A DNA stretch of 64,000 nt from Azolla caroliniana (Eukaryota; Plantae; Polypodiophyta). The stretch is taken from assembly GCA_043228905.1 (NCBI GenBank), contig JBHGNT010000001.1, forward strand, positions 5,704,001 to 5,768,000, in the 5' to 3' direction. The notes under the pieces are model-generated. The model was not told the DNA's origin and made no database searches. It was given only the letters and a program-made list of their open reading frames with translations. Positions 1-64,000 of the stretch are shown piece by piece (within the stretch, counting starts at the first letter, position 1; each line of letters starts with the position of its first letter). The position numbers were made by a program, and so were the translations under genes.

Positions 1-510
1 AGTAAAAAGAGCTTCAAGGGAAGAATGTTGGTTCTAAACATAACTAATGAGGAAAGAGGGCCTAGCAATGAAGAGAGCTAAGAGTGAAGTGGTTACCTAA
101 TGGTTAGAAAAGGTGGTAGTTTAATGAAATCTAGGAGCGAATAAATCTAGTGTTGACACAAGAGACTTGATTTGAAGAAAGCTAGGAGCGAATAAATCGA
201 CAAGGCTAGGAACAAAGTTGGACTACCATATTAGATGTCTATTCTAGTTCAAAATTGTTGTTCTATCACACTTTCACATATGTATGTCCATTTTTGAAAC
301 ATCTTCATAAATCATTGTGATCATAATATGGCATTACATTAATGAGGAAGAATGTCATGATGAAAGTTTCCACTATGGCCAAGAGTATATTGAGGTGTAT
401 GTAAAAGTGCAAGGGACAATGTGATTTTACATAAAGCTTTGCATACTTACAAAAGCTAAGAGACGATGTGATTTTAATTTTACAAAGCCAGAATATTACA
501 ACATTATACT

Positions 511-629
511 AGAATCAAGAGCTTGTTGGGAGTAGAGGCTCGTTGGAATCATGGGCTCATTGGAATAGAAGGCTTGTTAGAATCGCGGGCTCAAAAAATC
601 ATGAGCTTGTTGGAATTAGAGGCTGATTG
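511..629. repeat. Degenerate ~17-bp tandem repeat (about 7 units, consensus GAATCANGRGCTYGTTG)
   Basis: Successive units gaatcaagagcttgttg / ggagtagaggctcgttg / gaatcatgggctcattg / gaatagaaggcttgtta etc. Confidence 0.55.
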
Positions 630-3600
630 ACCAATTCGACCTCTCTCTCTCTCCACGAAACCACTTGAATGGTTAAGAATGAAAACTAGGACTAATTGCA
701 TCCAATTAACATAATAAAATTGGATTAAGTTCAAAATAAAGCTTTATAACAAGTTCCTTTTTCAAAATAGGGTTTACTATGCTATAAGAAAACATTCATG
801 ATGTTGATTATGAGAAGCATTTATATAAGTGATAATGAGGGTAGACCGGTAAAGCTAATTGTGATGGTCCAAGATACAGGGTATAGACAAGGCCTCATCT
901 ACGATCAATGACGACAATGCCTTTTTATTGATATAATGTTTCTTCCCTCAAACACCCCCCTAACACACTACGGTGGCTTGGTGGTGGTGCCAAAAGCCAA
1001 AAGAGGGAAAGAAGAGATGAAGGAGACGTGGTCCAATTCCACACTCACACTCACACTCACTCCCCCCTAACCCTAAGACCTAGCGAAAAGTGAAAATAAG
1101 AAAAAAGAAAAAGAAAGAAACCCTAAATTAAGAAAATAAATACTTCTTGAGCTCCTAAAACTCTCAAACACCAAAAATGACCAAACCCACAATAAGCTCT
1201 TCTTTCGTTTTTTATAGTTGAGAGAGGTGCCACCAACCGCGTTTAATGCTCACCAAGCCTTCTCTATCAAATATGTGATAATGTGTTGCCTTTACACAAA
1301 ACTAAGACTTGCACTCTACACCTCTTACCACAAAGTTTGTACCTTTCCCATTTAGCTATTTATTTTCAATGTGTTGGACTTATTACAAATTAAGTTACAT
1401 TGTTTGATTTAGATTTCTGATTGAATGGTTAAACTTTTTTTTTCCCTAATGGATTAATCAATTTAAATTTTTTTGTTTAATAGTTTAATTCATTTAACTT
1501 AAATGTGTTTTATTGAAAATTCTTTAACTTAATTTTTTAATAAGTTTAACATAAATGGTTCAATGTTGTTTCAAGTTTTCCTTAAGCCATTTGGTTTTAT
1601 CTTTTCTTGAAATAGTTTGATTTGGTTTAAATGGCTTGGTAGTTCTTAAACAGTTTGCTATTGTCCAAATTTCAAGAGGTACACCACATTGGTTGTGTTA
1701 AACCAACAGAGACCGATTTTTGAAGTGTCAATCTTCGATAGCAAACTGTTTATTAGGTTGGATGTAGTATAACCCAAATACTTGACTGAATGTGTCGTCA
1801 TCTTGACAAGAAACATCTCCATCAACAGTCGAACAATATTGCAAGGGTGTAGCCCTTCTACATTAACCCTCCATGTGTCGACTAACAATTGCACCATCAC
1901 TTCGATGCCTTGATTTGCAAGATGTAGAAAAGCTCATTAATAGTTGCCTCCTTATCCACAATATTGCAAGTAGATGATCACTTCAGAATTGAACAACAAG
2001 TTCCTATTATTAGTCAACCAAATGTTAGAAAACAACCTCCTATACCTGCCAAAGGACCATGTGCAAAGACGTTCACTTCATTGAAATGAACTTGTGGATC
2101 CTTTAATTATCTTGAAAGCATCATCCAACATCTATTGCAAGAGTGCCTTTATTAGTTTCTAATCTTGATGTTTTATTTCAAGGAAAGAAGGTTGCAATTG
2201 TTACCAAAGAGTAGCGTGTTGGTTACATTCTCAATATCCCACTATGTCCAAGGTCATTTGGATTTTGTTTGTTCTCTTTTTGTAAAACTTGGTTGTCACA
2301 AGTTTATATTGCTTACTATTGAATGAGTTGAACTTATATTAGTAGGTCTATTCTTCAAAGAGACTCTATCTCGCTCATCACTGTGAGGTTCTATTTCATT
2401 TATCTTTAGACCTTCATAACTTCTTTATAGCCCATGAGCTCCCTACATCTGCTGCCATAATGTGGTCTTTCTGCAGACAAAACCTTTTCGGCAAGTGTAG
2501 TTGTCATGTTGATCTTCTTATTAGTAGTGTGTGGATTTTCTAAAATACTTACAATCAACTTTACAAACACTTTTGCATCATCTAAAGGTGCAATATGTTG
2601 AAAACCTAAAAAGCTTAGAGATGATCTTTACTCCAATACAACCTATGTGTTGATTTATAGGCGAAACCTTTTAACAAGGCAAAGCATTCATATAATCACC
2701 ACAAATAGTTGAGATCATTCAAGTATGGGGGTTGTAGGAATTGTTAATTCAATAATCTCAACATTATTTATTAAAAATGTGAGACCATATTTATTATGGT
2801 TGTTGTAATTATGAACTAAATAGTTGCACCTCTTCAAATTTAAGTAACTTGGAAGGACAAATTCGATGCCTCTACACAAGTATGCATATAATGACATGTT
2901 GTCATACTCGTAACTCAATATGTATATCAACTTTGTATCATAAGCATGTTTAGATTTATGATTATATCTACCCTAGTTAAGTGCATTAATTTCTACTATC
3001 AGTATTTAGAGATCATCCATGAGCACAACTATTTATATTAATAGAGCTCGGAAGTTTGTTTATAAAAATGTTGGAATTTGATTTATAATACTTGCATCAA
3101 GTACAATTTTCATAATGAACCATATGGGCTTTAGAAAAAAACAAAATTAACGTGGATATGCCTTTGCGAAAAGTTTGTGGCAAAGTGGAAAGGGAAAATT
3201 AAAAGCTAAAGAGATGGAAAGGACAAATTTAAAAGGTCTAATCGGGTAGCTCACTTATCCAAATTCAAGCGGTGGGTAGCTACCTTTGAAGAAATTTTAA
3301 GCATTGGTGGGTAGCTCACTTCTAAACATTAAGAACAGGATGCCCATCCTATCAATTAGGTTGGATGTCTCTCCTGTGATAAATCAATGTGTCTTCATGT
3401 AGCAAACCCAATCTTTCCTAACAAGTATATCAACCTTATTGATATAGAATAAACCTAATGTGTGGCTCTCTCTCACCTTTACAACTTTACACACATTTCT
3501 ATCTCTTTCTCACACACACACACACACTTTTTAGTTTTTACCAACATTTCTTTGTCTCTCTCTAACGTTTACACACACATACGTACATTCTCTCTCTTCA

Positions 3601-3911
3601 TTTGTTTAAATATTGAGTCTCACTATTCAAGTATTAGTGGGTGAGGAGGTTAGTTCTACTCTAAGATCTCATAGGCTATGTTTGGCCTTCAAGGATGATT
3701 AGAAAATCCTATCTATCTAGTTATCTTCTACTTACCTTTGATACTCTTCACCAAGTAGGAAAACATAATTTAGTCTAAATCTTTGTGGTTCATTCATAAA
3801 TCAATATAAGAAAACTACATAGGAAGAATATGAACAAATCATATTGTGATTGTGATTAATTTCCTCGCCATTGTAAATGAGAAGAATATTTTGGGTTATT
3901 AACAAGTAGAG

Positions 3912-4313
3912 ATGGTGAGTAATACCCTAATTACCACTTTGGTGATGGGGGCGATTCTTTTGATAGGGGTGTTATACGTTTGGCAAATAAGGAGGAGGTC
4001 AAAGCTCCATTTGGCATCTTTTAAAGGGAAGCATGTCGTGATAACCGGCGGGTCAAGCGGCATAGGGTTTGCATTGGCAAAGAGGTGTGCAAGGGAGGGT
4101 GCATTCCTCACGCTCATTGCGCGCACCCCTACCAAATTGGAGGCTGCCCGAGATGCAATATGTTCCACACTTGGACTCCCACTCAACTCCATCCTCATCA
4201 AGGTTGAAATTGCTTCACATCTCTTCTCTATTATACTAAATTGCTCATCATGTAAAGAGTTGTGCTAATAACCATAGTGAGTGTTTGTGTTTGTGTTTGT
4301 GTTTGTATTTGTT

Positions 4314-4352
<39 letters not shown>

Positions 4353-5652
4353 CTTTGAGTTAAAATATAATTATAGGTCTTGCCTAGGATAATTACATTA
4401 TTGTATTCTCTTTATACATTTAAATTAGTAAGTATAGTCTATTTTACATAATTGCTCATTAACACACCATCAAATCATCATTTGGATGTCACACAAAACT
4501 AGCATACATATATTATAGATCACACACAAACATTTGAATCCTATGTGTTGTATATCCAAATATTGTCCATATGTAAGTAACTTTTGTTCTAGCTTGATAA
4601 TTTGTGATATTAAAAAAATGTTGTTGATACGTATGTTTTCTTGCAACTAATGGTGTTTGCCGCACATCAAAATGATTTTGGACTAACAAATGGGCTTTTT
4701 AAGAAATATTATCCCATTGATATAGTTTTAAAGTACATATATATTACTTAAACACTCTCATATGACGTATCATTTCAAATATGTTAGTAATCGTGTTCCA
4801 ATACACCATACATATTTCCATATGGATTTCTAGTATGAAAGTTATTTCAATTTCTATGAAATCCAATCCCAAAAGTTCCCAAACTTGAAGAGACTTTCTT
4901 GGTGCTTCCAAGGCCCAAAAATCAAGTCCCAGTAACTAAAGTTGTGTCTAAGCCTAAGCCTTAATGTTTATCTTCATCTATATGTGATTGCTTACTCATT
5001 ATTTATTATGAACACACCATTGTTTATAGGTTGCCGATGCATCTAACGGACAAGCGATATCAATGGCCATCAAGGAGAGTTTTGAGTGGAAACCTATTGA
5101 CATTCTAATATGTTGTGCGGGAATAGCTTCCTCTGGCAGAGTGGGTGATGCCAAGGTAGATGTCTTAGAGATGGTGAATAGAGTGAATTTGATGGGTTGT
5201 GTATTGCCCATCCATACTGCCTTACCATTGATGAAGGGTAGAAGCCTCACAAATCCTTCCTCCATTGTCATTATAAGCTCTTTAGCATCTTTGGTAAGTT
5301 ATAAGTTATGCAATATTTTAAAAAATGTTTGCCCTATTATTATAATTGGAGTCCATTAATTTATGGTTGAAGCCTTCATTTATTCTTATGTCTAATATAC
5401 TCCATATGGGCATCTTATGATGCTAGAAATTAAATATCTTGGCTTGGTATGTTTGAGTTGATTTTTAAATATTGTTTATAATGTCTTTTTCATGTAGGTG
5501 TTTGTTTATGCATCAAACATGTACACAGCAACAAAGTACGCCCTTAGAGGTTTTGCAGAATTATTAAGATTTGAATTGCTACCATGGAATATCAAAGTGA
5601 ACCTTGTATGTCCCGGTTTCACTGAAACTCCCATGCTTGACGAAGGTTATAT

Positions 5653-5701
<49 letters not shown>

Positions 5702-6698
5702 GGTCGTAAGTAAAATTCCTAAACATCAAGAATCACCACTCCATATCACACATACTATGTGAAAAATGTTTCACTCTTGGACTTGTAGGTCATATTTGAC
5801 TTTTAATTGTGACAATAAAACCTATCTATCTATCCCCCTCCACCTTTCTTCACAAACATGAACAAACACCTCCAAAATACCTGTATTTAATGTCCATATC
5901 AATCAATTTTGTGTACCATACCCTTGAGCATACCTCATTATTTATAGATAGTACTTTAAAGCTCAATACACTTCTACCAACTCAGAACATGTAAGGATAC
6001 AATAAAATAGGTTGGTGTGTTCTAACAATGAGCAAACCATTCATTGCCCACCAACAACTTTTTTTTGAGTTTTTAACCGCCCACATAATTACATGAACTT
6101 GACATATTGGCAACCACATCTGATCAGTAACTATAGAAATGGTATCAATTGAGTACACTAAGATCTTTGAATTCGTGAATTTTTCAAGAAAGTACAAAAT
6201 TCCTCATAACACAATTTATACAAGAAGATAACAGTTGCAACAACTATATAAGCTTCGAAGTAAAATGTATATGTCGTTTCAATTCTATTGTAGACAACTA
6301 GTAAGGAACCTAGATTTTACTTTTATAAACATGGCCGACCAATCGAGAAACTTACAATATGTGTTTGTTATATTACAGTTGACAAACAAGAGACAAATTT
6401 GCGGTTTGCAAACAAGATAGGGTTTTATAATAGGCGATTTGCAGAGTCCCCGGATGAGGTAGCAAGGAAGACAATTGAAATTGATGGGATAAAGAAGGGC
6501 GAGTTCCTTGTCACCACCACAGTCGTAGCCTATATGATTGGTACCTTGGCACGAGGCTTCATACCACCCGATTCCTTCATTTCGTTCATGATTGAGCTTG
6601 TCCTCCTTATCCCCATCAAAATTGCAAGTTTCTTTTATCTTCATTATATCAAACAAGTCATACTAAGAGGGGAGCATGTTAAAGCTCCAAAAGAATAA
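3912..6698 (+). CDS. TSC10: 3-ketodihydrosphingosine (3-dehydrosphinganine) reductase-like short-chain dehydrogenase, 340 aa; exons 3912-4202, 5030-5293, 5498-5645, 6379-6698
   Basis: N-terminal hydrophobic anchor, Rossmann motif HVVITGGSSGIG, DILICCAG, catalytic Ser (ISSLAS) and YTATK, CPGFTETPML, hydrophobic C-terminus. Three GT-AG introns join the exons in frame (291+264+148+320=1023 nt). Family assignment is from motif recall, not a search. Confidence 0.85.
4319..4350. repeat. (GT)n microsatellite in intron 1
   Basis: Direct read. Confidence 0.9.
5654..5698. repeat. (CT)n microsatellite at the start of intron 3
   Basis: Direct read. Confidence 0.9.
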
Positions 6699-7176
6699 TT
6701 CTTTGTATTTAATATTGAGCAACATTTGAATTAATTAATTATTTACGTGCCCCAAACACAATGTTACTATAAATTGAGTCTTTTCTTGTCAAGGGCTGTG
6801 AAAAGCCTCCCCTCTAGCGATTTACATTTTTGGGCAGAAATTTGTTATACCATTAAAGAGAACTAGATTCCATACTTGGATATAAGGTAGGTAGATACTT
6901 TCACTTATTAAGAAAATTAGCAACCATGTATAATAAATAGAAAATGACCTACAATGACGTATTATTTTAAAGTGACACTTCTAAGTTAACCCACACACAT
7001 TCTCTTGTAGAGAACAAACAACTCATAATTGATGAAGAATTATGCTTCGGTAACAATAAGTTACTTTACTAGTACGATAGCAAAATTTAATCTTCTAAGT
7101 CAAGTAATTCTTCATCAATGTTCATTGTGTCTTCATTAGAAACTTAATGACAAACTTAATTACCTAATAAATTTAT

Positions 7177-7489
7177 GGGAAAAGTACCAGGATACCCCTG
7201 GAAGTTTGTCTATTTACCAGAATGCCCCTAGAAGCTCCAAATTTACCGAACTACCCCTATGTCCAGAAAATTACACTTTATAAAGTAATTATACACTCAA
7301 ATCTTTGGTAAATAGGGCTAATTCGGGTCCATTTCTTCCATCTTTGATAAGTAGGGCTTGTAGATTTGAGTGTATAATTACTTTATAAAGTGTAATTTTT
7401 TGGACATAGGGGTAGTTTGGTAAATTTGGAACTTTCAGGGGCATTCTAGTAAATAGACGAACTTCGAGGGGCATCCTGGTACTTTTCCC
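7177..7489. mobile_element. Mutator-like MITE, copy 1 (313 bp, ~128-bp TIRs)
   Basis: Termini GGGAAAAGTACCAGGAT...ATCCTGGTACTTTTCCC; 9-bp TSD TAAATTTAT / TAAATTTAA; near-identical to 14189-14501 in opposite orientation. Confidence 0.9.
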
Positions 7490-9450
7490 TAAATTTAATG
7501 AGCATATGTGATGACACATGATATCCATAAGCAAGAATCTTTTTGTTATAAACTTAATCCAGGTTGAAGAATCTTTAGAGTGCTTATATTTATTATATAG
7601 GCTTCAAAAGGGAATCCTACAAACATCTCATGGTTACCTATGCAAATTCCCTACATGTGTTCTTACATATCTTGGATTCCTATATACTACAAAATATTAT
7701 ATTACTTTCTTTAATATGTGCATGTTGGACATTCAATCTTTATATCAAACTATTAATATGTATGTATCTACTACATGATATTCCTAATGCTACTAAATTT
7801 TAACACACTTTTTGGGAGAGCTCTTCTAGAGTGTGTGAACCAAAAAATAGATTCTTTGTTCCACTTTAGATGCATCCGAATCAATGCCATGTGTCTGAAT
7901 TGCCAATTCCAAAGATCTTCGCATCTTACATCAAATCATACTTCAAATTTCAAGACTACTAGACTGCCACTGCATGTATGTAGTTATCTCTATTAATTAG
8001 CTACTATCTTTCAAGTTGATTTCTTGTCATTTGTGCTACATTGTGAAACGTTTGAACTTTCGACTTGAGGCTGTGCTATTTCTGTTGTACTACATGTTTA
8101 CATCATTATTGGATCTTCCATCCCTTCTAACAAAAGAACTTATCTTCTATTTTATTTGTGTCTCACGACATATTTACATCATTATTGGATGTCCATTCGG
8201 TCTAATGGAAGGGAGTGAAGCTAAGGACCCTCCTCTATCACAATGTCTTGATTTTTCTTTTAGATAGCTTTCTGGACTTCTATCTGCCAAAATGGGTGTT
8301 GGATTGTGCACGAGTTATGTTATTGCTTGCTTGCATATTTTCAACAATGTGTTTTAATCTTCATTAGTAATTACTCAATCATGGAGCTAAGGGTGCCTTT
8401 ATTTTAAGCCAATAAATCTATCCCTTTAGAGGAAATTTGGACTCAATATTGAGCCTTTATAAAGTGTTTAGAATGTTCCCGACCACGAGCAAAGGTTAGC
8501 CTTGGGAGACTTTTGGGGTTGCTCTTCGAAGAAAAGGTGATAGCTTTCACATCACAATTTCAAATTGCATGTTACTTTGGTTTAGGTACCTCCTACTCAA
8601 ATTTCTCTACTCGAAGTCACGTTTACTAAACCTTCAGACATCCACAAATGCAAGTGCATATACATGTAACATAAAATCATCTTACAATGCCCTATTAATA
8701 TGAATCCAAATTTTGGTTAATGCTTCATATGATTTCTTATTAATCATGTTTTCATCTTCCTTTTCAAATTTGACTTTCATTCATTCAACAAATCTACATT
8801 TCTTCTAAATACAGTTGCTGTTAAAATTTGAAGATAATATTTGGGTGTTAATTTAACATCATGTTAATTACTCAATTGTTTTTCATGCGGCATTTTCCTT
8901 GATTTTATCTAAATATAAATTGATTGTTAATTCACTAGTTAAATCATATTGGTCAATCCATACAAGAGCCTATTTTTGTGCAATAATAACACAAATAAGC
9001 TGGTGATATAGTTCCATCCAAGCGTGACTGACTACACTTACATGCTTATTTGACATTTCTTGTAATATTTTGTGGCCCTTGCATACAATGGTTTTCTCCT
9101 TAACCGACCCATTGTACATTACAGAAGAATTTCAATATTTAGGAAGATAAAGATTGAAATATTTCTGATGATCAAGCGCAAAAAGTACATATATATATAT
9201 ATATATATATATATCCAACCGATCTTACACAGTCAAGAGCTCCACAAACCCCAAATTTATGGAAGTATATATGCTGCTTCACATAAGAGGTGAGGAGCTA
9301 AAGCAATTCTGTTATGTAATCACATTCCTTAAAACATTCTAGTCATAAAGGAAACTTAATGTTTCACCTTCAGTCTTTATCTTCTTATGATATCTCTATT
9401 AAGAGTTTTAACTATCTACCACATTTGTTCACCATCATGAAAACTGGTTT

Positions 9451-9578
9451 CATTAACAGGAAAGAGGTAATCAATCTTATCAGGCAAAGAAAAAATCACC
9501 ACTAATTCCACACTACATTAACAGGAAAAAGATGCAATCTTATCAGGCAAAGAAAAAAACGCCACTACTTCCAGACTA
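9451..9578. repeat. Imperfect 65-bp tandem duplication downstream of the GRP gene
   Basis: cattaacaggaaa...caatcttatcaggcaaagaaaaaa...ccacta begins at 9451 and again at 9516. Confidence 0.75.
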
Positions 9579-9733
9579 TTCACAGCCTCACTTTTCTTCT
9601 ATAAAAGAGATATATCAAGGGAAATGGTGTTCAACAAACAAGCATTCACATTTTGGGTTCTTCTCAGGAAGTAGATTTCGAAATATGGAAACACACACAC
9701 ACACACACAGGCAGCCTGCAGGCAGAGAAACAG

Positions 9734-9764
<31 letters not shown>

Positions 9765-10012
9765 CAGTGCATGTGTGTGTGTAAGTAAAGGTACAAGCAT
9801 TCACATAAAGGATTACTAAGAAACACGTTGAAGAAAAGAGAAACTTCACCAAAACCATATTCTATGGAATCATCTCTTTGGAGCATATCAGCTTTTTCCC
9901 CATCACCATAAAAAAAGTGTCAGTGCAAAACAAAAGGTCTTGAGTAACAAAAGCAAAAAGGAAGTCAATACTCAATTTACAAACAAAAGTCTGTGTAATG
10001 TTTTCGTTTCAT

Positions 10013-12311
10013 TTACTTCCTCCAATTCTGCGCATCCGAGCCACCACTTGAATACCTATTGTTACCCCCACCGTAACCACCACTGCGATTGCTACCACCG
10101 TAACCACCATTTCCACCACCATTGGCATCATTATAGCCTCCGGCACGGCCACTGCCACCATATCCACCATTTCCTCCATCTGATCTCTCCCTGCTACCAT
10201 AACTTCCACGATCTCCATATCGTGAACCACCGCCTCCATTGGAGCCACGATAGCCTCCATCACCCCCGCCCGATCTTGCCTGAGCTTGGTTCACAGTAAT
10301 GTTCCTTCCATCCAGCTCTTTTCCATTCATCGATTCAATCGCATCCGTCATCGCTTGCTCATCAGAGAATGTCACAAAACCAAAGCCTCGTGATCGTCCC
10401 GTTTCACGGTCATTGATAACCTATGCAATGAGCACATACATGATTATATAAATTTAAATATATCTTTGTTTTGTTTTTCAGAGTTAAGGGAAATATCTCT
10501 ACAATGTAACATCGTTTGTTAAATATTATGAAGAAATCAATCACAAGCATAGAAACACACACATGTATGTATCTTACACATTTTAAGTGATGTGAGAACA
10601 ATTACATTGCATACAAACATCCGTGCAATGTATGTTTATTACACATTACAAGTGATGTGGAGACATTCAAATTGTTTATTAAAGCTGACGCACAAACACT
10701 CTGTAAGGTTATTAGACTCTTTTAGAATCAAATGATGTGGAAACATGGTTCCAGATTACGAGGCAATCAAGCTGTACAACTCCACACAATCCAATACTCT
10801 ATGATCTTAACTGATGTGGAAATAAAAAACTATCCACCTGCAAATAATCCTGGTCATTTAGAAAAATGGTGTATTGATTGTATAATCCATATCTTGGACA
10901 TAGTATTAAGTTTAGCGCTTTGCAGCAAAATGTTTTAACATCACAATTGCAAACTTTTAAAGTTTAATGAGAAACATCTTTCTGCAAGATCATACTATCT
11001 TGTTTCACACCTCAATACAAGTCAACATTCCATGTTGATTGGAACCTAGATGGAACATATATAATCAATATCTAGCAGCTCATACAAATTTTTAGAATAT
11101 CCATCAAGAAAATAAAGTACAAAATGGTGAGTTCGTTAAATCATACCTAGCTAAAAAGAAACCATCTCTGCATCTATAAGCATGCTAAATAATCTTATCT
11201 AGAAGCATAATTCTGCAAGGAACTATATTTTGAAGCTCTGTTAATCTGGAATAAGCTCAATCAGCTAGAATGAATATGCACAAGATAGAAAAAAGGTAGC
11301 TTGTGCACGTATAAGAAGGCCAGATTTAGAGTGATATGAAAGCATCCTTCAGTAAATTTTCTTTCTTAAAAACACTTCCAAACAATCCAATGATCAGTAT
11401 CATTATAAAGTGTTTTAGAGGCTCTTTACTGTTAAAGAAACGTTAGGTCTACAAACGGTGAAAAAACAATTGCAGAAGAAAAACTGAATTCCTAGGATTA
11501 CTTTAGAGATCTAATACTAGGTCAGAGAATGTCGATCAAATCCACTAGACAAATGGTGACTATCACCAAGAGCCTCAGTACCAGAAAAAATAAAATTCCA
11601 TAAGAGAAAACCCTAACGAATTCATATGCTCGGCAGAATCTACAAGAGACAGATGTTACAATTTCGGTTGACAAAAGGTGACCTTTACACATTTAAAACT
11701 GAGAAAACGTTCAAGCACACGGTCGAGGGAAGAGAAGAGAGAGACAAAGGGAAACAATTTTCAGCAGAAAGGAATTACGATAAAAATGTATATATCTTCT
11801 GCATCCAGAGTTTTATCACGCGCAGTAGCAGAAAAGAAGCAATTTGCAAAAAATAAAATGGGAAATTCAAATATAGCCTTCGTGTCTAAGCATAACCCGA
11901 AAATTTCAATATCTAGTGATCTGAGAGAACAAACAAAACAAACAGACGAGGGAGAGCATGGAAAGCAATACCTGAGGTTCTGATGAAAACTACTTCAACA
12001 AAAGAGAAGAAAGAGTTAAAGGAATGGAAGTGAAGATAGATTTATGCATGCGACTGTGAGAGAGGAGGTATTGTTATAGTAGAAAGAATAGATGGGAATA
12101 AGAGAAGGAGAAGAGACATACCTGAGATTCTGGGCAACACATTCTAAACAGGAGAAAAGGAGGAGGAAATGAGAGAGAAAAACAAAGAAACATATACCTT
12201 GGAGTCGACAACTTCGCCGAAGTCTCGAAAGGCGTCGGCAAGACTGCGATCATCGGTGGTCCATGCGAGACCTCCGACGAAGCAGCGATACTCGAGATCT
12301 GCAGCGGCCAT
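10013..12311 (-). CDS. Glycine-rich RNA-binding protein (RRM plus Gly-rich tail, GRP7/GRP8 type), 173 aa; exons 12311-12198 and 10420-10013
   Basis: [17 protein letters not shown] (RNP2) ...DSK | [18 protein letters not shown] (RNP1) ...[12 protein letters not shown], followed by GGYGG repeats. GT-AG intron 12197-10421 is in phase 0 at the position typical of this family. Confidence 0.95.
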
Positions 12312-12389
12312 GGAAGCTTGGAGACGGGAAGGAGGAGGTGGAGAGAGAGAAACAGAAAGAGAGAGAGAAAGAGTGAGAGAGAGAGCTTT

Positions 12390-12592
12390 TAGGGTTTTTG
12401 GAGAGTTACACAACTCAACTTACCACATTAGGTTGAGTGACTGATGGATTGCTAAGTCTAAACAAATCCATTAATAATTCGTTTGCTTGGAAATCTTGAT
12501 TTCTATCTAGTTCAGGTACCCACCACAACAACGTAAGAGTATGTGCATAAATATCTCCTTTTCGTTGTTGCCACTGGGCCCGCCCAGCCCAG
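12390..12592 (-). promoter_or_regulatory. GRP proximal promoter/5' leader: telo-box and site II-like motifs
   Basis: AAACCCTA on the minus strand at 12397-12390; TGGGCC at 12575-12580 followed by GCCCA repeats. The telo-box/site II pairing is known from plant translation and RNA-processing genes; function here is inferred. Confidence 0.5.
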
Positions 12593-14188
12593 AAATGCCA
12601 TGGTTTTTGCCGTGATTTTGTCTCTAGGTCAACAGATGTTTTTATCCCGCCCTGCAAGGCTCATTTGTATTGGCTTTCATGATTGTGGAATCCATCGAGG
12701 GAACTACTTCTCAATTTTGTCGCTATTTTTCAGTAACAATCTATTCATCGACAAGTTATTGCACAGTGAGCGAATCTTCTATCTCCCCATGTGCTAACGG
12801 TAACCGGAATGAATACTGGTTTAACAAATCAATTTTTTTCATTTCATTTTTTTGCTTTCACGCATCCTTGTTGCACTATCATTGTCGACCACTCTAGCAT
12901 GTCTTTACTTAGGATCTCAATAGACACCAAATGTCTCCAAACAATTGAAACATCCATCTCAACCATGGCTCAATGGACAAGTCAGTTTGTCTCTTCTCTC
13001 CCTTTGTCTCTCATTTTCTCTAAATCCCAATTTCTATAAGGTCATTACTCTATGATGTTATCGTGCAAAGTACATAACCATTGGAATGCATGATGTTCCC
13101 GTGCAAAGTGATTATGTGGAAGGAAGCCTAACCTATAACAATACAATGTGCATCATAGCATATCATCTTTGCACAAGTCAGAGTTAGTGTGAGCCAAGCT
13201 TTGATCAAAAGTAAAAAAGAAGTGCAATTTTTTGGGTTGCATGCTCGGGCAAAAGATCTACATAGTGCTACAATCCGTTGACCTGCTAAGTTTAGGTAAG
13301 TCAAGATATTGCGCTCAATGACTCTACATCTTCATGCGCCTTCAAAGTTTCTCACACCCACAATGAAAGAGGCCATTGACGTATATCTCAAGCCAATCAA
13401 AACACCACTTGATATATGTACATACAATCTAACAATGGATGTAGTACAAGATAAAGCATTGCTCAAACAGTTCTATCAACAAGCGCAAAACGTTCCCAAT
13501 GGCAAAAGGATATTCGCAATTACATGACACAAACTATGATTAAACCTTTGCCCTATTGGAAAAGATTAATATATTTAGACAATGTTAGAACTAAGGGTGG
13601 TTCCATACATAGATGTATGTGTAGAATGTCTTCCCCCAATGTGAGCTAGGGGAGGAGGCATACATGCAATAGACCTCAAGGTTCATGTCAAAATCCAATA
13701 TGTGTGGAGTATGTTAGCTACAGAAATTGATGCCTCAAATGGGCACCAAAGGGCATGGATTTTAATGGTCATCTAGTACCTACATAGCATCAAATTCCAC
13801 GTGTTTAAATTGGAGAATTCAATCTAAATCTGAAATGATTCTAATGATACACATTCCTTCTCTTGCATGTTGATGTCTTGCCCATAGGAGAAGATTTCAA
13901 TTGGCTCAACTCATGGAATCGAACAATTTGGGTGAGGTTCATTATTGCATTGGCATTCTTATTACTTTTACAACTCATGATTTCTTCCCTACACTATGCC
14001 ATTAAATTTTGAACTTATTTTTCAAGTTCAACATGGTGGATTGTGAGACTATTACAACCCCCTTAGATAATTAGAATCTGAAATTGCAAATGGATCATGG
14101 ATCCTCTATATAAACCAAAGACAATAACTACAGATCATATATCATTTTACTCTTCCCCACATGTAAGATGTTGATATAGTATTAATTA

Positions 14189-14501
14189 GGGAAAAGTACC
14201 AGGATGCCCCTCGAAGTTCGTCTATTTACCAAAATGCCCCTGAAAGTTCAAAATTTACCAAACTACCCCTATGTCCAAAAAATTACACTTTATAAAGTAA
14301 TTATACACTCAAATCTACAAGCCCTATTTATCAAAGATGGAAGAAATGGACCCGAATTAGCCCTATTTACCAAAGATTTGAGTGTATAATTACTTTATAA
14401 AGTGTAATTTTCTGGACATAGGGGTAGTTCGGTAAATTTGGAGCTTCTAGGGGCATTCTGGTAAATAGACGAACTTCCTGGGGTATCCTGGTACTTTTCC
14501 C
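14189..14501. mobile_element. Mutator-like MITE, copy 2 (313 bp)
   Basis: Same TIRs as copy 1; perfect 9-bp TSD TATTAATTA at 14180-14188 and 14502-14510. Confidence 0.92.
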
Positions 14502-15883
14502 TATTAATTAACGTTGATTAAGCATTATATTAGGATCCCCAATTTTTCCTAATATAATCTTGTCTTGTGTAAATCTCCTATTCTCTTGTCTCTGAGACAT
14601 GACCATACACATAGAAAGAGTTTTCAATCCACTTCTTTTGGTAATACTTAATCCTTAATAGAAATATTTACCATGTTCTTTATGATTTTGTGAATGTTGC
14701 TTCCAAACACAACAAATGAGGATATAGACCTAGAAACCTTCAAGAGAATGTAAAAACAACATTATTCCTTCATAAAAACCTTAAACATGATGTGTTTATG
14801 CAGAACCCCATCAACTAATTTTGAGAAATCAAGGGGATAGTATGTAGGCTAAGGAAGGGCCTACATGGCACGATGCTTCGGATACAACAATGATTGTTGC
14901 TTGGACACCAAGTCATGTTTCAATGGTAGTCTCGTCCTCCGCTTCAGATGAAATGTTGATCATGAGAAGTCAATGGAAGACATTAGGGGTAAGAAGCAAA
15001 GCTGAGCAAAACAACTTTGGAAAGGAATAAATGTGAGGTCGTCCATACTGATTTGTTGTTGGGAAGCATGATATATTTCATGATGTGCACAAAAGTCTAG
15101 GTCCAACATGATCATGTTTGTAATGGTAGACTGGTAGTGCCTTGTAAGTTCATGTCAAAACTGAAAGAGAAGCATGGGGAAGATGTAAAGAAAAAAAGTG
15201 TCACTTTAGTGGTACAAGACTCAAGTAACCAAGATCCAAGTAGTCATAGTTGGATTTTTGGATTCGAGCTACGTTGTATGTATGATAAAAGAATATCTTC
15301 ATTAGGGTATACTTTCCAATTTTCCACCAAGTCAATATGTAACCAATGAAGCATGTAAGGAGGAACTATGCTTTCTAACTTGGCAATAAATATGGGAATG
15401 GCCCACAAACGCTCACTCCTCCATAGATATAGTTAGAAGTACCATGTTGTTGACAACAAATCATATCTTTCATTGAAAGACGAAACACAATCAAAGAGTG
15501 TCACCATTTTATTCAAGGTTGCATAGATAAGAATCATATTGTTATGTTAGAAGTGCACACATATTGTTATGTTATGTTAGAAGGTTGCATAGATAAAAAT
15601 CATATTGTTATGTTAGAAGTGCACACATTAGAAACACAACGAATACATTTTAAAGGCTCTTTCCACAATACGCTTCTAACAATATAACAAGTCAACGATT
15701 TGATCACAATAGCCATTACTTCAAGTCACGTGTTGGTTGGGAGATTCTTGTAATTTGATACCCTAAGGTGAAAGGACAATCGAATCGACGTGAATCTCCT
15801 AGTACAATAATCAACTGCTCTCTAATATCTAGAATGAAAAATGCAAAGAATTAACTACCCTTACCATTAGAGTGATTATCTAA

Positions 15884-16191
15884 TGTAAGCATATGATAAG
15901 GATATAATATATATGAAATAAGAAAGGAGAGAGAGAAAGAAGGGTGTCGATCCACTCAACCACCCCCAAGCAAAGGAATCGAGACAGACTTGAGCCTTGA
16001 TCGGCATCCCATACCACCGTCGTGGCGTCGAGTCGTACTTGGTGCTGGCGCTCTCACTACAAGAGTTGACCCACCACGAAACAAAGTCTCGACGTAGTCA
16101 AGAGATGATGAAATGAGGGTAGTTAGGCCTCATATTTATAGCGAGACCCAAGGCCCCAGGCAAGTTCACACTTGGCCTAATGGGTTGTCTT
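15884..16191 (-). mobile_element. Chromovirus-family solo LTR (element A), left part; continues at 46463
   Basis: Colinear with the LTR at ~40262-40563 up to GGGTTGTCT, where the hAT element interrupts. Left boundary is approximate (candidate TSD TAATG at 15881-15885 and 46596-46600). Confidence 0.75.
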
Positions 16192-17060
16192 TAGGGATCG
16201 GCAACGGTTCGGTTTAGGCTTAGCCGGTTTGGCCTTATCCAAGCCAAACCAGTTAAGCCTAAACCGTTTTGGGGTTCTCAAACTTGAACCAAACCAAACC
16301 AAACCGGTTCACAAACCGGTGTCATGAAGATTCCGGGCCATAGTGAGAAACCGGGGAATATTGGAAGAATCGGCAGAGTGGACCATGTGCACTCACCCTT
16401 GTACAAATCATGTAAATGATAGGGGCGCCATCATGGCGCCAGACAGTAGTTAGTTCGGGACAGAGGATCCCATGTAATATGGGATTTATCCCACATTGTT
16501 ACGCATCCCTCTCATTGTTCTATAAAAGGAAGGGAGCGCCCTTTGTGAAGGGGTTGCCCATTTTGAGTTAGGAGGGTATACCTTTAGATTTAGGTTAGGT
16601 AGTTTCTTCTTCTTCTTCGTTGTCGTATGGGTCGAGAGTTCGTGTCTGTTTAGGGTTTGTTTCTACTCGGTCTCCTGTGCAAGACCCCGCTCGGCGTGAC
16701 GAGCCCGATAGCTCCCCCGATCTGCGGCTTGCCAGCAGATTGTTGTTGTAACCTAACCTACCTTGGTCCGGCTCGAAGCTGGGGATGTATTCTTTCCCTT
16801 GTAATATACATACTCGTATCTGTGTGTGCATATTGGTGTATTTGGTGGTGTCGGAAGCACAACCCCTTGCTTCTTGTGCATAAGAGTTGGTGTCGCGCGC
16901 ATGCTCTCCCTCTCCTTTGTCTCTCTCTTTGTCTCTCTCGTGTTCGGTTACATCTAGGTCATGTCCGGTGTCAAGTTTCTTGGCATCCCTTTTCTCCCTC
17001 GTCCGAGACCCCTGTGGTCCCGCCCCTTCTACACGCACACGCGTAACAACGCGACATATT

Positions 17061-17078
17061 TGGTGAACCCGACATGAA
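17061..17078 (+). promoter_or_regulatory. Primer-binding site, tRNA-Trp (element B)
   Basis: TGGTGAACCCGACATGAA, complementary with one mismatch to the plant tRNA-Trp 3' end as recalled (...TTCACGTCGGGTTCACCA). Confidence 0.75.
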
Positions 17079-20000
17079 GGGCGGCAAGGAAGAATGGACT
17101 TGGAAGAAAACGACTTTGCACAACTTTTTGTTGAAGCGGCGAGGGAGTTTGGATGAGCAACAACAAGAAGAGAGACGGCGCAGCAAGCTGTCGAATGCGT
17201 GGTCGAAAGAGTCAGCCGTTTCAACGGGGACAATGTCCCATTCTACTTGGAAGAATACAATGCGGAAATGGAGGAGCGAGACGCAGACGAGGCATTGAGG
17301 CTGGAGTTCTTCTGTCGGGTCGTCGTCGTCCGTATGCACGCGGAAGTGAAGGAGCTCCAAGAAGCTCATAGTTCGTGGGAGGCCTTCGAAGAGGCACTCC
17401 TGCAGGCATATGGAGGACGTCGGAAGAGTCGGGGATGACGCGGCTTCGACCAGTAGGTGGCATCAGCGAAGACCTACCGGGGCGCAACGAAGGCGTTCCG
17501 AGAGTTCGAGAGATGGCTTGCTTGGCTCCCGAATCGGGAACAAGGTTTGGTGGGGGCGGACAAAGTCTTGTTGTTCGTTAGGTCGAATGACTGATCGGAA
17601 CGGGAGGCCATCGGGATTGAGCTCGAAGACGATGACGGAGCGAATGGCCTTACGGAGGACTGGTCGAAGGTCGGAAGGGTATGCCAACGGCTAGATGACG
17701 AGCGAGCAGAGAAGGCTAAGACGAAGGCGCGTGACGACGTGCCATCATAGCGGGAAGAGGTCGAACGACAAAGAGAGTTGGCAAGGCTCGGCTTCGGGGC
17801 CAGGATTGCGGAGGCGTACGGAGCTCTCGAGGCAATGCTTGAGGAAGAGGAAAGATCGAGGCCGCGAGCCGACACTGAGGAGACGAACTTGCCCCACGAG
17901 ATGGCAGAAGATCGGTACGACGGTACCACGGGAGAGGGTGCGGAACAAAACGCCCTCTCAGGTTGCGGAGATAGAACGGCCGAGGACAAGGCCGAGGTAC
18001 CGATCGCAGAATCGTAACGTTGGGGCCGGCGGTTTCGGGCACGTCAGCCCGAATCTCCGGACATTAGAGAAGCAAGCCTAGGCGGGGCTTGCACGATCGG
18101 TAAGAAGACGACCACTGACCATGAGGAGCCGGTGGCTACGGACAAGGGCGAAAAACGGACGGGTGATTCTTTGCGTCTTCCCACACTTGCTCTCGAGATG
18201 ATGGCAGTCGGGCCCGAGTGACCACGTGAGTCCCAAGAGGAGGAAGGCGGTGGCGTGAGACCGAGAATCACCGGCGAGACGATACGGGGAAGGAACGAAC
18301 AAGAGCCCTCGGGACTGATTCCGAAGAACTCGGCATTCGGGCCCTTACGCCCATGTGAGACCGAGGAGACGGATGATAGTATCGAGGAGTCCTGGCACAA
18401 TGCCAACGAAGATGGATGGGAAATGGCCCGCCAAAAGGTCGACGAAGAGACCAAGAAACGACCCGACTGGGGACCGAACTACGCAACGCTCCAATTCGGG
18501 TGGAGCGCGATCCGGTCGTGGATTGTTCAATCGAGGCCAGAATCGGCATGAAGGTGCCGATACGGGAGAGGGTGCGGAACAAACCGCCCTCCTTTACATG
18601 GGGAGAAAGATCGACCAGGCGAAGGTTGGGAAATGAAAGGGAAATGATCGAGGGTGCGAAACGAGTCCGGCAGGATCAGTATCAGAGCCGAAACTCCAGA
18701 CATTGGAGAATCAAGCCCAGGCGAGGCTTGATCGATCATAGAGCGGATGCTTTCCATCGAAACCACTAACAGGGTCGGTGGCCCGGATGAGTCGTCGAGA
18801 GTCGTTACGGAATCGGTGTCCCCACATCTTGACCGAAGACTTCGGTAGTTCGACCGGCGTGGCAACGTGAGACCGGAAGAGATGGAAGATGGAGGCGGGA
18901 CCACAACGAGGAGAGCGACGACGAGTCTGGGAGAAGTACAAGGGACGAAGCGGAGAGCGAAGACCGGTCCTATGGGTCACCTCACACCGAATCTAGAGAC
19001 TTCGGCGGTCGGCATCGGGTCCGACGTAAGACCAAGATACTGACAGTGGCGGCAGGAGAACGAGACCCGGCAATCCAGAGAATGACGAACAGGCCCGGAC
19101 GAGAACCGGGCGGAGCGGACTTCCGGATAACCGATCCGGAAGAGGGGAGAGAGCAGGCCTACGAAGAGGCCGGGAACACGGTACGTCGGTACCACGGGAG
19201 AGGGTGTGGAGCGAGCCACCCTCTCGACTTGCGGACAAAGACGACCCAAGATAAGGGTCTGGGATACAATGAGCCCAAGGAGGATCCTTCACACTGGTTC
19301 CATAGACTCCGGCGGTCGGCCCGAGAGCCGGCATGAGACCTAGAGTGACGAATGGTGGCGGCGCGAGGGGACGAAGGCAAAGGACAACAGAAGGGCGGTC
19401 TACGGAGATCCTCACACCGATCCGGCGGTCGGCCCGAGTGCTGGCGTGAGCCCTATAGGAGAGAACGGTGGCGGCAGCTGAACGTGACCAGCAGAAGAGG
19501 CTGACATGGAGGTCGGGACTACGGCGAGAGGAGACGCCAAGGGGGAAGTCCCATGAAGATCCTCACACCGATCCGGCGGTCAGCCCGAGTGTCGAATATG
19601 AGTGTATAATGGCCGTATTCACATTGTCCCTTTGGACAACCCAAGTTTGGGCCATTTCTGTAAATAGCATAAAGGGCAGTTGCCCTAGGATAGTCACTAT
19701 ATAAAGTGACTTTGTAACCTTTAGTGAAGGTTGGTTGTCATTTGTAACTGTTGCTATTGGAATATAACGTTTCCTTTGTGCCTCTCTCTCTCTCTCTCTC
19801 TCTCTGTGTCTATCTTGTTCACGCATACATAGGTTATTCTTCATCACGAATGTTGCTTGCACTTCCGCATTGACGGCCTTGTCCCTAACATTTGGTATTA
19901 GAGCATTGGAGGTTCTTCAACCTGATACCGGCTGTCATCGCACAACACAATATTCTGTTTTCGTTTTCTTTGAAGAACAGAGAAGGGAGAAGAAAAACAA

Positions 20001-20744
20001 AAAGCTCGCATCTCACTGTGTTAAATCACAAATTGGAGTAAGCCAGTCGGTTGTACTCTGTTCCTATGATTGTAACCGCTTGAGGGGAGCTCCTTGAGCA
20101 ACAACCGACCCAATCGTGCTTCATTCGGTTAAACAACCAAATAGGTCACCGGACGCTATTCACTTGCTTGTTGTAACCACCCGCTGCAGATTGGTCTCCT
20201 GGCAACAACCACTTCGTGCTTTAATCGGTTGATTGACATTCGGGAGGATCAGTTGGATCCGTCCCTCTCATAGCTGCAGTCATCCGAAGTTGAATCGGTC
20301 CAAACAATTGGTCTCGTGTAATCGGTATTCGGCATACAATCGAAAGCTAACCGGGCTCACTCCAACTCGGCAACATTCGGGAAGACCAACTGGTTCTGTC
20401 TCTCAAGTTACCGTTGTCGTGAAGAAAACCGTCCCTTAGCGCAATCGGTGCATAGCACGCGTGAACCGGCTCTTCACGCGTGCGCGCCCTTTAAATGTAT
20501 ATAATAGAGAATTAGGTACAAAGGTATGTCCTAGGTAGTTAGATTCGGTAGGTAGGAAGTTAATGAGGGAAACGGCTTCCTTGTGGAAGCTATAAAAGAG
20601 CGGGAGACGCGGGGAGAAGGGGATCGCGCATTGAGGAGGACGAAGTGCTGTCGGACCGTAACCGAACGCTTCTCCTCTGTTCGTTCCCCATCGCTCTTCT
20701 CTGCAGGGTTTTCAGGAGGCTCGCGCTGCTTCGAGGAACGCAGT

Positions 20745-21395
20745 TGTTGCATTACTACGCGCGTGCGTGGAGAAACGAGGCGGGACCACCGGGGTCTTGA
20801 ACCGAAGAGCAGGTGATAGAAGGGGAAAGAGAAGGAGAGAGAGACCCGATCACGTATGAGCAAAGAAACACAGGGGCACGGCCCGTCAACACAGAAGACA
20901 CGAATGGACACAGAGACAGGGAGACATAAATGTCTGTATATTAACGAATAACAAATACAAAACAGAGCACGCGAGCGGTTACAACCGAACAGGCCGGCGA
21001 ACAGATGCCGATGCCTGTTCGTCTGCGCACGAAAAGGAGAAAAGGGTGGAGGTGCTGCTGGAAGCACACGAGCGTTCCTCGAAGCAGCGCGAGCCTCCCG
21101 AAAACCCTGCAGAGAAGAGTGATAGAGAACGAATCTGAGGAGAAGCGTTCGGTTCCGGTCCGACAGCACTTCGTCCTCCTTAATGCGCGATGCTTTCTCC
21201 CTGCGTCTCCCTCTCCTTTATAGCTTCAAGAAGGGAGCCGTCTCCCTCATTTACTTCCTACCTACCGAATCTAACTACCCGGATATGCCTTTGTACTTAA
21301 TTCCCTATTATATACATTAAGGGCGCGCACACGTGAAGAGATGGTTCACGCGCGCTATGCACCGATTGCGCCAAGGGACGGTTTTCTTCACGATA
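20745..21395 (-). mobile_element. Solo LTR of the element-C family, inserted in reverse inside the 5' LTR of C
   Basis: Reverse complement of the C LTR end to end; 4-bp TSD CAGT (20741-20744) / CCGT (21396-21399); the uninterrupted 3' LTR reads GGAACG-CCGT-GTGCTT. Confidence 0.9.
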
Positions 21396-21741
21396 CCGTG
21401 TGCTTCCGGCAGCACCTCCATCCTATCCCCCTTCGTGCGTAGACGAACAGGCATCGGCATCTGTTCGCCGGCCTGTTCGGTTGTAACCGTTCGCGTGCTC
21501 TGTTGTTTATTTGTCATTCGTTAATATACAAACATTTGTGTCTCTCTGTCTCTGTGTCCATTCGTGTCTTCTGCGTTGACGGGTCGTGCCCCCCCCTGTG
21601 TTTCTTTGCTCATACGTAACCGGGCGTCTCTCTCTTTCTCTTTCCCCTTCTAACACCTGCTCTTCGTTTCAAGACCCCAGTGGTCCCGCCTCGTTTCTCC
21701 ACGCACGCGCGTAGTAACGCGACATCTTTGGTGAACCCGAC

Positions 21742-23909
21742 ATGAAACAGGCGGTAGAGGAGCAGAAGATGAGGGGGTCAGATCTTGCAGAGGCCATGGC
21801 TTCGGCCGTGGACCGGATGGTGAGCGCGCGCGAGGGCACCGGCGCCCTTGACAGGGCTATTGAGGCGATCGTCGATACGATCAGCCGGTTCAGTGGAAAG
21901 GATGCCACGAGTTATTTGGCGTCCTACCGGGTGGAGATGTTGATGAGGGATATTCCGGAAGAGAGGTGTCTTGCCGGATTCCCTCGAGTGGCGACGCCGG
22001 ACATCCATGCGGAGGTGCTCGAGGTCCGGGCGGAGAGCCGAACCTGGGAGGAGTTCGAAGGACGGCTCCTGGAGAAATACGGGCTGGATGACGCGCTTCG
22101 ACTTTCGAAGCGGGGCTTCATGGAGTGGGTGGAGTCCCCCAACAAAGGAAGAAATGCGTCGGTACTCCTCCGGGAGTTTGAGGAACGCTTTGCGCGCCTT
22201 TCGGCGCTCGATCGGACCGTTCTGGACACGAGTCGTGTCCTACTGTTTGTCAAATCGGTTGACGAACGGGATCGGGAGCAAGTGGTCTCCTTACTGGAAA
22301 CCGAAGACGGGCTGACGACGGACTGGGCCGCGGTAAAAAGAGTCTGCGGCCGTTTTGACAAACGGCGGGAGTGGGCTGATATAGGGGCGACCGGGGCGGG
22401 TCCTGTCGCATCAAGGAAGCTCGAACCGATACCGCAGGCGCGAAGGGAAGAGACCCGGGAGTGGCTCGAAACCGGTTCGGCTTCGACCGGCGTGGTCAGA
22501 GGCTCGTCTGAGGGAACAACTTTGGAGGAGTTGACACGGGCGGTAAAGGATCTCCAGATCGCCCAGGCTCGGAGGGAAGGCGGTGAATAGGCTCGTGACC
22601 GATGACCTCCAGCAGGAAATAGGTGCATGTGGTGCGACGAGGTCGGCCACATCCGGAAAGACTGCGGGGACTTTGCGGAGGCTTTGAGAAGCCGGGTAGT
22701 GTACCTGTGGGAAGGTCGGGTGCACGCCAGCGATACCCGGAGGGCCCTTAACCGGAACGATGGGCGAGGAGGAATGAAAAGGCTGATGGAAGAGGCGGCG
22801 GCCCGGCACGTGGAGACCATCCACTACTCGGCGTCAGCCGGTATTCAGGTCGGAGGCAGCGAGGCCTGGAAGGAGAGCCAAGCCGGGTTCTGGCCGACGA
22901 TGCTGGAAGGCCTCGCCGGTGCCCGACTAAGGAAAGACGAGGCGGACCGCGCGGAGAAGCGGGTCCAGGAGGTAACCGGGTGGAGTGACCCGGTTGAAGA
23001 AAAGACGGGTTTCGTCGAAGCAGCTTGCCAGAATTACGAGGCTCTGGTAGAAGACAAACAGGTAGGTAAAACTGGAGGGGCCGGACCCTCACAGAGATAC
23101 GAAACCTGATTCAGGCCGAAACGGAACGAGGCCGGTGAGACCAGTGCCCGGGATAACCACAAGAAGGGCGGATGCCGGTTGGGCACAAAGATCGAAAGGA
23201 CCACGGACCTACGAAAGGTCCTGGAAGAACAAATCCTCGACAGCAAGGTGGAACTGTCGTTGCGGGAGGTGCTCGGAATCGCCAAGAAGGAGTTCCACGA
23301 CTCCATCGTAGACTTGGTGAAGAGGAAGAGGCTGTCGACGGAGACAGAACCGGAAAGGCCGGTGGAGGTGCGGATGACGCACATAGAGGACATGGCGCTG
23401 GAAGACGAGTGGGCGGAGAGCCACTATTCGAGGCCACACTGGGCCCGAGTGACCACGGAAACCCTGGTGAAGATCGGAGATGTTCAGGAACCGGTGGTGG
23501 CGCTAGTGGACCACGGTTCGGAAATAAACCTGATGTCCATGGACTTCTACAAGAAGGGGAAATGGCCGATCAACACCAAGCACATGTGGAAGATATGGGC
23601 GGCGACGTGCACCACCGAGGAACTACACGGGGCCTGCCCAAACGTGCGAGTCAAGATCGGCGACGTCGAGATAGACCAACACTTCTTTGTGCAGGAGACG
23701 TCCTCGCACCCGGTCATGCTGGGAGAACCATACTGGGACCAGCACTTCTTTGTGCAGCGCGGATGGCGACCAAGGTACTGGACAACGGGTCGGCTTACGC
23801 GAGGGTCAAGAGTCAGGACGAGCGTCATTCGGTCCAGTTCCTGACAGTGCGACCGAACCACGAGCGAAACCGCGAGTCCCTCGGTGGCGAGAATTGACAT
23901 GATTTTTAG
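21742..23909 (+). pseudogene. gag-protease of element C (stops and frameshift)
   Basis: RFSGKDATSYL capsid-like region, zinc knuckle CMWCDEVGHIRKDC, aspartic protease ALVDHGSEINLM; ends GAT TTT TAG. Confidence 0.85.
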
Positions 23910-26900
23910 AAAGGGCTGTCAAGGCGTGGGGCCGCGATAGTCCGAACACTCCAGGAAAACCCCACAAATGTACGATAGATGCGAAACCGAAGAAACCTTG
24001 TACCATAAGTAGGAAGTTTTGTTTCTCCGACAACGGAGGATGTACGATAGTCGGCGTCGTTGGCCGAGAAAAGACAAGGGCGGAAGAGCGACTTCGGGCG
24101 TGCGGAGTTCTTGGGCACAACGAGGAAATCAACGGAGCCGTGGAGGCGGTCTCCTTTGACGATACCTTGGGAATACTGCGAGAGGTGGTCGGAGAGGGCC
24201 TTAAAGAGGACCGGATGATACCGGTTTGTTCAGAAGAGATGTACGAAGTCATCGCGGACTTCAGTCGGGGGCTCGAGTCGGATCGGACGGCCCGGGTTAA
24301 CACGAAGTACAAGACTGTGGACCGGAAGGTAAGGCCAGTCGCGGCACCCTTACCGGAGGGCAGCGAGTTGCGAATCAAGGGGGTCGTGTCGGACCCCAGT
24401 TTATGAGATCCGGCCTGCATAGGACACACCTTCACCGACAGAACGCTACGGGAGCTCAAAATCGGTGGGGGCGGGTTCCTACTGCCGGCGGAAGAAGACC
24501 GGTTTCGGAGAATGCTCAGAAGGCACGGAAAAGCCTTCGCATTCTCATCGGGAGAGATCGGGTGCGTGGACCCGACAGTCGTGAAGCCAATGTTGATATT
24601 CACGGTACCGCATGTGCCGTGGAATCTCAAACCAATTCCGGTACCGAGAGCTCACATCCCGGAGCTGATGGAGCTGTTGAAGCAGAAAGTCGATATGGGC
24701 ATCCTCGAACCGTCGAGTGCCCCGTACTCGAACCGGTGGTTTACCGTACCGAAGAAGAACGGGACGTTGCGCTTCATTCAAGACCTGCAACCGGTCAACA
24801 GAGTGACCATTCGGAACGCAGGAATCGGACCAACGATAGATGAGTTCGCGGAGGCCTTCGCCGGAAGGTCGATCTACTTGGTCGGTGATCTGTACTCGGG
24901 GTAAGATCAGTTCCAACTAGCCGTAGAGAGCAGAGACATTACGATGATGCGGACTCCTCTCGGCCTAGTGCGGATGTGTACCCTGCCACAAGGAGGGACG
25001 AACTCGGTGGCCCACATGGTGAATGCGATGAACAAGGTGCTGAGGGATTGTATCCTGGACATCACCATGCCATTCTTGGACGACATCCCGATCAAGGGAT
25101 GTCCGGTGGAGGAAAAGGACGAAACGATCGGACCAGACGGGTGCCGGAAATTTGTGGCGACACACATTGACGACTGCGAGAGGGTGCTGCAGAGGCTAGA
25201 GGACGCGAGGCTCACCTTCTCCGGAGAGAAATCGGCCTTCGGGCAATCAGAGATCATGGTCGTCGGACATCTATGCGGACCGTATGGTCGGAAACCGTCT
25301 CCGGCTAAGGTGGAAGCCATCTCTGCAATGAAGCCCGACTGTAAGTCGGTCACGGAGGTACGGAGGTTCTTGGGAGCATACACGTTCTACCACATATGGA
25401 TCCCGCATTACGCCCACGTTGCCGAGCCGCTATACGGGTTGCTGAAAAAGGGGCGAAAATTCGAGTGGCGAGACGAGCATACGGAGTCGGTTCGAAAGAT
25501 GAAGGAGGCTCTTGCTGGAGCTCCGACACTCCGGAAGGCTGCCTACGAGAAAGGCACTCCCATCTACATAACGGTAGATACAAGTCCGACCGGGATCGAA
25601 TGGGTCGTCAACCAAGAAGATGAGGAAGGCATTCGGGTCCCAATCTGGTTCGGCGCGAAGGTCCTCAACGAGCGACAGCGAGGACACACCCAGGCTAAAA
25701 GCGAACTCTGGGGTATCGTTTCGGCGGTAAAGGCCGATAAAGACTATCTGATCGGGACAGAGGTGATTATCGAGACGGACTGCCTGCTGATTCTCGGCAT
25801 GGTTTCCGGATGCGCAACCCCGGACCTGGCAATGCTCTGGTGGATAGCGTACATCAAGTCCTTGAATCCAGAAATACGACACATTTCCGGGAAAGACAAT
25901 GCCATGGCCGACATGCTTTCGAGGGCGCGATTCGAGGACGAGGGCGGAATGGTTTCAGAGGACGAGGAAGTCGGTGTGGACTTCTTCGAGGCGGCTTACG
26001 TAACAACCGAGGGGGGGAGCACTCCGGCGCTTAACGATTTTAACGAGAGCAAGTACGACGGGGAGTGGCTGCAGATTGGGGGATTCTTAAGGACAATGAC
26101 GCCGGATGCGTCATGGACAAAGGACGAGGCCAACCGGATCCGGAAGAAAGCGTACCAATTCTTTCTCCGGGACGGATACTTGTGGAAGCACCCGAAGAAG
26201 AGAAACGACATCCTACTCCGAGTAGTGGCGATGGAGGAGGAACAGGAGGAGTTGCTGAAGGCCTACCACGACAGCCCCTGGGCTGGACACCGTGGGACGT
26301 GGGCCACGTTCGAGAAACTAAAGGGGAAGTACTGGTGGCCGGGACTATACCGGGACGTGCATCGGTTCGTGACAACTTGTGAGAGTTGTTAGATACACTC
26401 CATAGTCTGACATCGGGACGAGCTTCACCCTACATACCCTCTGGCCATCCACTTCAAATGGATGGTAGATTTGGTGACGATGCCGATGGGCGTAGGGCAG
26501 AAGCGATATCTGGTGCTGGCCCGGGAGGACCTGACGAACCAGGTGGAAGGCCGAGCCCTGCAGAACAAAACGACCGCGACCGTGTGTCGGTTCCTGATCG
26601 AGGACGTGATATGCCGGTACGGGTGCGTTGGGAAGATCGTGGCTGACCGTGGGGAGTTGGATGCTGAAGAGGCCGAGGAGCTGTTCGACCGGTTAGGGGT
26701 CAAGCTCTCGCTCACCACAACGTACAATCCGGAGGCGAACGGGAAGGTGGAGCGCGGACACGAACCGATCGTCAAAGCACTAGTCCGGGCGTGCGGAGGC
26801 CAGGTCGGGAACTGGCCACGACTGTTACCTTATGCCTTGTGGGCGGACCGGACAACGCACAGTTCGGTAACCGGGTTCATGCCGTCGGAGCTCATGTTCG

Positions 26901-27430
26901 GACAGAAGCCGATCATGCCGATGGAACGGACAATCTCCTCTTGGGCGATAGTGGACTGGAGAGGCGAGATGAGCCAGGAAGAATTGCTAGCGGCGCGTAT
27001 ACGGCAGCTCGAGCGGAGGCCAGAGGACGTGGAACGAGCGGCGGAGAGACTTCGGACGGCGAGGATGAGGAACAAAGCCCGGTTAGACCAAACGCACCAG
27101 CTCCGACCAAAGAAAATCGAGGAAGGCGATTGGGTGCTAGTCTACGACATTAGCCTCGACAACCAGCACCGGGCAACACGGAAGTTTGCAAGGCGGTGGT
27201 TCGGGCCTTACGTGGTAACGAGTGCCAACGACAACGGGACGTATCACCTGGCAGAACTCGACGGTGCGAGGATGGTGATACCGGTAGCAGGGAAGCGGAT
27301 CAAAGCGTTCAAGAAGCGCCACGACGGCGAACCGGATCTAAGAGGCCTGGACAACGACGACGAACAGTCCGAAACGGAGGACGAACTAATGGACGAGGAA
27401 CCGGAACCTGGACCGGTTTTCTCCAACTAG
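23904..27430 (+). pseudogene. pol (RT-RNase H-integrase) of element C, in the -1 frame relative to gag-PR, with several in-frame stops
   Basis: RFIQDLQPVN, LPQGGTNS, PFLDDIPIKG (RT); ITVDTS..ELWG..ETDC (RNase H); H-x5-H..CESC, VDLV..ADRGE..VERGH (integrase); WFGPY; no chromodomain. Confidence 0.9.
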
Positions 27431-29645
27431 AACCCAATTTTGGCGCATACCGGTGGATGCGCGGTTAGGTGGGGGCGGATGTCGTGCAGAAAACCGTCCC
27501 TTAGCGCAATCGGTGCATAGCACGCGTGAATAGGCTCTTCACGCGTGTGCGCCCTTTAAATGTATATAATAGAGAATTAGGTACAAAGGTATGTCCTAGG
27601 TAGTTAGATTCGGTAGGTAGGAAGTTAATGAGGGAAATGGCTCCCTTCTGGAAGCTATAAAAGAGAGGGAGACGCGGGGAGAAGGGGATCGCGCATTGAG
27701 GAGGACGAAGTGCTGTCGGACCGTAACCGAACGCTTCTCCTCTGTTCGTTCCCCATCGCTCTTCTCTGCAGGGTTTTCGGGAGGCTCGCGCTGCTTCGAG
27801 GAACGCCGTGTGCTTCCGACAGCACCTCCATCCTATCCCCCTTCGTGCGTAGACGAACAGGCATCGACATCTGTTCGCCGGCCTGTTTGGTTGTAACCGT
27901 TCGCGTGCTCTGTTGTTTATTTGTCATTCGTTAATATACAAACATTTGTGTCTCTCTGTCTCTGTGTCCATTCGTGTCTTCTGCGTTGATTGGCCGTGCC
28001 CCCCCCTGTGTTTCTTTGCTCATACATAACCGGGCGTCTCTCTCTTTCTCTTTCCCCTTCTAACACCTGCTCTTCGGTTCAAGATCTCGGTGGTCCCGCC
28101 TCGTTTCTCCACGCACGCGCGTAGTAACGCGACACTGTAGTCACTCCGAGCAAGTTCAGCAACAAGTATCTGAAACCAAACCGACTCGGGTTCAAAACCG
28201 ACTAGAACGACATCGGGTGAGCCGACCGGCTGCACCCCACTAAGGTTCCTAGTCAACTCCGAACTGAGTCTTACCAACCGAAACCGAAGCAGATGGCATC
28301 AACATCCGGATCATCGGAGATGAGTCTAAGGAGGTTCAATGGTTCGAACTTCAACTTTTGGAAGGAACAAATGCAGGACTATCTCATAGTCAAGGGTCAG
28401 ATAGATCCGATTGAGAATGAAAATCCTCGAGAAGCATACAAGGCAAACGAGTGGCTAAAGCTGAACAGAATCGTCCGCGCCACGATTCGGATGCACTTGT
28501 CGGAGTCAATGTACTTCACAATGCAATTATGCACGACAACGTTTGAACTTTGGAAAACATTGTCGAAAACTATGAAAAGAAGGTTGCCGCAACGAAGATG
28601 TATCTGATCCGGCGCCTCTACAACTTGCGGATGAAAGAATTCGATTCCGTTTAGGCACACCTCAACGAGTACGAAAGCATAAGCTCCCAAATCTCGTCTT
28701 AGGGGACGACAATCGAGGATGAACTCAGAGCAATGACACTCATGGGTAGTCTCCCCTCTTCATGGGAAACTTGCTTACAACTGTGTGCAATGCTTCAACA
28801 GTTGCCGTTAAGTACTCCAAAGTCACAAGCGCAATCCAGACTGAAGCAGCTCGGAGAAAGTCTTTCGCCAAAGACTCGGCAGATGAAGCTTACGTAGTAC
28901 AAGGTTCGACCGACCGATCGAACAACCGGGGAAGAAGTTCTTCCCGACCGCCGAACAATCAGCGAAGCCAGAGCAAGTCCCGGGACAACCCAATCTGCAA
29001 CTATTGCAAGAAACTGGGACACATCAAAGCTGACTACCGGGCACTCAAAGCAAAAACCGACAAAGCTCAGAGAGCGGATCAGAAGAGTAGTTGGCATGAG
29101 GAAGTCAACTACATCGGCTCTTCAGCCGAAATTTTGACGACCAACCCGAATATATGTTCATAGAGAACCTAATCGAATCAGAAGTTCTGCTTACGACTGA
29201 GGAATCGAGCACATGGCTTCTTGACTCGAGCGCATCGTATCATGTGACACCTCACCGATCTCAGTTTCGGCAATACTCGGACCGGCACTCCGACTCAGTT
29301 CAAGTCGGAAACTCCCAACACTGTGCTATAATCGGAATCAGCACCGTAGAGCTCAACCTTCCGGGTGGCTCTACGCTCGTACTACACAACGTTTGACACA
29401 TTCCTGAGCTCTCAAGACCCCTGATCTCAGTCGGACACCTTGACGAAGCCGGCATCCGTGCCGGATTCTCATTAGGAGGGTGGTCACTCCACAAAGGGAA
29501 CCTCCTGCTTGCTTGAGGACCAAAGGTACATTCCTTGTATCCTTTATATGTCACACTCAATGAGGGTGACTTATTTTTGGTAGATATCCCCGTGTCATCG
29601 TTATGGCATTGACGACTTGGACACCTCCGTAAGGCCGGCATAACG

Positions 29646-32600
29646 TGTTGGAGACAAAGGCCGTCAATGCGGAAGATCAGATAACATTCGATTTGTTGCG
29701 GAGTACCTGCGTATGACAGTTTCTGAGATCGTGCAGAGAGAGAGAGAGAGAGAGAGGAGGCACAAAAGACTTTCTATTCAATAGAATCAAAATAATACAA
29801 CCAACCTTACAAAGAGGTTACAAGGTCACTTTATATAGTGACCGACTTAGGGCAAATACCATTTATGCTAATTACACAAATGGCCCAAACTTGAGCTATA
29901 CAAAGGGATAGTGTGAATACGTCCATTATACACTTGTATTCGACACTCCCCCGTAATGGGCGTATACATGGGTTATCTAAGATTATAGGTATAAAGCTAG
30001 GTTCTCGGACATATCAGTTTTGTTTGAGTCGGCAGGGTCCGAAGGCAGAAGACCGGACTGGTCGGGTCGGAAGAGTTGAAGCCGATCATTAAGGAACTGA
30101 TGTCGGTTGTCCGAAGCCATCCTGCGCTGTGTCCGGCTCTAACCGGACTGGTTTGTCGTTACGCCCATCTGATGCCGAAGGGACCGAAAGCGGTCTACCG
30201 AAAGACACTTGGTCATTCCATCTGCGACATTGTCGGTTGTGGATATTTTCTCTAGACCGATTTTCCCTGAAATGACGCAGTCCCGAACGAAGTGATATCG
30301 AACGTCGATATGTTTGGAGGCGTTGTGGTGAACCGGATTTCTCGACAAGGCAACAACACCTTGACTGTCGCTATAGACAACTGGAGCCGAGTCATGGTCG
30401 ACTTGTCGAAACGTGTGCGCCAGCCGGCCGAGCCACAAAGCTTCTTTTGCAGCGTCGGACGCAGCTACATATTCTGCTTCGGTCGTTGAGGTTGCTGTGC
30501 ACTCCTGAAGTTTCGACTTCCATGAAATTGCTCCATTGCCGAATTTGAAGCAGTATCCGGTTGTTGATTTCCGACTGTCTATACAGCCGGCGAAGTCCGA
30601 GTCGGTGTAACCGACAACGCCCGAGGTCGAGTTCGGACCGAAAAGAATGCCGTGGTCTTTTGTGCCAGCCAGATATTTGAACACATGCTTGACTGCGTTC
30701 CAATGCGATCGGCCAGGATTGTGCATAAATCTGCTAACGACTCCTACGGCATGAGAGATATCAGGCCGTGTCGCGACCATCAGGTACATAAGGGAGCTGA
30801 CTGCCGGTGCATACGGTACCGACTTCATATCTTCCCCCTCCGGACCGGATGTCGGGCAGTCTCGCTGAGAGAGCCGAAGATTCATGGGGAGCGGGGTTGA
30901 AGCAGATTTGGCTGATTGCATGTTGAAGCGTTCCAAGACACGTCCGATATAGTCGGTCTGAGACAAAAAAAGACGTCGTTTATCGCGATGCCGACTAATC
31001 TTCATGCCAAGTATGTGTCGTGCCGGACCGAGGTCCTTCATGGCAAACTTCAACCGCAGTTGCCGAATGAGATCGGCAAGTTCGCCCGCGTGGCGACCAG
31101 AAATTAGCATGTCGTCCACGTAGATGATGAGGAAGATGGGTGATCCATCTTGAGCTGTGTTGGTAAAAAGACAATGGTCCTCATCGCTTTTTGAGAAGCC
31201 GATCGATTGGATGAAGTCGTCGAACTTCTTGTACCATTGTCGCGGTGCCTGTTTGAGGCCGTATAGACTCCTCCTGAGTCGGCAGACTAGATGTTCTTGG
31301 CCAGTTGCCACGAAGCCTTTTGGCTGCTCCATATAAATTTCCTCTTCAAGATCACCATGGAGGAAGGCTGTTTTGACATCTAGCTGAATCAGCTCCAAGT
31401 TGTCGGCTGCCACTACGCCGAGTAGAAAACGAAGGGTTGTCATTTTCACCACTGGTGAAAAAATCTCGTCGAAGTCGACGCCATATTCTTGTCGGAAGCC
31501 CTTCGCAACTAATCTGGCCTTGTACTTTGGGGTGGTCGAATCAGACGTCTCTTTTAGTCGATAAACCCACTTGCAAGGAAGAGCACGTCGATTCTTAGGT
31601 AATTCGACCAGATCCCAAGTCTTGTTTGCCCGAATGGAGGGCATTTCCGACTCCATCGCCAGATGCCAGGTGGCTGAATCGACAGATGTCGATGCTTCTT
31701 CGTAAGACGTCGGTTCGCCGGCGTCGGTGAAGAAAATTCCAGGAGAATACCTCTCCGGAGGTTGCGACAGTCTCTCGGATCGTCGAGGTATGATTGGACT
31801 GGTCGCATCGGGTATCGAGGTCGGATGGTCCGAAAGCGAATCATTCGGCTGTGCCGAGTCGGAGTTGTCCGAGTCGGTGGTGTAAGGTTCAGCTACCCGT
31901 GAAGCTGACCGTGTGTTAAGAGCGGGGCCTTCTTGAAGGGTCGGCACATCGGAAAATGTTACCCTTCGGACTTCGATCGGTTTTTCGACTGATGGATTCA
32001 TAGCCGACTCGTTGAACACAACGTCCGAACTTCGAACGATTTGTCTGCGTTCGGGGTCCCAGAGTCGGTATCCCATTTCGCCGTCGGATCCATATCCAAG
32101 GAAAATGCATTTCCTGGACCGAGGTGCAAGTTTTCGGCGATCATCTTTCGGAATAAGGGCGTACGCCTCGCATCCGAAGATCCTCAGCTTGTCGTAATTC
32201 GGCTTACTGCCGATCCATAGTTCCTGAGGAATTTGAAGTCCTAGAGGTCTACTTGGCGACATATTAATTATGTGTACTGCCGTGAGTAGAGCCTCTGCCC
32301 AGAAGCCATCCGACAGTCCGGAGTGTTGGAGCATGGAAACTATCCGTTCTTGGATTGTCCGATTCATGCGTTCTGCAATCCCGTTTTGCTCCGGACTGTG
32401 TGGTGCCGTAAATTCACGTCGGATGCCGCGTTGTCAGCAGAATTTGACGAATTCTTCTGATTTGAACTCTCCCCCATTGTCGGTCCGAAAGCATTTCAGT
32501 TTTCGGTCAGTTTGATTTTCTACCATCGCGAGCCAATCGGAGAAGATCGAGAAGACACGATCTTTGGTGCGAATTGGATAAGCCCACACCTTTCGAGTCG

Positions 32601-35167
32601 AATCGTCAATAAAACTGACGAAGTAAGAGGCACCTCCGAGTGACTGATGCGGCATTGGGCCACAGACGTCCGAGTGGACTAAATCGAGAGGTCTCGTTTC
32701 TCTTGGTGCTGATGTCGGGTGTGATGCAGCTGCTTGTTTGCCATACTGGCAATGTTCGCAGAATTGATGGTCCGAGAAGGAGAGTTTAGGGATGTATCCG
32801 GCTCTAGATAGGTGCGTAATGCCGGCCTTGCTGAGGTGTCCTAATCTTCTGTGCCATAGTGATGACACAGGAATATCCACCAAAAACAGGTTACCCTCTC
32901 TGAGCGTAACATGTAACGGATACAATGAGTGTATCTTGGGTCCTCTAGCAAGCAGGAGGTTCCCCCTGTGGAGTGTCCACCCTCCCGAAGAAAAACCGGC
33001 ACGAATGCCGTCTTCATTTAGTTGTCCGACTGAGATCAATGGCCTTGAGAGCTCGGGTACATGTCGGACATTGTGAAGTACAAGTGTAGAGCCACCTGCA
33101 AGGTTGAGCTCTACTGTGCCGATTCCAATGATGTCACAGTGTTGCGAGTTGCCGACTCGAACTGAGTCGGAGTGACGGATCGTATATTGCCGAAATTGGG
33201 ATCGATGAGGAGTCACGTGAAACGACGCGCCCGAATCTAAGAGCCATGTGCTCGATTCTTCAGTCGTGAGCAGAACTTCTGATCCGACTGGATTTTCGAT
33301 CGATAGTATATTCGGGTCGTTTGGTAGCACATCAGCTGAGAAGCTGACGTAATTGATCTCCTCATGCCGGCCACTCTTCTTGTCTGATTTCTGAGACTTG
33401 TCGTTCTTGTTCTTGAGTGCGCGGCAGTCGGCTTTGATGTGTCCGGGTTTCTTGCAATAGTTGCAGATTCGATTGTCCCGTGACTGGCTCCGTCTTCGTT
33501 GCTTGTTCGGCTGCCGTGAGGAATCTCTTCCTCGTATGTTCGATCGGTCTGTCGAACCTTGTACTACATAAGCGTCGTCTGTTGAGTCTTTGGCGAAAGA
33601 CTTTCTCCGAGCTGCTTCGGTCAGGATTGCGCTCGTGACTTCGGAGTATTTAACAGCCGTGATTGACGCGTTGCACACGGTTGTGACGAAAGTTTCCCAT
33701 GATGAGGGAAGGCTGCTCATGAGTATCATTGCTCTGAGTTCATCCTCGATTGCCGTCCCCTGAGATGAGATTTGGGAGCTTATGCTTTCGTACTCATTTA
33801 GATGTGCTTGAACCGAATCGGATTCTTTCATTCGCAAGTTGTAGAGGCGCCGAATAAGAAACATCTTCGTTGCAGCGACCTTCTTTTCGTAGGTGTCTGA
33901 CAGTGTTTTCCACAGTTCGAATGTTGTCGTACACGATTGCACCGTAAAGTATACCGATTCCGAAAGGTGCATCCGAATCGTGGCGCGGACGATTCTGTCC
34001 AGCTTCTGCCACTCAATTGGTTTGTATCCTTCTGGAGGTTCTTCATTTTCGATGGGATCGATTTGCCCCTTGACTATGAGATAGTCCTGCATTTGCTCCT
34101 TCCAGAAGTTGAAGTTCGATCCATCGAACTTTCGTAGACTCATTTCTGACGAGCCGGATGTTGATGCCATCAAATTTGGTTTCGGTTGACGAAGCTCGGT
34201 TCGGAGTTGACTACGAACCTTGTTGGAGTGCAGCCGGTTGGCTCACCCGATATCGTTCTAGTCGGATTTGAACCCGAGTCGGTGCGGCTTCGGATATATG
34301 TATTGTTGAACTTGCTCGAATTGACTCCGGTAACTTGAGGGACAGAACCGACTGGTCTTCCCGAATGTTGCCGAGTCGGAGTGAGCCCGGTTCGCTTCCG
34401 AATATGTATGCCAAATACCGATTATTGAAACCGATTGTCTGGACCGATTCTGCTTCGGGTGACTGCAGCGACGAGAGAGACGGATCCAACTGATCCTCCC
34501 GAATGTCGATCAGCCGGATGAAGCACGAATTTGGGTTGTTGTCTTGAGACCGATCTGCACCGAGTGGTTACAATGAGCGGCGAGCAGCGTTTGATGACCT
34601 CTTCGGATGCCGTTTAACCGAGTGGAGCACGATCGTGTCAATGTTGCACAAGGGGATTTCACCTCGAGCGGTTACGATCATAAGGAACAGAGTACAAACG
34701 GCTGGCTTACTCCAAGCGAAGATGATCTAACGCGATGAGATGCAAGCCTCGTTTTTCTTCTTCTTCTCTCTTCTTCGAATGACGCAAGAAACCGAATGCT
34801 GTGCAGGCTGAGACGACGGCCGACAGCGGGTTGAAGGACCGAATACTGTGCAGGCTCTGATACCAAATGTTGGAGACAAAGGCCGTCAATGCGGAAGATC
34901 AGATAACATTCGATTCGTTGCGGAGTACCTGCGTATGACAGTTTCTGAGATCGTGCACAGAGAGAGAGAGAGAGAGAGGAGGCACAAAAGACTTTCTATT
35001 CAATAGAATCAAAATAATACAACCAACCTTACAAAGAGGTTACAAGGTCACTTTATATAGTGACCGACTTAGGGCAAATACCATTTATGCTAATTACACA
35101 AATGGCCCAAACTTGAGCTATACAAAGGGATAGTGTGAATACGTCCATTATACACTTGTATTCGACA
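29646..35167 (-). mobile_element. Young full-length Ty1/copia element F (Tnt1/Tork-like, same family as D); LTRs 34868-35167 and 29646-29945
   Basis: 300-bp LTRs differing at about 2 positions; perfect TSD TAACG; PBS TGGTATCAGAGCC at 34865-34853; PPT GGGGGAG at 29952-29946. Confidence 0.96.
30139..34170 (-). CDS. Copia Gag-Pol polyprotein of element F (~1343 codons) with one in-frame TGA at 32436-32434
   Basis: ORFs 34173-32434 and 32367-30139 are in the same frame. CNYCKKPGHIKADC, LLDSGASFH, WHRRLGH, HSDVCGP..RTDNGGEF, YKARLVAKGF, YVDDML, YTDSDFAG..KHIDVRYH. Confidence 0.92.
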
Positions 35168-36828
35168 TAACGCACCTATCCAAAGCCGGTTACATCCGAG
35201 CATTGCCAGTACGGAAAATAGGTAGCCGTATCACATCCGACATCAGCACCAAGAGAATTGAGTCCCCTCGATTTGGTCCACTCAGACGTCTGTGGCCCGA
35301 TGCCACATCAGTCTCTCGGCGGTGCTTCGTACTTCGTCAGTTTTATTGACGACTCGACTCGGAAGGTGTGGGCTTACCCCATCAGAACCAAAGATCGGGT
35401 GTTCATGTCTCCGAACCGACAATGGAGGAGAATTCAAGTCTGAAGAACTCATCAAATTCTGCCGGGAACGTGGCATTCGACATGAATATACATCACCCTA
35501 TAGTCCGGAGCAGAACGGAATTGCTGAACCCATGAATCAGACGATTGAAGAACGCGTAGTATCCATGCTCTAACACTCCGGACTGTCGGATGGCTTCTGG
35601 GCGAAGGCTCTACTTATGGCAGTACACATAATAAATATGTCCGCAAGTAGACCTCTAGGACTTCAAATACCTTAGGAAATATGGACCGGCAGTAAGCCGA
35701 ATTATGACAAACTGAGGATCTTTGGTTGCGAGGTGTATGCTCTCATACCGAAAGACGACCGCCGGAAACTTGAACCAAGATCACGGAAATATGTTTTTCT
35801 TGGATATGGACTGGACGGCGAGATCAGTTACTGACTCTGGGACCCCGAGCACAGACAAATCATTTGAAGTTCGGATGTTGTGTTCAACGAGTCAGCTATG
35901 CATAAAATGGTCGAAAAGGCCTATTGAAGTCCGAAGGGTAATATTTTCCGAAGTGCCAACCCTTCATGATGACCCATCCCACAACACGAGATCGGTGTCA
36001 CGGGTAACCGACAACTCTCGCACCGAATCCACCGATTCGGCACAACCGAATGGCTTGGCTCCCGACCATCCGACATCGACACCCGGTGCGACCAGTCCAC
36101 TCATACCTCGCAGATCTGAGAGACTGTCGCAACCTCCGAAGAGGTACTCTCCAGTAATTTTTTTTACCGACGCCGGTGAACCGACATCTTACGAAGAAGC
36201 ATCGACATCTGCCGATTCAGCCACATGGCATCTGGCTATGGAGTCGGAAATGCACTCCATTCGGGCAAACAAGACTTGGGACTTGGTCGAATTACCGAAG
36301 AATCGACGTGCTCTTCCATGTAAGTGGGTCTATCGACTAAAAGAGACGTCCGACTCGACCAACCCAAAGTACAAGGCCAGATTAGTTGCGAAGGGATTTA
36401 GACAAGAATATGGCGTCGACTTCGACGAAATCTTTTCACTTGTGGTGAAAATGACGACCCTCCGTTTTATGCTCAGCGTCGTGGCCGCCGACAACTTGGA
36501 GTTGATTCAGCTAGATGTAAAAACGACATTCCTCCATGGTGACCTATAGGAGGAAATCTATATGGAGCAGCCGAAAGGCTTTGTGGCATCCGGCCAGGAA
36601 CATCTAGTCTGCCGACTCAAGAAGAGTCTCTACGGCTTGAAACAGGCACCTTGACAGTGGTACAAGAAGTTTGACAACTTCATCCAATCGGTCGGCTTTT
36701 CAAAGAGCGACGAGGACCACTGTCTCTTTACCAAAACAGCTCAAGACGGGTCTCCCATCTTCCTCATCATCTACGTGGACGACATGCTACTCTCCGGTCG
36801 GCATGCTAGAGAGCTCATCGAACTGGTT

Positions 36829-39368
36829 GTAGGTGCAGCCAGAAGATGGTTTCTTCATCATATGGATGTAAAAAATGCCTTCTTACATGGTAACTTGGAA
36901 GAAGAAGTGTATATGTGTCAACCACCAGGTTTTGAAGATAGGAAGCATCCAGATTATGTATGTAAGTTGAAAAAGGCTCTCTATGGACTGAAACAAGCAC
37001 CAAGAGCATGGCACCGAGAACTTTCAGATTATCTGAAAAAACTTGACTTCAAAATGTCAAAGGCTGATTCATCATTGTATGTTAAAAGGAAAGATGATTG
37101 TATTGTTGTGATTCTGATTTACGTTGATGATCTCATCATTGGAGGTGATTCCATGGATGAAATAAGTAAGTTGAAAAGAAATTTGGAAATGAAATTTCAT
37201 ATGAAAGATTTGGGAGATCTGAGATATTTTTTGGGTATTGAAATCATCAGATCTGAAAGTGGTATATGTGTGTTGCAAAGACAATATGCAACAACTATGT
37301 TGAAAAAGTATGGTATGCTTGGATGCAAACCTATTGGAGTACCACTAGATAAAAACTGCAAATTGAGGGCTGATTTGGGAGCCAAAATAGAAGATGTAAA
37401 CATGTACAGGTCTATGGTGGGCAGCCTTATTTATTTGACCATAACAAGACCTGATTTGAGTTATGCAGTTGGATTAGTCAGCCAATTTATGCAATAGCCA
37501 ACAAAGCCGCATTTGGACTACATTAGAAGAATTCTGAGGTATGTAAAAGCTACTCAGAACTATGGATTGTTTTACAGGGCTGATTTTGACATAAATCTGG
37601 AAGGATATACAGATGCTAATTGGGCTGGAAGCCAAACAAATAGAAGATCCACAAGTGGATACATGTTTACATTGGGAAGTGCAGTTATTTCATGGAGTAG
37701 CAAGGAACATGCTACTGTTGCATTGTCTAGTACTGAAGCTGAGTACAGAGGAGCTGCCATAGCCACTTGTGAAGAGGTATGGATCAGAAGATTGCTTGCT
37801 GATTTGGGAGAGTATATAGATGGTACTGTCACAATCTGGTGTGACAACATGAGCAACATTCAACTTGCAAAAAACCCAGTGTTCCATGCAAGAACAAAGC
37901 ACATTGAAGTGCATTATCACTTTGTTAGAGAAAAAGTGATTGAAGGAGAAGTTGATCTGGTGTATGTGAATACAAATCAGTAGGTTGCTGATATTCTCAC
38001 AAAGGGATTGAGTGTGGAAAAGCATACATAGTTTCGGAACATGATGGGAGTTGTAGACACTGATATGATGGTTGAAAAGCATCATGGAAAAGAAGTTGTA
38101 GATAAGTTGAGCTTGAGGGGGAGTGTTGAGAAGCAAGCTCAACATGGTATGTGATGCTTATTGGGAAATAAGCTATAGTAGCTATTTAGCTACTTGTGAA
38201 CATAAAGGAGAAACAGCTAATTAGCGACTGATAGCTAATTAGCTACTGACATCTATTTAGCGACTGACAGCTAATTAGTTGCATACGTAAGTAACTTATT
38301 ACTTAGGTAGAAAGTAAGAGAGTAGGTAAGTAAGAAAGAAAATATACAGGAAGTAGAACTCCGAGAGAGAGAGAGTGAGGAAAGAGAGAAAGAACTCAGA
38401 GAGTCAGAGGAAAAGAGAGAAACAGACGAGAGCAAGTAGAGCTCCGCGTGTAAATGAAACAAAAGAAGTTTTGGTTGCTACAGAGGTAAGTTTCCTTCCC
38501 CCTTCCCTTTTGTGTTTGAGCACTAAATGATCTAGCACACCACGATCCGCCGCGCACATAAGAAGTGTTGGGAGACAGGTCCCTCCGGATGGGAAGGGAG
38601 AAGAACAGTGCCGATGAACAAACTCGGCCGAGGCCGAAACCGTATGAGGAGGACCCGACTACGGAGAGCTGGATGGTGCAGACCCGGTATGAACCGGATG
38701 AGGAGTACCTGGCTACGGAGAGCCGGATGATACAGACCCGGTGTGAACCGGATGAGGAGTACCCGGCTACGGAGAGCCGAATGGTGCAGGCCTGGTGAGA
38801 ACTGGATGAGGAGCACCCGGCTACGGAGAGCTGGATGACACAGACCCGGTGAGAACCGGAGGTAGAGACATATTCGTAAATATGTTTCTGAGAGCCCATC
38901 GAGACTATATTTGTAAATAGCCGAAAAGTCATATCAGTATAAATATGACTTAGGGCAAACATGTGTAGGTGTGGTTGTTATTTTCTTGTTGGTGCAAGAA
39001 GAAGAGCGAGGACGTAACGTTGTACAGAGAGAGAGAGAGAGAGAGAGAAAGAGGCCGCTGCCTCTGTTGTAACCGCCGCCTGTGGCAAAGATCGTGAGCA
39101 CGAGGTCGTTGCCTCCGTGAACTCACTGTTTTGTACATTCCAACATAGTGATAGTTTGCAGCCTGTGGGCTGCCGTGGTTTTTCCCTCTTTGGGTTTTCC
39201 ACGTAAACATTCTGTGTACCTTTTCTCTCCTTTGTGTCGCGTGTTTTTCCCGTTTCCCGTTTTTTCTGTGTATGAAAAGAATCTCGGTTGTGGCCGAGCG
39301 TTGTGCATAAGGAGCGTTTGAGTTCCCGTCAAGAAGAGCCCGAGTGCCTTCTTCACGTTTTCTTAACA
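36829..39368 (+). mobile_element. 3' half of a second, AT-rich Ty1/copia family (element J): RT-RNase H 36829-~38100, 3' LTR 38124-39368 (interrupted)
   Basis: [46 protein letters not shown]; PPT GAGGGGGAG; LTR TGTTGAG...CTTAACA. Confidence 0.88.
38566..39331 (+). mobile_element. Solo LTR (family M, copy 1) with 54-bp tandem repeats at 38637-38860
   Basis: TGTTGGG...CCCGTCA; perfect TSD AGAAG; TATAAATA near 38938; homologous to 42343-43082. Confidence 0.9.
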
Positions 39369-42342
39369 TAGGAGAGATCGGTGGCGGCAGGTGAACGTGA
39401 CGGATGACGAAAGACAGCGAAAGGGCGGTCTACGGAGATCCTCACACCGATCCGGCGGTTGGCCCGAGTGCCGGCATGAGTCCTATAGGAGAGAACGGTG
39501 GCGGCAGGTGAACGTGACCAGCAGAAGAGGCTGACACGGAGGTTGGGACTACGACGAGAGGAGATGCCAAGGGGTAAGTCCCACGAAGATCCTCACACCG
39601 ATCCGGCGGTCGGCCCGAGTGCCGGTGGGAGTCCTATAGGAGAGATCAGTGGCAGCAGGTGAATGTGACGGATGGCGAAAAACGGCAAGTGGTGTTGCCG
39701 CGACCTTACACACACCGGTTGTAGACACTCCGACAGATGGCAACGAGAGCTTGTGTGAGACCTAGAGGGAAGAACGGTGGCGGTGGCAAGGCGGGCAACC
39801 GAGACGGCAAAGGGGGAGGTCCCACGGAGATCCTCACACCGATCTGGCGGTCGGCCCAAGAGCCGGCATGAGTCCTATAGGAAAGGACGGTGGCAGCAGG
39901 AGAACGCGATCGAACGACGGAAAGTAGAGCGAAAGGAGGTATGAGGCCGGCGAGGCGGCCACGAACCGGATACTGACCCGACTGGCAGAGTTGGTGAGAC
40001 AAAGATCGGACGCGCTTGGTACACGAGTTGGAGACCCAACAAGACGGAGGCCCGAGAAGGATCCTTCAAACTTGCCCGAAGACCCCGGCTGTTCGGCTGA
40101 CGTGGCAACATGAGACTGAGGGTAATGGAAGGTGGCGGCAAGGGGACAAAGGCGGCAAAAGCAAAGGCATCAACCAGCCAAGGCGTTACGCGAACGAAGG
40201 AGGCCATGCGGGCCGGGACGTGGCAAGGGTGATCTTCCGGTAAGTTGCCGGGGACACCCTATTAGATAAGGATAGATCTAGGTAGATAGAAAGAAAGGAG
40301 AGAGAGAAAGAAGGGTGCCGATCCACCCGACCACCCCCGAGCGAAGGGATCGAGACGGACTCGAGCCTCGATTGGCGTCCCATACCACCGCCGTGGCGTC
40401 GAGTCGTACCTGGTGCTGGCGCGTTCACTACAAGAGTTGACCCACCACAAGACAGAGTCTCGACGTAGTCAACAAGATAATGAAATGAGGGTAGCTAGGC
40501 CTCTATTTATAGCGATACCCAAGGCCCCTAGCCATGTTCACACTTGGCCTAATGGGTTGTCTCAATCCAGAGGATTTAAAAGTAATCCTCCCCTTCTTTA
40601 CACTCACGTTTAACCCTCACACTTATCCACGTGTATAGAATACTATGGTAAATTCTCACCACGGGATATTTTATGGTCATGCCCGTAACATACTCCCCTT
40701 CTTTAAAACATTGCACTCTTACAATGGAAAGTTAGGGAAGTTAGTTCTGAGAGTATTTTCGTGTTCCCATGTGGCCTCTTTTATTGATTTATCCATCCAT
40801 TTTATTTTAAATTCTCGGATTTCTTTAGTACGTAATTTTTTTGTTTTAACATCGAGAATTCTTTCTGGTACATGTGTTTTAGAAGATAAATCTTCAGAAG
40901 TAACCAGAGTTTCAATTGTAATTGTATTGTCGCCAGAACCTAGAAGTTCTTTTAGATGACTCACATGAAAGACTGGATGAATTCCAACACCATTGGGAAG
41001 AGCGAGACGATAGGCTGATGACCCAATGCGTTTGAGGACTGTAAAAGGTCCACAAAATCGTGGGGCTAACTTAGCGCACTTACCCGTAGACAATGTCTTA
41101 GAATTGTGAGGTACACGTAAAAATACCTTCTGTCCAGGGTTGAATACACGAGGTTGCCTACGATGACCGGCATAAAAACGCGCTCTATCTTGAGTTGTTT
41201 TTATATTATCTCGTGCAATACGCAACATATCTTGCATATCCCGAAGAAAGTTTTGCGTACTTCGCAACTCATCATGATGTATATTAACATCAATCGGGGC
41301 TCGTGGCTGAAAACCATACATCAACATAAAAGGATTATATCCCGTCGACATATGCTTGGAGCTATTATTGCAAACTCCAAAATTGGGAGATAACGTTCCC
41401 ATTTTGTTGGTTTTGCACCAACATATGCTCGAAGCATGTCCTCAATAATTTGATTTACTCGTTCTATTTGTCCATCGGATTGAGGATGATCCGTGGAGCT
41501 CATGCTCAACGTAGTTTCTAACTTCTTGAAGACTTGCGTCCAGAAGTCACTAGTAAACTTTGGATCTCGATCACTCACGATATCCATCGGCAACCCATAA
41601 AAACAAAATAACTCGTCAACAAATTGGTAAGCCAATTCAGGAGCTGTTATCGTGGTTTTAGTAGCAATAAATCTTACCATTTTAGTTAGTCGATCAACCA
41701 CAACCCAGATGGCATCATGGACTTTTTGGGTGCGAGGAAGGCTAACAATAAAATCCATGGATATACTTTCCCACTTATTATTGGGAATGTCCAAGGGATG
41801 TAAAAGTCCTGTGGCTTTACGTCGCTCGACTTTGTTAACCTGACATTGGTGACATTTAGTCACATAGCTATGTATGTCAAGACGCATCTTAGGCCAATAA
41901 AATTGAGTGGAGATGAGAACGAGTGTACGATGTATTCCAAGGTGCCCTGTTGAGGGTGCATCATGGCATTAAAAAAGAATCCTCTTTTTGACCTCAGGCA
42001 AATCTGGAACACAAACCTTCCCATTACGGTAGAGCAGACCATTAGCAATGTGGAAGTATTCCTTCGAGGATGTGGTGGTGTCTATTCCAGACTCAACTCT
42101 TGCCCAGTATTTTGCGAAATAACTGTCATCAGGATACTTTCCTCGAAGGTGATCATAAAGATCTGATGTTATTTCAGTGAAGCTAAGCATGTTAACTTCA
42201 TGGATGCGACTTTGTGCATCAACGACAGTATTCATGGAACCTTTACGATATCGTATGGAAAAATCAAAGTCCTGGATGAGATCTGCCCATCGTGCCTTAC
42301 GACCTTTCAGGTCTTGTTGGCCACAAAAATATTTCAAGGACT

Positions 42343-42612
42343 TGACAGGAACTACACGCTCCCTATGCGCAATGCTCGGCCACAACCGAGCTTAGAATCA
42401 TAAACAAAAACAGGAATGAATGCACGACACAAAGGAGAGAAGAGTACACAGGATGTTTACGTGGAAAAACCCAAACTAGGGAAAAAACCACGGCAGCCCA
42501 CAGGCTGCAAACTATCACTATGTTACAGTGTACAACAGTAAAGCACCGAGGTACCAACCTCGAGCTTTCTATCTTCGCTACAGGCGGCGGTTACAACAGA
42601 GGCTACGACCTC

Positions 42613-42666
<54 letters not shown>

Positions 42667-43082
42667 CACAGTTACGCGCTCTAATCTTGCGCAAACAAGA
42701 ATAACAACAACTAAAAGATTGCCCTAAGTCATATTTATACTAATATGAATTTTCGGCTATTTACAAATATAGCCACGATGGACTCTCAGAAACATATTTA
42801 CGAATATGTCTCTTCATCCGGTGAGCACTCCTCACCGGGTCTGCACCATCCGGCTCTCCGTAGCCGGGTACTCCTCATCCGGTTCTTACCGGGCCTGCAC
42901 CATCCGGCTCTTCGCAGCCGGGTACTCCTCATCCGGTTCTCACCGGGTCTGCACCATCCGGCTCTCCGTAGCCGGGCACTCCTCATCCGGTTCTCACCGG
43001 GTCTACACCATCCGTCTCTCCGAAGCCGGGTACTCCTCATCCGGTTTCTCCCTTCCCATCCGGAGGGACCTGTCTCCCAACA
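42343..43082 (-). mobile_element. Solo LTR (family M, copy 2) inserted in the RNase H region of K
   Basis: TG...CA termini; perfect TSD GGACT; four 54-bp repeats. Confidence 0.92.
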
Positions 43083-43854
43083 GGACTCGTGGTCTGTAGT
43101 TACCACAAAGCGATTTCCATAAAGATAATGGTGCCATGTTTTAAGCGCATGTATAACTGCAAATAATTCCTTTTCTTGAACGGTATAAGACAACACCTAT
43201 AGCATAATCAAGTTTCTTACTCTCGAATGTTATTGGTTTACCATCTTGATATAAGACAACACCTATAGCATAATCGCTTGCATCGGTTTCAACCTCAAAA
43301 GGTTTTGAAGGATCGGGTAAAAGAAGTGAAGGAGCCTTGCATACCAGGTCCTTGAGTTCCTTAAAAGCGAGGTCTAGTGTAGCATTCCACACAATAGGTT
43401 TTGTAGACTTACGCGTTTGACCTTTTAGAAGATCAGTAAACGACGTCGTCAATTGGGAGTAATTACGAAGGGATTTTCGCAAAAACCCGATAAAACCAAG
43501 GAATGATCGAACTTCTCGAATGTTCCGAAGAGTGGGCCAAAGCTTGATTTTCTCGACGCGAGAAGGATCAATTTCAACTCCTCGTTCGGTTATGAGATGT
43601 CCAAGATAAGTAATTGATTTCTTGAAGAACTCACATTTTGAGATCTTTGCATAAAACTGTTTGTCACGCAATGTTTGTAAAACTAAGAGGACATGTTTAG
43701 CATGTTCTTGTAATGTACGACTATAAACTAAAATATCATCCAAGAAAATAATGACAAATTTGCCAAGTTGTTCGAGATCTTTGCGTAAAACTGTTTGTCA
43801 TGCAATGTTTGTAAAACTAAGCGGACATGTTTAGCATGTTCTTGTAATGTACGG

Positions 43855-44579
43855 TGTCGCGTTGTTACGCGCGTGCGTGTAGAAGGGGCGGGACCACCGG
43901 GGTCTCGGACTAGGGAGTAGAGGAGAAAGAATAGGACATGATATGGAGGCTTAGCTCAAGAGGAGAAGAGGAAAGAATAAGAGCACGACATAGAAGGAGA
44001 GATCGGCGGAGGCAAGATGTTCAACAAGTTATATTAAAACGTAGTGAATGATTACAAAATGGTGGCCGCATAGGCCGCACCAAACGACTACTCGAAACCC
44101 TAACCGACGAAGATGAAGATGAAGATAAAGAAACCCTAATCCTAACCCTAACGCTCGACCTATGTGGTATACCTCGCACACTCAAAATAGGCAACCCCCA
44201 CAATGGTGCCTTCCCTCTCCTTTTATAGCACAAGGAGAGAAGACCGTTTACAAAAGTGAGACTAAAATATCCCCTTTTATTCAAAGGGGATATTTGCCTT
44301 GATTTGGGGGAGGGTGAGATTGATGGCCCCCTTAACTCCCACCTCCTCACAAACAACTAGGTACCCATGTACCTCATAGTACCTCTCTCTCTCTCTCGCG
44401 TGGATGTGCGCACAAGACCACATCACCTTTATACCTTAGGGGTCTTATGGGCATTTCTAGCACCATACACTTTACCCTTATTACTATTACAAATACATTA
44501 TGTACGTGTGCAACGTTGCACATCGCTCTTTGGCTCTCGTTGCTCGGGTTTCCGCTTGTGGACAAAAATCTTCACGACA
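43855..44579 (-). mobile_element. Solo LTR of the tRNA-Trp-primed gypsy family (element N), inserted in the RT of K
   Basis: Family termini TGTCGTGAAGA...AACGCGACA on the minus strand; perfect 4-bp TSD ACGG at 43851-43854 and 44580-44583. Confidence 0.9.
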
Positions 44580-45169
44580 ACGGCTATAAAGTAAAATATC
44601 ATCCAAGAAAATAATGACAAATTTGCCAAGTTGTTCTTGGAAAATGTCATTCATTTCTTGTTGAAATGTAGCCAGAGCATTGGTCAAACCAAAAGGCATA
44701 ACCAAAAACTCATAATGGCCATATCGCGTACGAAATGCCGTTTTAGGAACATCGTCCTCACTTATACGAATTTGATGGTAGCCAGTACGGAGATCAAGTT
44801 TCGTAAAATACCGAGCTCCCTGGAGACGGTCAATTAGATTCTCAGCCCGGGGCAATGGATACGAATTCTTGATTGTCACTTTATTCAAGCGTTGGTAATT
44901 AATATACATACGCCATGTGCCCTCTTTCTTTTTAACCAAGAGAACTGGTGCACCCCATGGAGATTTACTATAAAGTATATAACCCATTCGTAAATAGTCC
45001 TTGAGTTGCTTAGATACCTCATCCTCTTCGGATCAACTTAAGCGATAAGGAGGTATACTTATTGGTGCAACGCCAGGTACAATATCTATACGATGGTCTA
45101 TATTTCGTTTAGGAGGTAAGTCATCTGGTAGTTCACTCGGAAAAACATCACAAAAATCATTTAAGATTT

Positions 45170-46026
45170 ACGAGATTGAAAAATTTCCTATTACTAGGTT
45201 ATGCTCTTGGAAACGGGTGTTCGGCCCATAAAACTATTGGCACTCCAAAGAGTATATAAATACATTACAAAAGTCAAGAATATGCCGAATCATCGATTAC
45301 CACATCTTGCTTGGAATGTTGGATGTAAGCTACAAAAGAATCATAAAAGTAAGATTCTCTCATCTGGTTGGGTTGTTGACATAAGGAAATGGTTTAGAAG
45401 ATGGGGTGTTGATGATCCTTTAGAGCTTTCGGGCAATGCTATGAAGTATGTAATGATTGAGGAAAGGTTGGTGGAATCATTAAGGATGAAGTGGGAGGAT
45501 GCTAAGAGGACAAAGCTAGAATACTACATTGCAAACGTCAACCCTGAATGTTGGTATCAATATAAAGCAAGAATGTTAATTGATTGTATCCAACCTTATC
45601 TCATTACCAATATGAGTAGTAATGCTCGTAGAGCCCTTACACTACTTCGCACTTGATCTCACAAGTTAGGTATTGAAGTTGCATCATGGCATCAAAATGT
45701 AACGAATTTGAAGACATGTAAAGTATGCAATGAAGGCATGGTAGAGGATGAATGTCACTCGCTCTTCACATGCTCGACATATAGTGCAATTGTTCAAGAT
45801 ATGCTGACATACTAAGAGGGAGTGATAACTTAAGTGTCATACTTAAGACACCACCTAGAAGGTTGAGCTCATATGTGTATGCTTTACTAACACATAGAGA
45901 CTTTGTGCTTCAACGTATGAATACCCCTCCTTAGGAAGGACACATATATCAAGAACACATGTATACTCTGGTGCCATAGGTCAAAATTGGCCTCTTTATG
46001 GACGATAAAAATTCTAATTCTAATTC
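45170..46026 (+). mobile_element. 3' fragment of a non-LTR retrotransposon (LINE)
   Basis: Post-RT region LLETG..MPNHRLP..W, then LRT*SHKLGIE..W..CKVC..VEDECH..FTC (CCHC finger), ending in an (AATTCT)n tail at 46010-46026. Confidence 0.75.
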
Positions 46027-46196
46027 CCTACCTCCCTCTCTCTCTCACGTCTGTGTAGTTCTTCATCTCTCTCTCTCCCTCTCCCTCTTGCCCACTCTCT
46101 CTCTCACGTTTGTGCGGTCTCTCTCTCTCTCTCACGTTTGTGTGGTCTCTCTCTCTCTCCCTCCCTCCCTCTCTCCCTCTCCCTCCCTCCCTCCCT

Positions 46197-46268
<72 letters not shown>

Positions 46269-46462
46269 GACGACAAGCTCTCTCCCTCCCCCCCCTCTCT
46301 CTCTCTCAAGTTTTTAAACGGCTTAACCAGTTTGAGCCAGTTTGGCAAGGCTCAAGCCAAACCAAACCGAGCTCAAACCGTTTAGTCAAGCTCAAACTTG
46401 AGCCGAGCCACTAAGTCGTTTAAAACCGGTTTAGGCTTGAGCCGAGCTGTTGCCAATCCCTA

Positions 46463-46595
46463 GTTGTCTCAATCCCGAGGTTAAAAGTAATCCTCCCCTT
46501 CTTTACACTCTCGTTTAACCCTCACACTTATCCACGTGTATAGAATACTATGGTAAATTCTCACCACGGGATATTATATGGTCATGCCCGTAACA
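46463..46595 (-). mobile_element. Chromovirus-family solo LTR (element A), right part
   Basis: Near-identical to 40556-40689 and ends CATGCCCGTAACA; no PPT or pol adjacent. Confidence 0.85.
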
Positions 46596-49500
46596 TAATG
46601 ACTACGAGGGTTATTGACATGAGATCATGATATCGATTAATGTTGGCCCATGATATGTTTACATCACAACATGATGTTATGACTATTTGTCTGACCTTAT
46701 CCTATTTCTTTGCCAAAAATTATCATTCAATGGCTCATAATAACGACCCGGTGTCTTCCGCCCAAGCGGAAGGAACTCAAGGAAATCCTCCTGGGCCAAT
46801 CTCCATTGAGTCGTATTTCTTACAAATACAAAATTTCCTTAGTTCAACTGCTCATCAGATGTCCGAACTTCGGCAATCTCATAGTGCTCTCAAGGCACAT
46901 GTCATTAGTTTACAACTTGACACTAATAGACCCGATGAGAGTAAGGGTGAACCATCATTTGTCCAAAATCCTTTGAAGAGGCCGTTGAAATGGTTCTTCG
47001 CTATCAACGCACTTTGAAGAAGGACCATAACAAACCCAACGAAACGCCCAGAACTAAGCAGTCGCAATTCGCTGGGAAATGCAAGACACCCAACGAATTC
47101 ATGGATCGCGATTGTAAGCGACATCCTCCTTTTTGCGTATTCTACAAAAAGAAGGGTCATACAAAAGAGCAATGTTGAAAGCTCCAACGGAAAGAGCATG
47201 ATAACAAAACAAAAGCTGCAGACCATAAACGTCAGATTCCTAATGTCCTTCAGGTCTATACACATCATTTAAGTAATTGTCAATGTTCTTTCCCTCACTA
47301 TGTATTGGGACCCAATGATTTCCTACGTGCAAAGGGTATATCAATGGATCCCCCGTACAATTTTTGTTTGATTAGGGAAGCTCACACAACTTTGTGAATG
47401 ATCGTTTGGTTCAGATATGGGGAATCCAACCCATCGTAAGTGATCACACATATAAGGTGCACTTGGCTGATGGAAGAGTACAATACATCAACGGGGTTGA
47501 TGAATCTTTGTACCACTAATGTAATACTGGGTTATCCCTGGTTTTTTAGTGAAAACTCTTCTTTATCTATTGATTAGGTTCATCATTCAATTACTTTTGT
47601 ACTGAACGATTGTACTCATTTTATTCAATGTGATAAAAAACAATCTCTTTCGATTATTTCCTCTCCATCAATATCCGAGTTGTCTTGTTCTACTTTATTT
47701 TATTGTGTATTTGATCCGGACATTGACGTTTACAATATCGATAATGTCTAGGTTCAATTATCATATTTCGAACAACAACACCTTGATGAAATCTTAAATG
47801 ATTTTCGTGATGTTTTTCCGAGTGAACTACCACATGGGTTACCTCCTAAATGTAATATAGACCATCGTATAGATATTGTACATGGCGTTGCACCAATAAG
47901 TATACCTCCTTATCGCTTAAGTCGATCCAAAGAGGATAAGGTATCTAAGCAACTCAAGAACATTTACGAATGGGTTATATACGTCATAGTAAATCTCCAT
48001 GGGGTGCACTTGTTCTCTTGGTAAAAAAGAAAGAGGGCACATGGCATATGTGTATTAATTACCGACGCCTGAACAAAGTGACGATCAAGAATTCATATCC
48101 ATTGCCTCGTGCTGACGATCTAATTGACCGTCTCTAGGGAGCTCGGTATTTTACGAAACTTGATCTCCATACGGGCTACCATTAAATTCGTATAAGTGAG
48201 GACGATGTTCCTAAAACGGCATTTCGTACGTGTTATGGCCATTATGAGTTTTTGGTTATGCATTTGGTTTGACCAATGCTCCGGCCACATTTCAACAAGA
48301 AATGTTTGACATTTTCCAAGAACAACTTGGAAATTTTTTCGTTATTTTCTTGGATGATATTGTAGTTTATAGTCATACATTAGAAGAAGATGCTAAACAT
48401 GTCCGCTTTGTTTTACAAACATTGTGTGATAAACAATTCTACGCGAAGATCTCAAAATGTGAGTTCTTCAAGAAATCAATTACTTATCTTGGACATCTCA
48501 TAACCGAATGGGGAGTTGAAATTGATCCTTCTTGCATCGAGAAAATCAAACTTTGGCCCACTCTTCGAAATATTCGAGAAGTTCGATCATTCCTTGGTTT
48601 TGTCGGGTTTTTGCGAAAATCGCTTCGTAATTACTCCAAATTGACGACGTCGTTTACTGATCTTCTAAAAGATCAAACACGTAAGTCTACAAAACCTATT
48701 GTTTGGAATTCTACACTAAACCTCGCCTTTAAGGAACTCAAGGACTTGGTGTGTAAGGCTCCTTCGCTTCTTTTACCCGATCCTTCAAAACATTTTGAGG
48801 TTGAAACTGATGCAAGCGATTATGCTATAGGTGTTGTCTTATATCAAGATGGTAAACCAATAACATTTGAGAGTAAGAAACTTGATTATGCTCAATGTTG
48901 GTATACCGTTCAAGAAAAGGAATTATTTGCAGTTATACATGCGCTCAAAACATGACGCCATTATCTTTATGGAAATCGTTTCGTGGTAACTACGGTGTTG
49001 CGTTGTTATGTGCGTGCGTGTAGAAAGGGCGAGACCACGGGGGTCTTGGACTAGGGAGTGGAGGAGAAAGAATAGGACATGATATGGAGGCTTAGCTCAA
49101 GAGGAGAAGAGGAAAGAATAAGACCACGACATAGAAGGAGAGATCGACGGAGGCAAGATGTTCAACAAGTTATGTTAAAACAACGAATGGTTACAACAAT
49201 GATGGCTGCCCTGGCCGCACCCAAAAATGACTATCTCAAAAACCCTCAAGGAAAACCCCAGAAGAAAGACTAACCGAAACCCTAACCCTAAAACGAAATG
49301 GGAAGAAGGAGAACCCTAGACTAAGTGGTATACCTTACTCACACAAAATAGGCAACCCTTCATAAGTGACCCATCCCTTCCTTTTATAGCCCAAGGAGGG
49401 AGGGACCTTACAATGTGGGATAAAATTTCCCCTCTCTTTCTATACACCATATCCTAGTTTACATGTGCACATGTAGCACACCAACGACTTGGCCTTCCCA

Positions 49501-49875
49501 CCCCGGTTTCCGCCTATGGACGAAAATCTTCACGACATCCACCCCCACCAAACTGCACATCCACCGGTATGTGCCAAGAAAGGAAAAGGGTGAGAGATTT
49601 CTGCGATGGTGATCGACCGGGTCTTTCGCCTTACCGGCACCCAACCTTCTCGCCGGTCCCTTGCCAACGCCAATCCGTCTTGCCGGCTCCTTACCGGCCC
49701 CGACCCGCCGGCTCCATCCGATCCACCACGTCCAGCGTGTGTCCCCGAACCGGCGGCTCCATCCGATCCGCCATATCCGACGTTCACGCCTTCTTCTTCG
49801 ACCGGCCCTCCCGAACGCCATTGCCGATCCGGTCACTCTTACTTTGTCCGCCACGTAGGTCCTCCGATTAGGCCC

Positions 49876-52800
49876 TCAGTCACCCCGTTTGCTCGACGGA
49901 TTCCGCCCCTCGCGTACCACTTGTGTTCTATCTCCGACTCGATCCTCTCTTCGTCTCGAACACCTCGTGCCGATTCCCTCTGTTCCGCGCTCACCTTTCG
50001 TAGGCTCTTTCCGTGTGCCCTTGTTGTCTCCCGAACATGCGCTCATTCTTCGGTCCCTCGGTGACCTCATTACGCGCTCCTCGCTTCTCCCTCGCTCGCC
50101 GTGCTCTCTCGTCGTAGAGCATACCATCATCCCGACCACCATGTCAGTGTCCTTCGCGACTCCCGTTACCGCCTCATCCCGTCTCTCGTCCTCTTGGCCC
50201 GCTTGGCCTCGCATGCCTTCCGAGATGCCGCGCTTCCGTAGCCCGTTGCTCTCCACGCACCTCCTCCAGTTCTCAAGACATAGCCTTCCATGCTCGCCGA
50301 TCATCCTCATGCTTGTCGTTCGACCCTTACGCGGCCACATCGCACGTCTCGCACTCCGCTCCGCTCTGTGTACCCTTTCGAAAAGGTACGTTGCTTTCCC
50401 GACATCCGTGTCGGTGCTCTCGTCTTCGGTGTCCTCCACAACCTCCGATGTTGCCGCTTCGCCCCGAGGTACACCCTCTTGGTCCGCCTCGCATGTCCTC
50501 CAAATGCGCTCCGGATCTCTCCGGTCGCACTCCAGTTTCCGCCCTTTGCGTGCCGCTCCTTTGGTTTTATCGTCTCCGCATGTCGAACACCTCGGTGTGT
50601 CAACTCTTCCCGCTCCGCTCTTGCCTTCCGTAGGCTCTTCCCATGCGTCGATGTTGTCCCCCGAATATGCGCTCATTCTTTGGCCCTTAGGCGGCCCCAC
50701 TCCGCATTCCTTCCCTCTCCTTTGCCCGTCGTGCTCTCTCACCGTAGAGCGTACCGTCATCCCAACCTCCGTGTCGGTGTCCCTCGAGGCTCTCGTTATC
50801 GCCTCGCCTCGACTTGCACCCTCTTGGCTCGCTTGGCCTTGTATGCCCTCCGGGAAGCCGCCACGTTTTCTCTTCCCGGTGTGTACCCCGTTGTTCTCCG
50901 CGCATCCCCTCCATTTTCCCAGACACAATCCTTCGTTCACGCCGATCACGCCCGTCTCGTTCTGTCGATCTTGGCGTCTCGTCGCACCGCCCGTCGTCCC
51001 GCGCTTGCCTCTCGAAGGCTTTCTCCGACCTTCATCGTTGGTCACTCGTTGTGGATCTTCTGGGTGCATGCTTGCTTCTTGGCCCTTCGCCGGCCGTAGT
51101 ACACGCTCTGTTCTACGCCGTAATGCATGCTTCGTGTTACACGCTTCCCTCGTTGTAGTCCCGACCTCCGCGTCGGCCTCTTCGTATTTCGTTGCCGTAG
51201 CCCCTTTCGACTCCGGCCTTCCGTCTTGGCCGTGCTCATCCGCCTTCACGCACCGGGTACCCGTTCCGGTAGCCTCGTCCGTTCCGGTCTCCGACTCCTC
51301 GCCGCCTTCCGCCGTCTCTTTGGTCTTACGTCGATCCGCAACCGCCAAAGTCTCAAGAATAGGTGAGGAGGGTCCCTCTTGCTCTTGGCCTCCCACCGAG
51401 TCGTACTCCTTGTGCATGCTTGGCCTCCTTCTCGTGCTCACCAGCTCCCACCGGGTGTTGTGGCCCATTCGCCCGGATCGGTCTCGGCCGATCGAGTCCC
51501 GGTTTGGTCGGCTCCCTTCCGTAATCGTAACCGGCCGGTACATGTTTGTCCGAACAAATCCAGCCTTGCCGGCTCTTCTTCGGTTCGGGCCCGGTTGACC
51601 GGACCCCGCTCCAATCTTCTTCCGCGTCATCTTCCGGTCGTGTCGGATTATCGACCGGTTCATTTTCCGGTCGGTTCGGTTCCCGACTCTCTCCTCTTTG
51701 CCACTCCCGACCTCTCCGTCGGTCCTCTCGTATATGCCCGTTCCGGGCCTCGCATCCTCATCTTCGTACGTGTTCGCTCCGGGCCACGCCTCCTCACGGC
51801 CACCGCCCTTCTCTCCGGTCTTATGTTGGCATTCGAGCGCAACCGCCGTAATCTCCGGTCTCGGTGTCGAGAGGTCTTGCCTCCGTCCGCTATGACCTTC
51901 CTCGTCATCGTTTCGATCGTCCGCTTTGCCACCGCCACCTTCCGTCTCTCTGGTCTCACGTGGGCTCTCGGGGCCGACCGCCGAAGTCTCTAGAATAGGT
52001 GTTGGAAAAGTCCCGGTACCGTTACTCGTCGATGCCATGTTCGTAGCCACCTTCGTTTGGATGCCGTGGTCCGTGGCTATCTCTTTCTCGTTCTCCTTGC
52101 CGTTGTCTTGGTTGCCCGCCTTGCCGCCGCCACCGCCCGTCGCTCTAGGTCTCACGCCGGCACTCGGGCCGACCGCCGGAGCCTCTAGGACCGGTGTGGG
52201 TAAGGACCCAGCACCGCCGCTTGTCTCCTCCCCACTCGACGTTTCGGGCCGCCATGTCCCGAATCCGTAGTTACCGGCCTCCATGGCCGTCCCTTCACCG
52301 CAAGGCAAGAGGGTCGCTTGCTCCGCACCCTCTCCCATGTTGCCGTCTTCTACGTCTAGGGAGGCTTCTTCGTCCGCATCCTCTGATCGCCTCCGCCCCG
52401 ACTCCATAACAAGCCCTTCTTCGGCTCCGATTTTCGCCTTCACAAGCTCACATGCCTCTCGTATTAGTGCGTCTAGGTCGAGCTCCTCCGAACTGTTTTG
52501 CGTTGAGCTCTCTTTCGACAGTAGTGCGTACTCACTCGCCGCTCTCTCTTCTCTACCGCTTGTGGGCCACGTTGTTGCCGACCGCTCCCCATTGGGTTTC
52601 CGGCATACCCACTCCGGTTTCGAGTATCCGTACGCTTCCAATAGGGCTACCTCCAAGGATACCCACGACTCGTGAGCTTCTCGTAGCTCCTTGACCTCCT
52701 TGTGCACCGATGCGGCCGCCACTCGAGGAAAATACTCTAGCCGCATCTCCTCGTCCACGCCCCCTTTCGCCATCTCGGCCTTGTAGGCTCCCAAAAATTT

Positions 52801-52950
52801 TGGGACCTCATTCCCATTGAACCGGCCGACTCGATCGACCACCCTTTCGACAGCTTGTTGAGCCGCATCTCGCTTCGCCATCTTCCGTCCGGCTTCCATC
52901 ACAATTTTTGCCATCATCTCCTCGAAGTCGAAGTCTTCTTCCATCTCCAT
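49876..52950 (-). CDS. 1024-aa ORF of element E: Gag N-terminal domain (~110 aa) fused to a long G/E/R/T-rich internally repetitive region of unknown function
   Basis: ATG 15 nt after the PBS; VDRVGRFNGNEVPKFLGAYKAEM...ESWVSLEVALLEAYG aligns with Gag of C and H; no stop for 3075 nt. Confidence 0.65.
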   Translation of the reverse strand: MEMEEDFDFEEMMAKIVMEAGRKMAKRDAAQQAVERVVDRVGRFNGNEVPKFLGAYKAEMAKGGVDEEMRLEYFPRVAAASVHKEVKELREAHESWVSLEVALLEAYGYSKPEWVCRKPNGERSATTWPTSGREERAASEYALLSKESSTQNSSEELDLDALIREACELVKAKIGAEEGLVMESGRRRSEDADEEASLDVEDGNMGEGAEQATLLPCGEGTAMEAGNYGFGTWRPETSSGEETSGGAGSLPTPVLEAPAVGPSAGVRPRATGGGGGKAGNQDNGKENEKEIATDHGIQTKVATNMASTSNGTGTFPTPILETSAVGPESPRETRETEGGGGKADDRNDDEEGHSGRRQDLSTPRPEITAVALECQHKTGEKGGGREEAWPGANTYEDEDARPGTGIYERTDGEVGSGKEERVGNRTDRKMNRSIIRHDRKMTRKKIGAGSGQPGPNRRRAGKAGFVRTNMYRPVTITEGSRPNRDSIGRDRSGRMGHNTRWELVSTRRRPSMHKEYDSVGGQEQEGPSSPILETLAVADRRKTKETAEGGEESETGTDEATGTGTRCVKADEHGQDGRPESKGATATKYEEADAEVGTTTREACNTKHALRRRTERVLRPAKGQEASMHPEDPQRVTNDEGRRKPSRGKRGTTGGATRRQDRQNETGVIGVNEGLCLGKWRGCAENNGVHTGKRKRGGFPEGIQGQASQEGASRGEAITRASRDTDTEVGMTVRSTVREHDGQRRGKECGVGPPKGQRMSAYSGDNIDAWEEPTEGKSGAGRVDTPRCSTCGDDKTKGAARKGRKLECDRRDPERIWRTCEADQEGVPRGEAATSEVVEDTEDESTDTDVGKATYLFERVHRAERSARRAMWPRKGRTTSMRMIGEHGRLCLENWRRCVESNGLRKRGISEGMRGQAGQEDERRDEAVTGVAKDTDMVVGMMVCSTTREHGERGRSEERVMRSPRDRRMSACSGDNKGTRKEPTKGERGTEGIGTRCSRRREDRVGDRTQVVREGRNPSSKRGD

Positions 52951-52965
52951 GCTCCCTTGCCGCAC

Positions 52966-52983
52966 TTCACGTCGGGTTCACCA
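52966..52983 (-). promoter_or_regulatory. Primer-binding site, tRNA-Trp (element E)
   Basis: TGGTGAACCCGACGTGAA, an 18-nt complement of the recalled tRNA-Trp 3' end including CCA. Confidence 0.8.
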
Positions 52984-54793
52984 AATATGTCGCGTTGTTA
53001 CGCGCGTGCGTGTAGAAGGGGCGAGACCACGGGGGTCTTGGACTAGGGAGTGGAGGAGAAAGAATAGGACATGATATGGAGGCTTAGCTCAAGAGGAGAA
53101 GAGGAAAGAATAAGACCACGACATAGAAGGAGAGATCGGCGGAGGCAAGATGTTCAACAAGTTATGTTAAAACAACGAATGGTTACAACAATGATGGCCG
53201 CCCTGGCCGCACCCAAAAATGACTATCTCAAAAACCCTCAAGGAAAACCCCAGAAGAAAGACTAACCGAAACCCTAACCCTAAAACGAAATGGGAAGAAG
53301 GAGAACCCTAGACTAAGTGGTATACCTTACTCACACAAAATAGGCAACCCTTCATAAGTGACCCCTCCCTTCCTTTTATAGCCCAAGGAGGGAGGGACCT
53401 TACAATGTGGGATAAAATTTCCCCTCTCTTTCTATACACCATATCCTAGTTTACATGTGCACATGTAGCACACCACCAACTTGGCCTTCCCACCCCGGTT
53501 TCCGCCTATGGACGAAAATCTTCACGACAACGGACCACGAGTTCTTGAAATATTTCTATGACCAACAAGACCTGAAAGGTCCGAAGGCACGATGGGTTGA
53601 TCTCATCTAGGACTTTGATTTTTCCCTACGATATCGTAAAGGTTCCATGAACACTGTCGTAGATGCACTAAGTCGCATCCGTAAAGTTAACATGCTTAGC
53701 TTCACTGAAATAACATCAGATCTTTATTATCACCTTTGAGGAAAGTGTCCTGATGACAGTTATTCTGCAAAATACTGGGCAAGAGTTGAGTTTGGAAGAA
53801 CACCACCACATCCTCGAAGGAATCCTTCCACATTGCTAATGGTCTGCTCTACCGTAATAAGAAGGTTTGTGTTCCAAATTTTCCCAAGTTCAAAAAGAGA
53901 ATTCTTTTTGAATGCCATGATGCACCCTCAGTAGGGCACCCTGGAATATATCGTACACTCGTTCTAATCTCCACTCAATTCTATTGACCTAAGATGCATC
54001 CTGACATACATAGCTATGTGATTAAATGTCACCAATGTCAGGTTAACAAAGCCGAGCGACTTAAAGCTATAGGACTGGGAAAGTATATCCATGGATTTTA
54101 TTCTTAGCCTTCCTCGCACCCAAAAAGGCCATGATGTCATTTGGGTTGTGGTTGATAGACTAACTAAAATGGTAAGATTTATTGCTACTAAAACCACGAC
54201 AACAACTCCTGAATTGGCTTACCAATTCGTTGACGAGTTATTTCGTTTTTATGGGTTACCGATGGATATCGTGAGTGATCGAGATCCAAAATTTATTAGT
54301 GACTTCTGGATGCAAGTCTTTAAGAATTTAGAAACTACGTTGAGCATGAGCTCCACGAATCATCCTCAATCCCATGAATAGACAAAACGAGTTAATCAAA
54401 TTATTGAGGACATGCTTCGAGCATACGTTGGTGCAAAACCAACAAAATGAGAACTTCATCTCCCAATTTTGGAGTTTGCTTATAACATCTCTAAGCATAC
54501 GTCGATGAGATATAGTCCTTTTATATTGATGTATGGTTTTCAGCCACGAGCCCCGATTGATGTTAATATACATCATGATGAGTTGCGAAGTACGCAAAGC
54601 TTTCTTTAGGATATGCAAGATATGTTGCATATTACACGAGATAATATAAAAGCAACTCACGATAAAGCGCATTTTGACGCCGATCATAACATGCAACCTC
54701 GTGTATTCAACCCATGGACAGAAGGTATTTTTACGTGTACCTCACAATTCTAAGAGATTGTCTACGGGTAAGTGCGCTAAGTTAGCCCCACAA

Positions 54794-55041
54794 TGTCGTG
54801 TTGTTATGCGTGTGTGTGGAGAACGAGGCGGGACCACGGGGCCTTGGACCGAGAAATAACCGAATGAGAAGAGGGGAAGGAAACTACCAACGTAATCCGC
54901 ACGCGCATGGACACACAGATTCGCAAGAGTTGCAACTAACTCCGAACAATGGGGACAAAATGAATGTAAGTGTATATATATATCAATGAGTTACAACCAG
55001 CAAGCCGGCAAGTGAAAGGCTCCAACGCCTGCACACACACA

Positions 55042-55083
<42 letters not shown>

Positions 55084-55442
55084 ACACGACATGGAGACTC
55101 TACCAGAAGCACTCGGGCGTTCCGCGGAGCAGAGTCAGCCTCCAGAAAACCTGCAGAGAACGATTATCGAGAAGAGAGAGGAGAAGAGCTCGGTTCCAGC
55201 CCGACAACACCTCGACCTCTCCAAAACGCGACCCCCCCCCCCTTTCTGTTTTTAATAGCTCTCCCTCTCCTTTATAGCCCAAGGAGGGAGGCCGTTACCA
55301 CCTGTTACATCATGTTTATTCCCTGTCCTTTCGGACATGGATATGCCTCGATTCTCCCCCTACTGAATGCGTGCTACCTAGGATTTCGCCTCAGCAGATT
55401 TGTACCTACCTACATACTATACAACAAAACTTGTGCCCACAT
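54794..55442 (-). mobile_element. LTR of the tRNA-Trp-primed family (element G), interrupted near its 5' end by element H
   Basis: Begins with the reverse complement of the family U5 end (TGTCGTGTTGTTATGCG...GGCGGGACCAC); body resembles the C LTR. Right boundary is inferred. Confidence 0.7.
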
Positions 55443-56201
55443 TGTTGCAGTGTATTCCACACACTACGTGAAAACCATAAAATAATATATCCGATTTTAG
55501 ATACATATAAATAAATAAATAATATATCAAAATATTTATCACGTGCATAAGGTAAGATTCAAACCCTATACCTCCATGTAGCCAAACCTCAACTTTACCA
55601 TTATGCTACCTTATCTTTAGTGTTCTACAAATAGATTTAATAACTATAAGTGCTTTATTTGTGCTACCTTTATTAAAAGGTAAATCATGCATTTTTAGAG
55701 TGCGTGAATATTTTATTGAAAAACGCAAGCAACTAAAAAGTGACTCATGCACATCTAGCGTGCATGAGCACTATATTTAGCAAATAAAAGCAAGGATTAG
55801 AAAAGCATCACATGCACATTTAGTGTGCATGAACATATTAGAAAAAACCATGTAGCTATGCTTAGTCTCTCCCATCACTATATAAGGATGGGGAGCACAT
55901 TGTAGTTTTTGTTGATTATTTTTCTATAATGATCAATCAATCTAAAATATTCGTGGGATTCACGAATTTGCTAAAATAATTCTCTCTTACTACCTAAATA
56001 TTGACTAAATATACCAAACTCGTGGGATTCACAAGATTCTTATCTTATAACTCTTTATACCTATTCTTTACTAGCCTTATTTGTATTTTTCTTCCTCCTA
56101 GTCCAAAACCTCGGCGGTTCCAACCCAACTCACGCAACGATCCGGAGCCGAAACGCACGACACAGTTGGTGAACCCGACGTGAGAACCGGGTGGCAAGGA
56201 G

Positions 56202-58244
56202 ATGGAAAATCAACCGGAGGCTAGCAACATGATGATGATGTTCGAGCGCATGCTACAAGAACAACGCACGATGTCGAAGATAGCGACATCAGTGGAGCGG
56301 CTCGTGCAACGAAACAGGCAATTCAACGGGAAAGACGTGTCGCGGTATCTTCGGGACTACAAGGCGGAGATGCTACGGTGCGGAATATTGGAAGGACTGC
56401 AAGTGACGTCCTTCTACCGGGTGGCGACCGACGGGCTTCAAGCAAGCATCCATAGGCTACGACAACAAAATCCGACATGGGAGGCGTTTGAAGAAGAGCT
56501 AAAGAGGACGTTCGCCATTGAGGATTCCTCCAAGGCGACGCGAAGGGGATTCGAAGATTGGGTGGAGACGCCGGACAAGGGATTGAAGGTCGTTGACGTG
56601 TTTTCGGCATTTGAAAGCCGGTTCGGGAGGTTGTCAGCGAGAGATCAAGCTATCCTCGTACCAGACAAGGTGATCATGTTCTTGCGAGCCGTGGACGTTC
56701 GGGACTGGAAAGATCTCGGAGTGCTCTTGGAAGACACGACCACGGAGAGTGGCCTCACCGAAACATGGGAAAGCGTGCGGGATATCGTCGTGCGATACAC
56801 GAAGAGGGGGCAATGGCTTGCCAACGAGGAAAAGAGGGTTTCGGAACCAATTCCGAAACCGAGAACCGGATTGGAAGACCATCAACCGAGGGCTCGGGAG
56901 ACTACAACCGAGAAGGGGATTGATGGACCTACGGTGGAGCAACTATTGAAGGAGATGGAGAATCTGAAGATCGCGATGGTGAAGAAGTCGGATGACCGCC
57001 CCACAAGCTCCAAGTATACGGACCGACGGTGCATATGGTGCGATAGCGCCGAACACGATCGGAGGGATTGCGACGAGCATAAGGAGGCACTACGGCGGGA
57101 TCTCATCTACTACGAGGGAAACTAGATTCATTCGATGGACTCTCGGAAGCCACTCCGACCGAACTTCCGGAAAGGCGGCATGAAGAAGGTGCTCGAGGAG
57201 GAATTGGCGGCAAGAAGCAACTATGCGACAACTACGGGAATATGTGTCGGGGAGTCATCGAGAGCAAAGACGTCTTTTTGGCCGGAAGTTCTAGAAAACA
57301 CCGAGAAAACCGACTCCAACGAGATCCGAAGCACCGCGGAAGGCGTCCGGGAAGCTACGGGATGGGAGTGCCCTATCGACAAGAATAGCGTATACGCCCT
57401 GTGTCAATTGCATAAGGTGTATGTGGACGAGAAACGACGACGCACGGAGGATGCGGGCGGGCCATCGAAGCTACCGGAAAGCTGGAACTCCGGAGGTAAG
57501 GGAAAAGAAAAGGCGACTCCGGCATTCAAGCTCGCCTCGGACATAGAACAACAAACCGACTTGAAAAGAGTGTTCGAGGAAAGGATCTTGGATAGCCGGG
57601 TAGATTTCTCGCTTCGGGAGCTACTCGGAATAGCAAAGAAGGAGTTCCACGATCTTCTCGTGGATCTCGTGAAGCGAAAAAGACAAAGTACGGAGGAAAA
57701 TGCTCCAAGGGTGAATGCGAACACCGTTTTAATGAACGACACTGAAGTGGAGGACGAAATTCCGAACTCCCACTATACAAGGCCACATTGGGCACACGCG
57801 ACTAAGGAGACTCCGGTCCGAATCGGCAACATCAAAGAACCCGTGCTAGCATTGATTGATCACGGATCGGAGATCAACTTGATGTCCAAGGAGTTCTACC
57901 GGAAGGGGAAGTGGCCTATTAACACCAATCATGGATGGAAGATTCGGGCGGCCACCAAAGCAACGAAAGATCTATTTGCGGCTTGTCCGGATGTGACGGT
58001 GAAGATCGGGGATGTCGAGATCGACCAAAATTTCTTCGTGCAAGATGAGGTTTCACATTCCGTCATCCTCGGCCAACCCTTTATCACGGCATCACGGATG
58101 GAGACGAAGGTGCTCGATAGCGGTGCGGCTTTTGCGCGAATTCAGAGCCAAAACGGTGGGAAATCCGTCCAATTCCTAACGGTGCCGGCAAATCACGAAA
58201 GGAACAAGAGGGAACTCTTGTCCCAAGTGAGAATGGATTTTTAA
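56202..58244 (+). pseudogene. gag-protease of element H (one in-frame TAG at 57123-57125)
   Basis: QFNGKDVSRYL, CIWCDSAEHDRRDC, ALIDHGSEINLM, VILGQPF; ends ATG GAT TTT TAA. Confidence 0.87.
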
Positions 58245-58298
58245 AGTGGACTGTTGCGGAGTGGGGAAGTGATAGTCCGAGAAGCCCTGATACCCCAC
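58235..58298 (+). promoter_or_regulatory. Predicted -1 programmed ribosomal frameshift signal (G_GAU_UUU, 6-nt spacer, H-type pseudoknot)
   Basis: The -1 frame is open from the site into RT; stems GGACTGTTGC/GTGATAGTCC and GTGGGG/CCCCAC; equivalent structure at 23900-23965. Confidence 0.75.
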
Positions 58299-59750
58299 AC
58301 AGGAAGAAAACTCTCGGAGCAAAACATGTACGAATCGGTCCGGATGGGGCATCTACGTACACGACCGTAACCGGAGGATTGAAGAAAGGATACCAACAAG
58401 TGGAGGATAAGTTGCGGTCGGCATCAATAATAAAAGAAGATGAGGAAATCATGGGGATAGTCGAAGAAGTGTTCTATGGGAGCACGCTACAACGACTTGA
58501 AGAGCTTGCGGAAGATAAAAGCCAAGGGATCCGGGTAGTCCCGGTGGAATCGGTCGAGATGTACGAGATCATTGCGAAAATGGAGCCGGATACGCTCCGC
58601 AAAGAAGAAGCAATGGTAAATACGAAATACAAGACCGTGGAGAAGAAGGTGAAACCGGCCGCGGGACCACTACCCGCCGATAGCGAACAAAAGAGGAAAG
58701 AAGTCTCGGGAGATCCGACACTTCGGAAGTCCGTGGATATCGGACATGCCTTCACGGATGAGACCCGGAAGAAACTTCGGATCGGTGGAGGTGGGTTCCT
58801 ATTACAAAAAGAAGAAGAACGGTTTCGCGAGATGTTGGAGCAACACGGCAAAGCGTTTGCATTTACATCAAGGGAGATAGGGTGCGTCGATTCGAGAATA
58901 GTGGAGCCGATGGTGATCTTCACGATTGACCATGTACCGTGGAACTTGAAGCCGATTCCGGTGCCACGAGCGCATATTCCGAAAGTCATTGACTTGCTCA
59001 AGGAGAAGGCGGCGATGGGGATTCTAGAGCCATCAACTACTCCGTACTCAAATCGATGGTTTACGGTTCCGAAGAAGAATGGGTCACTCCGATTTATCCA
59101 AGACTTGCAACCGGTGAATAAGGTCACGATCCGGAACTCGGGAGTTGGTCCGATAGTGGACGAATTTGTGGAAGCTTTTGCCGGTCGTGCGATATACTCC
59201 ATCGGAGACCTATACTCAGGGTATGACCAATTCCAACTAGCCGTGGAGAGCCGAGACATCACAACCATGCGAACACCGTTAGGATTAGTCTGAATGTGCA
59301 CACTACCACAAGGAGCGACAAACTCGGTTGCTCATATGATGAACGCGATGAACAAGGTGCTTCGAGACTGCATTCCGGAGATAACGATGCCGTTCCTCGA
59401 TGACATTCCGATGAAAGGATGCGCGGTAGAAGAAAAAGATGAGACTATGGATGATCGGGGATGCCGAAAGTTCGTGGTCGACCATACTCATGATTGCGAG
59501 AAAGTGTTGCGAAAGCTAGAAGATGTGCACCTAACACTTTCCGGGGAGAAATCGGCATTTGGGCAAGAAGAAATATTGGTGGTCGGACATCTATGTGGGC
59601 CCTACGGCCGAAGACTGTCACCAACAAAGATCGATGCGATTCAAGCTATGGAGGAAATATGCGAGTCAACATCCGAAGTCCGAAGGTTTCTCGGTGCATG
59701 TGCATTCTATCACATATGGATTCCGCACTATGCACATATAGCGGACCCAC
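58239..59750 (+). pseudogene. Reverse transcriptase region of element H
   Basis: RFIQDLQPVN, DLYSGYDQ, LPQGATNS, PFLDDIPMKG; one in-frame TGA at 59291-59293; cut by element I. Confidence 0.88.
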
Positions 59751-62700
59751 TGTCGTGCAGATTTTCGTCCATAGGCAGAAACCGGGGTGGAAGGGGCAAG
59801 TCGGTGGTGTGCAACATGTGCACATGTATACTAGGATATGGTGTATAGAGAGAGAAGGGGAAATTTTTGTCCCACATTGTAAGGTCCCTCCCTCCTTGGG
59901 CTATAAAAGGAAGGAAGGGGTCACTTATGAAGGGGTTGCCTATTTTGCGTATGAGAGGTATACCACTTAGCCTAGAGTTCTTACCGTTTTAGGGTTAGGG
60001 TTTCCTTATTCATCTTCGGTTAGGGTTTTCTCATAGTCGTTGGGTGCGGCCCATGTGGCCACCATTGTTGTAACCATTCGTTGTTTTAATATAACTTGTT
60101 GAACATCTTGCCTCCGCCGATCTCTCCTTCTATGTCGTGGTCTTATTCTTTCCTCTTCTCCTCTTGAGCTAAGCCTCCATATCATGTCCTATTCTTTCTC
60201 CTCCACTCCCTAGTCCGAGACCCCGGTGGTCCCGACCCTTCTACACGTACGCGCGTAACAACGCGACATATTTGGTGAACCCGACGTGAAGGGCGGCAAG
60301 GGAGCATGGAGATGGAAGAAGACTTGGACTTCGAGGAGATGATGGCAAAAATCGTGATGGAAGCCGGACGGAAAATGGCGAAGCGAGATGCGGCTCAACA
60401 AGCCATCGAAAGGGTGGTCGATCGAGTCGGCCGATTCAATGGGTACGATGTCCCGAGGTTCTTTTAAGCGTATGAGGCCGAGATGGCGAAAGGGGGCGTG
60501 GACGAGGAGATGCGGCTAGAGTATTTTCCTCGACTGGCGGCCGCATCGGTGCACAAGGAGGTCAAGGAGCTACGAGAAGCTCACGAGTCGTGGGTGTCCT
60601 TGGAGGTAGCCCTATTGGAAGCGTGCGGATACGCGAAATCGGAGTGGGTATGCCGGCGACCCGATGGGGAGTGGTCGGCAACAACGTGGCCCGCGAGCGG
60701 CAGAGAAGAGAGAGCGGCGAGTGAGTACGCACTACCGCCGGAAGAGAGCTCAACGCAAAACGGTTCGGAGGAGCTCGACCTAGAAGCGCTAATACGAGAG
60801 GCATGCGAGCTTGTGAAGGCGAAAATCAGAGCCGAAGAAGGGCTTACACACACCGGTCCTAGAGACTCTGGCATCCGGCCCGAGAGCCGGTGTGAGACCT
60901 AGAGTGACGGACGGTGGCGGCGGCAATGCGGGCAACCGAGACGACGGCATGGGAGAGATGGTGGCAAGCGTAATCGAGGTTTGCGGAATCGGAGATGGGG
61001 TAGCCGCGGACAACGACGACCGGACGGAAGCGGCTACTGACACAACAAGTGGCGGTGCCGGGTCCTTACCCACACCGGTCCTAGAGGCTCCGGCGGCCGG
61101 CCCGAGTGCCGGCATGAGACCTAGAGCGACGGGCGGTGGCGGCGGCAAGGCGGCCTACCATGGCGACGAAGAGAACGAGGAAAAGATAGCCACGGACCAC
61201 GGCGTCCGAACGAAGGTGGCTACGAACATGGCATCGGCGAGTAATGGTATCGGGACTTTTCCCACACCTATTCAAGAGACTTCGGCAGTCGGCCCCGAGA
61301 GCCCACGTGAGACCGGAGAGAAGGGCGGTGGCCGTGAGGAGGTGTGGCCCGGAGCGAACACGTACGAAGATGAGGATGCGAGGCCCGGAACGGGAATATA
61401 CGAGAGGACCGACGGAGAGGTCGGGAGCGGCAAAGAGGAGAGAGTCAGGAACCGACCCGACCGGAAGATGGACCGGTCGATAATCCGACATGACCGGAAG
61501 ACGACGCGGAAGAACATTGGAGCGGGGTCTGGTCAACCGGGCCCGAACCGAAGAAGAGCTGGCAAGGTCGGATTTGTTCGGACAAACATCTACCGGCCGG
61601 TTACGATTACGGAAGGGAGCCGACCTAACCGGAACTCGATCGTCCGAGACCGATCCGGGCGAAGGCAAAGTTGACACGGTTGGAGGTCGAGGCGAACGGG
61701 CCACAACACCCGGTGGGAGCCGGTGAGCGCGAGAAGGATGCTAACCGGGCACGGTGATTACGGCTTGGCAGAAGACCGAGAGCGAGAGGAGCCCTCCACA
61801 TCTATCCTTGAGACTTCGGCGGTTGCTGATCAACATAAGACCGGAGACACGACGGGTGGCGGCGAGGAGTCGGAGACCGGAACTGACGAGGCCACTAGAA
61901 CGGGTACCCGGTGCGTGAAGACGGATGAGCACGGCCAAGACGGCAAGCCGGAGTCGAAAGGGGCTATAGCAAGAAAGGACGAAGAGACCGACGCGGAGGT
62001 CGGGTCTACGACGGATGAGGTGCGTAATACGAAGTATGCACTACGGCGTAAAACGGAGCAGGCACTACGGCCAGCGAAGGGCCAAGAAGTAAGCATGCAC
62101 CCGGAAGAGCGGCAACGAGTGACCGACAACGATGGACCTGTCGAGCCTTTGAGAGACAAGCACGCGGCGAGAGATGAAGCCGTAAGGTGCCGAGATCGGC
62201 GGATGGGTGGCGAGAGTGAAGGATGGTGCGCGGAGAACAACGGGGTACACACCGGGAAGAGAAAACGCAGCGGCTTCCCGGAGGACATACAAGGCCAAGC
62301 GGGCCAAGAGGGCGCAAGCCGAGGCGAGGCGGTAATGAGAGCCTCGAGGGACACCGACACGGAGGTCGGGAGGACGGTACGCTCTACGGTGAGAGAGCAC
62401 GACGGGCAAAGGAGAGGCAAGGAACGCGGAATGGGGTCGCCTAAGGGCCAAAGAATGAGCGCATATTCGGGGGACAACATCGGCGCACGAGAAGAGCCCA
62501 TGGAAGGCAAGCGCGGAGCAGGAAGAGTCGACACGCCGAGGTGTTCGGCATGCGGAGACGATAAAACCAAAGGAGGAACATACGCGGCACGAAAAGGGCG
62601 GAATCCGGAGTACGATCGGAGAGTTCAGGAGCGCACCCGGAGGACATACGAGCCTTTGCGAGGAATGCGCGCGGCGAGAGATGGAGCGGTGAGGTGCCGG

Positions 62701-63610
62701 TATCGGCGGATGATCGACGAGCGTGAAAGGCTATGTCTTGAGAACCGGAGGAGGTGCGTGGAGAGCAACGGGCTACGCGCCGGGAAGAGGAAGCACGACT
62801 TCCCGGAAGGCATGCGAGGCCAAGCGGGCCAAGAGGACGAGAGTCAGGATGAAGCGGTAACGGGAGTCGCGAAGGACATTGACATGGTGGTCGGGATGAC
62901 GGTACGCTCTACGGCAAGAGAGCACGACGAGCAAGGGAGAAGCAAGGAGCGCGTAATGGGGTCACGTAAGGACCGAAGAACGAGCACGCATTTGATGGAC
63001 GACAACGACGCACGGAAAGTGCCTACGGAAGCCGAGTGCAGAACGAAGGGAGTCGGTACGAGGTGTTCGGGGCGAGGAGAAGGTCGAGCCGGAGGTGGAA
63101 CACACGCGATACGCGAGGAGCGGCACCCGACGAGCAATCGAAGTAATCGGGGGTCTAACCGGAGGACATGCGCGGTGAGCGAAGGAAGGGAGACAGGATC
63201 GGCAACGGTGTTCGGGATGGCCAGTCGAAGAAGAAGGTGCGTGCGCTGGACGTGGTGGATCGGATGGAGCTGGCGGGTCGGGGCCGGTAAGGAGCTGGCA
63301 AGACGGATCGGCTCCGGCAAGGGACCGGCAAGAAGGTTGGGTGCTGGTAAGGCGAAAGACCCGGTTGATCACCGTGGCCGAAATCTCTCACCCTTTTCCC
63401 TTCTTGGCACATACCGGTGGATGTGCAGTTTGGTGGGGGTGGATGTCGTGAAGATTTTCGTCCATAGGCGGAAACCGGGGTGGAAGGGGCAAGTCGGTGG
63501 TGTGCAACATGTGCACATGTATACTAGGATATGGTGTATAGAGAGAGAAGGGGAAATTTTTGTCCCAGTTTGTAAGGTCCCTCCCTCCTTGGGCTATAAA
63601 AGGAAGGGGA
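59751..63610 (+). mobile_element. Non-autonomous element I (sister of E): 5' LTR 59751-60268, PBS 60273-60290, disrupted Gag-N/repeat ORF from 60306, 3' LTR from 63444 truncated at ~63610
   Basis: LTR and interior colinear with E; stop at ~60465 and frameshifts; a deletion joins the partial 3' LTR to the pre-integrase region of H. Confidence 0.88.
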
Positions 63611-64000
63611 AGAAGTTTCCGAAGACTACTTTGCGTCGGAGCACATATGCCGAGTGAACGTAATCCGAGAATTCCGGGAAGAAGAATACGAGGGAGAAAG
63701 CTTGATGATCGGAAAGATGTTACAAGAGGCCAAGGACTCAACAAACGATAAAGGAAGAAGAGCTGAGATCCGAAGGAAGAAGAGGCAAGTCCAAAAGTTC
63801 TTCTTGGAAAACGGATTAATATGGAGGGCGCCGAAAAGACCGGATGGTATACCACTTCGAGTAGTCGGGACAAAATAGCAACGAAACTGGATAATGTCTG
63901 AGTTTCACGAATCCAATTGGGCTGGACACCGAGGAACATGGGCAACATTTGTGAAGATCAAGCAAAAATATTGGTGGAAGAAAATGTACAAAGATGTCGC

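What the first reader, a model, noticed from the sequence alone, without database searches (positions are those of the whole stretch)
20411..59754. 4-bp target-site duplications centred on CpG for the tRNA-Trp-primed family
Seen: all four complete insertions have 4-bp TSDs: CCGT/CTGT (C), CAGT/CCGT (inverted solo LTR), ACGG/ACGG (N) and ACGG/ACGG (E). These are all the same duplex, CCGT:ACGG. One-sided flanks fit NCGN or its deamination product: CCGG (B), ACAA where the sister host K reads ACGA (G), CCAC where C reads CCGC (I), and ACAT (H, boundary inferred). Copia F and family M in this window give ordinary 5-bp TSDs (TAACG, AGAAG, GGACT), and N and E hit CpG inside AT-rich hosts. Established: plant LTR elements usually make 5-bp TSDs with weak sequence preference. 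Inference: the integrase, which lacks a chromodomain, may read CpG or methyl-CpG directly, steering insertions into other transposons.
Basis: partly seen in the sequence, partly recalled or inferred. Interest (0 to 1): 0.8.

Follow-up and report, generated by a model that had tools for sequence, protein, structure and literature searches.

The report
Retrotransposon that inserts only at CpG
A group of plant jumping genes (host likely a fern) inserts almost only at CG dinucleotides and duplicates four bases there, a habit already published for the moss Phygy lineage; the integrase likely reads the CG itself, and whether it senses methylation is untested.

Summary
All four two-sided insertions carry 4-bp duplications, confirmed against empty sister sites; three control insertions give 5 bp. 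A metagenome scan gave 91 unique 3' junctions: 80 NCGN, 7 NTGN, 4 NCAN, none other, against 4% background CG. The 11 non-CG centres match ordinary CpG decay. The rule is NCGN, led by ACGT; 'always CCGT:ACGG' is not general (20 of 91). Neumann et al. 2019 list exactly this for Phygy: 4 bp (100%), NCGN, tRNA-Trp, no extra domain. These elements share those traits; a tree with true Phygy could not be built. Best mechanism: the integrase likely reads the central CG directly, since flexibility alone would admit TA (0 of 91). Methyl-CpG reading is untested, and nesting needs no methyl sensing because young elements hold far more CpG than old DNA. The scan noted a similar NCGN habit earlier in another, likely fungal, genome. 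Interest 0.3.

The parts
20411..20414 (+). Left TSD of element C (CCGT)
20415..28134 (+). Element C: non-chromovirus Ty3/gypsy, 655-bp LTRs 96.9% identical, gag-PR-RT-RH-INT broken by stops and frameshifts; 7065 bp without the nested solo LTR
28135..28138 (+). Right TSD of C (CTGT, one CpG-type change)
20745..21395 (-). Solo LTR (90.9% to C LTR) inside the 5' LTR of C; TSD CAGT 20741-20744 and CCGT 21396-21399; the empty 3' LTR reads CCGT
21729..21744 (+). Primer-binding site of C, 4 nt after the LTR end (same motif at 17061, 52968 minus, 56167, 60273)
26411..27430 (+). Integrase catalytic core plus SH3-like C-terminal domain of C; D20-D79-E114; ends in an acidic low-confidence tail, no chromodomain
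43855..44579 (-). Solo LTR N in chromovirus RT DNA; TSD ACGG 43851-43854 and 44580-44583
48996..53529 (-). Element E, LTRs 98.3% identical, 1033-aa frame without Pfam hit (likely non-autonomous); TSD ACGG 48992-48995 and 53530-53533
16316..16319 (+). One-sided flank CCGG of element B (5' LTR 16320-17056)
54790..54793 (+). One-sided flank ACAA of LTR G (54794 to about 55438, minus); sister host reads ACGA
55439..55442 (+). One-sided flank ACAT of element H (LTR inferred to start at 55443, inside LTR G); sister LTR L030 reads ATGT
59747..59750 (+). One-sided flank CCAC of element I (starts 59751, inside RNase H DNA of H); C reads CCGC
29646..35167 (-). Control: copia F, 5-bp TSD TAACG
38566..39331 (.). 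Control: family-M solo LTR, 5-bp TSD AGAAG
42343..43082 (.). Control: family-M solo LTR, 5-bp TSD GGACT

Best explanation
These are Phygy-type non-chromovirus Ty3/gypsy retrotransposons that insert at a central CG and duplicate 4 bp, likely because their integrase reads the CG base pairs directly, likely whether or not they are methylated. Shown: 4-bp stagger, CG centre, T almost absent at the first TSD base, no chromodomain, a PFV/Ty3-like predicted fold. Inferred: the two catalytic subunits join the LTR CA ends 4 bp apart on DNA kinked at the centre, as in foamy virus; T exclusion follows the known C5-methyl clash; CG selection comes from lineage-specific contacts, the candidates being the acidic residue at the PFV Ala188 position (DRGEL motif) and the conserved Gln/Lys loop before the GPY motif; partners without RT or integrase use the same enzyme in trans; nesting in other elements follows from where CpG survives.
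For: 91 of 91 unique outside 3' junctions have CG (80) or a single-step decay product (7 TG, 4 CA) against 4.0% background. Decay rate 11/91 does not differ from LTR CpGs in the same loci (8/91, p=0.63; 17/80, p=0.15), so nearly all targets were likely CG at insertion. TA is 26% of flank YR steps but 0 of 91 centres, which excludes flexibility alone. No bias beyond about position +5. The rule holds in CpG-poor flanks (18 of 90 with at most 1.5 CG per 100 bp, 17 of them NCGN). T first or A last: 3 of 91 against 54.5% of flank NCGN, matching the near-universal intasome rule (PMC4422553 section 14). Model pLDDT 78.7; best folds PFV (E 7e-13) and Ty3 (1e-11) integrases. E82 aligns to PFV A188 with a one-residue gap and is E or D in 68 of 69 rows; Q252 66 of 67, K258 65 of 66. 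CG per 100 bp: C 8.8, H 7.9, copia F 7.1, window 1-15000 1.3.
Against: No biochemical or methylation data. Ala188 contacts bases outside the TSD in PFV, so E82 need not explain the centre; placing PFV Arg329 in the corresponding loop is recalled, not aligned here. Of 5 solo LTRs with both flanks, one matches perfectly, two at 3 of 4 bases, and two poorly (L059, L051). One of 10 left flanks has a CT centre. C is about 8% shorter than the published Phygy range.
Confidence: 0.65

Rival explanations
1. The integrase needs or strongly prefers methylated CpG, so it would home to silenced repeats without a chromodomain.
For: At least 37 of 90-91 flanks are retroelement DNA; all eight window insertions lie in repeats; target CpGs decay to TG/CA, so they were likely methylated at some time; a review reports that C methylation created strong target preferences for avian retroviral integrase in vitro (PMC11054761 passage).
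Against: Decay can follow insertion; CpG density alone predicts nesting; sequence-specific Gypsy targets (CGCG for the ZAM group, PMC5408687) exist in Drosophila, which is recalled to lack CpG methylation; one insertion sits about 70 bp from an Alba-domain frame (L003). No methylome was available.
Confidence: 0.17
2. CG is chosen only by shape: the CpG step would be the one that best takes the sharp kink of a 4-bp intasome, with no base-specific contact.
For: 4-bp-TSD retroviruses favour a flexible YR centre (PMC4422553 passages); the fold is PFV-like.
Against: TA, TG and CA are also YR steps and make up 83% of them in the flanks, yet TA is 0 of 91 and TG/CA do not exceed decay.
Confidence: 0.13
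3. A host CpG-binding protein tethers the intasome and sets the site.
For: Tethering is established for Ty3, MLV and HIV (PMC5408687 passage).
Against: A tether usually places insertions next to its site, not exactly on it; no motif is seen at flank positions +5 to +16.
Confidence: 0.04
4. Artefact: the CG belongs to the LTR end or arises from assembly or small numbers.
For: Two of five outside solo LTRs have poorly matching flanks.
Against: 17 PBS-side ends show no CG after the terminal CA; first and fourth bases vary symmetrically; empty sister sites carry the same 4-mer once.
Confidence: 0.01

Closest known systems
Phygy lineage, non-chromovirus Ty3/gypsy of Physcomitrium patens (Neumann et al. 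2019, PMC6317226; passages and Additional file 5 read)
   Same: 4-bp TSD, NCGN target, PBS of the type listed as tRNA-Trp, no chromodomain, no archaeal RNase H, no extra ORF in C
   Different: Host is likely a fern, not P. patens (the paper calls Phygy species-specific; a later liverwort paper also lists Phygy, PMC12885004 passages); C is 7065 bp against 7656-9968; partners without RT or integrase are present; outer-base bias (ACGT first) is not given in the parts I could read
Ginger1 DNA transposons (Bao et al. 2010, PMC2836005; passages)
   Same: Gypsy-type integrase with GPY motif, 4-bp TSD centred on CG (CCGG 75%, CCGT/ACGG 24%)
   Different: Cut-and-paste DNA transposons with TIRs in animals; prefer CCGG, which is 4 of 91 here
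TatI and Selgy lineages (Neumann 2019 Additional file 5)
   Same: 4-bp TSD; TatI also uses tRNA-Trp
   Different: TatI carries an archaeal RNase H between protease and RT (none found here); Selgy uses tRNA-Ala; no NCGN preference is listed for either
Drosophila errantiviruses gypsy, ZAM, Idefix (PMC5408687; passages)
   Same: LTR elements with sequence-specific palindromic targets (TATA, CGCG, ATAT)
   Different: Animal elements with env and non-TG/CA ends; the ZAM target has a GC, not CG, centre
Prototype foamy virus intasome (PMC4422553; passages and section 14)
   Same: 4-bp stagger, YR centre, T avoided at the joining base; nearest solved fold
   Different: Only weak sequence preference; small neutral residue at position 188 where this lineage has Glu or Asp

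Membership tests
Phygy | Clusters with P. patens Phygy in RT/RH/INT trees (the defining criterion) | not testable with these tools
   No P. patens-labelled protein among the listed hits; the reference FASTA was too large to read; the RT tree of 33 rows has no Phygy row
Phygy | 4-bp TSD | tested here: met
   4 of 4 two-sided window insertions; 729-base skip at N
Phygy | NCGN target preference | tested here: met
   80 of 91 NCGN, the other 11 decay products
Phygy | tRNA-Trp primer-binding site | tested here: inconclusive
   One PBS motif at 5 window sites and 17 loci; its complement is a CCA-ended plant small RNA that a paper marks as a gypsy PBS complement (PMC5846777 passages); the Trp identity is recalled, and two DNA scans found no tRNA gene to confirm it
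Phygy | No chromodomain or other extra domain | tested here: met
   None by Pfam in C or five intact relatives; positive control found in the chromovirus host
Phygy | Length 7656-9968 bp (descriptive; the authors call size minor for classification) | tested here: inconclusive
   The single measurable copy, C, is 7065 bp, below the range, and is decayed
TatI | Archaeal RNase H between protease and RT | tested here: not met
   No such hit in the intervening frames of C and H or in intact relatives at E up to 0.1; the one weak RVT_3 match (P0141, E 0.047) overlaps the ordinary RNase H
Chromoviruses | Chromodomain at the integrase C-terminus | tested here: not met
Ginger1 | TIR DNA transposon without RT | tested here: not met
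   LTRs, PBS, RT and RNase H are present

The most novel reading that the evidence does not exclude
The integrase of this lineage is a true methyl-CpG reader: a chromodomain-free route by which a retrotransposon homes to silenced DNA, built into the catalytic complex and perhaps shared with CG-targeting elements in liverworts, ferns, fungi and with Ginger1.
Probability: 0.15. Interest if true: 0.78.

Novelty: new member of a known kind. Interest (0 to 1): 0.3.

Why it matters
The trait is known, but in the searches run I found it only as one sentence and one table cell in Neumann 2019, a TSD-length remark in Jedlicka 2019, and no mechanism. The data here show that the preference is close to absolute, holds in CpG-poor DNA, and occurs in a host that is likely a fern. 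That makes this integrase a clean system for asking how an intasome reads bases and whether DNA methylation can steer insertion. Each insertion also doubles a CpG, and new copies were seen landing in old duplications (L029, L061), which would help build nests.

Tried and rejected
No whole genome is held for this window, so the genome-wide logo was replaced by a metagenome scan. Phygy placement by tree: no reference sequence could be obtained; the tree only shows C and H among unnamed, Riccia and Adiantum relatives with weak inner support. The protein atlas gave no result. tRNA-Trp confirmation by DNA scan: one chance hit without a tRNA, and none. Laying contigs over H's LTR showed high-copy DNA from about 55454 but listed no loose end at 55443, so it adds little. 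Loose-end tables at N gave no flank consensus. Kitamura 1992 was not held and is cited only through a review. GingerRoot (PMC6839031, passages: 6-bp TSD, GC-rich, not sequence-specific), PMC11899658 and PMC7466625 (passages) gave nothing on this target. Rejected: a fixed CCGT:ACGG duplex (from one search counts, four of one class has about 3% chance; one-sided window flanks differ); 5-bp TSD; CG as part of the LTR; flexibility alone. Rows dropped before the count of 91: 17 PBS-side ends, 5 without LTR-like upstream bases (their flanks were 3 CG, 2 CA) and 7 duplicates, from 120. Complex prediction was not used, as no protein-protein claim is made.
Full report
Check of the observation. Self-alignment of the window shows a nest of LTR elements from 16 to 64 kb. 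Exact ends and flanks were read. C (20415-28134) has CCGT/CTGT, the inverted solo LTR (20745-21395) CAGT/CCGT, N (43855-44579) ACGG/ACGG and E (48996-53529) ACGG/ACGG. Lengths of 3, 5 or 6 fit worse in every case. Aligning both flanks to an empty sister copy leaves a 4-base gap for C, the solo and N; the E alignment was disturbed by my removal of another insertion from the sister. Two contigs of public run X1 skip 729 bases at N, which is the 725-bp LTR plus 4. Copia F and two family-M solo LTRs have perfect 5-bp duplications. The one-sided flanks read as stated. H's inferred boundary gains support: LTR G matches locus L030 up to that point, where L030 reads ATGT and the window reads ACAT, both one step from ACGT. 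The I flank is weak evidence because it sits at a synonymous codon position.

What the elements are. C encodes RT, RNase H and integrase in Gypsy order, broken by stops. Five elements share one primer-binding site 4 nt after the LTR. They are several families: the solo is 91% identical to C's LTR, N is 83% identical to E's, and H is 65-71% identical to C in its coding DNA. E has a 1033-residue frame without Pfam hits and is likely non-autonomous. Named relatives are from Riccia, Ceratopteris and Adiantum at roughly 42-64% identity. A host gene exon at 3912-4205 has its best named hits in Adiantum capillus-veneris (59-63%, 5 hits in all), so the host is likely a fern; this is weak.

Independent test. 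Seventeen were followed by the PBS, five lacked LTR-like upstream bases and seven were duplicates, leaving 91 unique host junctions. Their second and third bases were CG in 80, TG in 7 and CA in 4; background CG in the same flanks is 4.0%. The host of these contigs is the same or a close species, as LTRs reach 92% and flanks 91% identity to window sequence. CpGs inside the same LTRs are altered in 8 of 91 and 17 of 80 cases, not different from 11 of 91, and one CA-centred flank maps to a window site that reads ACGG (L099). So almost all targets were likely CG at insertion. Outer bases are symmetric: first base A 60, C 18, G 11, T 2; fourth base T 51, C 20, G 18, A 2. ACGT leads with 37, and CCGT:ACGG has 20. 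Ten left flanks gave 7 CG, 1 TG, 1 CA and 1 CT. Of five solo LTRs with both flanks, L076 matches fully, L008 and L047 at 3 of 4 bases, and L059 and L051 poorly; these two may be recombinants or chimeric contigs.

Mechanism. The predicted integrase (pLDDT 78.7) is closest to foamy virus and Ty3 integrases and ends without a chromodomain. Foamy virus makes 4-bp duplications by kinking the target at a central YR step, and nearly all retroviruses avoid T at the joining base (PMC4422553, passages and section 14). That explains the stagger and the T exclusion (3 of 91 against 54.5%). It does not explain CG: TA is 26% of flank YR steps and 0 of 91 centres. Direct readout of the central pair is therefore the likely extra step. 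Candidate residues are inferred: Glu82 at the PFV Ala188 position with a one-residue gap, and Gln252/Lys258 in the loop before the GPY motif. Ala188 touches bases outside the duplication in PFV, so the first candidate is uncertain, and the loop's match to PFV Arg329 is recalled.

Methylation and nesting. Nothing here tests methyl-CpG reading. Thirty of 90 flanks match retroelements of this window and seven more carry retroelement domains among 96 frames scanned from the rest; twelve match this lineage's own DNA by blastn. One lies beside an Alba-domain frame. There is no genome background for enrichment. CpG density alone favours nesting: 7-9 CG per 100 bp in C, E, H and F against 1.3 in the gene-bearing first 15 kb. 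A precedent for methylation-enhanced targets exists for avian retroviral integrase, seen only through a review passage (PMC11054761).

Comparison with what is known. Neumann et al. 2019 (PMC6317226; passages; Additional file 5 whole) state that Phygy elements are the exception among plant LTR elements in preferring NCGN, and tabulate 186 elements with 4-bp TSD (100%), tRNA-Trp PBS (81%) and no extra domain. Jedlicka et al. 2019 (PMC6911290; passages and section 8) report 4-bp TSDs for Phygy, GC-rich centres in 4-bp TSDs, and Phygy nested in Tcn1. Additional files 1 and 3 of Neumann were too large to read and may already hold the outer-base bias and the reference sequences. Ginger1 transposons target CCGG or CCGT (PMC2836005, passages). 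TatI is excluded by the missing archaeal RNase H. The elements work like Phygy on every functional trait tested; formal membership needs a tree that I could not build, the Trp label is recalled, and C is shorter than the published range.

Verdict. Real, near-absolute CpG targeting, already described for Phygy; new here are the likely fern host, the count, the outer-base rule and candidate residues. An earlier unreviewed note on another genome (e1-10582392) said it found no retrotransposon precedent; the Phygy record is one. Interest 0.3; the methyl-reader reading has about 15% probability and would merit 0.78.

Noticed in passing
window 7170-7499 and 14181-14509: Two 97%-identical, self-inverted elements of about 330 bp in AT-rich DNA, resembling a Tourist/PIF-type MITE (label recalled).
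   Followed up: no
window about 3900-6700 (+) and 10013-12300 (-): Host genes: a short-chain reductase whose best named hit is a fern 3-dehydrosphinganine reductase, and a glycine-rich RNA-binding protein (recognised from the translation).
   Followed up: partly
window 36824-38550: An AT-rich copia fragment with CpG observed/expected near 0.09 joins abruptly, in frame, to a CpG-rich copia (about 1.0); very different decay histories side by side.
   Followed up: no
window 49876-52977 (-) and 61675-63657 (+): Partners E and I keep long open frames (1033 and 660 aa) with internal repeats and no Pfam hit.
   Followed up: partly
L029, L061, L095, L113: Copies inserted directly into the ACGT beside an older copy, or into CpGs of the lineage's own LTR.
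   Followed up: partly
L003:718-1332: An insertion about 70 bp from an open frame with an Alba domain; a possible genic target.
   Followed up: no
window 17057-17060, 21725-21728, 52984-52987, 56163-56166, 60269-60272: A constant 4-nt spacer between the LTR end and the PBS in all five elements.
   Followed up: no
window 63608-63609: The 3' LTR of I breaks off after about 165 bp and H's RNase H-integrase linker resumes, which points to a deletion that removed I's right flank.
   Followed up: partly
window 23110-23841 and 57126-58241: Weak DUF4100 matches ahead of the protease in C and H, also in Riccia relatives.
   Followed up: no

What the first reader, a model, noticed from the sequence alone, without database searches (positions are those of the whole stretch)
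23900..23965. The same frameshift architecture is conserved in the divergent element C
Seen: C also ends Gag-PR with GAT TTT TAG and its -1 frame is open into RT. After the same 6-nt spacer, GGGCTGTC (23913-23920) can pair with GATAGTCC (23936-23943) and GTGGGG (23926-23931) with CCCCAC (23960-23965). Loop sequences and downstream codons differ from H while the paired segments are retained. Inference: two independent copies with the same break make random decay unlikely. Caveat: the heptamer here is U_GAU_UUU, a weaker tandem-slip site; both copies share U_UUU followed by a stop.
Basis: partly seen in the sequence, partly recalled or inferred. Interest (0 to 1): 0.7.

Follow-up and report, generated by a model that had tools for sequence, protein, structure and literature searches.

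The report
Retrotransposon frameshift switch, with −2 offshoot
A large family of jumping genes in this genome, likely a moss, keeps a slippery sequence and a paired RNA fold between its protease and reverse-transcriptase genes, which likely makes some ribosomes step back one base to build the enzymes; one sister family has shortened the spacing and likely steps back two bases instead.

Summary
The signal is real, but element C is a decayed copy of it. C belongs to a Phygy-like Ty3/gypsy LTR-retrotransposon clade (tRNA-Trp primer site, NCGN target duplication, no chromodomain) in which Gag-protease and RT-RNaseH-integrase are separate ORFs. Pol lies in the −1 frame in 135 of 145 scorable loci. 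The family heptamer is G_GAU_UUU (27 of 30 C-family copies); U_GAU_UUU is peculiar to this copy, which also has an in-frame TGA at 23895. Six bases downstream sits a fixed 31-nt stem-loop. It pairs in 263 of 272 cells across 34 families (165 expected from the peptide) and has compensatory changes on 9 branches (2.2 expected). A second stem (pseudoknot) is supported more weakly. The peptide-only refutation fails. Best reading: programmed −1 ribosomal frameshifting between protease and RT (0.88, not assayed). A young sister family (106 genome matches, also in metagenomes) has AG_GUU_UUU, a 5-nt spacer, the same fold and pol in the +1/−2 frame. It is likely a natural pseudoknot-driven −2 shift (0.55). 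My nine answered paper searches found neither described for this clade.

The parts
20415..21724 (+). 5' LTR of element C, split by an inverted solo LTR of a relative (20745-21393)
   Evidence: self-blastn, 97% to the 3' LTR
21729..21741 (+). primer-binding site complementary to the 3' end of tRNA-Trp
   Evidence: 4 of 4 tested genome matches are tRNA-Trp(CCA) genes
21718..23909 (+). gag-protease ORF (DUF4100 + aspartyl protease), broken in this copy by stops and a frame break near 23730
23895..23897 (+). premature in-frame TGA two codons before the shift site (3 of 30 C-family loci have it)
23900..23906 (+). slippery heptamer; U_GAU_UUU in this copy, G_GAU_UUU in 27 of 30 C-family loci
23907..23912 (+). 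6-nt spacer containing the gag-pro stop TAG (23907-09)
23913..23920 (+). stem 1, 5' arm (start of the fixed 31-nt module 23913-23943)
23926..23931 (+). stem 2, 5' arm, inside the stem-1 loop
23936..23943 (+). stem 1, 3' arm
23960..23965 (+). stem 2, 3' arm (closes the predicted pseudoknot)
23903..27430 (+). pol in the -1 frame: ~130-codon linker, RT, RNase H, integrase; 4 internal stops in this copy; no chromodomain found
27467..27479 (+). polypurine tract
27480..28134 (+). 3' LTR; flanks CCGT / CTGT, a likely decayed NCGN target-site duplication
58235..58298 (+). same signal in element H: GGATTTT 58235-41, spacer 58242-47 with TAA, stem 1 58248-55/58271-78, stem 2 58261-66/58293-98

Best explanation
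Element C is a broken copy of a Phygy-like Ty3/gypsy LTR retrotransposon whose family has Gag-protease and RT-RNaseH-integrase in two frames, and likely joins them by programmed -1 ribosomal frameshifting at G_GAU_UUU, likely stimulated by a conserved stem 6 nt downstream that is predicted to close into a pseudoknot. Shown: the two ORFs, the -1 offset, the heptamer, the fixed 6-nt spacer, and selection for stem-1 pairing beyond the peptide. Inferred: most ribosomes stop at the end of Gag-PR. A minority pause when stem 1 reaches the mRNA entry channel, with GAU in the P site and UUU in the A site; the tRNAs re-pair on GGA and UUU and continue into pol. The products would be abundant Gag-PR and scarce Gag-PR-RT-RH-IN, so protease is made at Gag level and only RT, RNase H and integrase are rationed. 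A nested sister family likely converted this into a -2 shift, by one heptamer change (AG_GUU_UUU) and a spacer one base shorter.
For: Pol is in -1 in 135 of 145 loci with an RT hit (170 examined, 25 without a hit; 7 in +1, 3 in 0). 36 of 59 scorable homologous Gag-PR tails end in DF-stop (120 proteins listed). The base before GAU is G in 34 of 34 family representatives across 12 different amino acids (14 expected); heptamer variants GGAUUUC, GGGUUUU and GGUUUUC keep the A-site re-pairing. MAFFT aligns heptamer, spacer and module without internal gaps, and RNAalifold finds the same 8-bp stem unprompted. Stem 1: 263 of 272 cells paired against 165 +/- 6.5 expected; slid registers 0.25-0.43 against 0.97. 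7 of 9 pairs have two-sided changes, 0 of 500 shuffles reach four measures and 9 of 500 the fifth. On the protein tree, 9 co-change branches against 2.2 +/- 1.4 (0 of 150 simulations). Stem 2: own loop-arm pairing -12.5 against -10.4 +/- 0.35 when arms are swapped between families (0 of 20000) and -5.6 in 510 control windows. The linker is stop-free in the pol frame in 30 of 32 representatives and in 0 of 32 in either other frame. Young two-ORF copies exist with about 99-100% LTR identity. G_GAU_UUU is a known plant-virus shift site (PEMV passage, PMC5009743), and 5-9 nt is the usual spacer (PMC7618472 passage).
Against: There is no direct evidence of translation: no reporter, ribosome profiling or peptide. 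The poly(A) RNA runs laid had no reads across either junction, so splicing was not excluded by data. Stem 2 is short, mostly GGGG/CCCC, varies in register, and its test is not tree-aware; the median rank of the own pairing among swaps is only 0.41. Single-sequence folding puts an alternative small hairpin in the loop of C. One of 6 divergent pairs (L002-L098) shows no synonymous dip, and the module is only 20 codons. Representatives were filtered for a heptamer-like site and preferred for an open pol frame (15 of 215 loci and 4 of 38 clusters dropped, two of them with A at heptamer position 1), which inflates the and 66 counts. 11 of 120 longer RT homologs were flagged as fused with Gag/PR, all Riccia gene models; the 6 with a readable junction skip variable parts of it. 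These are likely invented introns, but this was not checked on DNA.
Confidence: 0.88

Rival explanations
1. Ogre-like splicing: an intron removes the Gag-PR stop and part of the linker, and the structure regulates splicing or packaging.
For: Ogre joins GAG-PROT to RT-RH-INT by a partly spliced intron (PMC6317226 section 13). Riccia gene models fuse the ORFs across the junction, three at the same point. CAG|GT in the -2 family resembles a donor site.
Against: The pol frame is open from the heptamer on in 30 of 32 representatives, and the linker has dN below dS in all pairs, so it looks translated rather than intronic. Splicing does not explain the G at heptamer position 1 or the fixed 6-nt spacer. 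No GT..AG joint across the junction appears in the laid contigs, but there is no RNA coverage there.
Confidence: 0.05
2. Frameshifting is real but driven by stem 1 alone plus the slow stop codon; stem 2 is incidental.
For: Only stem 1 is recovered by RNAalifold and by tree-aware tests. A nearby stop matters in PEMV (PMC5009743 passage). Stem-2 arms are low-complexity.
Against: Distant families change both stem-2 arms together (GCGAGA/TCTCGC, CAAGG/CCTTG, GAGGGT/ACCCTC, GCAGGGA/TCCTTGC), and the own pairing beats all control windows in 23 of 34. Five families have no adjacent stop. This is a sub-variant of the best explanation and its probability is counted inside it.
Confidence: 0.2
3. Pol is made by reinitiation or internal entry, and the structure is a cis element for packaging, dimerisation or reverse transcription.
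For: Structured cis elements are common in retroelement RNA (own knowledge); not tested.
Against: The first Met of the pol frame is scattered from codon 2 to 109. This does not explain the slippery heptamer, the strict -1 offset or the fixed spacing.
Confidence: 0.05
4. Random decay, or conservation explained by the encoded peptide.
For: The window copy is heavily decayed.
Against: The same offset occurs in 135 of 145 loci and in young copies with near-identical LTRs. The peptide-based expectation is exceeded by 98 cells.
Confidence: 0.01

Closest known systems
Phygy lineage, non-chromovirus Ty3/gypsy (Neumann et al. 2019, PMC6317226; passages, section 13 and Additional file 5 read)
   Same: 4-bp NCGN target duplication, tRNA-Trp primer site, no chromodomain or extra RNase H, coding region filling the interior; Physcomitrium homologs found.
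   Different: [quoted passage not shown] Elements here are 6.8-8.0 kb against 7.7-10.0 kb; relatives also occur in Riccia and Adiantum.
Ogre and Retand (Tat clade) GAG-PROT / RT-RH-INT split (PMC6317226 Additional file 5)
   Same: Break placed between protease and RT.
   Different: Those use a spacer/intron or a single in-frame stop and carry aRH; here it is a frame offset with heptamer and stem.
Retroviral pro-pol -1 frameshift with pseudoknot, e.g. HTLV-1 (PMC7075266, search listing only) and MMTV (recalled)
   Same: -1 shift between protease and RT, with a heptamer and an H-type-like stimulator.
   Different: Those also shift between gag and pro (recalled); here gag and pro share one ORF, in a plant retrotransposon.
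[quoted passage not shown]
   Same: Identical heptamer with a stop close behind, read by plant ribosomes.
   Different: RNA-virus replicase context; no homology implied.
Arterivirus nsp2TF -2/-1 frameshift at AG_GUU_UUU / GG_GUU_UUU (PMC7618472 and PMC4937337, passages)
   Same: The sister family has the same octamer, pol in the -2 frame, and an immediate stop in the -1 frame in the main subfamily.
   Different: The arterivirus shift is driven by a protein complex on a C-rich motif about 10 nt away, with no RNA structure; here a conserved stem sits 5 nt away.

Membership tests
Ty3/gypsy LTR retrotransposon | LTRs, PBS, PPT and order PR-RT-RH-IN | tested here: met
Phygy lineage | 4-bp TSD with NCGN preference | tested here: met
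   16 of 21 parsed elements have identical 4-bp TSDs, all 16 NCGN; 6 of 27 LTR-bearing stretches were not parsed
Phygy lineage | PBS complementary to tRNA-Trp | tested here: met
   (4 of 4 tested are tRNA-Trp)
Phygy lineage | no chromodomain, no aRH | tested here: met
   Pfam on 3 intact Pol proteins: none found
Phygy lineage | RT-RH-INT phylogeny with REXdb Phygy sequences (the primary criterion) | not testable with these tools
   the paper's sequence file is too large to read; only Physcomitrium Gag-PR homologs were seen
Phygy lineage | size 7.7-10.0 kb | tested here: inconclusive
   6.8-8.0 kb
Canonical -1 programmed ribosomal frameshift signal | downstream ORF in the -1 frame, open from the shift site | tested here: met
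   135 of 145 loci; 30 of 32 stop-free; not open to the RT core in the window copy
Canonical -1 programmed ribosomal frameshift signal | slippery heptamer in frame | tested here: met
   G_GAU_UUU, a non-perfect XXX form with PEMV precedent; the window copy deviates
Canonical -1 programmed ribosomal frameshift signal | 5-9 nt spacer to a stimulatory structure with covariation | tested here: met
   6 nt
H-type pseudoknot stimulator | loop of stem 1 pairs with a downstream arm, with covariation | tested here: inconclusive
   supported by swap and window controls but not tree-aware; the loop between stems is 4 nt in C
Canonical -1 programmed ribosomal frameshift signal | measured transframe product | not testable with these tools
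   needs a reporter or proteomics
-2 programmed frameshift (sister family) | A-site re-pairing in -2 and pol in the +1/-2 frame | tested here: met
   AG_GUU_UUU; 33 of 46 loci with an RT hit
-2 programmed frameshift (sister family) | direction shown to be -2 rather than +1 | not testable with these tools
   needs junction peptide sequencing

The most novel reading that the evidence does not exclude
A non-seed-plant retrotransposon clade rations RT/integrase by a pseudoknot-driven -1 frameshift placed after the protease, and one recently active branch has re-tuned the same pseudoknot into a natural -2 frameshifter. It did so by extending the U-run (G_GAU_UUU to AG_GUU_UUU, the arterivirus octamer) and deleting one spacer base. 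That would be an evolutionary confirmation of the spacer-length (mRNA tension) rule and, as far as my searches reach, an RNA-structure-driven -2 shift that an element depends on.
Probability: 0.55. Interest if true: 0.85.

Novelty: new variant of a known kind. Interest (0 to 1): 0.7.

Why it matters
A 2016 review, summarising a 2003 survey, names only two kinds of plant LTR element with separate gag and pol frames, both +1 (PMC5009743 passage). The 2019 plant classification leaves Phygy's ORF layout undetermined. A clade-wide -1 signal, in thousands of copies here and with the same Gag-PR ending in moss, liverwort and fern homologs, fills that gap and explains why gene finders break or mis-splice these elements. 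It puts the regulated step after the protease, which is unusual for retrotransposons. The sister family offers a natural paired experiment (same stem, 6 vs 5 nt, -1 vs -2) for a rule so far shown mainly with engineered spacers (PMC3458567), and it is testable with a ~90-nt reporter insert.

Tried and rejected
Viral-contig scan: no relatives. Rfam on the junction: two matches far below the gathering score, chance. No RNA holder listed in the run search; laid poly(A) runs X6, X7, X8 have no reads over either junction, so nothing is concluded on expression or splicing. mis-read minus-strand loci and one search used a wrong-frame query; both are superseded. G_GAU_UUU with a 5-nt spacer: 51 matches vs 12 control. 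Of 10 inspected, 4 were single-base-deleted copies of -1 families, 3 were a repeat with no PR/RT on that strand and 3 were unrelated; no second -2 family. GGTTTTY with a 6-nt spacer: 27 vs 15 control; 4 of 10 inspected are in the clade, 3 with RT in -1. Stop-codon readthrough rejected because pol is out of frame. An antizyme-like +1 shift at the stop of the -2 family rejected on geometry, because the stem begins inside the stop codon (inference). Transcriptional slippage thought unlikely on a 5-T run (own knowledge, not tested). Gao et al. 2003 (RNA 9:1422) is not held and is known only through the 2016 review. Literature searches showed no paper on this clade's frameshift; DUF4100 gave 0 papers; subscription journals are not covered. 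Neumann's Additional files 1 and 3 were unreadable and might annotate individual Phygy ORFs. Earlier-findings look-ups gave nothing relevant.
Full report
Observation. Heptamer TGATTTT 23900-06, spacer 23907-12, stem 1 23913-20/23936-43 (8 of 8), stem 2 23926-31/23960-65 (6 of 6). But C is a dead copy. Its Gag-PR frame stops at TGA 23895-97, two codons before GAT TTT TAG, and has a frame break near 23730. Its -1 frame stops at 24404, before the RT core.

The element. C spans 20415-28134, with LTRs 97% alike and the 5' LTR split by an inverted solo LTR. It carries DUF4100/protease, then RT, RNase H and integrase. The window lies in a 523-Mb eukaryotic genome. Named homologs come from Physcomitrium, Riccia and Adiantum, so the host is likely a bryophyte (inference). 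The primer site matches tRNA-Trp genes of the genome (64 pattern matches, 4 of 4 tested are tRNA-Trp). 16 of 21 parsed relatives have a 4-bp duplication, all NCGN. Three intact Pol proteins show no chromodomain. These are the Phygy features in Neumann 2019, Additional file 5, which leaves Phygy's ORF layout undetermined. The phylogenetic criterion could not be tested.

Frame and heptamer. Among 170 loci (30 C-family, 30 H-family, 80 metagenomic, 30 further genome loci), 145 had an RT hit. Pol is in -1 in 135, in +1 in 7 and in 0 in 3. 36 of 59 scorable homologous proteins end in DF-stop. The heptamer + 6 nt + stem start occurs 2717 times in the genome against 3 for the reversed control. To avoid counting clones I clustered 200 of 215 loci on protease DNA (15 dropped as truncated, shifted or without a heptamer-like site) and kept 34 of 38 clusters, each represented by a real sequence (median protease identity 65%). 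C's and H's families fall in separate parts of the protein tree. The first heptamer base, a third codon position, is G in 34 of 34 across 12 amino acids, against 14 expected. Two dropped truncated loci have A there. Five families place the stop 21 nt later yet keep the 6-nt spacer.

Structure. Anchored on the heptamer, the next 6 + 31 nt align without internal gaps, and RNAalifold finds the same 8-bp stem. Pairing is 263 of 272 cells, against 165 +/- 6.5 computed from the Pol peptide and codon usage. In the 183 cells where synonymous choice matters it is 179 against 81 (cells treated as independent). Seven of nine pairs show two-sided changes. On the tree there are 9 co-change branches against 2.2 +/- 1.4 in 150 simulations. 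Synonymous divergence falls in the module in 5 of 6 divergent pairs (0.15-0.37 against 0.5-0.9 in the flanks; one pair shows no dip), while amino-acid identity there is lower than in protease. Stem 2 is weaker. Own arms pair better than swapped arms (-12.5 vs -10.4 +/- 0.35, 0 of 20000 permutations) and than 510 control windows (-5.6), with clear double changes in distant families. But most families share GGGG/CCCC, the register varies and the test ignores ancestry. Single-sequence folds are only modestly stable (z -1.67 for C, -0.87 for H), and Rfam has no match.

Mechanism. Shown: two ORFs, the offset, the heptamer, the spacing, and selection on pairing. The linker between junction and RT is stop-free in the pol frame in 30 of 32 representatives (which were preferred for this) and in none in the other frames, and it has no conserved start codon. 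Inferred: tandem -1 slippage of tRNA-Asp and tRNA-Phe from GAU UUU to GGA UUU while the ribosome is held by the stem, giving much Gag-PR and little Gag-PR-Pol. G_GAU_UUU is a known plant-virus site and the spacing is canonical. Splicing as in Ogre is the main rival. Riccia gene models bridge the junction with variable deletions, and the RNA runs laid had no junction coverage, so it is unlikely on sequence grounds but not excluded by data.

The -2 offshoot. Metagenomic loci L113 and L117 had pol in the +1/-2 frame, open from the junction, behind CAG GTT TTT and a 5-nt spacer, with the same 31-nt module. The genome holds 106 matches to that form against 0 control. In 50 fetched loci (one place fetched twice), 46 had an RT hit: 33 are in +1/-2, 9 in 0 and 4 in -1, the latter mostly indel-damaged. 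Of 16 copies chosen for an open linker, 13 had an LTR pair, 11 of these 99.4-100% identical, and 6 had exactly two long ORFs of about 739 and 1164-1182 codons. So the arrangement has transposed recently. RT is under purifying selection between subfamilies (dN 0.075, dS 1.0). The group is monophyletic (100/100) and sits among -1 families on a midpoint-rooted tree. Contigs of two other runs cross the junction without gaps. AG_GUU_UUU is the arterivirus -2/-1 site, and in the main subfamily the -1 frame meets a stop at once, as in that virus. Lin et al. 2012 found -2 optimal at spacers 1-2 nt shorter than -1 with stem-loops and pseudoknots (abstract and passages). Against: P-site re-pairing on AGG is poor, and the same paper lost its -2 product when the first heptamer base was changed. 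A +1 slip of tRNA-Val from GUU to UUU would reach the same frame. Only two subfamilies of one clade are known, and one family uses G_GUU_UUC with 6 nt in -1. I put -2 at 0.55, +1 at about 0.25 and other routes at 0.2.

Novelty. Frameshifting with a 3' structure is a known kind. Its use between protease and RT in a plant Ty3/gypsy lineage, and a -1 to -2 switch on one conserved stem, were not found in nine answered searches. The 2003 survey could not be read and is known only from a review; subscription papers were not searched. Papers seen: PMC6317226 (passages, section 13, Additional file 5); PMC5009743, PMC4937337, PMC7618472, PMC7466625, PMC11963269 (passages); PMC3458567 (abstract and passages); PMC7075266 (listing only). 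Verdict: real, a new variant of a known kind, interest 0.7.

Noticed in passing
G000 loci L171-L236; metagenome loci L113, L117: Sister family with AG_GUU_UUU, a 5-nt spacer, the same stem and pol in the +1/-2 frame; young two-ORF copies; candidate natural -2 frameshift.
   Followed up: yes
window 20745-21393: Inverted solo LTR of a relative (about 89-90% identical) inserted inside C's own 5' LTR.
   Followed up: partly
window 48996-53529 (minus), also about 16990-19600 and 59751-63608: LTR elements with the same tRNA-Trp primer site (17061, 52983, 60273) and a Gag-like start. The 48996-53529 element (LTRs 98% alike) has a 1033-codon low-complexity ORF with no Pfam match and no protease or RT match; possibly non-autonomous partners of this clade.
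   Followed up: partly
window 29646-35167 (minus): Young copia element (LTRs 99%) with one in-frame stop at 32434-36 inside integrase; a related broken copia lies at about 35200-36800.
   Followed up: no
G000:C8:17796786-17823370 and C16:4989496-5105657: Tandem clusters of the tRNA-Trp 3' motif (about 1.2-kb spacing on C8); 64 matches genome-wide.
   Followed up: no
L132, L135, L136: Natural heptamer variants G_GUU_UUC and G_GGU_UUU with the 6-nt spacer and pol in -1.
   Followed up: partly
proteins P0162, P0185, P0193, P0204, P0222, P0229: Riccia gene models fuse Gag-PR and Pol while skipping variable parts of the junction; likely annotation artefacts of the frameshift.
   Followed up: partly
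window 58121-59848: Element H is cut at about 59750 by another LTR element and lacks integrase here.
   Followed up: no

Follow-up and report, generated by a model that had tools for sequence, protein, structure and literature searches.

The element designated E, in the 64,000-nt window of the Azolla caroliniana genome analysed here, is a young, recently inserted LTR element without pol (48996-53529, minus strand, 4534 nt). It represents a satellite family in which the capsid part of the encoded protein is under purifying selection and the long linker behind it drifts near neutral, and in which stops and frameshifts have been purged despite that near-neutral linker. There is about an even chance that the satellite RNA is translated over its whole length and that the product's capsid lobe acts in cis, docking the RNA from which it was made into helper particles. 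The boundaries and signals of E are:

48992..48995, plus strand: left copy of the target site duplication, ACGG (4 nt, NCGN type)
48996..49537, minus strand: 3' LTR, 533/542 the same as the 5' LTR (9 differences)
49538..49549, minus strand: G-rich polypurine tract (PPT), abutting the 3' LTR
49555..49574, minus strand: hairpin ahead of the PPT, conserved in satellites and helpers; compensatory changes in two of its pairs
52966..52983, minus strand: primer-binding site (PBS), 4 nt behind the 5' LTR
52988..53529, minus strand: 5' LTR, 542 nt, TG...CA, TATAAA at LTR position 150
53530..53533, plus strand: right copy of the target site duplication, ACGG

The matched LTRs and target duplication of the original prediction are borne out by the 533/542 identity and by ACGG on either side, and the insertion target is a Ty3 RNase H frame that reads ...FVVT/TDHEF... 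when joined over the insertion (slash). The absence of enzymatic motifs likewise held, no Pfam family being found for the 1033-codon frame at an E value ≤0.1; E and 6/7 satellite relatives had no Pfam family beyond weak matches below the cut-off, and Rfam gave no family over E at an E value ≤0.5. Termini, PBS and 3' hairpin/PPT are common to E and Phygy-type Ty3/gypsy helpers, and the LTR ends, the PBS and the box before the 3' LTR are shared with the neighbouring helper C, as had been claimed. The PBS of E, read from the sequence, is probably of the tRNA-Trp type; a search of prokaryote genomes for a tRNA end matching it gave chance matches only, and the PBS pattern had no match in viral contigs. 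Target duplications are ACGG/ACGG for E and for a solo LTR of its family, and CCGT/CTGT for C, whose integrase frame contains rve and a weak SH3 match only, with no chromodomain. This resembles the Phygy clade (Neumann et al. 2019, PMC6317226), described with a 4-nt NCGN duplication and compact helpers lacking a chromodomain; the PBS of Phygy is 81% tRNA-Trp, as that of E may be. Phygy differs in being described there from autonomous elements of Physcomitrella, which lack extra ORFs, and the word 'non-autonomous' is absent from the main text of that paper. A kissing-loop role for the 3' hairpin was dropped, the loop palindrome varying among several loci.

Related elements in the window are:

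16320..19589, plus strand: older and decayed satellite B, interrupted at 19590; has a 5' LTR and PBS, TP units and a Gag with both capsid lobes
20415..28134, plus strand: broken helper-type element C with gag-pol; its LTRs match at 634/655 positions, and an inverted solo LTR lies within the 5' one
43855..44579, minus strand: solo LTR of the E family, ACGG target duplication on both sides
56167..59750, plus strand: second helper-type element H, with the same PBS, gag, protease and RT
59751..63608, plus strand: sister satellite I, same plan, inside pol of helper H

Both I and B had been said to share the plan of E. For I this stands; no more than three breaks occur in it, a frameshift and two stops, and its 3' LTR is truncated to 164 nt. 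Its frameshifts had been read as a sign against a protein; the breaks fit decay after insertion. For B the claim stands for termini, TP units and Gag, which is longer there, but in this heavily decayed copy neither CL..WR units nor a Trp motif nor a 3' LTR was found. C is one among several possible helpers and is itself broken. In addition to the copies in the window (E, I, B and the solo LTR), 9015-12236 family contigs per run were counted in three runs, and 53 public loci carry the LTR end and PBS of E, counts that support the proposed mobilisable satellite lineage. In this plant group the family is present in large numbers and therefore shapes the genomes. A metagenome search found no relative. 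No run recorded as RNA contained the family, and two runs presumed to be RNA (their RNA status is a guess) gave 29 low-depth contigs (X18) and 0 (X19), which counts neither for nor against transcription.

The coding interior of E comprises:

49876..52950, minus strand: 1024-aa ORF, from the ATG at 52950 to a stop that only this copy has
52612..52950, minus strand: N-terminal helix and capsid N-lobe, aa 1-113, C-lobe deleted in frame (from alignment, the fold of relative L019 and dN/dS)
49879..52600, minus strand: charged low-complexity linker of ~900 aa composed of in-frame duplications, sequence near neutral, frame kept
51286..52197, minus strand: four TP.LE..AV units, starting at 52197, 52002, 51867 and 51366 (aa 252, 317, 362 and 529)
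49936..50925, minus strand: two CL..WR units of ~115 aa each, starting at 50925 and 50280 (aa 676 and 891)
49538..49875, minus strand: open basic frame past the private stop, with two Trp-motif units (49753-49779 and 49708-49734)

The single 1024-aa ORF originally described is open throughout, but its end at aa 1024 does not hold for the family. The stop at 49876-49878 is private to the E copy (another letter in 92-100% of depth in four runs) and the same frame remains open beyond it, up to and into the 3' LTR; the family ORF is therefore longer than 1024 aa. E is thus probably in decay, and its product would lack the Trp-rich end. The 1024 codons contain 0 stops; the remaining two sense frames contain 35 and 34, and shuffled sequence would be expected to have 40.7. 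This rules out a composition artefact as the source of the open frame. Both repeat counts, four TP.LE..AV and two CL..WR units, were correct, whereas a role for these modules as functional domains is not supported at a linker dN/dS of 0.89. The linker-equivalent region of relative P0174 is predicted at pLDDT <50. An antisense frame of 579 aa in E, with 8 stops across the interior, had no Pfam match.

Over four disjoint pairs, pooled dN/dS was 0.35 for the Gag part (p = 2.7e-6) and 0.89 for the linker (p = 0.26), and pairwise values fell significantly below 1 in 7/10 Gag rows and 1/14 post-Gag rows. Constraint is weaker within E's own subfamily (0.33, 0.60 and 0.64, two of them not significant). 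Under neutral decay ~4-14 stops are expected per lineage, and 0 to 5 of 300 simulations were stop-free. Indel events came in multiples of 3 in 75/106 cases in ORFs and 7/50 in LTRs (pairs not independent), and a single frame spans 89-99% of the satellite interior. Contigs in public data represent majority paths through short reads, and searching by protein is biased to intact ORFs; of ten PBS-selected loci with at least 1.4 kb of satellite-type interior, seven are intact. The proposed check of dN/dS and frame across copies gave a divided answer: the capsid part is constrained and the linker is not, and the frame is kept rather than frame-neutral. Because stops and frameshifts are purged, the strict alternative in which the interior acts only as RNA is not supported.

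The main rival explanation, which we judge rather unlikely, is that the frame is kept open for the sake of the RNA. Translation as far as the 3' end would likely protect the transcript against silencing or the decay that a long 3' UTR provokes; the protein would be a by-product, and packaging would depend only on RNA signals such as the 3' hairpin. Plants are subject to decay of transcripts with long 3' UTRs, and this explanation is favoured by the linker dN/dS, an ORF stop 11-176 nt upstream of the 3' LTR in 7/7 complete loci, a relative without capsid (L029), the covarying hairpin that is conserved in helpers too, and a possible RNA fold in the Trp region. However, it leaves unexplained the capsid dN/dS of 0.35, deletions that follow lobe borders, and stops that fall just after, and in 24/27 ORFs not before, the Trp motif. 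The same protection would come from a short TRIM-like interior, and translation itself can trigger silencing of plant retrotransposon RNA, as described in PMC8892269.

The Gag piece of E is exactly the capsid N-lobe, an identity that for this one-lobe copy rests on alignment, the Atlas search and the fold of a relative. This confirms the ~110 aa of Gag without a zinc knuckle first described (aa 1-113); the CCHC knuckle is absent from E and from 27/27 related ORFs. A model of the two-lobe relative L019 (aa 1-270) reached pLDDT 86, and its best VIA-align matches were retroelement capsids only, including dArc1 (Z 9.9, rmsd 8.3, 158 aligned), the Arc N-lobe (Z 8.9, rmsd 1.9, 69 aligned) and the Ty3 NTD (Z 6.5, rmsd 2.4, 65 aligned). 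The restriction factor Drt2 (PDB 9rxy) matched at Z 7.3, rmsd 4.9, 81 aligned. Foldseek gave no match at an E value ≤0.001, capsids nevertheless ranking at the top. Deletions in the capsid part run along lobe borders, such that relatives hold the N-lobe, the C-lobe, both or none: the N-lobe alone is kept in E, I, P0186 and P0187, and the C-lobe alone in P0002, P0004, L011 and L046. L029 has no capsid and retains the same termini, open frame and Trp motif; a capsid lobe is therefore not required in every lineage.

Helper C is not supported as the source of E's Gag, which lies in a separate clade and matches every helper tested at 37/96 identical residues at best. Satellite N-lobes do not form a single clade (p-AU 2e-47). 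In the final capsid tree, which omits B and seven near-duplicate rows, includes further helper proteins and does not contain P0194, three satellite N-lobes group with helper H and three stand beside an L028-type helper, the N-lobe of H being the closest relative of those of P0182, P0186 and P0187. Some satellites carry capsid lobes of other helper lineages. Co-assembly with helper capsids, part of the original prediction, gains weak computational support from a predicted complex of the E N-lobe with a C-family capsid. It scored 0.45 against 0.02 for the best control, on a measure whose mark is passed by 51/78 solved and 2/108 mismatched pairs, and for which passing scores of 0.60 or less comprise only 5 solved pairs yet all 4 passing mismatches. 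Runs agreed in at least 77% of contacts with partner pLDDT of at least 82, and the score may reflect likeness to solved capsids.

Co-assembly could also be harmful to the helper. The protein would then act as a trans-dominant capsid poison or size-changer, comparable to Ty1 p22 or to defective-interfering particles, that cuts helper packaging and so shifts particles to satellite RNA, which we consider improbable. Single capsid lobes can restrict, as do Ty1 p22 and Drt2, the latter among the fold matches above; a disordered appendage of 400-1300 aa would disturb the lattice, and satellites track several helper capsids. Yet the satellites need helper particles, and in their abundance and mobility they differ from a domesticated restriction gene. 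To poison in trans confers no advantage in cis, and either lobe, or neither, is kept.

Neither the Trp-rich end nor capsid swapping was part of the earlier reading of E. A Trp-rich motif, with Trp at about every third residue, lies within the last 150 aa of 24/27 related ORFs (3/27 lack a Trp end), and several ORFs stop 1-12 residues past the first Trp unit. Of these ends, 23/24 are net basic, the exception being the acidic L029 (net -28). The motif was not found in five helper loci, save for a satellite end joined upstream of L041. Its dN/dS is only loosely bounded (0.97, interval 0.4-1.5, over 80 codons). Avoidance of stops by itself gives Trp codons some protection, and self-folding beats shuffles in 6/9 sequences, so the region may be an RNA element. 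Pairing of the region with the 5' end gave z from -2.1 to +2.0, with no consistent signal (12 nt in the L052 row).

The Trp-rich end might instead be the real function, with a predicted role as Argonaute hook or as membrane anchor in protecting or placing the RNA, and the capsid lobe would be one of several interchangeable N-termini; we hold this to be very improbable. It would fit the presence of the motif in 24/27 ORFs, capsid-less L029 included, the regular Trp spacing, and GW dipeptides in 22/24 ends. Argonaute hooks of the GW/WG type consist of reiterated GW/WG in a disordered small-polar context. Here 0-4 GW/WG occur per end, none in 2/24, and the flanks are basic and aromatic, unlike those of typical hooks. 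Structure prediction gives a helix at pLDDT ~40-45 only, and an Atlas search with the Trp end returned no usable feature match, its structure rows lying below the bar.

Under docking in cis, helper enzymes would copy and insert the satellite RNA inside helper particles, and the protein would be made from that RNA. The capsid lobe, first off the ribosome, would join helper Gag before translation of the long linker is complete; the linker would therefore work as a tether, dependent on its length and frame but not on its sequence. The basic Trp-rich end would bind RNA, standing in for the lost zinc knuckle. Satellite and helper RNAs would be co-packaged, and template switching in the particles would swap capsid lobes and LTRs. 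The short 3' UTR that would result from full-length translation may be a further help. For Ty1/Ty3 RNA, translation and packaging are described as drawing on one pool (PMC4974528). Mini-Ty1 elements move without coding capacity, which shows that in principle an element can do without a protein. The full picture, retrotransposon satellites with a protein boarding pass in which a lobe held by the nascent chain docks the RNA, a Trp module replaces the nucleocapsid and a lobe swap changes the helper, is plausible but doubtful. If true, it would give LTR elements a one-gene cis-packaging device with a helper-range switch, and would provide a natural kilobase ORF selected for openness rather than spelling.

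These results bear on how non-autonomous LTR elements enter helper particles and on the purpose of TR-GAG Gag. Natural controls are available in the N-lobe, C-lobe, both-lobe and no-lobe versions and in capsid swaps from identified helpers, and stop positions across relatives map the needed protein end. The ORF, with dN/dS ~0.9 and a strictly kept frame, would be called a host gene by gene finders and junk by selection scans. No description of this architecture was found in the literature searched, with subscription papers, figures and Repbase/REXdb sequences outside its scope. The E family is TR-GAG-like, sharing with those elements, as far as described in Chaparro et al. 2015 (PMC4350172), LTRs, PBS, PPT, target duplication, one Gag ORF, no PR/RT/RH/IN, and many copies with a helper that is unknown or different. 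It differs from described TR-GAG elements: TR-GAG1 encodes a 433-aa Gag with a zinc knuckle and no internal duplications in <4 kb, whereas the E family has no knuckle, has often lost one lobe, and adds a neutral linker of 400-1300 aa and a Trp-rich end. At 4534 nt, E exceeds the <4 kb of TR-GAG and lies within the 1-6 kb HMM search range; its duplication is 4 nt where the TR-GAG criterion is 5 nt, and it has the two or more copies which that definition specifies (PMC4350172). Sugar beet non-autonomous LTR families resemble it in modular LTR/interior reshuffling and template-switch chimeras; 29 of them keep GAG/PROT, but in the account consulted (PMC13570524) coding parts are treated as remnants, with no selection-kept full-interior ORF or new C-terminal motif seen. 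Ty1 p22/p18 and Drt2 are like E in that a single capsid lobe meets, or in E would meet, helper Gag; they are C-lobe proteins that block transposition and are encoded by an internal transcript or by a gene fixed in the genome, whereas E keeps the N-lobe and is mobile with its own LTRs and target duplication. In hepatitis delta, a satellite-encoded protein ties its RNA to the coat of the helper. The E family would work alike, one protein linking its own RNA to the helper coat, and no homology is claimed; unlike that of hepatitis delta, the E-family adaptor derives from the helper's own capsid.

E (window 48996-53529, minus strand) is a pol-less long terminal repeat (LTR) element that lies in the window with related satellites, likewise pol-less, and two types of gag-pol helper, both broken:
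16320-19589, plus strand: B, an older, decayed satellite
20415-28134, plus strand: C, broken helper-type element
56167-59750, plus strand: H, broken helper-type element
59751-63608, plus strand: I, sister satellite of E

E is intact, as originally predicted: its 542-nt LTRs show 9 differences, ACGG is duplicated on either side, and it sits within an older Ty3 element, whose RNase H frame is continuous with E removed. The four TP.LE..AV (TP) and two CL..WR units were located at the predicted positions, the predicted lack of enzymatic motifs agrees with a Pfam search of E that gave no match, no zinc knuckle was found in E, and E and C match in LTR ends, primer-binding site (PBS), which in E we take to match tRNA-Trp, and 3' box. 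The ORF starts at 52950 and spans 1024 codons on the minus strand, compared with 35 and 34 stops in the other two sense frames and 40.7 in the shuffled ORF. The predicted length holds for this copy, but the stop at 49876-49878 is private (another letter in 92-100% of depth from four public runs) and the frame beyond it stays open into the 3' LTR. Arithmetic from LTR divergence and a ~3.3% nonsense share gives ~1 stop expected in E since insertion. Thirty E-private sites, drawn from 40 listed of 495 rows, fall 10/7/13 over codon positions, as neutral changes would. A 579-codon antisense open frame over the linker, the long middle of the ORF (49859-51598, plus strand; no Pfam match), is probably a by-product of strand composition.

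The Phygy clade is characterised by a 4-nt NCGN duplication and tRNA-Trp PBS (PMC6317226), and Phygy-like duplications are present at E, at C and at a solo LTR at 43855. The LTR end and PBS pattern occurs at 53 public loci. These comprise gag-pol helpers together with elements that lack pol and have a single long ORF. Ten satellite-type loci have an interior of at least 1.4 kb: seven are intact, with the ORF filling 89-99% of the interior and ending 11-176 nt before the 3' LTR, and three are broken, two of these at coverage near 2. Protein searches gave further relatives of 373-1419 aa and 339 representatives at an E-value ≤0.001. The E family is plainly abundant, with matching contigs numbering 9015-12236 in three public runs and 2224 in a leaf metagenome, though depth is no copy number. 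In helpers L003, L028 and L034, a single frame of 709-743 aa contains both Gag and protease, and pol begins in a shifted, overlapping frame, that is, after a frameshift following protease. At L041 (1-2308), one LTR connects an L028-type helper gag to an L046-type satellite's 3' end, so satellite and helper have a near-identical LTR in common or stand in tandem.

Selection acts differently along the ORF. The Gag part has a dN/dS of 0.35 (382 codons, P = 2.7e-6) when four disjoint pairs are pooled; for the linker the value is 0.89 (1671 codons, P = 0.26). In pairwise comparisons, 7/10 Gag rows fall significantly below 1; of the rest, one has no changes and two, both from E's subfamily, do not reach significance. 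After Gag, 1/14 rows falls below 1. With the fitted divergence, neutral decay would produce ~4-14 stops per lineage, and 0-5 of 300 runs remain stop-free. The original prediction took frame-neutral indels with dN/dS near 1 and no translation as signs against a functional protein; the linker shows such a ratio, but indel length is divisible by three in 75/106 ORF events versus 7/50 LTR events (pairs overlap). Stop-free ORFs, in-frame indels and the linker ratio together indicate selection on the frame but largely not on the sequence of the linker; that of protein P0174 (aa 292-622, pLDDT under 50) is predicted to be disordered. Breaks in I had been read as leaning against selection; its two stops and one frameshift are present but in line with decay after insertion, and its LTR remnants are identical at 160/164 positions. 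The 3' LTR of I ends at 164 nt and is followed by integrase-region pol sequence (63609-64000), so the end of the LTR and some of the host pol were lost in a deletion. An open frame that itself protects satellite RNA, whatever the linker encodes, is a possible but rather doubtful account of this pattern.

The constrained part resembles a capsid. A structure model of satellite L019 (aa 1-270, pLDDT 86) matches two-lobed retroelement capsids, with capsids at all of ranks 1-19: dArc1 (Z 9.9, rmsd 8.3, 158 aligned), Arc N-lobe (Z 8.9, rmsd 1.9, 69 aligned), copia (Z 8.5) and Ty3 NTD (Z 6.5), values that are middling for a helical model. Atlas suggests Retrotrans_gag for the satellite capsid part at 0.91, and this part aligns with helper Gag. 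E and I, and independently P0186 and P0187, keep the N-lobe and have lost the C-lobe, which P0002, P0004, L011 and L046 keep. B, predicted to share the satellite plan, still has TP units and both lobes, but it has decayed and no 3' end could be located. The E lobe, identical to eight helper rows at 27-37 of 96 positions, is placed in a clade of satellites only, and N-lobes of other satellites with TP units and a Trp-rich end cluster either with helper H (SH 99) or beside the L028-type helper (SH 90). In this quick tree of 28 rows, a single clade of all satellite lobes is rejected (p-AU 2e-47). P0187 is only 63% identical to H over the capsid part, so its capsid is an old capture and not an assembly join. 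LTR stretches of L008 and L011 are 79-84% identical to helper L034. Swaps between two elements need both RNAs in one particle, as established for retroviruses and LTR elements.

The motif R-I-W-W-I-G-W-x-x-W-F-G-W-K-E-W lies within the last 150 aa of 24/27 ORFs (absent in P0005, P0176 and P0185), past E's stop, and in I. These ends are net basic in 23/24 cases, and in six ORFs the stop follows the first Trp unit by 1, 5, 10, 10, 10 and 12 residues. Against a protein role, dN/dS of this region (0.97, interval 0.4-1.5, 80 codons) fits either constraint or neutral drift, avoidance of stops shields Trp codons, and the RNA here folds better than shuffles in 6/9 cases; a Trp end serving as hook or anchor seems very improbable. 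A hairpin forms the box before the PPT: 98.6% of its cells are paired and two pairs show compensatory changes, figures that ignore relatedness and come from the same 18 distinct sequences from which the structure was derived.

We judge the chances about even that translated satellite RNA is brought into helper Gag particles by its own capsid lobe. Judging from the anatomy, helper reverse transcriptase and integrase would work on termini common to both elements. Satellite RNA is probably translated to its end; the capsid lobe, first out, would remain attached to the mRNA that encodes it for as long as the ribosome is on the linker, and could join helper Gag and carry this RNA with it. The basic, Trp-rich end may then take over RNA binding from the lost knuckle. 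In Ty1 and Ty3, a single RNA pool serves both translation and packaging, and Gag binds RNA that is being translated (PMC4974528). Co-assembly with helper capsids had been proposed, and a predicted complex of the E lobe with C-family capsid (0.45 versus 0.02) weakly supports such joining, in a score range where a pass for a pair not already plausible is more likely false than true; resemblance to solved capsids may account for the score. A satellite protein that instead poisons the capsid is improbable. The main fact outside the cis-packaging reading is L029, which has no capsid. L029 (505-1791) has satellite termini and a stop-free 428-aa frame with the Trp motif, two ~75-aa helical repeats and acidic FELGDGP repeats. 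Packaging by the capsid lobe and RNA protection by the open frame can both hold.

The E-type satellite family is real and TR-GAG-like. Compared with the TR-GAG description (PMC4350172), E works like one but is not under 4 kb and has no Gag precursor with a knuckle. E's anatomy is not that of a p22/Drt2-type factor. A 2026 survey of non-autonomous beet families reports modular reshuffling and retained GAG/PROT domains, with nothing comparable to the E-type ORF in the sections available (PMC13570524). No published description of this architecture turned up in the literature searched, although supplements, figures and repeat databases may carry the family under a plain name.

Elsewhere in the window, C carries an inverted solo LTR from its own family inside its 5' LTR (20745-21393; duplication CAGT/CCGT). 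A young copia element (29646-35167; LTRs 298/300 identical, 5-nt duplication) has a polyprotein open but for one stop between 32433 and 32434. A two-exon host gene (10013-12300, minus strand) encoding an RRM and Gly-rich tail, presumably of the glycine-rich RNA-binding protein family, is flanked by MITE-like elements (7170-7499 and 14181-14509) that are 330 nt, self-palindromic and 97% identical.

Follow-up and report, generated by a model that had tools for sequence, protein, structure and literature searches.

The junction between the Gag-protease (Gag-PR) and Pol frames of a Ty3/gypsy element from Azolla caroliniana carries a signal conserved across a Phygy-like lineage which, judging from comparative sequence evidence, is very likely a programmed -1 ribosomal frameshift, and which in one subclade has probably given way to a -2 slip. 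The element, here called H, lies in a 64,000-nt stretch of contig JBHGNT010000001.1 (the window, whose numbering is used throughout). We propose that most ribosomes would terminate after Gag-PR, whilst a minority would pause at a predicted pseudoknot 6 nt 3' of the heptamer G_GAU_UUU, slip back one base on it and continue into a Gag-PR-RT-RNaseH-integrase product; the slip would thereby keep Gag-PR in excess of Pol. What is demonstrated is the layout, how the two frames relate, that heptamer and spacer are conserved, and that both stems covary in aggregate; from these we infer the fold in vivo, the slip and how often it happens, and the surplus of Gag-PR. The features of H are as follows.

56167..56184, + strand: PBS of element H, TGGTGAACCCGACGTGA; also present in many other loci, L062 and L072 among them
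56202..58244, + strand: Gag-PR ORF, C-terminus ...RMDF-stop, with a DUF4100 match
57810..58190, + strand: protease domain of modelled retropepsin fold (limits approximate), D-H-G at 57858-57866
58121..59750, + strand: Pol, set at -1 with respect to the Gag frame; a linker of about 120 codons, then RT
58235..58241, + strand: putative slippery heptamer G_GAU_UUU (GGATTTT), in phase with Gag-PR; identical in 30 of 38 junction types, near variants in the others
58242..58247, + strand: Gag-PR stop TAA and 6-nt spacer TAAAGT; 6 nt in 36 of 38 types
58248..58257, + strand: predicted pseudoknot stem 1, 5' strand, GGACTGTTGC (alignment, covariation)
58261..58266, + strand: predicted pseudoknot stem 2, 5' strand, GTGGGG (alignment, shuffles, covariation)
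58269..58278, + strand: predicted pseudoknot stem 1, 3' strand, GTGATAGTCC (alignment, covariation)
58293..58298, + strand: predicted pseudoknot stem 2, 3' strand, CCCCAC (alignment, shuffles, covariation)
59751..63607, + strand: nested non-autonomous element inside Pol of H (repeat D16); the RNase H part of H is absent at its far side
63603..64000, + strand: Pol of H resumed, up to the integrase zinc-binding region, with one stop (tblastn and translation)

All of the strings named in the original prediction lie where it had placed them, base for base; as it held, the heptamer is in phase and the -1 frame is open into RT (58121 to 59293). The RT motifs are NTKYKT at 58619 and FLDD at 59393. 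A point absent from that prediction is that the window copy is dead: Gag-PR has one premature stop (57123-57125), RT has another (59291-59293), a second element is inserted in Pol, and RNase H is gone. The intact 679-aa protein P0001 is 96% identical to Gag-PR of H. We take the PBS to be of the tRNA-Trp type; no tRNA gene to match against it was found within the 64-kb window. Gag is covered to a depth of 5-17 by sense poly(A) reads of three runs (window 56100-57700), and coverage falls to near zero just 5' of the protease. These reads, mostly 85-95% alike and indel-bearing, could come from a Gag-only transcript or from a single decayed copy that is expressed.

The domain before the junction is, on its predicted model (pLDDT 78), a retropepsin by fold: the top Foldseek matches are XMRV protease and the Ddi1 RVP domain (E 1e-6), and the Pfam match to Asp_protease_2 falls under the cutoff. 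Its triad reads D-H-G, not D-S/T-G, as do 170 of 190 motif matches among the homologous proteins collected. The hydroxyl residue of the triad is normally required at the dimer interface, and D-H-G on a retropepsin fold may thus represent an unusual catalytic geometry.

A second, divergent and decayed relative of H, element B, retains both LTRs within the window:

20415..28134, + strand: element B, 7.7 kb (7720 bp), flanked by CCGT/CTGT
23900..23965, + strand: junction of B, with U_GAU_UUU (first heptamer base decayed), TAG and both predicted stems retained

B and H share the Ty3/gypsy order Gag-PR-RT-RNaseH-IN between LTRs, with a PBS. Pfam finds only RT, RT_RNaseH and integrase in B, where integrase runs straight into the 3' LTR with no env. 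The PBS, presumably of tRNA-Trp type, is near-invariant across loci, and the best named protein matches to Gag-PR come from Physcomitrium patens, with further named homologues in Riccia and Adiantum. Phygy, as tabulated in PMC6317226 supplement 5, has a tRNA-Trp PBS, a 4-bp NCGN target duplication, a length of 7.7-10 kb and no extra domain. H fits as a dead copy of a Phygy-like lineage in its presumed PBS type, in the CCGT/CTGT flanks of B (a candidate target duplication at this one element, with one CpG-type mismatch), in the size of B and in the lack of both aRH and chromodomain; the likeness is one of tabulated traits and named protein matches. The same supplement gives the ORF organisation of Phygy as 'ND' and calls the lineage species-specific, whereas here the layout resolves to GAG-PROT overlapping RT-RH-INT with a putative slip site and knot, and the lineage reaches liverwort and fern proteins. 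On the sequences compared, the family is widespread in mosses and other seedless plants and the candidate junction signal is lineage-wide.

Several other elements share the window. A non-autonomous family (49876-52977 on the - strand, 59751-63607 on the + strand, and a PBS also at 17061) combines the PBS of H and a Gag-like N-terminus with a long low-complexity ORF in place of PR-Pol; this ORF has 1033 aa and no Pfam match, the LTRs are identical at 496 of 505 positions, and one copy sits within RT of H. A Ty1/copia element (30139-34242, - strand) is near-intact, its LTRs being 99% identical, with one in-frame stop within integrase. Fragments with a second gypsy RT type (FLDDILVYS), presumably chromovirus-like, lie at 40986-45089 (- strand) and 47955-48994 (+ strand), mutually inverted.

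The relation between the two frames was established on a DNA set of 83 sequences: the best 80 of 187 confirmed loci, one viral locus and the two window elements. Loci were retrieved by alignment of the protease region, with search patterns that excluded the junction; the 80 loci come mostly from one assembly series and are probably collapsed multi-copy contigs. After removal of four sequences without a protease end and 17 without Pol in view, 62 remained, with Pol in the -1 frame in 59, in +1/-2 in three (one of them decayed) and in frame with Gag-PR in none. In 57 of the 59 the open -1 frame extends through a recognised heptamer, the others being L065 and the decayed element B. Amongst the 27 intact loci (Gag-PR of at least 650 aa and Pol of at least 1000 aa), 26 are -1 and one is -2, and none has PR and RT in one frame, the arrangement in young copies that the original prediction had named as contrary to it. 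Scans of viral contigs gave one weak locus without a protease end, and otherwise no loci and no pattern matches.

For the junction itself, seven of 79 sequences without an in-phase heptamer (all short broken ORFs) and one cut by a contig end were set aside, leaving 71 usable junctions that fall into 38 types at 90%. The heptamer is G_GAU_UUU in 30 types, G_GAU_UUC in two, G_GGU_UUU in two, G_GUU_UUU in two, G_GUU_UUC in one and U_GAU_UUU in one, against a codon background in which GAT accounts for 241 of 404 Asp codons, TTT for 91 of 198 Phe codons and G for 30% of third positions. It always lies inside the stretch where Gag-PR and Pol are both open, and since this overlap is just 13 nt in three of the 38 types (and at most 19 nt in ten), the crossing point is pinned to the heptamer. 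Protein records tell the same story: DF-stop is the C-terminus of 68 of 120 homologous proteins, and many further homologues have DF, GF or NF at most six residues from the end. Among DF-ending proteins (93 of 266), not one of the 93 has before it a residue whose codon is unable to end in G, against a background of 25%. The junction thus has the elements of a canonical -1 site, namely an in-phase heptamer of X_XXY_YYZ type within the overlap and a predicted structure 6 nt downstream (the canonical range being 5-9 nt); G_GA heptamers are a listed exception to XXX in the passages on slip sites of PMC5009743, which also bear out their use by dianthoviruses and umbraviruses, as originally claimed.

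Two variations on this arrangement were seen. In L057, L058, L063, L071, L074 and proteins of a DFxxxPL set, which includes Physcomitrium-type and Adiantum proteins, the Gag stop lies five codons past the heptamer, within stem 1. L048, L050 and L051 each have a pair of in-phase G_GAU_UUC heptamers separated by 12 nt, and of these the second alone stands 6 nt from the knot.

Taken by itself, the nested fold of H is unremarkable: the stem-1 hairpin alone has an MFE of -16.9 kcal/mol (z -0.87), and 34 of 200 shuffles do equally well. The two-stem H-type fold, on the other hand, scores above every one of 1000 dinucleotide shuffles in a helix-stacking search built for this analysis, whose limits were set around that very architecture. 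Across the lineage, 36 of the 38 types have a predicted pseudoknot better than 95% or more of its shuffles, L052 and L060 failing, and L059 and L046 passing with a different fold. Rfam gave no match to the H junction and a PDB sequence search came back blank.

The stronger support is comparative. A MAFFT alignment of the junctions, nearly gap-free and not fitted to the structure, shows two-sided change in 13 of the 16 proposed pairs; 83.7% of cells pair, against 77.0% when shuffled and 40-43% with partners slid, and RNAalifold recovers seven stem-1 pairs unaided. Under a tree-aware null, in which the 3' columns were re-evolved on the protein tree in 500 replicates, two-sided changes number 13 against 2.4 in stem 1 and 10 against 1.8 in stem 2, values reached in none of the 500 replicates for either stem. 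For stem 2, neither percent paired (69/500) nor breaks (238/500) beat this null, because its register slides between families. Covariation is present in aggregate, whilst in an R-scape-like test of 37 sequences none of the column pairs reaches significance alone (best E 0.3-1.5). Fourfold-degenerate sites of the Pol frame agree at 65% within the knot against 29% in RT (the pairs are not independent), suggesting that the constraint acts on the RNA. From these comparisons we consider stem 1 well supported as a predicted helix, and stem 2 supported in aggregate.

How else could Pol be reached? In Ogre elements, splicing takes place between GAG-PROT and RT (in the part of PMC6317226 concerned), and an intron could likewise join Gag-PR to Pol here. 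In the -2 clade the slip site itself holds a possible donor, CAG|GT, the string CAG|GTTTT occurring in both L062 and L072; Physcomitrium gene models, moreover, link KDFG to varied downstream points. Yet no GT is conserved 5' of the stop across the 38 types (best 6/38), and the junction stretch is open in the Pol frame, keeps a frame-preserving length and evolves under purifying selection. Of the in-frame AG sites in the -2 clade, those common to both families are AAG or GAG in an A-rich purine context; its CAG sites are unshared. The gene models (P0005, P0052, P0095 and P0158) conflict over the acceptor, joining KDFG to differing points, and their introns are probably artefacts predicted across the frameshift. 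Poly(A) reads from the three runs map on Gag-like sequence up to about 57,700, with none spanning the H junction. We regard an intron as very improbable.

Slightly less probable still is that Pol uses a start codon of its own, by reinitiation past the Gag-PR stop or from a subgenomic RNA, with the fold serving packaging or dimerisation. The linkers do hold Met codons, and both -2 families have an in-frame Met shortly 5' of the site. However, no linker Met is fixed, the commonest offset accounting for only 15 of 33 and the Mets of L062 and L072 being non-homologous, and this explanation leaves unaccounted for an invariant in-phase heptamer, a fixed spacer and 120 codons open back to the heptamer. 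A -1 shift at G_GAU_UUU before an H-type pseudoknot, with Gag-PR first and Pol after, as originally predicted, is strongly supported by the cross-family comparison.

Two families depart from the -1 frame together. In L062 and L072, Gag-PR ends in Q-V-F-x-stop, the site reads AG_GUU_UUU, and the spacer is 5 nt, the only such cases among the 38 types. In their -1 frame a stop follows immediately or no more than seven codons on; the Pol N-terminus, which has its homologue in the -1 families, lies in the -2 (=+1) frame, where 1181 and 1106 codons are open, and a strong predicted pseudoknot of 10-11 bp plus 7-8 bp begins 5 nt downstream. On a tree of 37 of the 38 types (L070 excluded) they form one clade with 100% bootstrap, nested among -1 elements, so the -2 case comprises two families of one origin. 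Between them Pol evolves with a dN/dS of 0.077 (981 codons, dS 1.2), the same as Gag-PR at 0.075, with 0.17 for the linker, indicating that Pol was expressed long after the split. Nor is the arrangement a one-contig error: the C-terminus is common to six of the 15 members listed of the 35-member P0019 cluster, and in the independent run X1, 67 contigs show no indel at 5% or more, three knot variants there keeping G-U pairs or falling in a loop (the other DNA run is possibly the source of the L062 locus). Homologue searches gave no third -2 family: all that they turned up, the P0019 cluster and P0149, matches L062 and L072. The -2 junction was also sought by pattern in prokaryotic genomes, with no hit, and two poly(A) runs mapped no reads to L062. 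Outside this clade, L065 has G_GUU_UUC with a 6-nt spacer and Pol in -1. The Riccia sorocarpa protein P0099 ends in ...RRRVFPDSLL, with VF six residues before the end, and is possibly a further GUU-type site.

On this comparative evidence, the same knot probably drives a -2 slip in L062 and L072, the lineage having moved, in our favoured though by no means secure reading, from -1 to -2 through GAU to GUU and the loss of one spacer base with the pseudoknot kept. AG_GUU_UUU is the -2/-1 site of PRRSV (PMC7618472), after which the relevant sections of PMC7618472 and PMC6675879 describe no RNA structure; according to the part of PMC3458567 concerned, the spacer at which -2 slips are most frequent in engineered constructs is 1-2 nt shorter than the one for -1 slips. 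There is about one chance in four that Pol is instead reached by a +1 slip, or that the families are non-autonomous and borrow their Pol. Frame alone cannot separate +1 from -2, a point made in the relevant passage of PMC5009743, and UUU_U in L072 would permit +1 re-pairing; UUU_G in L062, however, would be poor for it. What the two families share is AG_GUU_UUU with a knot 5 nt on, L065 stays -1 with its 6-nt spacer, and a dN/dS of 0.077 speaks against a dead Pol. The smaller remainder falls to splicing at CAG|GT or reinitiation in these families. A -2 slip driven by the knot would agree with the arterivirus type in having RG_GUU_UUU and a product in the -2 frame, and depart from it in having a pseudoknot in place of a C-rich protein-binding motif 10 nt on with no RNA structure; L062 and L072 would thus work like the arterivirus type yet stand outside it.

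The means by which plant retrotransposons fix their Gag:Pol ratio are only partly understood, and the junction offers a precise, testable -1 signal common to dozens of families; as these include a Physcomitrium-type one, it could be assayed in a model moss. By the recoding passages of PMC5009743, animal elements commonly have gag and pol in a -1 relation and fungal ones also show it, the plant cases there being only +1-frame ones from a 2003 survey of gag-pol recoding. The part of PMC5580714 concerned gives a single ORF, expressed without recoding, as the layout of most plant elements, and the passages concerned of a 2025 review (PMC12786077) name no plant example. Phage Mu, arteriviruses and Trichomonas vaginalis virus 1 are the natural -2 cases in the passages on such slips of PMC5009743, with no retroelement among them; a -2 case is predicted in ASXL2 (PMC5644247, in the passage concerned). 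The passages of PMC12440569 on Troyka hold no link to the H lineage. In the Creative Commons literature, we found no account of this signal in Phygy, nor of any retroelement with a -2 slip. Signals that pair a -1 heptamer with an H-type knot are already known, and the most novel part is the probable natural switch from -1 to -2. If true, an RNA structure would here drive a natural -2 frameshift that yields a reverse transcriptase essential to the element, and the mRNA-tension model, so far based on engineered spacers, would gain a test from evolution. GAU with 6 nt, GUU with 6 nt and GUU with 5 nt, all with one knot, would form a natural matched set for a direct test of what determines slip size.

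Amongst plant elements, it is the mechanism and not the position of the break that is unusual in the H lineage. In Ogre and Retand, too, the break falls between protease and RT, with an intron-bearing spacer or a single stop codon where the H lineage has overlapping frames (PMC6317226 supplement 5). The break after PR is in fact the prevailing one in these two, which the original statement that most plant gypsy elements have a single ORF or break before PR had missed. Tcn1 and Selgy of non-seed plants do have overlapping frames, as in the H lineage, whereas their break precedes PR, and the table of the same supplement gives neither direction nor mechanism. The interpretation first offered is partly supported: its alpharetrovirus-like strategy holds as an analogy only, and its independent origin is not supported, -1 gag-pol frames occurring in animal and fungal elements as well (PMC5009743). 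No env is present in element B, and the homologues are plant retrotransposon proteins.

In Rous sarcoma virus, PR lies within Gag upstream of the slip and the primer is tRNA-Trp. The passages on this virus in PMC5009743 describe a -1 slip into Pol with a pseudoknot stimulator, as proposed for H; it belongs, however, to the Retroviridae, with env, another slip site and a three-stem knot, and the likeness of signal is one of analogy. Priming by tRNA-Trp is also listed for TatI (PMC6317226 supplement 5). Closer in the site itself are the -1 signals of dianthoviruses and umbraviruses, including G_GAU_UUU of PEMV, which share with H the heptamer, plant ribosomes and a stop close behind; there the stimulator is a bulged stem-loop with long-range pairing, in contrast to the predicted local H-type pseudoknot of H (PMC5009743, passages on plant viruses). 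For L062 and L072 the nearest counterpart is the arterivirus nsp2TF -2/-1 signal, as described in the relevant sections of PMC7618472 and PMC6675879, with an identical AG_GUU_UUU site. That system is protein-driven, having a C-rich motif 10 nt on but lacking RNA structure, whereas the two retrotransposon families have a predicted pseudoknot 5 nt on; and unlike nsp2TF, the product that their putative -2 slip would yield is an essential polymerase.
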